Below are positions 1 through 29,609 of a stretch of DNA of 29,609 bases, one piece after another. Under the pieces are notes generated by a model. The model ran no database searches. It was given only the letters and a program-made list of their open reading frames with translations, and had not been told where the DNA came from. Both the position numbers and the translations under genes were made by a program. This DNA is from a virus (Duplodnaviria; Caudoviricetes), in the IMG/VR virus record IMGVR_UViG_3300020413_000049, positions 1-29,609 of that record. The stretch is one strand, 5' to 3'. Position 1 is the stretch's first letter, and every line of letters begins with the position of its first letter.

Positions 1-134
1 TTCTTTTTAAATAACTTTTGGTAAATGGGTCTAACAATGAACAGATCTATCACCTCAATAAGAAATACAAATCCTAAAAAGACTACCACTCCTGCTAGGA
101 CTATAGGTTCTAATATTTTTAAAAGTATTTTCAT
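1..134 (-). CDS. Small predicted membrane protein, runs off the left edge
   Basis: Manual translation from ATG at 134: MKILLKILEPIVLAGVVVFLGFVFLIEVIDLFIVRPIYQKLFKK..., a hydrophobic stretch followed by a basic tail. The ATG overlaps the TGA of the upstream ORF (ATGA). Not in the ORF track. Confidence 0.6.
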   Translation of the reverse strand, partial: MKILLKILEPIVLAGVVVFLGFVFLIEVIDLFIVRPIYQKLFKK

Positions 135-292
135 GACCATAATCTTCTTAACTGACGAACATCAGTTACACCATATAATGCTTTAACAGTTGATTCAGCA
201 TCTTCTCTTAAATTAGATGGTGAGAAAAACTCTACTCTTGTTAATCTATTTGACTGTAACATTATCTGTGCAGTCCATTTAGTTTCCTTCAT
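131..292 (-). CDS. Small hypothetical phage protein (53 aa)
   Basis: Manual translation MKETKWTAQIMLQSNRLTRVEFFSPSNLREDAESTVKALYGVTDVRQLRRLWS*. Fills the gap between neighbours and overlaps both. Not in the ORF track. Confidence 0.7.
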   Translation of the reverse strand: MKETKWTAQIMLQSNRLTRVEFFSPSNLREDAESTVKALYGVTDVRQLRRLWS

Positions 293-1643
293 TTAAATTC
301 TCACTCCAACAATATTCTGGTTCTGGTTTCATAGTATCATAAATGTTCGGATGATTCAATAGAGCTCTTCTATAAGCACCAAATTTAATTCCCCTACCCC
401 AACCAAGATGTTCTCCAAACAATTCTTTTTTTGTCATCGATTTATTATCTTTAATTAATTGAACTAGTTTATCTGTTACTTCTGATTTTGTTTGATGTAA
501 TGTATTAACTAACCCATTAATATAGTTGCTCATAAAATTAATTTCATCTTCATATAAAAGATTATTTTCAATATAATCTATAGACTCTACTGATTTTTTT
601 GCACGATAACTTGGATCATCTAGATATTTATTTAGAAGAACTATAGCTTCTTTATTAGAAGTAAAAAAGTCTGCTGTAGGATTAAGTTCGTGATAGTAGT
701 CAGCATCATACATGATAAAAGGACAACCATTCATTAAACCATCTGTAGTAGAAACACTCCATCCACCATACTTTTGTTTGGGTGAAAACCCTACACAGCA
801 TTGACGAAGTTTTTCATAGTAACCTTTTTTATTAAATTTATCTGTAATAATCCATTTCTCTTTTGGTTTTTGATCTAATAAAGGCACCCATACTTTAAAA
901 TCTTTTCTGGTTTTCCGTAACTCTTTGACTATCTCTATAAAATTTTTATAATCTTTATATGTCTCTGGTCTATGATTAAATACAATAATTTTTTCATAAG
1001 GAATTATAGTTTTATCAATATCTCTTTTCTTAACGCCAAGATGTTGAACTTGTATTTTATCTTTTAAGTCTTCTATAATATGTGTATTAAAAACTTCAGA
1101 AGCTTGTTCTATAACCATTCTTTTCTGTGATTCAGTATTTACATAACAAGTATCCATTTCTAGAATACCTAAAATGTTTTTATTAAAACTTGGATGAGAC
1201 CATGTAACAACATCATGTAAATCAAACCAATGAGAATATCCAAAGTAAGCTGGACTGTGATGTGTAATATTACTAACTACATTTTTAACATCAGATGTAT
1301 GTTCTGGAAGATGTGAAAATACTAAATCAAAATCAAAATCATGACCAACTAATTTCTTGAATGTAAATACATCAAAGTGTGATCTCATCGTTGGCGGATA
1401 AGATGGAAACTTCATATAAAGTTGTTTGACATTTGGAAAATCTACACAATCCAAATACTCAGGCAGAATCATATAAAAGAATAGATCACTTCTAATCTTA
1501 TTCAACTCAGTTATCATATTTGTAATAACTTGAATGTAACTATCCTTTCTTAAATCTTTTAAGTAAGTAATGTTAGGATAGATTAGAATACGAATAGTCT
1601 TTCGTAAAATTATTTCATCTTCAATAAAAGCAGTTAAGTTCAT
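279..1643 (-). CDS. GT-B fold (GT4-like) glycosyltransferase, possibly DNA-modifying
   Basis: 454 aa with a two-Rossmann-domain pattern: RILIYP, FDLVFSHLPE, IIVFNHRPETYK, and a C-terminal nucleotide-sugar-binding-like segment YGGWSVSTTDGLMNGCPFIMYD. ATGA overlap with the upstream gene. Confidence 0.75.
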   Translation of the reverse strand: MNLTAFIEDEIILRKTIRILIYPNITYLKDLRKDSYIQVITNMITELNKIRSDLFFYMILPEYLDCVDFPNVKQLYMKFPSYPPTMRSHFDVFTFKKLVGHDFDFDLVFSHLPEHTSDVKNVVSNITHHSPAYFGYSHWFDLHDVVTWSHPSFNKNILGILEMDTCYVNTESQKRMVIEQASEVFNTHIIEDLKDKIQVQHLGVKKRDIDKTIIPYEKIIVFNHRPETYKDYKNFIEIVKELRKTRKDFKVWVPLLDQKPKEKWIITDKFNKKGYYEKLRQCCVGFSPKQKYGGWSVSTTDGLMNGCPFIMYDADYYHELNPTADFFTSNKEAIVLLNKYLDDPSYRAKKSVESIDYIENNLLYEDEINFMSNYINGLVNTLHQTKSEVTDKLVQLIKDNKSMTKKELFGEHLGWGRGIKFGAYRRALLNHPNIYDTMKPEPEYCWSENLNEGN

Positions 1644-2755
1644 CGTATGATATCAATGGTATTCAAAGTTTTTTCGTTCCAAACTTCAAGTTCAGTTCTA
1701 AGAGTATTCTCTTTCTTTAATTTATCAAATCTTTTAGTGGCTCTTTTCTTCCACCACTGAATTAAATTTTTTAGATAAAACTTATCAAAATTAATTTCAT
1801 TTTTAATTAACTTATCTGTTTTACCTAGTAGAACTTCTCTGACATTACCATATCCATAATCAGACATATAAAATCTTTTCTTTGTGGTTACATCTTCACG
1901 GCTTTTGATAAATTGTTTGAACTCTTCAAATTTATCTGGATGATTTTGTTTTAATGAGTTCTTAATAATAGAAATCATTTTTGTTTGTACTTTTAGTTTA
2001 CGACTAGAAGCACCTTTATGAATTAACTGTTCTCCATCATTCTTCTCTATAAACCACTTATGTAAATCGTGATATATGTTATCAGGTAGAGTAAGAAGAA
2101 ACTTTGAATCAGTGTCGCCAAGATATTTGACATATGGTTTTAGTCCGTCATATTGACTTGTACCTTTTATATTACCATACAATGATGTAGTCTCAAATAG
2201 ACACATTTCTGTATTGTATTTTTTATTCAACATTTGTCTGACTTCATGAGAAGCACAGACTAGAGATAACAATTTACCACCCAGATAATTATATCCAAAT
2301 GGTTGTACAGGTACAATAATGAAACCCATTATTGCCCTCTTGTTGAATATGGTGAGGTCAGGCACCCCTCCAAGGTACTCGTTTCTAGGTCTTGAGTTAA
2401 TTATGGGCGATCCAAGTTTAATGAATCCTACAACCTTATTTGTGGTTGTTTCTTGAATTATGATTTTTACTTCTTTGCCAGGCGCATCTTCATATGTAAA
2501 AGATGCTGTCATTTCCAAAAGAGTATTAAAAGTAGAATGATCAGGTGTTACAATTTTGAAATCCATATCTTGTGGACTCATATCATAACTTTGAAAGAGA
2601 TCATCTTCCCATTTCATACCAAAAAGAGGAGTCGGAATCTTATTGATTCGCTCCATCTTTTTCATACGAAAATAATCATCAATACGTTCTACACCATCAT
2701 ACGCTTGATGAATTTTACCATAAGCGTATAGTGTATCTTCTGGAGTTAAAATCAT
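1640..2755 (-). CDS. DUF4338 / Druantia DruA-like protein
   Basis: 371 aa with motifs PGK..., VGFIKLGSP, PFGYNYLGGKLL, ETTSLYG and SQYDGL, which I recognise as the DUF4338/DruA pattern. ATGA overlap with gp44. Confidence 0.7.
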   Translation of the reverse strand: MILTPEDTLYAYGKIHQAYDGVERIDDYFRMKKMERINKIPTPLFGMKWEDDLFQSYDMSPQDMDFKIVTPDHSTFNTLLEMTASFTYEDAPGKEVKIIIQETTTNKVVGFIKLGSPIINSRPRNEYLGGVPDLTIFNKRAIMGFIIVPVQPFGYNYLGGKLLSLVCASHEVRQMLNKKYNTEMCLFETTSLYGNIKGTSQYDGLKPYVKYLGDTDSKFLLTLPDNIYHDLHKWFIEKNDGEQLIHKGASSRKLKVQTKMISIIKNSLKQNHPDKFEEFKQFIKSREDVTTKKRFYMSDYGYGNVREVLLGKTDKLIKNEINFDKFYLKNLIQWWKKRATKRFDKLKKENTLRTELEVWNEKTLNTIDIIR

Positions 2756-3699
2756 TTAAATTTGCAATCACACATAATTTCAGTAAAACAAGCAAGTGTA
2801 TTGATCTCTTGATCAACAGCAAATGCAGCCTGATACTGATATTTAGCAAGAATCAATATAGCCTGTGGAATCGACATTGGTTCTAGCGCATTATATAAGG
2901 TATCGTAGACTCTACGAATAACAATATTAACATCATTGTCAAGATTGTCAACTGTCCACTTTCTTACATCAGCAAAGTTTTTTGTTTTCAATGCTGATAT
3001 TAGTCCTGTAAGATTTACTTCTGACATCATTGATAAGATGCCAGTATCTATTTTTCCACATGCAGAATATCTCTGCAATTCGTTTAGCGTTCTCCGAAAG
3101 TCTGGGAAATACTTTTGTATAACTTCTGCGAGTACTTTTTGATCGCACTCGATCCCTTCTCCGCCAAGGATCTTAGAAACCTTTTTGAAGAAAGACGATG
3201 CAAGAGAAGCTCTTTCTCTTCCTTTGAAAGTAAAGTCAAAAACGGCACATCTGGAATGGAGTGGTTCGATGATTTTGTTTTTGAAGTTGCAGGTGAAGAC
3301 GAACCTACAGTTGGCGTGAAACGTTTCAATATTCGCTCGTAAAAGAAGTTGGACATCGTTGGTAGTATTATCTGCCTCATCAATAATGATGACTTTTGGT
3401 TTGCCGTTACCCTGTAACGATACAGTAGAAGCAAAGTTTTTAGCTTGATTTCTTACAGTATCTAGGAATCTTCCTTCGTCAGAACCATTGATAACATAAT
3501 AATCAACACCTAATTCATTACAAAGAGCTTTTGCAATAGTTGTTTTACCAGTACCAGCAGGCCCAGCAAGTAAGAGATTTGGAATCTCTCCTTTGTCAAC
3601 AAATTCTTGAAAAGTCTTTTTTATGTTATCTGGTAAAATACAATCTTCAATTTTTTGTGGTCGATACTTTTCGACCCAAAGAAAGTTTTCACGCTTCAT
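2752..3699 (-). CDS. gp44: Clamp loader large subunit (AAA+)
   Basis: LWVEKYRP, Walker A GPAGTGKTT, Walker B IIIDEAD, SRC motif. Follows gp45. Confidence 0.97.
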   Translation of the reverse strand: MKRENFLWVEKYRPQKIEDCILPDNIKKTFQEFVDKGEIPNLLLAGPAGTGKTTIAKALCNELGVDYYVINGSDEGRFLDTVRNQAKNFASTVSLQGNGKPKVIIIDEADNTTNDVQLLLRANIETFHANCRFVFTCNFKNKIIEPLHSRCAVFDFTFKGRERASLASSFFKKVSKILGGEGIECDQKVLAEVIQKYFPDFRRTLNELQRYSACGKIDTGILSMMSEVNLTGLISALKTKNFADVRKWTVDNLDNDVNIVIRRVYDTLYNALEPMSIPQAILILAKYQYQAAFAVDQEINTLACFTEIMCDCKFK

Positions 3700-4354
3700 A
3701 AGTTGAATCAGGTTCTAGGGCAATCCAATACACTAAATCTAAACTTGTATGTTTAAACACAGATAGATTAGGATGGGATATAGTTACATCGTATACGCCT
3801 GGCAATATTTTTAAGTTTTCAACTTTGAAATTGAAACAGAAATTTGCAGTTGTATTTCCTACAGAAACAGCATAAGTGTTTGAACTATTGTTCTGTTTGT
3901 CTCTTGCAACAAAAAGCATGTCACCATCTTGACTAATCAAAGATAAGTCAGCAAGTTGATATACACTTGAAGCTTTGAGCAATGAGTTGAGATCAACATC
4001 AGATAGTTGAAAAGTTACATCTTCACTAGGAAGATCAATATCTCTTTCTGGAGGAGCAGTAATTACACTAGCATCAGAATAAAAATATTTGGTGCAAGAT
4101 CTACCACTTTTAATTTTAACATAAGATTCATCAAAAAGAAAGTCTGGATCTTTAAATAAAGATACACCAGATAAGAACTCATTTAAATCATAAAGGGCAA
4201 AATCACGTTCAAAAGTTTCTCCTCCATTATACTTAGCATAAATGTTTTTCATAGGAGAGATTGTCCTAAGAACATTTCCAGTCTTCACAACTAAGGAAGG
4301 ACTGATATTAGAGAAATTTTTAAGAACGTTAAAGGTTTCAGAAGATAAATTCAT
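3689..4354 (-). CDS. gp45: Sliding clamp
   Basis: 221 aa. N-terminus LSSETFNVLKNFSNISPS, DFALYDLNEFL, C-terminal YWIALE. Adjacent to gp44. Confidence 0.95.
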   Translation of the reverse strand: MNLSSETFNVLKNFSNISPSLVVKTGNVLRTISPMKNIYAKYNGGETFERDFALYDLNEFLSGVSLFKDPDFLFDESYVKIKSGRSCTKYFYSDASVITAPPERDIDLPSEDVTFQLSDVDLNSLLKASSVYQLADLSLISQDGDMLFVARDKQNNSSNTYAVSVGNTTANFCFNFKVENLKILPGVYDVTISHPNLSVFKHTSLDLVYWIALEPDSTYEA

Positions 4355-4659
4355 TTGTCATAATCAACAGAGAATGATGTCGTACCATCATTGAGAGCCT
4401 GCCCTCGGGCAGTTTTGTCATTGAAGTGAAGAAGTAAAACAGCGTAATGACATACTTTGATAATGTCCTTACGTGCTGAACCTTTCCTATCATAACGTGA
4501 AGCGTATTTCAATATATTCGATCTACAGAACGCTTCGGCATCACCAACAGCATCGATGAGGTCAAGAGTTTGAACCCCACCTTGACTGTAGTGACCACTG
4601 TAAGTCGAATTAATATAATCTGAGACTTCTTTTAGAAGCTCATCCTCATTATATTTCAT
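4351..4659 (-). CDS. DUF3310-family protein
   Basis: HYSQGGVQTLDLI...FCRSNILKYASRYDRKG...DIIKVCHY matches the DUF3310 pattern. Confidence 0.75.
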   Translation of the reverse strand: MKYNEDELLKEVSDYINSTYSGHYSQGGVQTLDLIDAVGDAEAFCRSNILKYASRYDRKGSARKDIIKVCHYAVLLLHFNDKTARGQALNDGTTSFSVDYDK

Positions 4660-4688
4660 AACATATTTTTAAGGATGTATACATTTTA

Positions 4689-5831
4689 CTATGAAAATGT
4701 CTCTATGTCAACAACATCTGTTTTTGCAGTTGTTTTTTCTTCAGCAACTTCTTCAGGCATTACGATCTTATCGTATAAGTCTAAGAATGATTGTTTTGTT
4801 TCTTCATCAAAACGATTTAAGCAAACTTGAATTGCTTTAGTTTCATTTTTAAAGATAGAAAAAGCACGAACAATATGTGTTAGACGGCGAGTAGAAATAA
4901 CTTCATCTACACCACCTTCAGCAAATGTCTTACGAATAATATCTGCCCACTTAGTAAGATTTTCAATGAAAGTTTTATTTGTCTTACCATTCAACTGAAT
5001 ATCAAGAGCAGTTAGAATCTTTTGTTCTACTGATTCAGAGGGATATTCTTGTTCAAATGTGAGGGCGAATCTTTCAAGGAAGGCTTCATTGAGCACGTTA
5101 GTTCCAATAAATCGTCCATCGTCTGAACCTTTACCCTTAGTATTTGCGGTTGCGATGATATTGAATCCTCGCTGGGGTCTAACGAAACTTCCAATTTTTT
5201 TAAGGTAAACACCAGATCCCTCAAGGATTGACTGAAGGCAGAGGATCTTGTTAGAGGCAAGGTCGATTTCGTCAAGGAGCAAGATTGCACCTCGGTTGAG
5301 GGCTTCGATGACTGGGCCATTGTGCCATACGGTTTCACCATTAACAAGGCGGAAACCACCAATAAGATCATCTTCATCTGTTTCAATAGTAATGTTTACA
5401 CGAATAAGTTGTCTTCCGAGTTGAGCACACGCTTGTTCAACACCGAATGTTTTTCCATTACCAGATAATCCAGTAATGAATGTTGGATAAAATACACCAG
5501 ATTTAATAACTTTTTTTATGTCATTGAAGTTACCAAAAGGCACATAGTTTGGATCTTTAGCAGGAACTAGATCCTTAGCATTTAAATATGCAGTATCAAA
5601 AGAATCTACTAACATTGGTTTTGCAGTTTTGGTTTTAAAATTCTTTTCTAGTTTTTCTGCAATTGATAGATTCCATACACCTCTAGAAGCTTTGTATGGT
5701 TTTAATCTTTTAAGAACAGTAGAAAGAGAAACTCCTAATTTTTTGGCAGTGTCAGTGATTTGTTGACGAGTCACAGTTGTGCCGTGTTGAGTCTTCAGAT
5801 TTTCAAGAATTGTTTCAGTTGTGATGATCAT
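4689..5831 (-). CDS. cobS: CobS-like MoxR-type AAA+ ATPase with N-terminal HTH-like region
   Basis: Walker A GLSGNGKT, DLIGG, Walker B LLLDEID, TANTKGKG, NEAFLERF, ISTRRL. Confidence 0.9.
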   Translation of the reverse strand: MIITTETILENLKTQHGTTVTRQQITDTAKKLGVSLSTVLKRLKPYKASRGVWNLSIAEKLEKNFKTKTAKPMLVDSFDTAYLNAKDLVPAKDPNYVPFGNFNDIKKVIKSGVFYPTFITGLSGNGKTFGVEQACAQLGRQLIRVNITIETDEDDLIGGFRLVNGETVWHNGPVIEALNRGAILLLDEIDLASNKILCLQSILEGSGVYLKKIGSFVRPQRGFNIIATANTKGKGSDDGRFIGTNVLNEAFLERFALTFEQEYPSESVEQKILTALDIQLNGKTNKTFIENLTKWADIIRKTFAEGGVDEVISTRRLTHIVRAFSIFKNETKAIQVCLNRFDEETKQSFLDLYDKIVMPEEVAEEKTTAKTDVVDIETFS

Positions 5832-5854
5832 GAGGGTTGTCTTTGTATGTTACT

Positions 5855-5883
5855 ATTATAGTTCAAACGCTTAGCGTTGTCAA
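5855..5883 (-). promoter_or_regulatory. Sigma70-type promoter for cobS
   Basis: Perfect TTGACA (5883-5878), 17 bp spacer, TATAAT (5860-5855). The spacer contains the inverted repeat AACGCT-N-AGCGTT. Confidence 0.85.
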
Positions 5884-8087
5884 GCGATTTGATCAACAAA
5901 TTTAGATAAGAGTATCTTATGGAAACTCTTACTTTTGATATGTTTTTTAAATTCGTTTCTCAATTTACTTTTAGTTGAATTACTATTAGCATTCATCTCT
6001 TCAACTTCGCCAAATCCTTTACCCATTTTAATTATATACAACTCATTGTATCCTAGATTCTTTTCTATAACATATCCATTTCTTTTCCATACTTTTGTAA
6101 ATTGATCTCTATCAAGTGATCCTGATCTTGTAATTGAAGCAGGTTTTTCATTACATAATCTGTATCCTACAACGTTACTTCCAGTAATCCAACGATAGTA
6201 TTGAATTAGTTTACTGGTAACATCAAATGATCTTGCTGACCAAGAATCATAGCCTGGTTCTACCAATTTATGTTGTTGATAACCACTCTTAGGATCATTG
6301 AAATTTACTGAACTACCACTATTTCCAACGTGAGATCTTGAAGTCCACTCATTACCATCTTCATCTTTTCTACTTTTGTTTGCAGTTAAATGATTTGATT
6401 CTCCATCAGTTAGGAATACTGTATTGACTTTCTCAACTTTAGTATTTTTAACAAACTTTTTATACAAGTAAGACGCTGCAAAGATAGTTTCATTTAATGG
6501 TGTTCCACCCATTTCATATACACCCATACCATCAACACTATGTACAAAATTATCCTGAGTCATTTTAGTCAACATCCATACAGCATCCATCTGAACATCT
6601 AGTTTAGTTTTACTTTGTGAATTAAAGAATTGAACTAAATGAAAACAATCATTGACGGCAACTGTATTATTTTTTTCAGAACATTTACTGTATTGTTTTC
6701 CACCATAATAATGATCAGAAGCACGATTCTCTACAAAAGAATAAACCTCAAAAGGAATATTTACTTTCTTACAGAATTGAACAATATTGAATAGTTGTTT
6801 GATAGTTGGAAGTAACTCATTATGCATTGAGCCAGACCAATCAACAAACATCATCAATCCATGATTTTTACCATCAGGAACTACTGAAACTTTTTTGAAA
6901 AGATCTTCATTAAATTTATAAGTATGAAGTTTTGCTGTATCAAGAACACCAGTTTTAGAAGTTGTTGAACGAGCATATGCTGATGCAGATTTTTTCATCT
7001 CAAATTCTTTAACAAGAAAATTAACTTCTTTCTTAGAAGATAACTTGTACTCACTTAATTCTTGATTATACTTATCAAGTAATTTTTGATCTTTAGCAGG
7101 ACTATTCAAACTATATGTAAAAACTACTTTATCTCTTAGTTTTGATTTAGCATAATTCATATCATCTATAACTTTATCATTGTAAGTGATGTAGTCTTCC
7201 CAATTACATTCTGGAGGAGTAACAGTTGACCATGTATCCTTAGAAAGTAATTTCTTTTGATTACGATTAAATGATGATTGAGTGCTGACTTCCATATCAT
7301 CTTCATCTTCTTCTTCATCATTAAGAAGATTTTCAATTTCATCTAGATAGTCTTCTAATGAATCCCAAGGTTGCTTTGGATCTATAGTCAGTTGATCAGG
7401 TGTTTCTTCAATCAATTCTTCTTTATCTTCTTCGTTTGATGATTCTTTACTTGGAGATCCTTTTATAGTTTCATCAGCATTTTGTGGTCTACCTGTACTA
7501 CTCATTTGAATCTCAGGTAATTCTACATCTGATTCTTTTTTAGTTTTATGTAATTGCATAAACTCATGTATGTCTCTTGCAACTTTACAAACTTCATCAA
7601 ATGTAGTTGCACTCCTAGTTAGTTCTATAAATTTCTTTTCTTCTTCTTTAAAAGGAATTATACATGATACATCAGCAATACCAATTTTGAAATATAAATT
7701 AATTCTATCTATTAAATTAAATTCTTTTAAATTTTTACCCTCAATTTCAAAGAAATCTTTTTTGATAAGTTCTTTATAACCACTACAAAATGACTTGATA
7801 AGGCCTGGATATGTAGATTTGATCATTCTCTCAATACGAGCATCTTCTACAACATTTACATATGAACTAGGAATATCAGCATCTATTTTTTCGTTTGGTG
7901 TGTAAAGAGCATGACCAACTTCGTGACCTACAAGCATATCATATACATCTTCAGATGCTTCCCATACAGGTAGAGTCAAAACTCTATTAACAACATCAAA
8001 TGATGCTGTTTCTACATTAGCATGTTCTACTACTAGGTTCTCTGTAGCAAGTAGTTTTGCGAGATTGGTTTTAACCCCTTGATTCAT
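5880..8087 (-). CDS. HExxH metallopeptidase-like domain plus VWA (CobT-like) protein
   Basis: LVGHEVGHALYT and NVVEDARIE, then an acidic linker, then VWA MIDAS motifs FVDWSGSM, GGTPLNE and FLTDGES. Start moved to ATG 8087 (MNQGVK) because an AGAGGA RBS and a promoter lie just upstream. Confidence 0.85.
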   Translation of the reverse strand: MNQGVKTNLAKLLATENLVVEHANVETASFDVVNRVLTLPVWEASEDVYDMLVGHEVGHALYTPNEKIDADIPSSYVNVVEDARIERMIKSTYPGLIKSFCSGYKELIKKDFFEIEGKNLKEFNLIDRINLYFKIGIADVSCIIPFKEEEKKFIELTRSATTFDEVCKVARDIHEFMQLHKTKKESDVELPEIQMSSTGRPQNADETIKGSPSKESSNEEDKEELIEETPDQLTIDPKQPWDSLEDYLDEIENLLNDEEEDEDDMEVSTQSSFNRNQKKLLSKDTWSTVTPPECNWEDYITYNDKVIDDMNYAKSKLRDKVVFTYSLNSPAKDQKLLDKYNQELSEYKLSSKKEVNFLVKEFEMKKSASAYARSTTSKTGVLDTAKLHTYKFNEDLFKKVSVVPDGKNHGLMMFVDWSGSMHNELLPTIKQLFNIVQFCKKVNIPFEVYSFVENRASDHYYGGKQYSKCSEKNNTVAVNDCFHLVQFFNSQSKTKLDVQMDAVWMLTKMTQDNFVHSVDGMGVYEMGGTPLNETIFAASYLYKKFVKNTKVEKVNTVFLTDGESNHLTANKSRKDEDGNEWTSRSHVGNSGSSVNFNDPKSGYQQHKLVEPGYDSWSARSFDVTSKLIQYYRWITGSNVVGYRLCNEKPASITRSGSLDRDQFTKVWKRNGYVIEKNLGYNELYIIKMGKGFGEVEEMNANSNSTKSKLRNEFKKHIKSKSFHKILLSKFVDQIA

Positions 8088-8109
8088 AAGTCCTCTTGTG
8101 TATATGGCT

Positions 8110-8138
8110 ATTATAACGCCATCAAAGCGCTTAGTCAA
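8110..8138 (-). promoter_or_regulatory. Sigma70-type promoter for the peptidase/VWA gene
   Basis: TTGACT (8138-8133), 17 bp spacer, TATAAT (8115-8110). Confidence 0.8.
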
Positions 8139-8160
8139 TGGGTTGATTGATTAGTATATC

Positions 8161-9873
8161 TTATATGTTCTGCACTTTACTAAAGTTTTTCACCTTATCA
8201 AACTTCAATACCCTATCAAATTTATCATGTAGCACTTCACTCTTATGTGATATAACAAAAATATTTGTGTCTGGTTGTCCACCTCGAATGATTCTTAAAA
8301 ACTCATCAGTACCAGATACATCAAGTGATGAATCGAATACCTCATCCAAGATTAATAAATTTGTATTTGCTGAGTTTTTCATTTTAGCTATTGATCTCCA
8401 TGTAAACATCAAAGCTAAATCAATTCTCATTTTTTCACCTTCACTAAAAGATGAATAAGTAAAATCATCTCTGTATCTAGATTTAATACTTTCATTAAAC
8501 TCTTCATCTAATGTAAAGTTGACATAAAAATCTAAATCTTTCAGATATTTATTAATCAACTGATTCATAACAGGCAAATACTTTTTAATAATATGACCTT
8601 TAATACCTGTATCTTTTAACAAACTTGTAACTAAAGCATAGTTTTCATTTGTTTTTTTAAGGTTCTTATTTCTCTTGTGAAGTGTAATACCTCTAGTAGC
8701 TATCTCTGTGAGTTTCTTTTTTTCACAATCAATATCATTTGTATTTCTCTGTAAGTCATCAATCTCTCCTTGAATCTCTCTGATAATATTACTATTCTTT
8801 CTCATCTCATTCAACTTTGATTTTACTTCAAAATTATAAGAGGATACTTCAGCATTATTGTCTGCAATTCTTTGTAGATCTTTATTTAATACAGTGATCT
8901 CATCATCTAATTCTTGTAAGTAATCTTCAGATGTATTAATTGTTTGTTGGTTTTCTTCTATATGAAACTTCTTTAATTGTTTTGTAATTGATTGAGTACA
9001 CTTTGGGCACTCATCATGTGTCTCAAAAAATATTTTTTCTTTTTCCGTTCTCTTTATTAAATTTGTATTTGTGGTAATTTTTTTCTCAACTGCTTTAATA
9101 TCCTTAATTATCTTTAAGTTATCTAAGTCTGTAAAGGTTTCAATTTTTTCTTGTAATTCACTGATAACCTTTTCTAAAACTATATTCTTTCCTTCAAATT
9201 TAGTAATTGTTTTTTGTTTTTGTTCTACAGTTTTCATAGCAGTCTTCTCTAATCTTTTCAGATGGTCTTGCTGCATTTCTGCTTTTTCTTTTAAGAAGTC
9301 AACTTCTTTACTATTGTCTTTATATTCTTCTGCAGCAACCTTGACTCGATCTTTTAATAACACATTCATTGTAGAGAAAATACGAATGTCTAAAAGATCT
9401 TCTATGATCTCTCTGCGGTTTGGAGCAGACAGTTGCATAAAAGGCACAAAAGAAGCACTACCCAAGATTACAATTTGAGTAAATGATTTATAATTTAATT
9501 TTAAAATATTTTGTTCTAAATGCTTTTGTTGATCATTGACATGAGAGTCTTGATTTTGCATTTTGCCATTAGACCAAATCTCAAATAGACTTGGTTTCAT
9601 TCCACGAATAACTTTATATTTGTTTCTACCTATACTAAATTCTACTTCTACAACACAGTCTTTTTCATTGATACTATTGACTAGTTGTGATTTATTAATT
9701 TTTCTAAAAGACTTATTAAATAAAGCAAATACTATAGCTTCTATAATTGTACTCTTTCCAGCACCATTTTGACCTACAATCAATGTAGTGTCATTGTCTG
9801 AAAGATTTATTCTGATTGGAGTATTACCTGATGCTAGGAAATTCTTATAACTTATTTGCTCAAATAAAATCAT
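8161..9873 (-). CDS. gp46: Recombination endonuclease ATPase subunit (Rad50/SbcC-like)
   Basis: GQNGAGKST, coiled coils with zinc hook CPKC, FSEGEKMRIDL, LLILDEVFD, ISHK. Confidence 0.97.
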   Translation of the reverse strand: MILFEQISYKNFLASGNTPIRINLSDNDTTLIVGQNGAGKSTIIEAIVFALFNKSFRKINKSQLVNSINEKDCVVEVEFSIGRNKYKVIRGMKPSLFEIWSNGKMQNQDSHVNDQQKHLEQNILKLNYKSFTQIVILGSASFVPFMQLSAPNRREIIEDLLDIRIFSTMNVLLKDRVKVAAEEYKDNSKEVDFLKEKAEMQQDHLKRLEKTAMKTVEQKQKTITKFEGKNIVLEKVISELQEKIETFTDLDNLKIIKDIKAVEKKITTNTNLIKRTEKEKIFFETHDECPKCTQSITKQLKKFHIEENQQTINTSEDYLQELDDEITVLNKDLQRIADNNAEVSSYNFEVKSKLNEMRKNSNIIREIQGEIDDLQRNTNDIDCEKKKLTEIATRGITLHKRNKNLKKTNENYALVTSLLKDTGIKGHIIKKYLPVMNQLINKYLKDLDFYVNFTLDEEFNESIKSRYRDDFTYSSFSEGEKMRIDLALMFTWRSIAKMKNSANTNLLILDEVFDSSLDVSGTDEFLRIIRGGQPDTNIFVISHKSEVLHDKFDRVLKFDKVKNFSKVQNI

Positions 9874-10132
9874 GCTTTTCGCTTAGGGGAATTACAAAGT
9901 CATTAGAAGACACTATGGCATAATTATAACCAAAATTTTCACATGCTGCAATAGCTTGTCTTTCTTCAATTTCATATACAGACATATTAGAACAACCATT
10001 GTCTTCTAACATCATAACATATCTTTCCGCATCGTCTTGTTCTTCAAAAATTTGAAGAATCTTTGAACCGTCTTTTTTCTCGACAGCATAAGCACCATCG
10101 TTAGCTCGGTCTTTGATAGTGAGAATAAACAT
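9860..10132 (-). CDS. Conserved cyanophage protein (DUF3110-like)
   Basis: GAYAV...IFEEQDDAERYVMMLE...FVIP, lying between gp47 and gp46. Confidence 0.65.
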   Translation of the reverse strand: MFILTIKDRANDGAYAVEKKDGSKILQIFEEQDDAERYVMMLEDNGCSNMSVYEIEERQAIAACENFGYNYAIVSSNDFVIPLSEKHDFI

Positions 10133-11178
10133 TATTGTGCCTCACAAGCTTCTAAGTAAATAGACTTCATAATACTCTTCAATTCTGGTTTGTCGAGTTT
10201 ATCATCCATTTGCTCTATATACTTATTTAGAATTGTTAAGGTATCTTCGTGTTCTACACCTCCAACTTCTTCTTGATCCATGACAGTATCGTCAATAATT
10301 TTTAGATCATGAATACCACTATCATACAATCTTTCAATGATTCTGTCAAGCCAGATAGAATTATTTTTATTAACAACAATTAGTTTAACAAAGCAATCTT
10401 TGTAATCTTCTGCATTAAAATTATTATTGTTCCATGTATCTTCATCGTAAAATATTTTTTTAAATATAGTATATGGATTTTCAATAAATTTTAAAGCTAG
10501 TGTAGAAGGTTCAAATAAATGAAATCCTCTCTTAGAACCACAGTCATTCCAAAACATTTCGTAAGGATTGCCAAGATATTTTACATTTCCTTTTTCAGAT
10601 GGAAAATGAAAATGACCAGAATATACTTTTTTAAATTTGGCAAAAGATCTTCTATCCCATCCACCACCTTCAAAGTAATGGCCTGGAATTGCAGCAAAAC
10701 CATTCAGTTCTAAATGTCCACAAACTACTTCTGAATCTGTAGAATCTAAGTGTTTCCTGACATGATCCTCATTCTCAGGATTAATCCAAGGAAGCATTGT
10801 AAACTTTCTTCCTTCTATCTCTACATCAGTTATTTCATCGTAAGTATGAATATTGTCAAAACCATCTAATAATAAATCTGGTGTGTTTACTTTATTAGTG
10901 TTCTTATAATATGCAGTATGATTTCCAACTAGCATATGAATCTCAATACCCATATCAGCAAGCACTTGAAAATATTGAGTCTTCATTCTATACCAAGAAT
11001 TAAGATCCATAGATTTTCTATTGTCGAAAGTATCACCAAGATCTATGATAGTTTTAATCTTACGTTTTTTTAACGTAGGAAAAAATACATTATCATAGAA
11101 CTTCATGAAAAACTCCCAGAAAGCCTGAGAGTTTTTTCTACCATCTAAATGCTGATCAGTGATCAGTGCTATTGTCAT
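10132..11178 (-). CDS. gp47: Recombination endonuclease nuclease subunit (Mre11/SbcD-like)
   Basis: Metallophosphoesterase motifs TDQH, LGDTFDNRK, VGNH, GHLE, SGHFH. Confidence 0.96.
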   Translation of the reverse strand: MTIALITDQHLDGRKNSQAFWEFFMKFYDNVFFPTLKKRKIKTIIDLGDTFDNRKSMDLNSWYRMKTQYFQVLADMGIEIHMLVGNHTAYYKNTNKVNTPDLLLDGFDNIHTYDEITDVEIEGRKFTMLPWINPENEDHVRKHLDSTDSEVVCGHLELNGFAAIPGHYFEGGGWDRRSFAKFKKVYSGHFHFPSEKGNVKYLGNPYEMFWNDCGSKRGFHLFEPSTLALKFIENPYTIFKKIFYDEDTWNNNNFNAEDYKDCFVKLIVVNKNNSIWLDRIIERLYDSGIHDLKIIDDTVMDQEEVGGVEHEDTLTILNKYIEQMDDKLDKPELKSIMKSIYLEACEAQ

Positions 11179-11576
11179 AACGTAACTGTTCCGTCACTTG
11201 TGTTTATAGTGATATCTTCACTACCCATAGGGGATGAGATAATAGACCCTTCACCTATCGTAAATGTAGTAGGAGCTTCTTCGTCTGTTGTAATTACTAC
11301 AGACATTGGTTTTTCTTTTGGTTTGTGATCTTTCATACCGCCATGATTTCCATCATTCGGTAATTTACCATAAGCAAGATATTCAACAGCTTGAATTGAC
11401 CCTTCGAGTCTTTCCAATTCTTTGTTGTACTTTAACCAGTCCTCATGTGCTAATCTTACACTTTCTTGTTTTTCTTCAAGTTGTAGAACTCTTTTACTAA
11501 AGCGTTGTAACAACTGTTCGTAATTTTCTGTTGGTTTCAAAACTTTTTCCTCTGGTTCTAGGTTTCCGTGTTTCAT
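11175..11576 (-). CDS. Hypothetical protein (coiled coil plus Thr/Ser-rich tail)
   Basis: 133 aa ORF with ATGA overlaps at both ends. Confidence 0.75.
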   Translation of the reverse strand: MKHGNLEPEEKVLKPTENYEQLLQRFSKRVLQLEEKQESVRLAHEDWLKYNKELERLEGSIQAVEYLAYGKLPNDGNHGGMKDHKPKEKPMSVVITTDEEAPTTFTIGEGSIISSPMGSEDITINTSDGTVTL

Positions 11577-12043
11577 CGATTCCGAATTTCTAATGTTTCT
11601 TTGATACTATTCATATCAGAAGCATTGTACCCGACTGCACTAGAGTCAGCACTAAAGACTTCATCAAATCCAGATTTTTCCAGCAATTTGTTTTTTATAT
11701 CCAACTGCTTCTTTTCTTTTTGAATACGTCTTAAGAAGGCGTAGTAAATAATTTGAGTAAAGTAAGCAAAGGGATTAGTAGATTTTGATGGATCAAAGTT
11801 ATCAATATATTGTAAACAGTTTTCTATACCATCACAAATCATATCATCTTTAAACATGTAGTTAACAAAGTTTGGACGATAAGATAAATGAGTAGCAATT
11901 TTTAGAAAACACTCACCAATATAATCTGGCACTTTTGGATGAGGTTTATCCTCTTCCGCAGCTGCATGAACCTTTTTACGATAAATGACTAGAGCTTCTA
12001 GAAACTCTTTGTTATTAACATAATGTTCCTTTTTCTTAGCCAT
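11573..12043 (-). CDS. gp55: Late transcription sigma factor
   Basis: HYVNNKEFL, YIGECFLKIATHLSYRPNF, NPFAYFTQIIYYAFLRRIQKEK. Confidence 0.97.
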   Translation of the reverse strand: MAKKKEHYVNNKEFLEALVIYRKKVHAAAEEDKPHPKVPDYIGECFLKIATHLSYRPNFVNYMFKDDMICDGIENCLQYIDNFDPSKSTNPFAYFTQIIYYAFLRRIQKEKKQLDIKNKLLEKSGFDEVFSADSSAVGYNASDMNSIKETLEIRNR

Positions 12044-12066
12044 ATATTTTAGGTTGTCTATGGTAT

Positions 12067-12095
12067 ATTATACTATAAAAATACATTTGGTGCAA
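12067..12095 (-). promoter_or_regulatory. Sigma70-type promoter for gp55
   Basis: TTGCAC (12095-12090), 17 bp spacer, TATAAT (12072-12067). Confidence 0.75.
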
Positions 12096-12105
12096 GTGGG
12101 GCCAC

Positions 12106-12134
12106 TTGACAAATATACAAAAGTTATTTAGAAT
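12106..12134 (+). promoter_or_regulatory. Near-consensus sigma70 promoter pointing antisense into the upstream genes
   Basis: TTGACA (12106-12111), 17 bp spacer, TAGAAT (12129-12134). Confidence 0.55.
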
Positions 12135-12160
12135 AACTCTGTCAAGGGTTCAGAGATAAA

Positions 12161-12577
12161 TTAGCTATTTAATTTATAGATCTTTTCGAGACTAGCTCTA
12201 CTCGCCTCAACTGTTCCCAAATTTCCGTCCTCTTTTTCTAATACAACTTGATTAGATTGAGGATTTGTTCCGTTGTAATATTTTTTAAGTGTTGTATCAT
12301 ATAATCTTCTAATTCTATCTTCACACTCTGTAACAGCATAAACCTTATCATTTGTTAAAAAACAGATTTCATCTTTAGAAAATTTCATCCAAGGAATTAA
12401 ATCAACTTTAAACATGTCTCCATGAGGTGTTGTAATTACATGTGACTTTACAAGGAATGGACTATCAACTACAAAACCACCTTCTGCTTCTCTTATTAAA
12501 ATTTTTCCAATTAGTTCTTCTCCGCCTATAAGCTTCACCATTCCTGTAAATTCTTGTCTTGGTTCTTCTTTATTCAT
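12161..12577 (-). CDS. Conserved hypothetical protein downstream of uvsW (possible Sm-like fold)
   Basis: VKLIGGEELIGKI...LIPWMKFS. Likely start is MNKEE at 12577, which overlaps the uvsW end by 8 nt. Confidence 0.75.
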   Translation of the reverse strand: MNKEEPRQEFTGMVKLIGGEELIGKILIREAEGGFVVDSPFLVKSHVITTPHGDMFKVDLIPWMKFSKDEICFLTNDKVYAVTECEDRIRRLYDTTLKKYYNGTNPQSNQVVLEKEDGNLGTVEASRASLEKIYKLNS

Positions 12578-14042
12578 CTTTCCGAAAATTGACTGGAATA
12601 ATTTCATAATTAAATTTTTCTTGAGAATATATCTTTATTCTTTCTATCAAATGGTTTAACGTATAATTTTTTTTATCTCCGTCACTAAAATCATCTGCGA
12701 TATCATAAAGTGTAGCATTTGTTTTTTGATCTCCTTTTCTTAAAACCCTACCTATAGACTGTAAATTTCTAATTCTAGATTTTGAAGGAGAAGCAAAAAT
12801 TATATTATGAAGATTTTTAATGTTAATTCCAGTTGAGAAGGTGCCGTAAGAGGCAACAATAATGGCATCATTTTCTTTCTCCGTTATGTATCGAACGTAT
12901 TCTCGTTCTTCTGCTGCTACACCACCAAAAATAAAGAAAACCTTACGATCAGTAGATGTACTACTATTTATCAAATTGTAAAGAGGCTCTCCATGTTTCT
13001 CTACTCTTGCAAATAATATCAAAGTGTTTCCAGTTTGATTCAAAGCAAGTTTTTTAATAAAGTTATTTCTCTTCTCAAACTCACAAATATATTCTATTTC
13101 ATCATTATATGTTTCAAAATTTTGTTTATAATGTTGTAGTAAAAGAATATTAATTTTAAGTGTTGATAAGTAACCTCTATCAATTAAACTCTTTGTCTTT
13201 ACTACCTTATCAACTGTACCAAACAATCCTTCGAGAACTAGTTTGTTTACGTTTTCACCATCTAAAGTACCTGTAAAACCAATTCGATGTTTACAATTAT
13301 GTAACTTTGTCATAATACTTGTTAGAGACTTTGCTTTAAATAAATGTGCTTCATCTCCTATAACACAATCAAATCTCTCAAACCATTTCTTTGGTAGTTT
13401 GTATATTGATTGCCAAGTTGTGACTACAACTGGTTTTGATGATATTTTTTCTTCACCAGAATATATTTTATGACAATAATCTTTAGCACTCCATCCGTAT
13501 TCTTTAAAGTCTCCAACTAACTGTTCTACTAGAGATGTGGTAGGCACTACAATTAAAACTTGTGATCCACTATCAACAAACCATCTCACAATTGCATATA
13601 TCATTAAAGACTTACCAGATGCAGTCGGTGACAGTAATAACTTACGATTCCATCTTAGCGCTTTATAAATTGCTGCAAGTTGATAATCTCTTACCTGCAA
13701 AGGTATGTTTAAACTTTTAACAAAATCATGAACCGCTAAAGGTGTAATTGTTTTATTCTTTTCATTTGGTAAACCGTAGTCTTCGTCTTCTACATCAACG
13801 TATTCATATCCTCTATTCTCTAACCAGTCAGTTAAGTAACTATATAATCCACAATAAATTCTGCCATGAGCTGGACTGAAGAGTTTAATTTTTCCATCCC
13901 ATATTTTCTTTTTGTATTGAGGCATGAACTTAGCGCCAGGCACATCAAAACTAAAATACTCAGATAACTCATATTTTATATGAGTCTCACAATCCACCGA
14001 AAGATATACTTCGTTCTTTTTTTGGATTTTGACCTGTGACAT
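12570..14042 (-). CDS. uvsW: SF2 RNA-DNA/DNA helicase
   Basis: RDYQ, SPTASGKS, GDEAH, FTGT, STGINI, QSIGRVLR. Confidence 0.97.
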   Translation of the reverse strand: MSQVKIQKKNEVYLSVDCETHIKYELSEYFSFDVPGAKFMPQYKKKIWDGKIKLFSPAHGRIYCGLYSYLTDWLENRGYEYVDVEDEDYGLPNEKNKTITPLAVHDFVKSLNIPLQVRDYQLAAIYKALRWNRKLLLSPTASGKSLMIYAIVRWFVDSGSQVLIVVPTTSLVEQLVGDFKEYGWSAKDYCHKIYSGEEKISSKPVVVTTWQSIYKLPKKWFERFDCVIGDEAHLFKAKSLTSIMTKLHNCKHRIGFTGTLDGENVNKLVLEGLFGTVDKVVKTKSLIDRGYLSTLKINILLLQHYKQNFETYNDEIEYICEFEKRNNFIKKLALNQTGNTLILFARVEKHGEPLYNLINSSTSTDRKVFFIFGGVAAEEREYVRYITEKENDAIIVASYGTFSTGINIKNLHNIIFASPSKSRIRNLQSIGRVLRKGDQKTNATLYDIADDFSDGDKKNYTLNHLIERIKIYSQEKFNYEIIPVNFRKDE

Positions 14043-14473
14043 CAGATACTACCTTGCATGAATTTTTGCCATTCAATGCTATTCTTAATCTGGAAGGTTC
14101 TATTGTTGATTTGTTGGATAATTTTTTCCAGTAAGAAAATCATCTCTTCATAGTAATTTATACGAGTTACTACGTTTTGTATTTCCTTATCAGATTCTAT
14201 GTACATCGGAACATCTTGTTTCAATACCTTTAAATCAAAAGGTTGTTCCTGATATACAGACTCATCTGCTTTACCAGTATAGTATTCAAACTTTTCTCTA
14301 ATTAAAAGTTTGTATTCTTGTTCTTTTCTAATCTTTAAACACCTAACATCACTTAGATAATTTAAATACTTAGAATGAAGTTGAGGGATTTTTGTTGATT
14401 CATTATCTAAAAGATCATTATCAATGCGGCTATCATCAGCCCATTGGGCCTTGATATCATCAAGTTGTATCAT
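14042..14473 (-). CDS. uvsY: Recombination mediator protein
   Basis: LDNESTKIPQLHSKYL, YYTGKA, RTFQIKNSIEWQKF. Directly upstream of uvsW. Confidence 0.93.
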   Translation of the reverse strand: MIQLDDIKAQWADDSRIDNDLLDNESTKIPQLHSKYLNYLSDVRCLKIRKEQEYKLLIREKFEYYTGKADESVYQEQPFDLKVLKQDVPMYIESDKEIQNVVTRINYYEEMIFLLEKIIQQINNRTFQIKNSIEWQKFMQGSI

Positions 14474-14479
14474 AAAAAA

Positions 14480-16138
14480 TTAAGTCAGAATTTGATCAAA
14501 TGGTGTAATCCAGTCTTCGCTTGGGTTTGTTACAGTAATAACATCCATACTTCTTGCTTGCAATTTAGCAATCAATTGATCATATGATGCTTGAACAGTT
14601 TGCATAGTCATACTACCAGAGGTATCAACAAATATCGCTACTTTAGATCCATCAGGTAAACTATCTAGGCCACATATGGTATACCAATCTGAAGCATTTG
14701 AAACTAAACCACCATCACGATTAACGTGTATAGGGCCAAAAGTTTTTCCTATATGATTCTTACCAATATATGAAGTATCATTTATTGTAATTTCTGGTGT
14801 GTATGCAATAATAACTCCATCAGCATTAAGAACTTGTACAATTATTTTTTCTGCTCCTTCTGTTTTACCATCTCTTAACACAGGTATTGTAATAACACCT
14901 ACGTTACTGTTTATTGTAAATGTCTTTGTTTGGTTACTAAAATCTCCACCATCTCCGAATGTTATAGTACTACCACTAGAAGCAACAACATTTGAAGTTA
15001 ATACTGTACCATCTGCAACACCACTAGTAGCAACGTTAATAACAATATTAGTTGTACCACCATTAGGAGATTCGTTAATAGATGTAGCCGCTGGTGTTAA
15101 TCCTATAGTAAAAGCAGTGTCTTCGATAATAGTATTCATTGTAGCTACTATTGGGCCACTCGTTGATACTATACGAATATTTACTGTTAGAGTTTCATCA
15201 GATTCAACTGTTAAATCTTGTTTAGCAGTAAGAGTAAATGTTCCTGTATTACTTGTAATTGAGAAAGAGCCTGTAAGTGGGGTAACATCAGTGCTTGACA
15301 GATTAACTGTATAATATAAAGATGTACCATCTGGTACTCCAGTAGTATTGACAGTATAAGTTACAGTGTTACCTTCAACAACAGTATTTGATCCAGAAAT
15401 ACTATAAGTTGCAGCAGAAGTATCTGCTACATTAACTGTGTTAGATGTTACTACTAAAACACCCGCCTCACTTATTTGTAATGCAAAATTTTCAGCACCT
15501 TCAGATACACTATAATCATTTATTATAGTTCTAGTAATAGTTGCAGTATTATTATTAACTGTAGTAAGCCCTGATAGAGTATTATCAGAAAAATCTTCTG
15601 CTTCTACAGTACCAGTTGTATTCCAATACAGACTTGTGCCATTTGGAACATTGGTTGTTGTAATTGTAAATGTAACTGTATCTCCCTCGTTAACATTTGT
15701 AGAAGATTCACTAACTGAATATGTTGGGGCAACCTGTGTTTGTACTAGAGTACCACCAATACCTTTTACAACTATTTTTTTATCACCAATAGTTACTTCA
15801 TCACCTAAAGACTTACCACTAATCAAACCATTTTGATCAAAATTAAGTGTTACTGTTGCTGCATTATTTTTTACAACTACTTGATCATAAGCAACAGCTG
15901 GAAAATATGTATACTCACCCTCGATTAAATTACCAGTTAAATCTATAGTCTCACCATGATTCCATAAGACTATATTAACAGGTCTACCTAAATTACTAGT
16001 TACACCAGAACTAGAAGATGTAAGCATAGTATTAACAGTACCCATATAGTCTTGAACTATATCATTAGGGCCAAACATACCTTTATACTCTTTCAACCAA
16101 TGTTTGAAATTCTTTTTATTGTTGGAAGTTAATGTCAT
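14480..16138 (-). CDS. Putative virion protein with three Calx-beta/Ig-like repeats and a C-terminal VWA-like segment
   Basis: Thr/Ser/Val-rich. Repeats TYSVSESSTNVNEGDTVTFTITTTNVPNGTSLYW, TYSISGSNTVVEGNTVTYTVNTTGVPDGTSLYY and FTIGLTPAATSINES...TSGVADGTVL. C-terminal AIFVDTSGSM. Confidence 0.7.
   Translation of the reverse strand: MTLTSNNKKNFKHWLKEYKGMFGPNDIVQDYMGTVNTMLTSSSSGVTSNLGRPVNIVLWNHGETIDLTGNLIEGEYTYFPAVAYDQVVVKNNAATVTLNFDQNGLISGKSLGDEVTIGDKKIVVKGIGGTLVQTQVAPTYSVSESSTNVNEGDTVTFTITTTNVPNGTSLYWNTTGTVEAEDFSDNTLSGLTTVNNNTATITRTIINDYSVSEGAENFALQISEAGVLVVTSNTVNVADTSAATYSISGSNTVVEGNTVTYTVNTTGVPDGTSLYYTVNLSSTDVTPLTGSFSITSNTGTFTLTAKQDLTVESDETLTVNIRIVSTSGPIVATMNTIIEDTAFTIGLTPAATSINESPNGGTTNIVINVATSGVADGTVLTSNVVASSGSTITFGDGGDFSNQTKTFTINSNVGVITIPVLRDGKTEGAEKIIVQVLNADGVIIAYTPEITINDTSYIGKNHIGKTFGPIHVNRDGGLVSNASDWYTICGLDSLPDGSKVAIFVDTSGSMTMQTVQASYDQLIAKLQARSMDVITVTNPSEDWITPFDQILT
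14770..15724 (-). repeat. Three diverged ~100-115 aa tandem domain repeats
   Basis: Repeats start near 15724, 15409 and 15117. Each ends in an E-x-x-E...I/V-x-D-T motif (EGAENF...VADTS, ESDETL...IEDTA, EGAEKI...INDTS). Confidence 0.75.
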
Positions 16139-17775
16139 GGCACTGCTGTAAATTTGTTTCCATTTGCATCACCAGTGTTTAGCAAATGATTATACATTGT
16201 TGAATTTCCTTGCTTCATATTTTTTGCAGATATTCTAATTTCAAATTTTGTTGTATCATATGCATCTATATTTGTTGCTCCAATTGGATCTCCTTTCTTT
16301 TTTTTAATCATTCTAGCATTTGATTCTAATAAGGCAATTGGTACAACCGTAATTATAAAAAATGGAGTCGCTGGTTGCATATCTAATAATGATCCAATAG
16401 AATCAGCTGTTTGTTGATTTGTAGCAGATTGAACTTTATTGAGAAAAGGATCAGCTGATGCAACAGAACTACCTCTATTAAATCCATAGTTTTCTGCATA
16501 AACAAATTCATTAGTTGCTGGATCTACAAATGGTACTGAAGTTGTATCACCTCTATTTAATAATGTTAAATGCCATCCCCAATCAGGTTCATTAGTTCCT
16601 GATTTATTTGGTGTAGTGCTTGGAATATAAGCTTTAAAATCAGATCCATCTGGAGCTCCTGTACTAGTGGTATTCATATGTCCAGCCCATCTTTTCTGAA
16701 CATGATCTGGTGGTCTCCATTTATATGGATTTGAAGCAGTACCATCAGGTAAATTAAATTGGTTAACTCCGTATTTTCTTAAATTAGGAAGCCACCATGC
16801 TTGAAGCATTAAGTTAGCAGCCATAGGTGCTGCTGCTAATAATTCAAGAGTTTCTTTAATTTTTATAAGTCTTGCAGCTTCACCAAGAGCAGTTCCATTA
16901 CCGTAGATATCATCTTTTAATGCATCTAAAAATGCTTTTAACTGTGCTTTATGTGTAGCAAGAGCTGTATCAAAAAAATTAGATCTATTTGTATCGTTTA
17001 AATCACTTCCAACCTCAGTCTGATCACTAGCACTCAAACTATTATATCCGACACCAGATGCGTTAGCAGCTTCACCAAAAATCCAATCCATACCACCCCA
17101 TGATCCATTATTGAGAAATGATAAATCAGGAACCCAACCACCACCATCAGGGTTGTCAGCTGGTGTACCATTCGTAGAACCTACACCACAAGTACCAACA
17201 TTTCCACCAAAAATTTGTGCTTGTACACTATTTCCACCTACTAGATTCCATGCTGCATGTACATGATTTGCAACTGCACCACTTAGAGGTGCTAAAAATG
17301 ACCATGTATTAGGATCAGTTTCAGTATAACCACCAGTAGCTACTTCAACCCAAATGAGTGGAGCTCCACTAGTCATTAAATCTCTTACTTGAGCAAAAGT
17401 TGTATTAACCCCACTCCACCATACGTTATTTTCATCATATTGATCACCATTACTATCTGTATCAAAAGCACCTCTTGGAAAAGAATACCAACATTGTTGA
17501 ACAAATCCTATTTGTCCGAGTTGTAAACTCATTTTAATTCTTCCAGAAGCTTGGGTATCGACTCTTCTACAATAAGGACCAAGACTATATGTTGAAGTTT
17601 GAATTTGTTGATAAAAACTTCTAAATGGTGATGGATAAGAATTAACACCTCCAAATTGCCAATTGTTCTTATTATCTCCTACATTTCCTGTGACTGGAGC
17701 ATACTTAGTCAATGGAAGCATAGGAGAAGGTTGAGCTGCTCCTACTGGTATTGGACTGGAAAATTCTGCGGTCAT
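16135..17775 (-). CDS. Hypothetical Gly/Asn/Trp-rich late protein (546 aa)
   Basis: Long ORF directly after a perfect TATAAATA, with an ATGA overlap to the next gene. No family recognised. Confidence 0.8.
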   Translation of the reverse strand: MTAEFSSPIPVGAAQPSPMLPLTKYAPVTGNVGDNKNNWQFGGVNSYPSPFRSFYQQIQTSTYSLGPYCRRVDTQASGRIKMSLQLGQIGFVQQCWYSFPRGAFDTDSNGDQYDENNVWWSGVNTTFAQVRDLMTSGAPLIWVEVATGGYTETDPNTWSFLAPLSGAVANHVHAAWNLVGGNSVQAQIFGGNVGTCGVGSTNGTPADNPDGGGWVPDLSFLNNGSWGGMDWIFGEAANASGVGYNSLSASDQTEVGSDLNDTNRSNFFDTALATHKAQLKAFLDALKDDIYGNGTALGEAARLIKIKETLELLAAAPMAANLMLQAWWLPNLRKYGVNQFNLPDGTASNPYKWRPPDHVQKRWAGHMNTTSTGAPDGSDFKAYIPSTTPNKSGTNEPDWGWHLTLLNRGDTTSVPFVDPATNEFVYAENYGFNRGSSVASADPFLNKVQSATNQQTADSIGSLLDMQPATPFFIITVVPIALLESNARMIKKKKGDPIGATNIDAYDTTKFEIRISAKNMKQGNSTMYNHLLNTGDANGNKFTAVP

Positions 17776-17791
17776 TTTAAGACTTTATATT

Positions 17792-17799
17792 TATTTATA
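17792..17799 (-). promoter_or_regulatory. T4-type late promoter
   Basis: Exact TATAAATA overlapping the gp3 stop codon, 16 nt upstream of the ATG at 17775. Confidence 0.75.
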
Positions 17800-18841
17800 G
17801 ATCAATTGTAGAAGAATCTGTTTCTTCTAAAAATGTAGGTGGACAATGTAGAGTAGATATTGTATCGGAATAAGTACCTTGATTTGGTTGTAATAACCAG
17901 AATGTTCTATTTGGCCAATTACCTCTGAATGTAGCCCACTTAGCTTCCATACCAGCATGTGATTGACTACCCATATTTTCATCAATAATAGCTATACATG
18001 TTCGATCCGCACTTGTCGGCATTATGTTTTCTGGAACACTAATTGTAGTTGAGGCAGTGGATGTAGTACCATCAAAACCTGTTGCGGTAATTGTGTATGT
18101 AATACTACCGCCTGGTGCTGCAGCTTTTACTGTAGCATACGGAATAGTTTTTGTTCCATTGTCTAGAGGTACAGTTCCTACTCCATTATCAATCACCAAG
18201 AATCTTGCATTGGATGATGTGTATGTTAAAATTAAATCTGTACCAGATGAAAGTGAACCACTTACATTGTTTGCAATTGTTACAGTTTCATTTTCCGCTG
18301 CAACAAGTGAAGATTTACTTAGATCTATTATATCATAAATGGTATATTTAAAAACTGCGTCTGCGGAAAAATATTCTGTATCTGTATATCCACTATCAAA
18401 ACTTAATCCACCGATACTAACTGGAAATAAGTCTTTGAATTTAACTTCAAATTTGTGTTTAAAATTAGAATCTAAGATAAACAAACTTCCGTCAGAGTAA
18501 GACATCTCATCATAATCTTCTCCTGTTAGATATGTTTCTCTATCCTGACCTGAGCCTGGATGACCTAGACCACGAATCCAATTATGTAACGATGTATAAT
18601 TATTTAATTTTTCATCTACTAAAAATCTTATTTGTAAATCATCAAAATTTATTTCATCGCCTGGTTGCGGAATTGTATTAAATCTAGTAGCCTGCATTGC
18701 AGTTGCTAAATTCATGCCTGGAACATTTACTGACTGACAGAAAAAAGCAACATTAGGAAGTTTTTGTAATTGAAATTGGAATCCAATCCCCGACAGAAAA
18801 TTCTGTGGACTATTAGGATTAGATACAAAATTAGCTGACAT
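17795..18841 (-). CDS. gp3: Tail completion / sheath stabiliser gp3 with a ~175 aa C-terminal extension
   Basis: First ~172 aa match gp3 (NFLSGIGFQF, FFCQSVNVPG, FLVDEKLNNY..LHNWIRGLG, FKDLFPVSIGGLSFD, FKYTIYDI) at its usual position after gp23, followed by extra domains. Confidence 0.85.
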   Translation of the reverse strand: MSANFVSNPNSPQNFLSGIGFQFQLQKLPNVAFFCQSVNVPGMNLATAMQATRFNTIPQPGDEINFDDLQIRFLVDEKLNNYTSLHNWIRGLGHPGSGQDRETYLTGEDYDEMSYSDGSLFILDSNFKHKFEVKFKDLFPVSIGGLSFDSGYTDTEYFSADAVFKYTIYDIIDLSKSSLVAAENETVTIANNVSGSLSSGTDLILTYTSSNARFLVIDNGVGTVPLDNGTKTIPYATVKAAAPGGSITYTITATGFDGTTSTASTTISVPENIMPTSADRTCIAIIDENMGSQSHAGMEAKWATFRGNWPNRTFWLLQPNQGTYSDTISTLHCPPTFLEETDSSTIDL

Positions 18842-18855
18842 TGAACTTTTTTAAC

Positions 18856-18862
18856 TATTTAG
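18856..18862 (-). promoter_or_regulatory. Late promoter (CTAAATA) for gp3
   Basis: TAAATA core immediately downstream of the gp23 terminator. Confidence 0.55.
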
Positions 18863-18864
18863 AC

Positions 18865-18892
18865 AAAAAAAGAGACCCTTGTGGGTCTCTTT
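18865..18892 (-). terminator. Rho-independent terminator after gp23
   Basis: AAAGAGACCC-ttgt-GGGTCTCTTT hairpin (18869-18892) running into a U-tract on the minus strand. Confidence 0.9.
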
Positions 18893-18910
18893 AGAAATAT
18901 GTAACTTGAC

Positions 18911-20272
18911 TTACATTAGGTTAAGAACTCTTGTACGTCTGTAGTATACGTTATCATTTGCAGTTAAAGCACCACTTCTTTGAGTAGTTCCACCAGCAAA
19001 TGGGTTTGATACCATTCCGTAACGAGTCTTGAATCCGATTTTTGGTTGGAATGTGTCCTGACCAATCGCTCTCACCATTTGGAGAGGAACGTAAGGGCAA
19101 TAGAAAAGTCCAGCATCATATGCACTAGAACCTTTGTAACCCATAACGTAGTAATGATCATCTGAAATGTTAGCAGAATATGGATCAACATAAACCTTGA
19201 TGCGTCCGTTAAGAACACCAGCAAAAGTTGACTCAGTATCGTCTGGAGTACCACTTGTAGAAAGAGCTGGAGTGTAATCTAATACACCTGCCATGTTAAG
19301 AGCACTAGCAACGTCAGCAGAACAGACGATGAAGTTACCCTTTCCTCTACGAGTCTCATGACCGATTGCGTTTGCATCTCGTTCAATCTGGTAGATAAGT
19401 CCTTTGAACTTCTCAACTGACCAACGACCATTACTGTCAACGTCTAAGTCGAATGAACCACTGTTTGCAACGTTGGACTGAGCACCAGGCTTAGCAACAA
19501 CGTAGATAGTTCTCACAACTTCACGGTTGATTTCAGCAAGAACCTCTGTTGAGAGGATGTTCGCAAGTTCAGTCTCAGCGTCAAGACCATGAATTGCTTT
19601 CAAGTCTTGAGCAAGTTCTAAACTGTACTCAGCTTTTAGCGCACGTGCTTTCGCTTCAACAGTTACTTTCTCGATAGAGAATGACATCTCTCTGAAAGCA
19701 CCTGTGTTATCTCCAAGACCCTCAAGGGTTGCAGTGTTCATACCACCTGTAGCAGCATAGTTGCCAGGAGATGCAGCGTTAAGAACTGATGGGTTTGTTG
19801 CAGCTTCACCAGTTGCAGCAGAGTATGCACCACCACCAGCAGAGAAACCAGATGGAACTTCATCATAGAAAGTTTCATTGGTAAACACGTTAGGTGTTGC
19901 ACCGTTACCATCTCTGTCTGTACCACGATGAGCACGCATTGCGAATATAAGTCCAGTAGGACCACTCATTGGTTGTACACCAGCGATATCATATGCCATT
20001 AACTTAGGCATTGATCTTCTTATCAATGAGATAAGAACAGGGTCAAAACCAGCAACAGGACCTGCACCAGCAGCAGAACCACTGAATCCACCTGTACCAG
20101 CACTCATTGTAGGATCTTCATAAAGAACTGAACGCTCTTCACGAAGGAATTTTTCTTGGTTTTCTAATAGAATAGCTGTAACAGCTTTTCTATGATTATC
20201 TTTTACGTCCTCAAGACCAGTGTGCTCCAGTATGGGCTTCCACTTTTCTTGAAGTTTTTCCGAATTGTACAT
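18911..20272 (-). CDS. gp23: Major capsid protein
   Basis: AILLENQE, FDPVLISLIRRSMP, GVQPMSGPTGLIFAMR, LKAEYSLELAQDLKAIHGLDAE, FYCPYVPLQM, FQPKIGFKTRYG. Confidence 0.99.
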   Translation of the reverse strand: MYNSEKLQEKWKPILEHTGLEDVKDNHRKAVTAILLENQEKFLREERSVLYEDPTMSAGTGGFSGSAAGAGPVAGFDPVLISLIRRSMPKLMAYDIAGVQPMSGPTGLIFAMRAHRGTDRDGNGATPNVFTNETFYDEVPSGFSAGGGAYSAATGEAATNPSVLNAASPGNYAATGGMNTATLEGLGDNTGAFREMSFSIEKVTVEAKARALKAEYSLELAQDLKAIHGLDAETELANILSTEVLAEINREVVRTIYVVAKPGAQSNVANSGSFDLDVDSNGRWSVEKFKGLIYQIERDANAIGHETRRGKGNFIVCSADVASALNMAGVLDYTPALSTSGTPDDTESTFAGVLNGRIKVYVDPYSANISDDHYYVMGYKGSSAYDAGLFYCPYVPLQMVRAIGQDTFQPKIGFKTRYGMVSNPFAGGTTQRSGALTANDNVYYRRTRVLNLM

Positions 20273-20318
20273 GTTAACTATAACTCCGTAAGTTAGTTTA
20301 ATTGTTTGGAATCTTTAT

Positions 20319-20325
20319 TATTTAG
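20319..20325 (-). promoter_or_regulatory. Late promoter (CTAAATA) for gp23
   Basis: TAAATA core in the gp22-gp23 gap, with a GGAG RBS downstream. Confidence 0.6.
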
Positions 20326-20333
20326 AAGGAAAC

Positions 20334-21329
20334 TTACTTCCAACGATCAATCGCAGCTGCGTATGCAGACATCGGACCGTTTAAAGGTTGGTCTTCCTTT
20401 TGTTCTTCCGCCAGATCTTCACTTTGCGTGACAGGCTTCTTAGGGAAATAACTCTCCTTAAGAGTACCTACTTTTTCACGATAAGATTCTTCACTTTCAA
20501 ACTCTACACTCTCAACTAAGGAGTTAAACTTCTCTTTTTGTGTTTGAGCAAGACCTTCGGACACTTCACTTACAATTCCATTTTTAATATACTGTCCAAG
20601 TGCTTTATTTAGCTCAACATTTTTTTCGATCTGTTCATTGAGTTTACCTTCCATTTCATCAATCTGTTCTGTCATTCCTTCTAGAACATCATATTTGTCG
20701 TCTGGGATATCAATGTAATTTTCACTAAAGAGGTTCCTCAAACCAGTGATGAACTCTTCTGTGATTTCATTGCGAAGGCCTGAATCAATGGCGAGATGGT
20801 TCTCTTTAACCCATTGTTCGGCAACATAATCTAAATGAGCATCTACTCTTGCTTCCATTGATTCCTTTACGGACTCAACTTCTTTTGCAAGTTTTTCTTC
20901 GTAGTCACTCTCAAACTTTTCGACTTGCTCAACGACTTTTGCTTTTACAGCGGCTTCAAAAATCGTAGCAGCCTTTTTTTGGAACTCTTCACTGAGTTCT
21001 TCACCTTGTAGAAGTGCGTTAACATCTTGAGATACGTCAACTGTAATCTCTTCTGTCTCCTCTACTTCTTCGGCAACCTTACCAGATGCTTTAGAAGGTT
21101 TTGCCTTAATAGACTTATCTCCTTCAAATTTAGCAGCAGCGGCAGCTTTTTTACCGATTGACTTAGGATCGTCAGGTACAACTACTGGGCCGCCGAGATC
21201 ATCAGCGCTACCAGATTGGCCTGGAGTAGGATCGGTCAATGTTTTTGGAGCCTTATCACCCGCTTCTGCGTTTTTGGTGATAGGATTTGACTCCTCTATT
21301 TTTTCTTTTTCTTTAACGTCAACAGCCAT
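20334..21329 (-). CDS. gp22: Prohead core scaffold protein
   Basis: Acidic coiled coil with LSEEFQKKAATIFEAAV, YVAEQWVKEN, LKESYF and MSAYAAAI. Lies between gp21 and gp23. Confidence 0.93.
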   Translation of the reverse strand: MAVDVKEKEKIEESNPITKNAEAGDKAPKTLTDPTPGQSGSADDLGGPVVVPDDPKSIGKKAAAAAKFEGDKSIKAKPSKASGKVAEEVEETEEITVDVSQDVNALLQGEELSEEFQKKAATIFEAAVKAKVVEQVEKFESDYEEKLAKEVESVKESMEARVDAHLDYVAEQWVKENHLAIDSGLRNEITEEFITGLRNLFSENYIDIPDDKYDVLEGMTEQIDEMEGKLNEQIEKNVELNKALGQYIKNGIVSEVSEGLAQTQKEKFNSLVESVEFESEESYREKVGTLKESYFPKKPVTQSEDLAEEQKEDQPLNGPMSAYAAAIDRWK

Positions 21330-21368
21330 TTGGAAAATCCTCTTTGGAAAATGTGTATTTTCTAATAA

Positions 21369-21376
21369 TATTTATT
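21369..21376 (-). promoter_or_regulatory. Late promoter (AATAAATA) for gp22
   Basis: NATAAATA overlapping the gp21 stop codon. Confidence 0.7.
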
Positions 21377-22022
21377 AAAGTTTTAGGTTACGGAGTAGGT
21401 TTTCAAAAGCTTTTAACTTTTTCTCCGTTAATTGATCAACACTTGCGTTGTCAATATCCCTTTTTACGGCGGCAATTTGTGATTCTTCCCAACCACTATT
21501 CCATACCCAATCTTTACCTTCCATGATACCTTCTACAAAAGCATCTGGGGCAGATGGATCCGCAACAATATCAGCGGCGGTAGCTAACATGAAGTCGTCT
21601 TTAACAACATTCATATCACCTCTCCTTTCAATTGAACCTAAACCTCTGGATGATACACCAAGTTTTACTCCTTCATCTAGAAGGTTCTTAGCAATCTTAC
21701 CCATAGGAGTTTCAAGGATTTTCGCTTTACCGATAAAGTTATTACCCTCTTGTCTCAAGGAAACAATTTTATGTGATACTCTGTCTAGATTAATTTGTGG
21801 GCCATCAGGATGACCTAATTCTCCTAGAGCTCTACCTTTTGAAACGTAACTCTCATTATAAGTATCAACTTCACGCTGCAAAGTATCTATTGGATACATT
21901 CTTCCGTTGCGATTTTTTATTTCGCCTTGAAGAAATACACCTTCAATAAAATGACTTGTTTTACCACCGTTGTCTTCGGTTAAAAAATTAACCTCAACGA
22001 TTTCTTCAGCTATCAGTTTCAT
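21375..22022 (-). CDS. gp21: Prohead protease
   Basis: NRNGRMY, ALGELGHP, VSHKI, LGVSSRGLGS, DIVADPSAPDAFV. Confidence 0.97.
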   Translation of the reverse strand: MKLIAEEIVEVNFLTEDNGGKTSHFIEGVFLQGEIKNRNGRMYPIDTLQREVDTYNESYVSKGRALGELGHPDGPQINLDRVSHKIVSLRQEGNNFIGKAKILETPMGKIAKNLLDEGVKLGVSSRGLGSIERRGDMNVVKDDFMLATAADIVADPSAPDAFVEGIMEGKDWVWNSGWEESQIAAVKRDIDNASVDQLTEKKLKAFENLLRNLKL

Positions 22023-22329
22023 GTTCTGTTTCGTCTGTGTTTACAGTTTCACTAGGTTCAGATTCATCACTTTGATTAGTGTCCACTTGAACAATGGGTT
22101 CTACCTTATCGTAAGCATCCGTATCGGGTTGCTCTTGATCAGGACCATTGAACATGGTTTTTGCAATCTGAGCTTTTCTCGCAGTGATATATTCAGCGCT
22201 CTTTCCGTACAACTGATTATAAATTTTCTCGTTCGCATTATGATGATCTTTGTTTAAGATATCTGCTATAATCGGGTCGTTTATAATTTCATCCGTTGAT
22301 GAATTTGGAGCTACTTCAGATTCGGGCAT
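22006..22329 (-). CDS. Small acidic protein, probable prohead core component (gp67/68 position)
   Basis: 107 aa acidic ORF between gp20 and gp21, preceded by a late promoter. Confidence 0.6.
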   Translation of the reverse strand: MPESEVAPNSSTDEIINDPIIADILNKDHHNANEKIYNQLYGKSAEYITARKAQIAKTMFNGPDQEQPDTDAYDKVEPIVQVDTNQSDESEPSETVNTDETEHETDS

Positions 22330-22355
22330 AATAAAAAATCATGTATTACAACTAT

Positions 22356-22363
22356 TATTTATC
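22356..22363 (-). promoter_or_regulatory. Late promoter (GATAAATA)
   Basis: NATAAATA overlapping the gp20 stop codon. Confidence 0.7.
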
Positions 22364-23996
22364 AGATATCGCCCTTACCGTAATCGTTTGGGGATATCAT
22401 GGAGGAAAATGCGGAGTCTAAATCTGACCCTCCAGAACCAGCTCCGTCACCTTCTGGTGGCATTTCTCCCTCTTCACCACCCATGGCATCCATTGCTGCC
22501 ATTGGGTCTTGAATAATTCCCATTTCTTTTTCTTTTTCTATTTGTGCATCTATTTCTTCAATTTCATCTTCAGTTTGTTTGAGTATCTGCCTGCGTACAT
22601 AATCGACAGAATAATATTTACCGAGGAAAGGTTCCACCATATTGACTGCATTTAATCTTTCAGTCAACATCTCAGTGTCTTTTAATTCTGTGAAGTGATT
22701 ATCAAAGATAAAATCAAATTGAATATCTTCTTTTAACTCTTCCCAATCATCTGGAGTAAGAATACCCTTCAGTATTAATTGAGTCTTCAGCATATCTAAG
22801 AATAATTCTGAAAAACGCTTTCTTAAACGAGCAACAAATTTAGCAAATTTTAATTCATCCCTAGTAATCTCATTTGTTCTACCTATAGTAAATGAAGATT
22901 CCTGTTCTAGTCTTGAGAGTGGGATATTTAATGACTTATATAATTTCTTCTGAAAATACTTAACGTCTTCTAGTTCACCAAGATTTTGTCCGCCTGGAAG
23001 AGTAGTAATTTCTGTTCCACGACCACCTTCTCTACGAGGCAACCAGAAATCTTCTAACATACTCATATGTTTTCTGTCATCTCTAATTTCACCAGTAGAT
23101 GAATCGTAAACAAGTTTGTTTCTGTAACGACCCATGACTTCACGGAGATATTGTTCCGCTTTCATTTTGGGTAAGTTACCTACATCAATATAGAATATTC
23201 TACGTTCTGGAGCTCTTGATATTCTGTATATAACAAGAGAGTCCTCAATCATACGAAGTTGATTGACTGATTTAATCGCTTTGTGTAAGAACGATAAAAC
23301 CATATTTCTGTTGTGATCTTGTATACCTGATGGTACATAAGAAATTGCGTCATCTGCAATTTTAATCGCATTAGTATCACTTCCCTTATATCCTCTAGGG
23401 AAATAAAGATAATAATCAACTGTTTCACCATAGTCTAACTTCATGCCAGTGCTTACAGATACTCCAGCATCTTTCTTATCTTTTTTAACTTCTCTTACTT
23501 TTTTAATTTTAAGTGCATCAATATATCTTAATTCTTTGATACCTTCTTCTGGTTTATCAAAGTCAATTAATTTATGATAAAAAATTCTACCATCAATATA
23601 CCATCTACGGAATATCTGATGAGCTCTTTTATCAAAATCTAAAAGTCTAATTATATGTTTAAATTCTTCTCTAATTTTTTTCTTAATCTTGTCACTAGCT
23701 TGTAAATTTGATAATTCTACATCTACAGGAGCATAGTCTAGATCACTACTAATAGATTCATTTATAATATCATCAATTGCTGTATCCGTTTCTGGATGTA
23801 ATGCTATTTCTCTATACTTACGAATAAATTCAAAATCATTATTATGTCTACCAACGCCATCAAGGTCCAAGTATTGACCAAAATAGGCACCAGCGGCTAC
23901 TGCCGAGGTGCCATCATCACTATCAGGAGGAGCAGGAGAATATACTTTCGCCTTTTTCTTCCTGTCTTTTATACTGAATCCAAATAGTTCTGCCAT
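22362..23996 (-). CDS. gp20: Portal vertex protein
   Basis: LFGFSI, FRRWYIDGR, IYRISRAPERRIFYIDVGNLPK, EDFWLPRREGGRGTEITTLPGGQNLGE. Confidence 0.99.
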   Translation of the reverse strand: MAELFGFSIKDRKKKAKVYSPAPPDSDDGTSAVAAGAYFGQYLDLDGVGRHNNDFEFIRKYREIALHPETDTAIDDIINESISSDLDYAPVDVELSNLQASDKIKKKIREEFKHIIRLLDFDKRAHQIFRRWYIDGRIFYHKLIDFDKPEEGIKELRYIDALKIKKVREVKKDKKDAGVSVSTGMKLDYGETVDYYLYFPRGYKGSDTNAIKIADDAISYVPSGIQDHNRNMVLSFLHKAIKSVNQLRMIEDSLVIYRISRAPERRIFYIDVGNLPKMKAEQYLREVMGRYRNKLVYDSSTGEIRDDRKHMSMLEDFWLPRREGGRGTEITTLPGGQNLGELEDVKYFQKKLYKSLNIPLSRLEQESSFTIGRTNEITRDELKFAKFVARLRKRFSELFLDMLKTQLILKGILTPDDWEELKEDIQFDFIFDNHFTELKDTEMLTERLNAVNMVEPFLGKYYSVDYVRRQILKQTEDEIEEIDAQIEKEKEMGIIQDPMAAMDAMGGEEGEMPPEGDGAGSGGSDLDSAFSSMISPNDYGKGDI

Positions 23997-24027
23997 ATTA
24001 TAAAGGGATTATCTTTCTATTCAATCC

Positions 24028-24035
24028 TATTTATC
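24028..24035 (-). promoter_or_regulatory. Late promoter (GATAAATA) for gp20
   Basis: NATAAATA overlapping the gp19 stop codon. Confidence 0.7.
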
Positions 24036-24666
24036 AGGCTTCCAAAGACGACTTTGTAACCTCGAAGTAATTATACTGAAAATCAACAGTAAATTCTTCA
24101 ATCTGATCATTAGATTCATATGAAAGATCAATCGCTGAGAGTGAAGAAGGCCATGAATCGTAGAAACGATATGCACGGACTACATCCAATCCATCAACGC
24201 CAGGAGCTTCTATGTTAGATGGTGTCTTACTTGGTTTCTGTCCATCACGACTAAGTTGATAAACAGTCATATCTCTACAATATGACTCTCCACCATCTGC
24301 TCCGTAACCGAGTTGACCAACGTTTTCTGTATGTGCGTTAATACCTCTAGACCATTTTTCAAATGCCTTTCTGATATTAAACTCACCGTCATTGATGACT
24401 GTTACTGACCAAGGCTCAAATGTCCTATCTCCAGCAACTTTTAACATACGTCCTCTATAAGGAACTTCTATTACTCCGAGACTTGAAGCAGGAATCTGTG
24501 CGGTCTTGACCATAAATTCCGCAGTTTCGGTAGCAGCTTTACTCGAATCTGTTCCGATATCAACTACTCCTTGTAATGAAGGGAAGTTAAGACGGACTAG
24601 AAACAGATTGGGGCGGGCGCCGCCCTTCACTAGTTTCGATTTAAATTCTGATATACCTTTTGCCAT
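24034..24666 (-). CDS. gp19: Tail tube protein
   Basis: GGARPNLF, RGRMLKVAGDRTFEPWSVTVIND, IEEFTVDFQYNY. Confidence 0.96.
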   Translation of the reverse strand: MAKGISEFKSKLVKGGARPNLFLVRLNFPSLQGVVDIGTDSSKAATETAEFMVKTAQIPASSLGVIEVPYRGRMLKVAGDRTFEPWSVTVINDGEFNIRKAFEKWSRGINAHTENVGQLGYGADGGESYCRDMTVYQLSRDGQKPSKTPSNIEAPGVDGLDVVRAYRFYDSWPSSLSAIDLSYESNDQIEEFTVDFQYNYFEVTKSSLEA

Positions 24667-24700
24667 GGTTTTTTATACCTCTGTGTGTTTTTTATAAAGA

Positions 24701-26983
24701 TTAACCAATTAATTCATTGAAAGAAACACCTGTTCTTGTAGCAACGAAGGTAATAGTAATGAAGTTAATCGAGCGTGCGGGCTTGATGTAAATCTCAGCT
24801 TGAAATTCATTGCGATCAATGACATCAGCGGTGTTGTTGCTGTCATCACAGACAACTAAGAAATCGTAGATACCTCTTCGACCTTGTACATTCCTCAAGT
24901 ATGGATCAATAGCTCCTTTGAATGAGGATCTAGTGAGTTCATCATTAATCTCAAAGAGTTGGAATTTTGAGAATCTTGCGATGTTCTTTTCGAGTTCGAT
25001 GAATAAACGGCGAACGTTAATTCTATCGAAAGCGGATGGGGATGAAAGTCCAGTTTTATCACCGAATAGTACCACCCCTTGGCCAGGGAATGCTACAATA
25101 GGATTAACCCTTGCGGTATATAATCTATCTCTTTCAGATTTTCTAGGTGAGTAAGCAAGTTTAGCTGCATTTCTCAAGTTACCTCTATTATATCCAGCAG
25201 GAGAGAACCAAGTCTCTGAATTGATTGTTGAACTAATAGATAGTCCAGCAACATCTGCTGCACATGGAACATAACGGTAAGTATCATTGTACTTATCGTA
25301 AACGTACTTATAACCTGAGTCAAAGATTGCGTAACTTGAACTCGCAATTGTGTTAAAGAAATTAACAATATTATCAGTCTTCTTAGTAGAAGTACTTGAA
25401 TTAATAACGTCAGTTCTTTGTGGTGAAATAACTGCAATACAGTCTCTTCTTGATTCTGCAATAGCAATTAGTTTTGCTGCAACAGTTCCAGTAATCTTGC
25501 CTGGCACTAAGAAGTCTATATCACCAAATTCTTCTGGGTCACTTACTAAATCATAACTTGTTTCTACAGCACTGTTAATTGTAGCAGAAGCACCCGCCCA
25601 ATTGTAATCAGCACCAGAACCTAAAGTTTGAGTTACAACTGAGTTAAGGATTGGGAAAGTTGTACCCGATGCATTGTTTCCAATTGCACCAGTGGAGTTT
25701 GAACCAGTTCCTAATTCAATTACTGTTTTGTCAGAAGTTTGAATAAGATCATCTTGACCACCATACAAGTATGATGATTGACTTTCTAAAACTTTTCTCC
25801 AGTATGAAACAGTACCTTCTGTACTCTTAGCATCTTTTGCTTTAGATACAAATGTAAATGTCTCAATTAATGTGTCTGGATTTCCAGTTACATTTCCTAG
25901 TGAGTCAATTAATGCAATGTGAAACTCATCAAATCTACCACTACGAGATTTTGTATATGGTGAAGTGCCTGGTTGAGGAGCAATTGAAACCCATTTCTTA
26001 CCAGTGTCATATTCTAATCCAGAGTAAACATCATTACTCTCGATTGCACTAACAGTTGCGATTGTTACACCACCTTGATCTTTAAGAACTGTACCTACTG
26101 CAACTCTCTTTGTGGTATCCCATAAAGTTAAACTGTATGTGTCAGTACCGTCATTACTATAAACAGTAGCATAATATTCACTAGGTGAAGTTCCCCACTT
26201 AAGGAATTGCCCTGCACCTTGCATTGCAGCACCAACAGCAGAAACATCAAATGTTAATGATGCACCTCCACCACCACCGAGTTTTGCATCGGTAACAGTG
26301 ATTGTATTGTCTATTACATAACCAGAACCAGCACTTGTAACTGTTACAGTAGCAGCCCCAGAACTATTAATTACAATAGAGAAAGTAGCACCAGTACCAG
26401 ATCCTTGAGCACTGTAATCTGAAGCACCGATTGTGTATGTTCCAGCAGTTCTTGAACTATCAGCAGCACTGATTGTGTCTACACCAGTTATTCCTGTAGC
26501 AGCTGGAGTAACGGTAACTCGTTGATGAGCACCAACGTCAGTCATTACGACTTTAATACCATTATGAAACGTTCCAGCATACTTTGCTGCAAAAGTAAAT
26601 GCAGTAGTAGTTCCGTAATTTTCTTCGTAATCTGATTGATTATTAATTAATATCGTACCAGATGTAGTTCCGTCAGCATCGACATTAGCAGTCCTTAGAG
26701 CCAAGTCTGAACCAGAAGCAGGTTCTCCTCCAGCAGGTCTAATTATTGCTGCGATACCACCGTACTGTATAACAGTTGCAGCTGCAAACCAAGATTCATA
26801 ATTATACTCATCAGGACTTCCGAAGATATCCACTAATTCTCTTTCGCTGCTTATATAAGTTACCTCGTCTGTAGGTCCCTTTTGTGCTGCGATAGCTATA
26901 ACACCAATATTCTGGTCAGCTACATTAATGGTTGCTGTTAAGTCAACCTCTTTAATGCTTACGCCAGGTGAAGCAAACGCCAT
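24701..26983 (-). CDS. gp18: Tail sheath protein
   Basis: SPGVSIKEVDLT, WFSPAGYNRG, LFGDKT, FDRINVRRLF, IKPARSINFITITFVATRTGVSF. Confidence 0.98.
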   Translation of the reverse strand: MAFASPGVSIKEVDLTATINVADQNIGVIAIAAQKGPTDEVTYISSERELVDIFGSPDEYNYESWFAAATVIQYGGIAAIIRPAGGEPASGSDLALRTANVDADGTTSGTILINNQSDYEENYGTTTAFTFAAKYAGTFHNGIKVVMTDVGAHQRVTVTPAATGITGVDTISAADSSRTAGTYTIGASDYSAQGSGTGATFSIVINSSGAATVTVTSAGSGYVIDNTITVTDAKLGGGGGASLTFDVSAVGAAMQGAGQFLKWGTSPSEYYATVYSNDGTDTYSLTLWDTTKRVAVGTVLKDQGGVTIATVSAIESNDVYSGLEYDTGKKWVSIAPQPGTSPYTKSRSGRFDEFHIALIDSLGNVTGNPDTLIETFTFVSKAKDAKSTEGTVSYWRKVLESQSSYLYGGQDDLIQTSDKTVIELGTGSNSTGAIGNNASGTTFPILNSVVTQTLGSGADYNWAGASATINSAVETSYDLVSDPEEFGDIDFLVPGKITGTVAAKLIAIAESRRDCIAVISPQRTDVINSSTSTKKTDNIVNFFNTIASSSYAIFDSGYKYVYDKYNDTYRYVPCAADVAGLSISSTINSETWFSPAGYNRGNLRNAAKLAYSPRKSERDRLYTARVNPIVAFPGQGVVLFGDKTGLSSPSAFDRINVRRLFIELEKNIARFSKFQLFEINDELTRSSFKGAIDPYLRNVQGRRGIYDFLVVCDDSNNTADVIDRNEFQAEIYIKPARSINFITITFVATRTGVSFNELIG

Positions 26984-27018
26984 GTTTTATTACCTCTATG
27001 AGATTTATTTCTCATTAT

Positions 27019-27026
27019 TATTTATT
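27019..27026 (-). promoter_or_regulatory. Late promoter (AATAAATA) for gp18
   Basis: NATAAATA upstream of the gp18 RBS (GAGG). Confidence 0.7.
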
Positions 27027-27066
27027 GATTACTAACTTTCAAACGGGGAAACAGCACGTGAACATA

Positions 27067-27309
27067 CTACCAGTCTGGATAGTCTGCTAAGTATGGAGGT
27101 AAAGGTCTAGGTCTATTTTTCTTTCTACTTGATACTACTCTTTCTACAGTACATAACTTACATTCATAAGAATATGCTGATGCAAATGGTTTTCTATTCT
27201 TACGAGTTAAATAAAAGTCTTCAATTAAATTTTTTTTCTCTCCACAAACTCTACATTTTCTTTCTTTAAAAAGTAAATGTTCTAGTTCAAATTCTGTATC
27301 AAGATCCAT
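27067..27309 (-). CDS. Small CxxC...CxxC Zn-binding hypothetical protein
   Basis: RKCRVCGEKK...FY...YSYECKLC, ending in YPDW. Lies between gp17 and gp18. Confidence 0.8.
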   Translation of the reverse strand: MDLDTEFELEHLLFKERKCRVCGEKKNLIEDFYLTRKNRKPFASAYSYECKLCTVERVVSSRKKNRPRPLPPYLADYPDW

Positions 27310-28979
27310 TACTTATAATTCCACATAAATGAGTTATCGTAATCGATTCCTCCACCCTTCTGTCCATATTCATCAACCTTCCAAACATCACCTGTCTCCT
27401 TCTCTACAAATGTATCTTCTTCCAATCCATCTGAAATAAATCCAAAAGGAGCCATATCTTCTTCTATTGATTCTCTTTGATCTTCAAAAATTCTTTTTCT
27501 GACATCATCAGAAGTCATCTCTTTAAAATAATCTGAAACACATAACCATGCAAATATTACGAGACACATAGCAAGGTCATCATTACAACCTTCTTCTGCT
27601 TCAAATGATTGTTTCTTTTGAATGAATGTTGTAAGTTCTGCAATGATATCATAATCGGGTATTAATAACTTATCATCCTCTATCAATGCTTTAAGGTTAG
27701 AACATCCTGTTTTCTTAACAGTAGATGTCATTTTTACACCTAACTGTGACTTGTGAGAGAATCCCTGTCCTACTAATTGACCAGCTCTACCTCTCATAGC
27801 ACACATTAATAGATTTTCATATTCCATATCAAACTGTAGTATATCTGCTACCTGTCCACCAATATCATTAACCTCAACCATAATATATGCCATATTATAA
27901 TTCTTTGCAACATCGTGAACTATATTTGGAAATACTATTGGTTTAATATTATTATTTCTATACTTACCTACTAACTTATATGGAATAGTTGTTATATCAA
28001 TTAAAGTAAATGCTGAATAGTCATTCGACACACCTCTGGCAACATCAACTGTAAGTATATAATTATGATCTTGTACAACATGTTCATAGATATCTAAACC
28101 TTTATTTCTTATCAGAGGATCATCATATGCCATCACTTTTAATTTTGATGGTGCTATAAGAGTATCAACAGATCCTAAGAACTCACATTCAAATTCTTGT
28201 ACAAACTGTCTTTCAGATGTGTTTGCAATCGTTTGTTCTTTCCATTTAGCATCTCTGCCAGGAACTTGACTCCAATGAACTTCTGTTGTTTTATATTCAT
28301 TTCTACCACGTTCAGCATCATGCCATAACTTGTAGAACATATTCATTCCATTCGGAGTTGATATAATTATAACCTTAGTTTTTTGACCAGATGATATAGT
28401 AGGATAAACTGAACTAAAGAATTGTTCTGCTATATGATTTGGTACGAAAGCAAATTCGTCTAAGAATATAATATTAAATGACATACCTCGAACAGCAGAA
28501 CTAGAGGTAGAAGCAGCTAATATCTTACTTCCATTTTCTAATTCTACATTACCTTTATTCCATGCTAAAATACCATGTTGCATCCATCTAGGTAAATTTT
28601 CATATGCAAGTTGCAATCTAGATAATAGTTCTCTAGATGTAGAAGCTTTGTTTGCTAGTATACCAATATTAACATTATCATTAAAAATAATGTAATGTAA
28701 AAGATATGAAATAACAGTTGTAGATTTACCAGTCTGACGAGGTAGCTTAGCAATATTAAATCTATTTTTATGAAACTTCTCGACCATCTTTTCTTGAAAG
28801 TCGTACATACTAAAAGGTACTAGACCCTCATCAAGAGAGACTATTTTTATATATTTTCTAGCAAAATATATTGGATCATCCTTACATTTAACAAATTCAA
28901 TAACCTGTTTTTCAGTGAACTCTATAGGTGTATTGGCTTTTTTAAGATTGGGATTACCTAGATAAACACTACTCGTCAT
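27309..28979 (-). CDS. gp17: Terminase large subunit
   Basis: YLGNPNLKKA, Walker A PRQTGKST, IFLDEFAF, ISTPNG, VDVARG, NDDLAM. Start taken at ATG 28979 (MTSSVYLG). Confidence 0.98.
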   Translation of the reverse strand: MTSSVYLGNPNLKKANTPIEFTEKQVIEFVKCKDDPIYFARKYIKIVSLDEGLVPFSMYDFQEKMVEKFHKNRFNIAKLPRQTGKSTTVISYLLHYIIFNDNVNIGILANKASTSRELLSRLQLAYENLPRWMQHGILAWNKGNVELENGSKILAASTSSSAVRGMSFNIIFLDEFAFVPNHIAEQFFSSVYPTISSGQKTKVIIISTPNGMNMFYKLWHDAERGRNEYKTTEVHWSQVPGRDAKWKEQTIANTSERQFVQEFECEFLGSVDTLIAPSKLKVMAYDDPLIRNKGLDIYEHVVQDHNYILTVDVARGVSNDYSAFTLIDITTIPYKLVGKYRNNNIKPIVFPNIVHDVAKNYNMAYIMVEVNDIGGQVADILQFDMEYENLLMCAMRGRAGQLVGQGFSHKSQLGVKMTSTVKKTGCSNLKALIEDDKLLIPDYDIIAELTTFIQKKQSFEAEEGCNDDLAMCLVIFAWLCVSDYFKEMTSDDVRKRIFEDQRESIEEDMAPFGFISDGLEEDTFVEKETGDVWKVDEYGQKGGGIDYDNSFMWNYK

Positions 28980-29253
28980 ACTTACTATTCCATTCTTTAA
29001 ATGATGATTGACAATCAGGTGGTTCTGGTTCTTTATAACCTTTGATACGTTTCCAATCAGCATACATACCCATCAATAACCAACTAGCAGATAAACTATC
29101 AGGACCTTTTTCTAATAATTCTATCTGTCTAGGTTTTAATCGATGTCTTGCAATATCTATGTATTCAGACCTCCAGTAATGAATGTCATTTACTTTTTTT
29201 TCAGTTTCCATAAATTCAACTGTGAGTTGATGTGCTAACCAATAAGCTGCCAT
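28969..29253 (-). CDS. Hypothetical protein
   Basis: 94 aa ORF overlapping both neighbours. The true start could be the internal METEKK. Confidence 0.7.
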   Translation of the reverse strand: MAAYWLAHQLTVEFMETEKKVNDIHYWRSEYIDIARHRLKPRQIELLEKGPDSLSASWLLMGMYADWKRIKGYKEPEPPDCQSSFKEWNSKYDE

Positions 29254-29609
29254 TAGCCCTCCATTAATGTACCACGAGCTCTACGAAGTTCTCGTAGTTC
29301 TTCAAAGTTTTTTTGTTTTGATCCACCATCATAAGGCCATGCATACCCTTCACCAATCATTTCCTCATTTATGGAAACAGTACTCTCGCCAATATACAAC
29401 CACCCAAGAAGACGACCATACTTACCCATGCCCCCTTTAAGTTCGGTTCTGATTGTGAGTTCCTCTTCACCAGCAATAGTCTCCTCTAATTTATCTTTTA
29501 ACCAATTAGTAGCATCTATTCCCAATGCCTTCTCTTCCAAGTCTCTTGTTCTTTTCTCTGGCGTATCAATTCCAGCAACTCTAACTCTTTCTTTCTTGTA
29601 TAAGTCAAA
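29253..29609 (-). CDS. Staphylococcal-nuclease-like (thermonuclease) protein, 5' end outside the window
   Basis: Frame is open to the window edge: FDLYKKERVRVAGIDTPE...GKYGRLLGWLY...INEEMIGEGYAWPY, the SNase motifs. Confidence 0.85.
   Translation of the reverse strand, partial: FDLYKKERVRVAGIDTPEKRTRDLEEKALGIDATNWLKDKLEETIAGEEELTIRTELKGGMGKYGRLLGWLYIGESTVSINEEMIGEGYAWPYDGGSKQKNFEELRELRRARGTLMEG

Follow-up and report, generated by a model that had tools for sequence, protein, structure and literature searches.

Organization of the locus

What does a DruA-family gene do beside a glycosyltransferase (GT) gene in a phage replication region? The question is raised by the window, a 29.6-kb contig that is a fragment of the genome of an uncultured marine T4-like phage and whose features of interest, all on the minus strand, are as follows.

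279..1643 (-), 454-aa GT-B glycosyltransferase ending in a winged-helix-like tail, predicted to act second (model, Foldseek, relatives)
306..491 (-), C-terminal winged-helix-like domain of the GT, residues 385-446 (secondary structure; conserved WGRGIK..YRR)
498..1601 (-), GT-B (GT4-like) catalytic part, residues 15-382 (VIA-align to 7qsg; 92-relative alignment)
1640..2755 (-), 371-aa GNAT-fold protein of the DruA/DUF4338 family, predicted to act first in a Mom-like role (PF14236, PHROG 19197, structure model)
1643..1657 (-), IDIIR, near-invariant C-terminus of the DruA-like protein (differs from polymerase-type clamp motif)
1820..2578 (-), GNAT core, DruA-like residues 60-312 (range aligned to Mom 20-232)
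2498..2506 (-), ASF, DruA-like residues 84-86, a signature that marks the DruA clade linked to the GT (picked post hoc from the same data)
2752..3699 (-), gp44, clamp loader large subunit (PHROG 168, E 1e-132; context)
2951-2924 (-), sigma-70-like site inside gp44, 10/12 (consensus scan)
3689..4354 (-), gp45, sliding clamp (Pfam PF09116, PHROG 223; context)
4683..4711 (-), candidate sigma-70-like early promoter, 11/12, immediately ahead of the run DUF3310-gp45-gp44-DruA-GT (consensus scan only)
5855..5883 (-), perfect sigma-70 consensus, 12/12, upstream of a cobS-like gene (consensus scan only)

TCAT at 2752-2755 and 1640-1643 (ATGA on the minus strand) marks the gp44/DruA-like and DruA-like/GT junctions, as described in the initial annotation, with all three genes called on that strand. 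Such overlaps are ordinary in the window, where ATGA is found at 6 of 28 gene junctions and an overlap of any kind at 15 of 28, and they therefore denote no special coupling of gp44, the DruA-like gene and the GT. The further claim that no room was left for a separate promoter does not hold given the 10/12 site within gp44 (2951-2924), one of 27 sigma-70-like sites in the window against 27.4 expected by chance. Judging from sequence, co-transcription of the pair with gp45 and gp44 is plausible, and transcripts from the 5855..5883 site could also enter the run. In relatives, gp62/regA also neighbour the DruA-like gene.

The DruA-like protein has a predicted GNAT fold

The naming of the 371-aa protein as DUF4338/DruA-like is borne out by Pfam DruA (PF14236; E 1.2e-11, score 44.8 bits, cut-off 27), which also matches 107 of 109 aligned relatives; its PHROG match is 19197, and metagenomes hold more than 6000 clusters of such proteins. 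Its structure model (pLDDT 91.6) adopts a GNAT fold, in line with the published description of DUF4338 as a GNAT (PMC10853773). Phage Mu Mom (8bv8) heads the VIA-align matches with Z 10.1 over 167 aligned residues (rmsd 3.6) and is in effect tied with other GNATs, which reach Z 9.5, less than one Z unit lower. The best 50 VIA-align rows (Z 7.9-10.1) are, with few exceptions, GNAT-fold enzymes by title, and Foldseek also returns GNATs, at an E of only 4e-3. The initial guess of a GNAT/Mom-like transferase is thus sustained as to fold, with Mom sharing first place.

Sequence comparison reveals no such kinship: hhalign detects no similarity to Mu Mom (probability 0.1), Mom is absent from the first 14 families ranked by the DruA profile, no Mom family appears among the first-listed 25 of 35 Pfam families matched, and PDB-sequence searches with both window proteins and their profiles gave no meaningful match. 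Catalysis by Mom depends on R111, S124, D149 and R151. The putative active site of the DruA-like protein is strongly conserved, and DruA proteins of the GT-linked clade share conserved residues of their own, among them ASF at a position that reads T/S-S-H in most GT-less relatives. Among 19 long DruA relatives scanned, four are fused to ParB, three to homing-nuclease domains and one to a UDG-family domain. Mu Mom is likewise phage-encoded, but it is shorter (241 aa) and is a late gene, whereas the DruA-like gene lies in an early replication operon and is paired with a GT, none being mentioned in the main text of the Mom paper (PMC13219725). A homolog in phage S-SCSM2R carries the GenBank label 'methylcarbamoylase mom'.

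A GT4-like glycosyltransferase with an additional tail

The 454-aa sequence itself has no Pfam or PHROG match, although PF00534 is weakly matched by 35 of its 92 aligned relatives. Its model (pLDDT 89) shows a GT4-like GT-B fold with two Rossmann domains, the best Foldseek entry being 7qsg (E 3.2e-13; VIA-align Z 27.7, rmsd 3.0, 340 aligned, residues 15-382). Retaining GT4 enzymes (7qsg, BshA, MshA, PimA/B, WaaG) are the best fold matches (Z 22-28), but the window GT is only 8-15% identical to them and bears an extra tail. Across 92 relatives H111, E114, H115, R225 and K230 are invariant and D301 nearly so. Residues 413-446, in the tail, form the best conserved segment; the tail resembles HxlR/ArsR winged helices with an Atlas TM of 0.73-0.74, under the tool's naming bar. 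Relatives of the GT fall into 1260 metagenome clusters (E<=0.001), nearly all viral.

The parallel drawn by the initial annotation with T-even glucosyltransferases holds for the GT-B fold and finds no support in a likeness to T4 AGT and BGT: neither is among the best 50 VIA-align entries or the Foldseek matches listed, and single-sequence profile comparisons with both were not significant. The best structural matches act on small molecules, glycolipids, LPS and proteins (the serine-glycosylating SdgB is among the Foldseek matches); DNA-acting phage GT-Bs likewise retrieve BshA, MshA and PglH as fold matches. A 501-aa GT of Arthrobacter phage Kitkat resembles the window GT in fold over its full length (TM 0.78). 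As a relative it was set aside, the sequence link not being significant; Kitkat has a second GT4-like gene, alongside ParB and a methyltransferase, and no DruA match in the 47 of 58.6 kb examined.

Linkage of the two genes

A survey of gene neighbourhoods, suggested by the initial annotation, supports the association: of the 56 distinct GT sequences in viral loci, 53 have DruA no more than 2.6 kb away and the remaining three are cut off upstream, so every window-type GT with enough flank is accompanied by DruA. Linkage is kept across relocations (into the gp44-gp62 gap, behind gp43, to an island next to gp55), in reversed gene order (L102, L107) and in two bacterial-looking contigs (L206, L208), where the GT is paired with a distantly related DruA. 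Most of it nevertheless falls within one clade, and the loci are not phylogenetically independent. GT distances correlate with DruA distances (rho 0.80-0.84) no better than with those of gp44 or gp62 (0.87-0.90) and so give no sign of cassette movement.

None of the three GT families lies within 2.6 kb in 35 of 80 DruA-anchored loci, the window-type GT is found in 0 of 31 phage records carrying a DruA-like gene, and a GT profile search of four GT-less contigs (12-51% complete) returned no match elsewhere in them. Several cultured cyanophages, such as S-SSM7 (whose DruA is of the SH type), S-SM2 and S-CAM9, have a DruA-like gene alone.

Alternative partners and contents of the slot

In the DruA clade that includes the linked genes (FastTree support 1.0), 53 of 72 tips are accompanied by a window-type GT, 13 by another protein, c25, and six are truncated, leaving none partnerless; GT and c25 were exchanged at least eight times. 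When 2572 targets are ranked by the c25 profile, T4 BGT is the highest non-member, weakly (E 0.008), and this one ranking suggests that c25, a protein unrelated to the GT, may be weakly BGT-like. Comparisons of c25 with BGT and AGT by hhalign, and of the GT profile with c25, were not significant; c25 has no Pfam, PHROG or PDB-sequence match and none of its best 120 relatives is informatively named. Its C-termini rule out a shared tail with the GT. HTVC008M, cultured and complete, has two DruA-like genes plus c25.

TAGT is a known DNA glycosyltransferase family. Genes of this family occur in nine relatives' loci (L098 among them), five with a window-type GT and four with c25; the window has none. 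Of the distinct TAGT tails, 8 of 9 carry a C-terminal clamp-type motif, as do 26 of 31 tails of gp43, compared with 7 of 934 other tails. Clamp binding by the DruA-like protein or the GT of the window was considered and rejected, since neither C-terminus carries the polymerase-type motif. In relatives the same slot also hosts GmrSD-HNH, Tsp45I, endonuclease VII and an N6/N4 methylase.

A proposed two-step DNA modification

The two folds, the wide co-occurrence and the DNA-directed neighbours (TAGT, nucleases, ParB fusions) make a DNA-modifying pair the best reading, as the initial annotation had proposed. Its sugar-first order is probably reversed, because DruA occurs without a GT and the window-type GT, given enough flank, never without DruA. 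We found no paper on the DruA-GT pair.

Building on the observed folds, operon position and gene linkage, we think it reasonably probable that the phage modifies its own DNA in two steps, Mom-like aminoacylation of adenine followed by glycosylation, and the resulting sugar-bearing mark is likely to be as yet undescribed. The donor used by Mom is Gly-tRNA and its target the adenine of SASNY (PMC13219725). By analogy, the DruA-family GNAT would first place an amino-acid-derived group on adenine, presumably at N6 and from an aminoacyl-tRNA, with newly made phage DNA as substrate. The GT-B would next add a sugar to this group, the acceptor being either the hydroxyl that a Ser/Thr-type donor would bring or the amide at the end of a carbamoylmethyl group like that of Mom, while the winged-helix tail would keep the enzyme on DNA. 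In some relatives the second step would fall to c25, and in some a TAGT enzyme with its clamp-type tail would lengthen the sugar. The product could shield the genome from host nucleases and from those encoded in the same slot. If true, this would be a new route to sugar-decorated DNA, with adenine aminoacylation in place of a hydroxylated pyrimidine as its starting point; the genes of the phages concerned are abundant in metagenomes.

T-even and TET-linked glycosylation (T4 AGT/BGT, TAGT PF20691; 10.1101/2023.12.21.572611; HY126/RB69 arabinosylation) likewise places a GT-B in the replication region, and in some relatives a TAGT follows the GT. The window GT, which profile comparison did not significantly align to T4 AGT/BGT, is GT4-like with a winged-helix-like tail. 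The systems also differ in that co-occurrence with C5-methylase or dCMP hydroxymethylase genes, which the initial annotation proposed to survey, was not seen: PF00145 (C5-methylase) and PF00303 (thymidylate-synthase-type) were found in 0 of 5 records with positive controls, four of them 43-47% complete and the complete one, HTVC008M, having c25 and not a window-type GT. This negative covers those two families, the TET search having had no working control.

Alternative explanations

Hypermodified pyrimidines described so far are all built on C5 substituents, mostly hydroxyls (PMC13326640), and TAGT and BGT normally target such bases. Both enzymes might thus act on phage DNA separately, the GT adding sugar to a pyrimidine hydroxylated by a divergent 2OG-Fe(II) oxygenase or made by a synthase, either one encoded elsewhere, and the GNAT acylating that sugar or marking adenine independently within a shared hotspot. 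A hydroxyl could be supplied by 2OG-Fe(II)/cupin genes, which adjoin the GT in L102 and in HTVC008M separate c25 from DruA, and the GT and DruA do not co-diverge like a cassette. We nonetheless consider this unlikely given the empty PF00303/PF00145 search, the GT following DruA to several genome positions and the residues peculiar to the GT-linked clade. Less probable still is a protein or RNA target (host takeover, replisome or anti-defence) that the GNAT acylates and the GT glycosylates. It would suit a fold whose members act mostly on proteins and small molecules, with Mom only tied for first, the SdgB match, and the published view that a DUF4338-DndF fusion is an effector aimed at proteins (PMC10853773); TAGT partners with clamp-type tails, slot nucleases, the winged-helix-like tail and ParB fusions instead indicate DNA.

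A glycosyltransferase that acts on LPS or the cell surface to exclude superinfecting phages, placed by chance beside a replication-region gene, is hard to reconcile with a GT that always accompanies DruA where the flank allows and has a conserved tail outside the GT4-matched range. Even the bacterial-context copies adjoin DruA, with LPS genes 0 among 17 proteins scanned around them. We hold this reading very improbable, though the fold is GT4-like, WaaG (Z 21.9) and the GT of phage HY126 (Z 21.8) score alike, and many GTs of marine T4-like phages are read as O-chain modifiers (PMC7029224, PMC7824862). The Pfam match and the Phold listing of such proteins in six Synechococcus phages as defence-protein look-alikes would agree with a captured Druantia subunit serving as decoy or counter-defence, the GT being unrelated. 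This seems to us more remote than any of the others, with a strongly conserved putative active site, tight GT linkage in one clade and no further Druantia gene among the 29 ORFs of the window scanned.

Relation to Druantia

The adenine-first reading also bears on Druantia type I, in which DruA belongs to the same Pfam family (PF14236). The gene studied here differs in being stand-alone in a phage and GT-coupled: a Pfam scan of the window's 29 ORFs found no DruE helicase, DruB-D or other Druantia gene, so that the type I operon (druA with druB-D and DruE) is absent around the gene, which neighbours gp44 and the GT and is flanked by phage replication genes. Despite lacking a methylase domain, Druantia I gave a PacBio 'm6A' call in CAGCTGNC, the gene not being identified in that report (10.1101/2024.04.14.589459). 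CAGCT fits the Mom consensus SASNY, and DruA may therefore be the missing modifier of Druantia I. The retrieved passages of PMC12458937 make no mention of DruA.

Taken further, a widespread group of ocean phages would make a glycosylated adenine, a sugar chain on a tRNA-derived amino acid formed with no hydroxymethyl-pyrimidine step, and bacterial DruA would be an adenine-marking enzyme of like kind, the missing writer of the Druantia type I self-mark, with a product misread by PacBio as m6A; we advance this combined proposal tentatively and with considerable doubt. If true, the question of an adenine mark placed on host DNA without a methylase domain becomes directly testable, with DruA as the obvious candidate. 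Virion DNA of HTVC008M and of the DruA-only cyanophages can already be analysed.

Gene setting and expression of the pair

The DruA-like gene (371 aa; 1640-2755, minus strand) and the glycosyltransferase gene next to it (GT, 454 aa; 279-1643, minus strand) form a real and conserved pair whose enzymatic roles are predicted, and on balance we favor reading it as a variant of phage DNA hypermodification. The window takes in all of a 29.6-kb viral contig from a T4-like myophage, with terminase, sheath, portal, gp23, uvsW, gp55, gp47/46, a cobS-like gene, gp45 and gp44 on its minus strand; relatives of the DruA-like gene occur in marine Synechococcus and Pelagibacter phages. Since a 99% identical contig continues from the GT through small ORFs to gp62 and regA, the pair occupies the gp44-gp62 gap.

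Both ORFs and the two ATGA overlaps (gp44/DruA-like and DruA-like/GT) were confirmed in the sequence. The initial annotation took the overlaps for special coupling, but they are routine in the window (ATGA at 6 of 28 junctions, any overlap at 15 of 28). Its proposal of expression shared with gp45 and gp44 is compatible with two strong upstream sites, and a weaker one inside gp44 tells against its argument that there is no room for a promoter:

5883-5855, strong sigma-70-like site upstream of the pair (consensus match)
4711-4683, strong sigma-70-like site upstream of the pair (consensus match)
inside gp44, weaker sigma-70-like site (consensus match)

The window's total of such sites is at chance level; early co-transcription of the pair with its operon is plausible from the sequence. 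The GT gene has the highest AT content among the genes measured (GC 0.28 vs 0.34 for the window). Elsewhere (14480-17775), two 550-aa ORFs are inserted between a tail-tube-like gene and uvsY, one with a weak Ig-like match and the other without any match.

Predicted activities of the two proteins

The 371-aa protein exceeds the Pfam DruA cut-off and its model reaches a pLDDT of 91.6. Foldseek returned no match at E<=0.001, acetyltransferases nonetheless dominating the matches listed. Among 48,161 chains compared, the best structural match is Mom, the phage Mu adenine modifier (Z 10.1, rmsd 3.6, 167 aligned); ordinary GNATs trail it by less than 1 Z unit, and sequence and profile comparison detected no similarity to Mom. 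By its modelled fold the protein is therefore a GNAT, which may work like Mom, and we do not class it in the Mom family. DUF4338 is likewise classed as GNAT in PMC10853773. Domain fusions in the 19 long DruA relatives scanned comprise ParB_N (4), UDG-family (1), GIY-YIG/NUMOD3 (2) and LAGLIDADG (1). A second, longer DruA subfamily ends in QVGR (L192; L199:5929-7227), locus L192 carrying a tandem pair of DruA genes, and in phage Mosig a DruA gene adjoins MazG with no GT nearby.

Mom moves glycine from Gly-tRNA onto adenine N6 at a loose SASNY consensus (PMC13219725, whose main text, by term search, mentions neither DruA nor glycosyltransferases). Druantia I yields a PacBio m6A call in CAGCTGNC; it has no methylase domain, and the study does not assign the mark to a gene (10.1101/2024.04.14.589459). 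The CAGCT of this site is compatible with the loose SASNY, through which the mark may be connected to Mom-type modification. Six Synechococcus phages encode DruA-like proteins according to the Phold preprint (10.1101/2025.08.05.668817), and no description of a DruA-GT pair was found in literature on DUF4338, DruA/Druantia, Mom and HTVC008M, subscription journals being thinly covered.

The GT model (pLDDT 89) has a GT-B fold across residues 15-382. Its nearest folds are GT4-type retaining enzymes (7qsg, Z 27.7; BshA, MshA and PimB, 25-26; WaaG, 21.9), and the GT of phage HY126 scores Z 21.8. Residues H111, E114, H115, R225 and K230, invariant across 92 aligned relatives, presumably resemble GT4 donor-binding residues. 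No kinship with the T4 DNA glucosyltransferases was detected: AGT and BGT are absent among the structural matches listed and profile comparisons with both gave no significant result. The GT4-like fold leaves the substrate undecided because BshA, MshA and PglH likewise come up as matches for phage GT-Bs proven to act on DNA (10.1101/2023.12.21.572611). In the model a further small domain, set apart from the GT-B part and of winged-helix topology, spans residues 385-446 (TM 0.73-0.74 to HxlR/ArsR models, under the tool's threshold for naming); conservation within the GT is highest at 413-446.

Linkage of DruA, GT and c25

DruA lies within 2.6 kb of the GT in 53 of 56 distinct GT sequences, the other three being truncated upstream; the count leaves out L054, a 54-residue fragment, and one set of its loci is the best 80 of 289, so that distant GTs are too thinly represented. 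Locations of the pair include the gp44-gp62 gap, a position after gp43 and an inverted island beside gp55; gene order is reversed at L102 and L107, and at L103 RNA-repair and NAD genes adjoin the pair. Six GT loci were found among 185,579 prokaryote genomes, two being phage contigs inside MAGs; DruA is adjacent in three, the others having <400 bases upstream, and L208 and L209 are probably two halves of one gene. At L206 and L208 the GT is paired with distant DruA proteins amid housekeeping genes. Of these bacterial-looking contigs (L206:5977-9359; L208/L209), one has a 621-aa DruA and one lies near an integrase.

The co-occurrence anticipated beyond the window holds for nearly every GT sampled, but DruA is often without one: the best 80 of 603 DruA-anchored loci, drawn from 7/64 parts of the collection, have the GT (16), the unrelated 330-aa family c25 in its place (16), only another GT4-like gene (1), none of these (35) or are too short (12). 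The GT is missing from all 31 phage records carrying a DruA-like gene. One clade of the DruA tree (support 1.0) holds 53 tips with GT, 13 with c25, 6 short and none with neither, the GT count being inflated by inclusion of GT-anchored loci; outside it are 36 without partner, 6 short and 3 with GT. At least eight GT/c25 exchanges fall inside the clade, some nodes being weakly supported. Its own residues lie at positions 81-86, 195-198, 214-222 and 291. ASF at 84-86 accompanies a GT-like neighbour in 33 of 33 informative loci, against 0 of 30 for S-H, a signature picked from the same data that mainly marks one clade (exceptions L102, L103, L107). GT-DruA co-divergence is no greater than that of GT and core genes.

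With the c25 profile, T4 BGT comes first among non-members (E 0.008), other tests of c25 as a GT being negative; judged by sequence, it is probably a GT. In cultured Pelagibacter phage HTVC008M a cupin/JmjC gene stands between c25 and a second DruA paralogue (84548-87258; L198:6001-8711), a further DruA gene follows gp43, and the phage offers a ready test object.

Accompanying genes and a possible pathway

A gene of the known DNA glycosyltransferase family TAGT is present at nine loci, five alongside GT and four alongside c25 (Pfam E 1e-21 and 1e-12 for the two proteins tested; PHROG 'beta-glucosyl-HMC-alpha-glucosyltransferase', E 9e-30). Its tails share a C-terminal motif (8 of 9) with polymerase tails (26 of 31; other tails, 7 of 934) that we take, from T4, to bind gp45, which suggests that TAGT-family proteins (L098:2039-2851 and eight other loci) ride the sliding clamp. 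The window's gp55 (11408-11576 region and 11573-12043) ends in LEIRNR, without the polymerase-type motif. C5-MTase or dCMP hydroxymethylase genes, which the initial annotation suggested looking for, did not appear: five of five records (two fragments with the GT, two with c25, complete HTVC008M) lack thymidylate-synthase-type and C5-methylase genes; the TET search had no control.

DruA occurs alone, whereas the GT was not seen without DruA where the flank was long enough, from which we infer that the GNAT acts first, and its product would be the simplest sugar acceptor because no hydroxymethyl route was found in these records. A DruA-family GNAT would make this acceptor, either a hydroxyl supplied by a Ser/Thr-type donor or a carbamoylmethyl amide, on which GT or c25 would act; the alternation of these unrelated partners suggests that they have a chemical intermediate in common, not a dedicated interface. 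At some loci TAGT, following either partner with its clamp-type tail, would extend the sugar on replicating DNA. Such a sequential pathway, GNAT then GT, is the reading we lean towards. That both enzymes modify DNA in another order or independently is distinctly less probable, and a protein or RNA target is improbable. Envelope glycosylation seems more doubtful still, and a decoy role least likely.

Besides TAGT, genes that enter the slot include GmrSD-HNH, Tsp45I, endonuclease VII, a family weakly resembling homing nucleases, an N6/N4 methylase and a cytidylyltransferase. The GmrSD-HNH and Tsp45I-type nucleases, beside or between the pair's genes (L116:2179-3672, L140, L102:5238-5999), could discriminate modified from unmodified DNA. 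Genes 88-100 of Arthrobacter phage Kitkat (L202:30767-37929), where two GT4-like genes occur together with a ParB-like one and a SAM methyltransferase, are possibly a separate DNA-modification cluster; DruA was not found there, and gene 88 is a fold neighbour of the window's GT over its full length.

Follow-up and report, generated by a model that had tools for sequence, protein, structure and literature searches.

Why should a phage genome retain the motif CCWGG only where a G precedes it? The question is raised by the window, by which we mean the whole stretch of 29,609 nucleotides that was analyzed: ~30 kb from a T4-like marine (cyanophage-like) phage whose genome, judging from the completeness of relatives, measures roughly 180 kb, so that about 85% of it lies outside the window. 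The first-pass annotation of this DNA had read the pattern as the possible footprint of a modification in GpC context that shields unavoidable sites from a nuclease, and had linked it to the module at 279-2755.

CCWGG sites and their codons

The CCWGG rule is confirmed as real in the window. Exactly 20 CCWGG sites were counted in the 29,609-nt stretch, and our recount agreed to the digit with the earlier claim that all 20 Pro-Gly dipeptides are encoded CCW-GGN, 19 of them with the glycine codon GGC. The positions listed earlier were likewise correct: 2477, 3797, 6252, 7803, 10681, 13935, 18110, 18554, 18659, 18716, 19485, 19763, 21219, 22992, 24199, 25082, 25499, 25967, 26963 and 28257, where each value gives the flanking G (the site starting at the coordinate plus one), except for 19485, which is the site itself.

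2477..28262: 20 CCWGG sites, in-frame Pro-Gly, CCW-GGN on the minus strand; a G lies 5' of the site on at least one strand at 20/20
19485..19490, minus strand: the sole Pro-Gly with GGT (gp23 Lys-Pro-Gly), its flanking G supplied by the preceding AAG codon

The 5' G is found on the plus strand at 19/20 sites and on the minus strand at 19485; both sides are flanked at 4/20 sites, and T or C precedes the flanking G in 17/24 flanks, so that most window sites read YGCCWGG. A scan of the 29 window genes revealed neither further Pro-Gly pairs nor out-of-frame CCWGG. In line with the claim that no CCWGG occurs outside the G-flanked Pro-Gly context, unflanked HCCWGGD was observed 0 times, against 18.3±2.6 expected from amino-acid-preserving codon shuffles of the window, and 0/2000 shuffles reached zero. 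The comparison of glycine codons that the first-pass annotation had called for showed GGC at 19/20 glycines after Pro vs 35/594 after other residues in the window genes (Fisher p=6e-21).

Other avoided and G-flanked motifs

Restriction-site avoidance occurs in phage genomes, and the window resembles it in lacking CCGG (0 vs 13.4 expected), CGCG (0 vs 9.3), GAATTC (0 vs 11.9), TTCGAA and TACGTA. The absence of CCSGG follows from that of CCGG. Considering that Pro-Gly is always CCN-GGN, and that CCGG avoidance closes the CCS-GG option, CCWGG at Pro-Gly cannot be removed silently; unlike in plain avoidance, the unremovable site is retained with a fixed flank, at the price of enriching a rare codon. 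Two further motifs are depleted in the window, CTGCAG (2 vs 8.8 expected) and CCTGAA/TTCAGG (2 vs 19.2 expected), and all survivors are G-flanked:

9330..9335: CTGCAG, G-flanked on the minus strand
18118..18123: CTGCAG, G-flanked on both strands
4752..4757, minus strand: CCTGAA, reading GCCTGAA on that strand
20779..20784, plus strand: CCTGAA, reading GCCTGAA

The G-flank pattern of CTGCAG and CCTGAA had not been reported by the first-pass annotation.

Not every depleted motif is informative. CTGCAG is weak on its own, because Ala-Ala coding G-flanks many such sites in control genomes; the depletion of RGCY (127 vs 199 expected) is not diagnostic, as rule-negative genomes show the same; and neither is GGWCC avoidance, since GGSCC escapes a GGWCC cutter without any mark. 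The motif screen showed no rescue by flank for CTAG or CATG. Taken across motifs, the CCWGG rule is one case of a wider putative shield, “G before CC/CT”. The protected context would be GC[C/T] rather than GCG or GCA, given that CCWGG, CTGCAG and CCTGAA are rescued by a 5' G, while CGCG (GCG) is wholly avoided and the GCA inside CTGCAG gives no protection.

Genes accompanying the rule in related phages

Three adjoining genes are of interest:

279..1643, minus strand: GT4-like glycosyltransferase, 454 aa (Atlas look-alikes GT4, score 0.95-0.96)
1640..2755, minus strand: DruA-like / DUF4338 protein, 371 aa (Pfam PF14236, E=1.2e-11; phrog_19197), between gp44 and the glycosyltransferase
2752..3699, minus strand: gp44 clamp loader (Pfam Gp44_lid, AAA)

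Because gp44 adjoins, we place the cassette in the replication operon; the DruA-like gene neighbors gp44 and the glycosyltransferase, followed by gp62/RegA in relatives. Its PF14236 match scores 44.8 bits against a curated cut-off of 27, spanning only profile positions 63-183 of 297, and the family domain was found in 77/77 homologues. Sequence searches of the PDB with this protein gave no match, and its Atlas lead, PF22559 at 0.85, lies under the Atlas bar of 0.9. DUF4338 has been called a GNAT (PMC10853773). A Pfam search with the glycosyltransferase gave no match. The DruA-like protein is a candidate GC[C/T] DNA-modifying enzyme whose presence tracks the shield, and the glycosyltransferase may add an extra decoration to the mark. 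The earlier link to the module at 279-2755 has to be narrowed: it fits the DruA-like gene rather than the glycosyltransferase, which is dispensable for the rule, since the rule is kept in the absence of a glycosyltransferase match in Synechococcus phage S-SSM7 and at 20 loci.

Several carriers follow the rule. In the rule-positive genome G052, a DruA-like gene (63% to that of the window) and a glycosyltransferase (53%) occupy the same post-gp43 position as the methyltransferase cluster of the cultured phage Melnitz, with a ~99-aa gene of similar appearance and then MazG behind them, and PF00145 had no match in 59 kb. Across 80 DruA loci of the G052 type, unflanked sites numbered 20/352 for CCWGG and 2/59 for CCGG, and DruA abuts gp43 in 47/51 loci that include gp43 (on the 59-kb and 91-kb rule-positive metagenome contigs, loci were read ±10 kb). 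The complete genome of S-SSM7 has the DruA-like gene and no match to PF00145, PF01555 or custom C5-methyltransferase (C5-MT)/TET HMMs; it holds 206 CCWGG sites with 10 unflanked (9 in genes vs 184 expected) and 27 CTGCAG sites with 0 unflanked. Its out-of-frame CCWGG sites are flanked in 17/17 cases, on either side, and at its in-frame sites the G stands on the 5' side alone 48 times and on the 3' side alone 104 times. All exceptions (10/10) overlap GGWCC and 0/187 non-overlapping sites are unflanked; no enzyme to account for these exceptions was found in S-SSM7. The complete genome of S-CAM9, another carrier of the DruA-like gene, also shows shielding, and no C5-MT was found in it; the carrier S-PRM1 likewise gave no C5-MT, and S-H38 is a phage with no DruA.

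The DruA-like gene is not sufficient for the CCWGG rule, which only 4 of the 22 carriers in our panel show (the window, G001, G052 and S-SSM7). Another 11/22 show a GCCGG-only rule, with 100/100 CCGG sites G-flanked (5/11 of these genomes having ≤4 sites each), and GCCGG is kept nowhere in the window, G001 or S-SSM7. HTVC008M is partial (51 CCGG, 10 unflanked), AG-345-O18 lacks CCGG and does not follow the CCWGG rule, and 6/22 carriers follow no rule for any tested motif (G059, Sf-CH8, L015, S-SM2, S-SRM01 and S-B68). Among 14 non-carriers, 12 lack CCGG altogether and 0 have the GCCGG-only pattern. Compared by carrier status, the GCCGG-only pattern occurs in 11/15 carriers vs 0/12 non-carriers (Fisher p=1.8e-4), a grouping made post hoc on related genomes, most of them read in part (21-233 kb). 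As for the comparison of relatives proposed by the first-pass annotation, G052, S-SSM7 and Melnitz obey the rule, but the sister phages L008-L013 carry the cassette with 47/65 CCWGG unflanked. We had at one point read these sisters as refuting the cassette, and dropped that reading given the GCCGG-only sister G005 (CCGG G-flanked 12/12) and the rule-positive S-SSM7.

The cassette is not necessary either: Melnitz lacks it and follows the rule (total/unflanked: CCWGG 68/0, CCGG 15/0, CTGCAG 14/0, CCTGAA 9/0) with a C5-MT, a Tet_JBP protein and a P-loop kinase directly after gp43. The rule in phages lacking the cassette had been named beforehand as evidence against the link, and Melnitz is formally such a case, but an alternative GpC enzyme sits at that locus. 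At 80 loci with a Melnitz-type methyltransferase, 3/147 CCWGG are unflanked; DruA/glycosyltransferase genes occur in 0/80 of these, and MT/TET genes in 0/80 DruA loci. By gene content, the DruA and MT/TET cassettes thus alternate behind the DNA polymerase gene in Melnitz-like phages, the rule occurring with both. The Melnitz methyltransferase has SPPC and a Leu at the aligned 350 position, and its specificity is presumably GC[C/T]; phage C5-MTs have been measured to mark GpC[C/T] (PMC8256090, Burke 2021).

Candidate explanations and known systems

We consider it likely that CCWGG is kept only as GCCWGG because the DruA-like protein (1640-2755) modifies GC[C/T], probably on C, and blocks a host nuclease cutting CCWGG/CCNGG. 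The rule, its distribution among genomes and the pattern of gene content are observed, and the nuclease, the modification, its enzyme and the modified base are what we infer; that a GpC-context mark shields forced CCWGG, as first proposed, is well supported by the comparative data. Selection would pick GGC, or a preceding codon ending in G, placing the outer C of the site within GCC on one strand, and a single modified strand appears to be enough, because so few window sites are flanked on both sides. The nuclease set of the host would decide which motifs show the rule.

The same shield could instead come from a Melnitz-type GpC[C/T] C5-MT (± TET) or some other enzyme encoded beyond the window, with the DruA-like gene a passenger or acting on something else. 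This we regard as unlikely, though the Melnitz rule, the measured C5-MTs, the six carriers that follow no rule and the room for a separate methyltransferase in the rest of the genome speak for it. Against it, PF00145 had no match in four clade fragments (G001-G004), G074 or the record of L536 (0/5, 0/46 and 0/5 fragment records of the window's clade), MT/TET HMMs had none in the window, G002 or L536 (span gp62 to primase start), S-SSM7 and S-CAM9 are shielded with no C5-MT in complete genomes, and DruA takes the place of MT/TET at one locus. A C5-MT next to Tet_JBP was not found in the window (~85% of its genome lying outside), G001-G004 or G074; a gp41-based walk gave no close clade contig (best 74%), a pattern-based walk to the primase start no methyltransferase at 5 loci, and a TET query no match in the genome contigs.

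More improbable still is that phage progeny are marked by a host methyltransferase whose site contains GC, with phage codons adapting to it. In the genomes of marine myoviruses, m4C has been found at RGCY, CCWGG, CCNGG and GGWCC, mostly unmatched to known MTases (PMC8919816). RGCY methylation was rejected as the mark, since it would miss most window sites given their YGCCWGG context. Moreover, the CCGG pattern differs with DruA status on the same isolation host, which need not be the natural one (CCGG total/unflanked: WH7803, S-PRM1 11/0 vs S-P4 0; CB0101, S-CREM1 4/0 vs S-SZBM1 0; WH8102, Sf-FS3 2/0 vs Sf-FR1 0). Least credible, and already largely refuted, is that no modification exists and that a HCCWGGD nuclease or a translational preference for GGC after Pro suffices: the window alone would allow it (20/20 in-frame Pro-Gly, 19 via the 3' solution), but separate G-excluding enzymes would be required for CCWGG, CCGG, CTGCAG, CTNAG, CCTGA, CCTCC and CCCGT, the out-of-frame and 5'-flanked sites of S-SSM7 disfavor a codon-pair effect, and G005 has GGC after Pro at just 2/39.

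Returning to the DruA-like protein as modifier, we tentatively extend the proposal: phage DUF4338/DruA-like GNATs (>6,000 clusters) may be widespread, undescribed cytosine-acylating enzymes, GC[C/T]-specific and interchangeable with C5-MT/TET cassettes, in which case marine T4-like phages would rewrite codons so that unavoidable sites fall under the mark, and flank-rescue would read phage enzyme specificity and host nuclease set from sequence. This would give a large phage protein family without a known target a testable motif, GC[C/T], with S-SSM7, S-CAM9, S-PRM1 and Melnitz as cultured phages for direct measurement, and make the flank-rescue screen a cheap predictor of modification specificity. 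It would also imply a CCWGG/CCNGG-cutting defense in marine hosts, in which R-M systems are reported to be few (PMC8919816, PMC9516812).

The DruA-like protein resembles Druantia DruA (PF14236/DUF4338) by its Pfam match above the curated cut-off. The Druantia operon includes the DruE helicase; unlike Druantia, the window's gene is phage-encoded, lies between clamp-loader genes and has no other Druantia gene at its locus. The C5-MT/TET(/GT, P-loop kinase) GpC[C/T] hypermodification clusters (PMC8256090; Pyle, bioRxiv 10.1101/2023.12.21.572611) share the inferred GC[C/T] context, the replication-module seat and, in Melnitz, the sequence rule, but no C5-MT or TET was seen in the window or clade fragments. 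Pyle et al. considered it unlikely that a mark limited to GpC protects a whole genome (bioRxiv 10.1101/2023.12.21.572611); the codon pattern suggests that phages recode sites to fall under such a mark, which offers an answer to this doubt, as unlosable sites would overlap it. CmoX of Synechococcus phage S-B43, a cytosine C5-carboxymethyltransferase, is comparable in that it comes from a cyanophage and acts on C within a GC motif (PMC12783734). Unlike DUF4338 it has a C5-MT fold, the window holds no C5-MT and hence none with its SPPC and R350 mark, and the carrier S-B05 (CmoX with SPPC and R350; counted among the 12 non-carriers) shows no rule in the 41 kb read (59 CCWGG, 48 unflanked; CCGG 0). 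Mom of phage Mu, the only characterized GNAT DNA modifier that we found in the literature consulted, performs a Gly-tRNA-dependent N6-adenine modification at SASNY (PMC13219725). The DruA-like protein, likewise from a phage and assigned to the GNATs, would act on dsDNA post-replication at a short motif and so protect from restriction. Unlike for Mom, the shielded GCCGG context has no adenine, CCAGGT, a SASNY match, is depleted in the window (1 vs 10.2 expected), and no Mom family appeared among Pfam matches at E≤1 of the 77 homologues. The S-SCSM2R homologue is annotated as “methylcarbamoylase mom”.

The CCWGG flanking rule and its generality

The window is a fragment of a T4-like marine phage, running from gp17 to gp44 with every gene on the minus strand, and its assembly consists of the window alone. 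Its gp23 is ~71% identical to those of S-CREM1, S-H38 and P-TIM40, and contigs of its clade bear genes that by eye look like those of transaldolase and ferredoxin, which makes a cyanobacterial host likely. The first-pass annotation had claimed that every CCWGG has a G immediately 5' on one or both strands, and that all lie at Pro-Gly codon pairs. Our counts bear this out: 19 of the 20 sites follow a G on the plus strand, the site at 19485 does so on the minus strand, and all 20 are in-frame Pro-Gly pairs. The proposed codon bias was likewise confirmed, GGC encoding Gly in 19/20 cases after Pro vs 35/594 elsewhere (p = 6e-21), and 2000 amino-acid-preserving synonymous shuffles gave 18.3 ± 2.6 unflanked sites (HCCWGGD) against none observed. 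The G-flank rule is thus a real, strong feature. Pro-Gly is trapped because its codons always spell CCNGG and choosing CCS creates CCGG, which has zero copies in the window, as do CGCG, GAATTC, TTCGAA and TACGTA. CTGCAG (2 vs 8.8 expected) and CCTGAA (2 vs 19.2) are depleted, and their survivors all carry a 5' G. Further skews in the window (RGCY, 127 vs 199; CGACG, 0 vs 9.5; GGGAC, 1 vs 9.1; GGWCC, 7 vs 15, while GGSCC is 8 vs 3) are likely additional restriction footprints.

A distant clade also keeps the rule, with zero unflanked CCWGG in 74/80 loci. Its nearest cultured phage, Methylophilales phage Melnitz, has 68 CCWGG, 15 CCGG and 14 CTGCAG sites, none unflanked, and a single CGCG; an unbiased motif screen showed that a 5' G also rescues CCTCC, CCTGA, CCCGT and CCGAG there. 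In genome G053, CTNAG is G-flanked at 6/6 sites (57 expected). The rule is general across motifs starting with CC or CT.

Two cassettes that accompany the rule

Two window genes are relevant here:
279..1643, minus strand, GT4-like glycosyltransferase (GT)
1640..2755, minus strand, DruA-like protein with DUF4338 (PF14236)

In Melnitz, gp43 is instead followed directly by genes for a C5-methyltransferase, a Tet_JBP protein and a P-loop kinase. The available text of Burke et al. (PMC8256090) gives a measured GpC[C/T] specificity for C5-methyltransferase/Tet_JBP pairs; sites starting with CC or CT should therefore be rescued and CGCG not, which matches observation, and this known enzyme type explains the Melnitz rule. 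A protective role for the methylase is only suggested in the accessible part of the Melnitz paper (PMC9004378). Among 80 loci with a Melnitz-type methyltransferase, all close kin (76-100% identity), 3/147 CCWGG and 5/54 CCGG are unflanked, and DruA or GT was found in 0/80. Methylation on its own may be enough, since the CCWGG rule also holds in loci L400 and L408-L415, which have the methyltransferase and P-loop kinase and no TET match in the stretch examined.

At the Melnitz cassette position, the rule-positive G052 has a DruA-like gene and a GT, respectively 63% and 53% identical to the window's, with no PF00145 match in 59 kb; the window's DruA-like protein groups with that of G052 at 100/100 in a 26-protein tree that marks G052 as a long branch. 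Among 80 loci with G052-type DruA, 20/352 CCWGG, 2/59 CCGG and 7/39 CTGCAG are unflanked, and a methyltransferase or TET was found in 0/80 within the stretch examined. The two cassettes alternate at one locus. Where no Melnitz-type methyltransferase was found, the shield goes together with the DruA-like gene. Eight of the 20 unflanked CCWGG (L714, L715, L729, L748, L763) read GC-CCWGG on one strand, several being one homologous site; a mark one base outside CCWGG may also protect.

The complete S-SSM7 genome has a DruA-like gene and no GT match or detectable C5-methyltransferase, N4/N6-methyltransferase or TET. Ten of its 206 CCWGG and none of its 27 CTGCAG are unflanked; within genes, 9 unflanked CCWGG compare with 184 expected. 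A pure codon-pair effect is excluded here, since the flanking G lies on either side and 17/17 out-of-frame sites obey. All ten exceptions overlap GGWCC, leaving 0/187 unflanked among other sites; this pattern would arise if another mark were placed on the same outer C. GGWCC methyltransferases methylate that outer C. No enzyme for such a mark was found in S-SSM7, nor any DPPY/NPPY-type methyltransferase ORF in its whole genome, where GGSCC numbers 0 and GGWCC 150.

Distribution among relatives

Close relatives keep the rule (CCWGG total/unflanked: G001 36/0, L096 22/0, G006 37/1). The first-pass annotation had tentatively tied it to the module at 279-2755. The link points to the DruA-like gene, and the GT is dispensable, as 20 loci without a GT match (at least 3 kb downstream covered) leave only 5/128 CCWGG unflanked. 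Sister phages L008-L013 carry the DruA-like and GT pair as in the window, yet 47/65 of their CCWGG are unflanked. Locus L006, with 4/8 unflanked and duplicated gp62/RegA genes, looks mosaic: in its 11862 b, the first of two gp62/regA pairs accompanies a window-type DruA and GT block in a different gp45/gp44 background, either a chimeric assembly or a transferred cassette. Other features of these contigs are:
L003:6732-9026, minus strand, 764-aa ORF just after regA, presumably resembling glycogen phosphorylase
L002:5288-6243 and L006:5269-7941, 890-aa ORF just after regA, which we take to resemble glycine dehydrogenase GcvP
L096:13752-15129, gp23 as two ORFs, probably an assembly frameshift

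We also compared 39 genomes or fragments (21-233 kb read each), leaving Mosig (which carries a distant homologue, 52/26) and Melnitz and G068 (methyltransferase/TET) out of the carrier contrast. CCGG is exclusively G-flanked in 11/22 DruA carriers (100/100 sites: S-CAM9 37, G052 17, G005 12, S-PRM1 11, DSL-LC02 8, six others ≤4 each), absent in 4, partially flanked in HTVC008M (51/10) and plentifully unflanked, with no rule, in 6. Of 14 non-carriers, 12 lack CCGG, 2 leave it unconstrained and 0 are GCCGG-only (carriers 11/15 vs non-carriers 0/12; Fisher p = 1.8e-4, with post hoc grouping and related genomes). Just 4/22 carriers keep the CCWGG rule.

A proposed mark and other flank patterns

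A GC[C/T] mark very probably underlies the rule. A host nuclease would cut CCWGG or CCNGG, the DruA-like protein would mark GC[C/T] post-replication, a single marked strand would block cutting, and selection would have picked GGC to create the mark. That the DruA-like protein is the installer we consider somewhat favoured. DUF4338 is called a GNAT in the accessible text of one paper (PMC10853773), and the available portions of others describe Mom as a GNAT able to acylate a DNA base (PMC13219725; PMC7824862); N4-acylation of cytosine would be our guess. Mom's SASNY target does not fit the window pattern. Alternatively, the modified base may be the G of the opposite strand. The CmoX family modifies GC, according to the available text (PMC12783734), and the non-carrier S-B05, despite its CmoX (SPPC, R350), shows no rule. 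Modification of GC thus does not necessarily produce the footprint seen here.

GpC-directed phage marks are already known, and Pyle et al., in the part available, are sceptical of genome-wide protection by them (bioRxiv 10.1101/2023.12.21.572611). Our literature search, covering few subscription journals, found no published account of the CCWGG codon rule and, by titles and abstracts, no DNA target for DUF4338 phage proteins. We read the rule as one form of phage DNA shielding, for which a particular enzyme can be assigned to a particular motif in a testable way. Marine myovirus methylomes, as far as the accessible texts go, show m4C at CCWGG, CCNGG and GGWCC (PMC8919816, PMC9516812), suggesting dedicated methyltransferases as the means by which other phages guard these forced sites. 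P-TIM40 (L596-599, L628-632) and MED4-213 (L604-607), without DruA and with PF01555 N4/N6 methyltransferases, have a 5' purine on at least one strand at 166/171 and 63/63 CCWGG sites, which may point to an RCC-type mark; PF01555 also occurs in G014, which lacks this pattern. The cyanophage-like L480, L503 and L517 keep the CCWGG rule (28/0), mostly as RGCCWGG (22/31 flanks); an RGCY-type mark may lie behind this.
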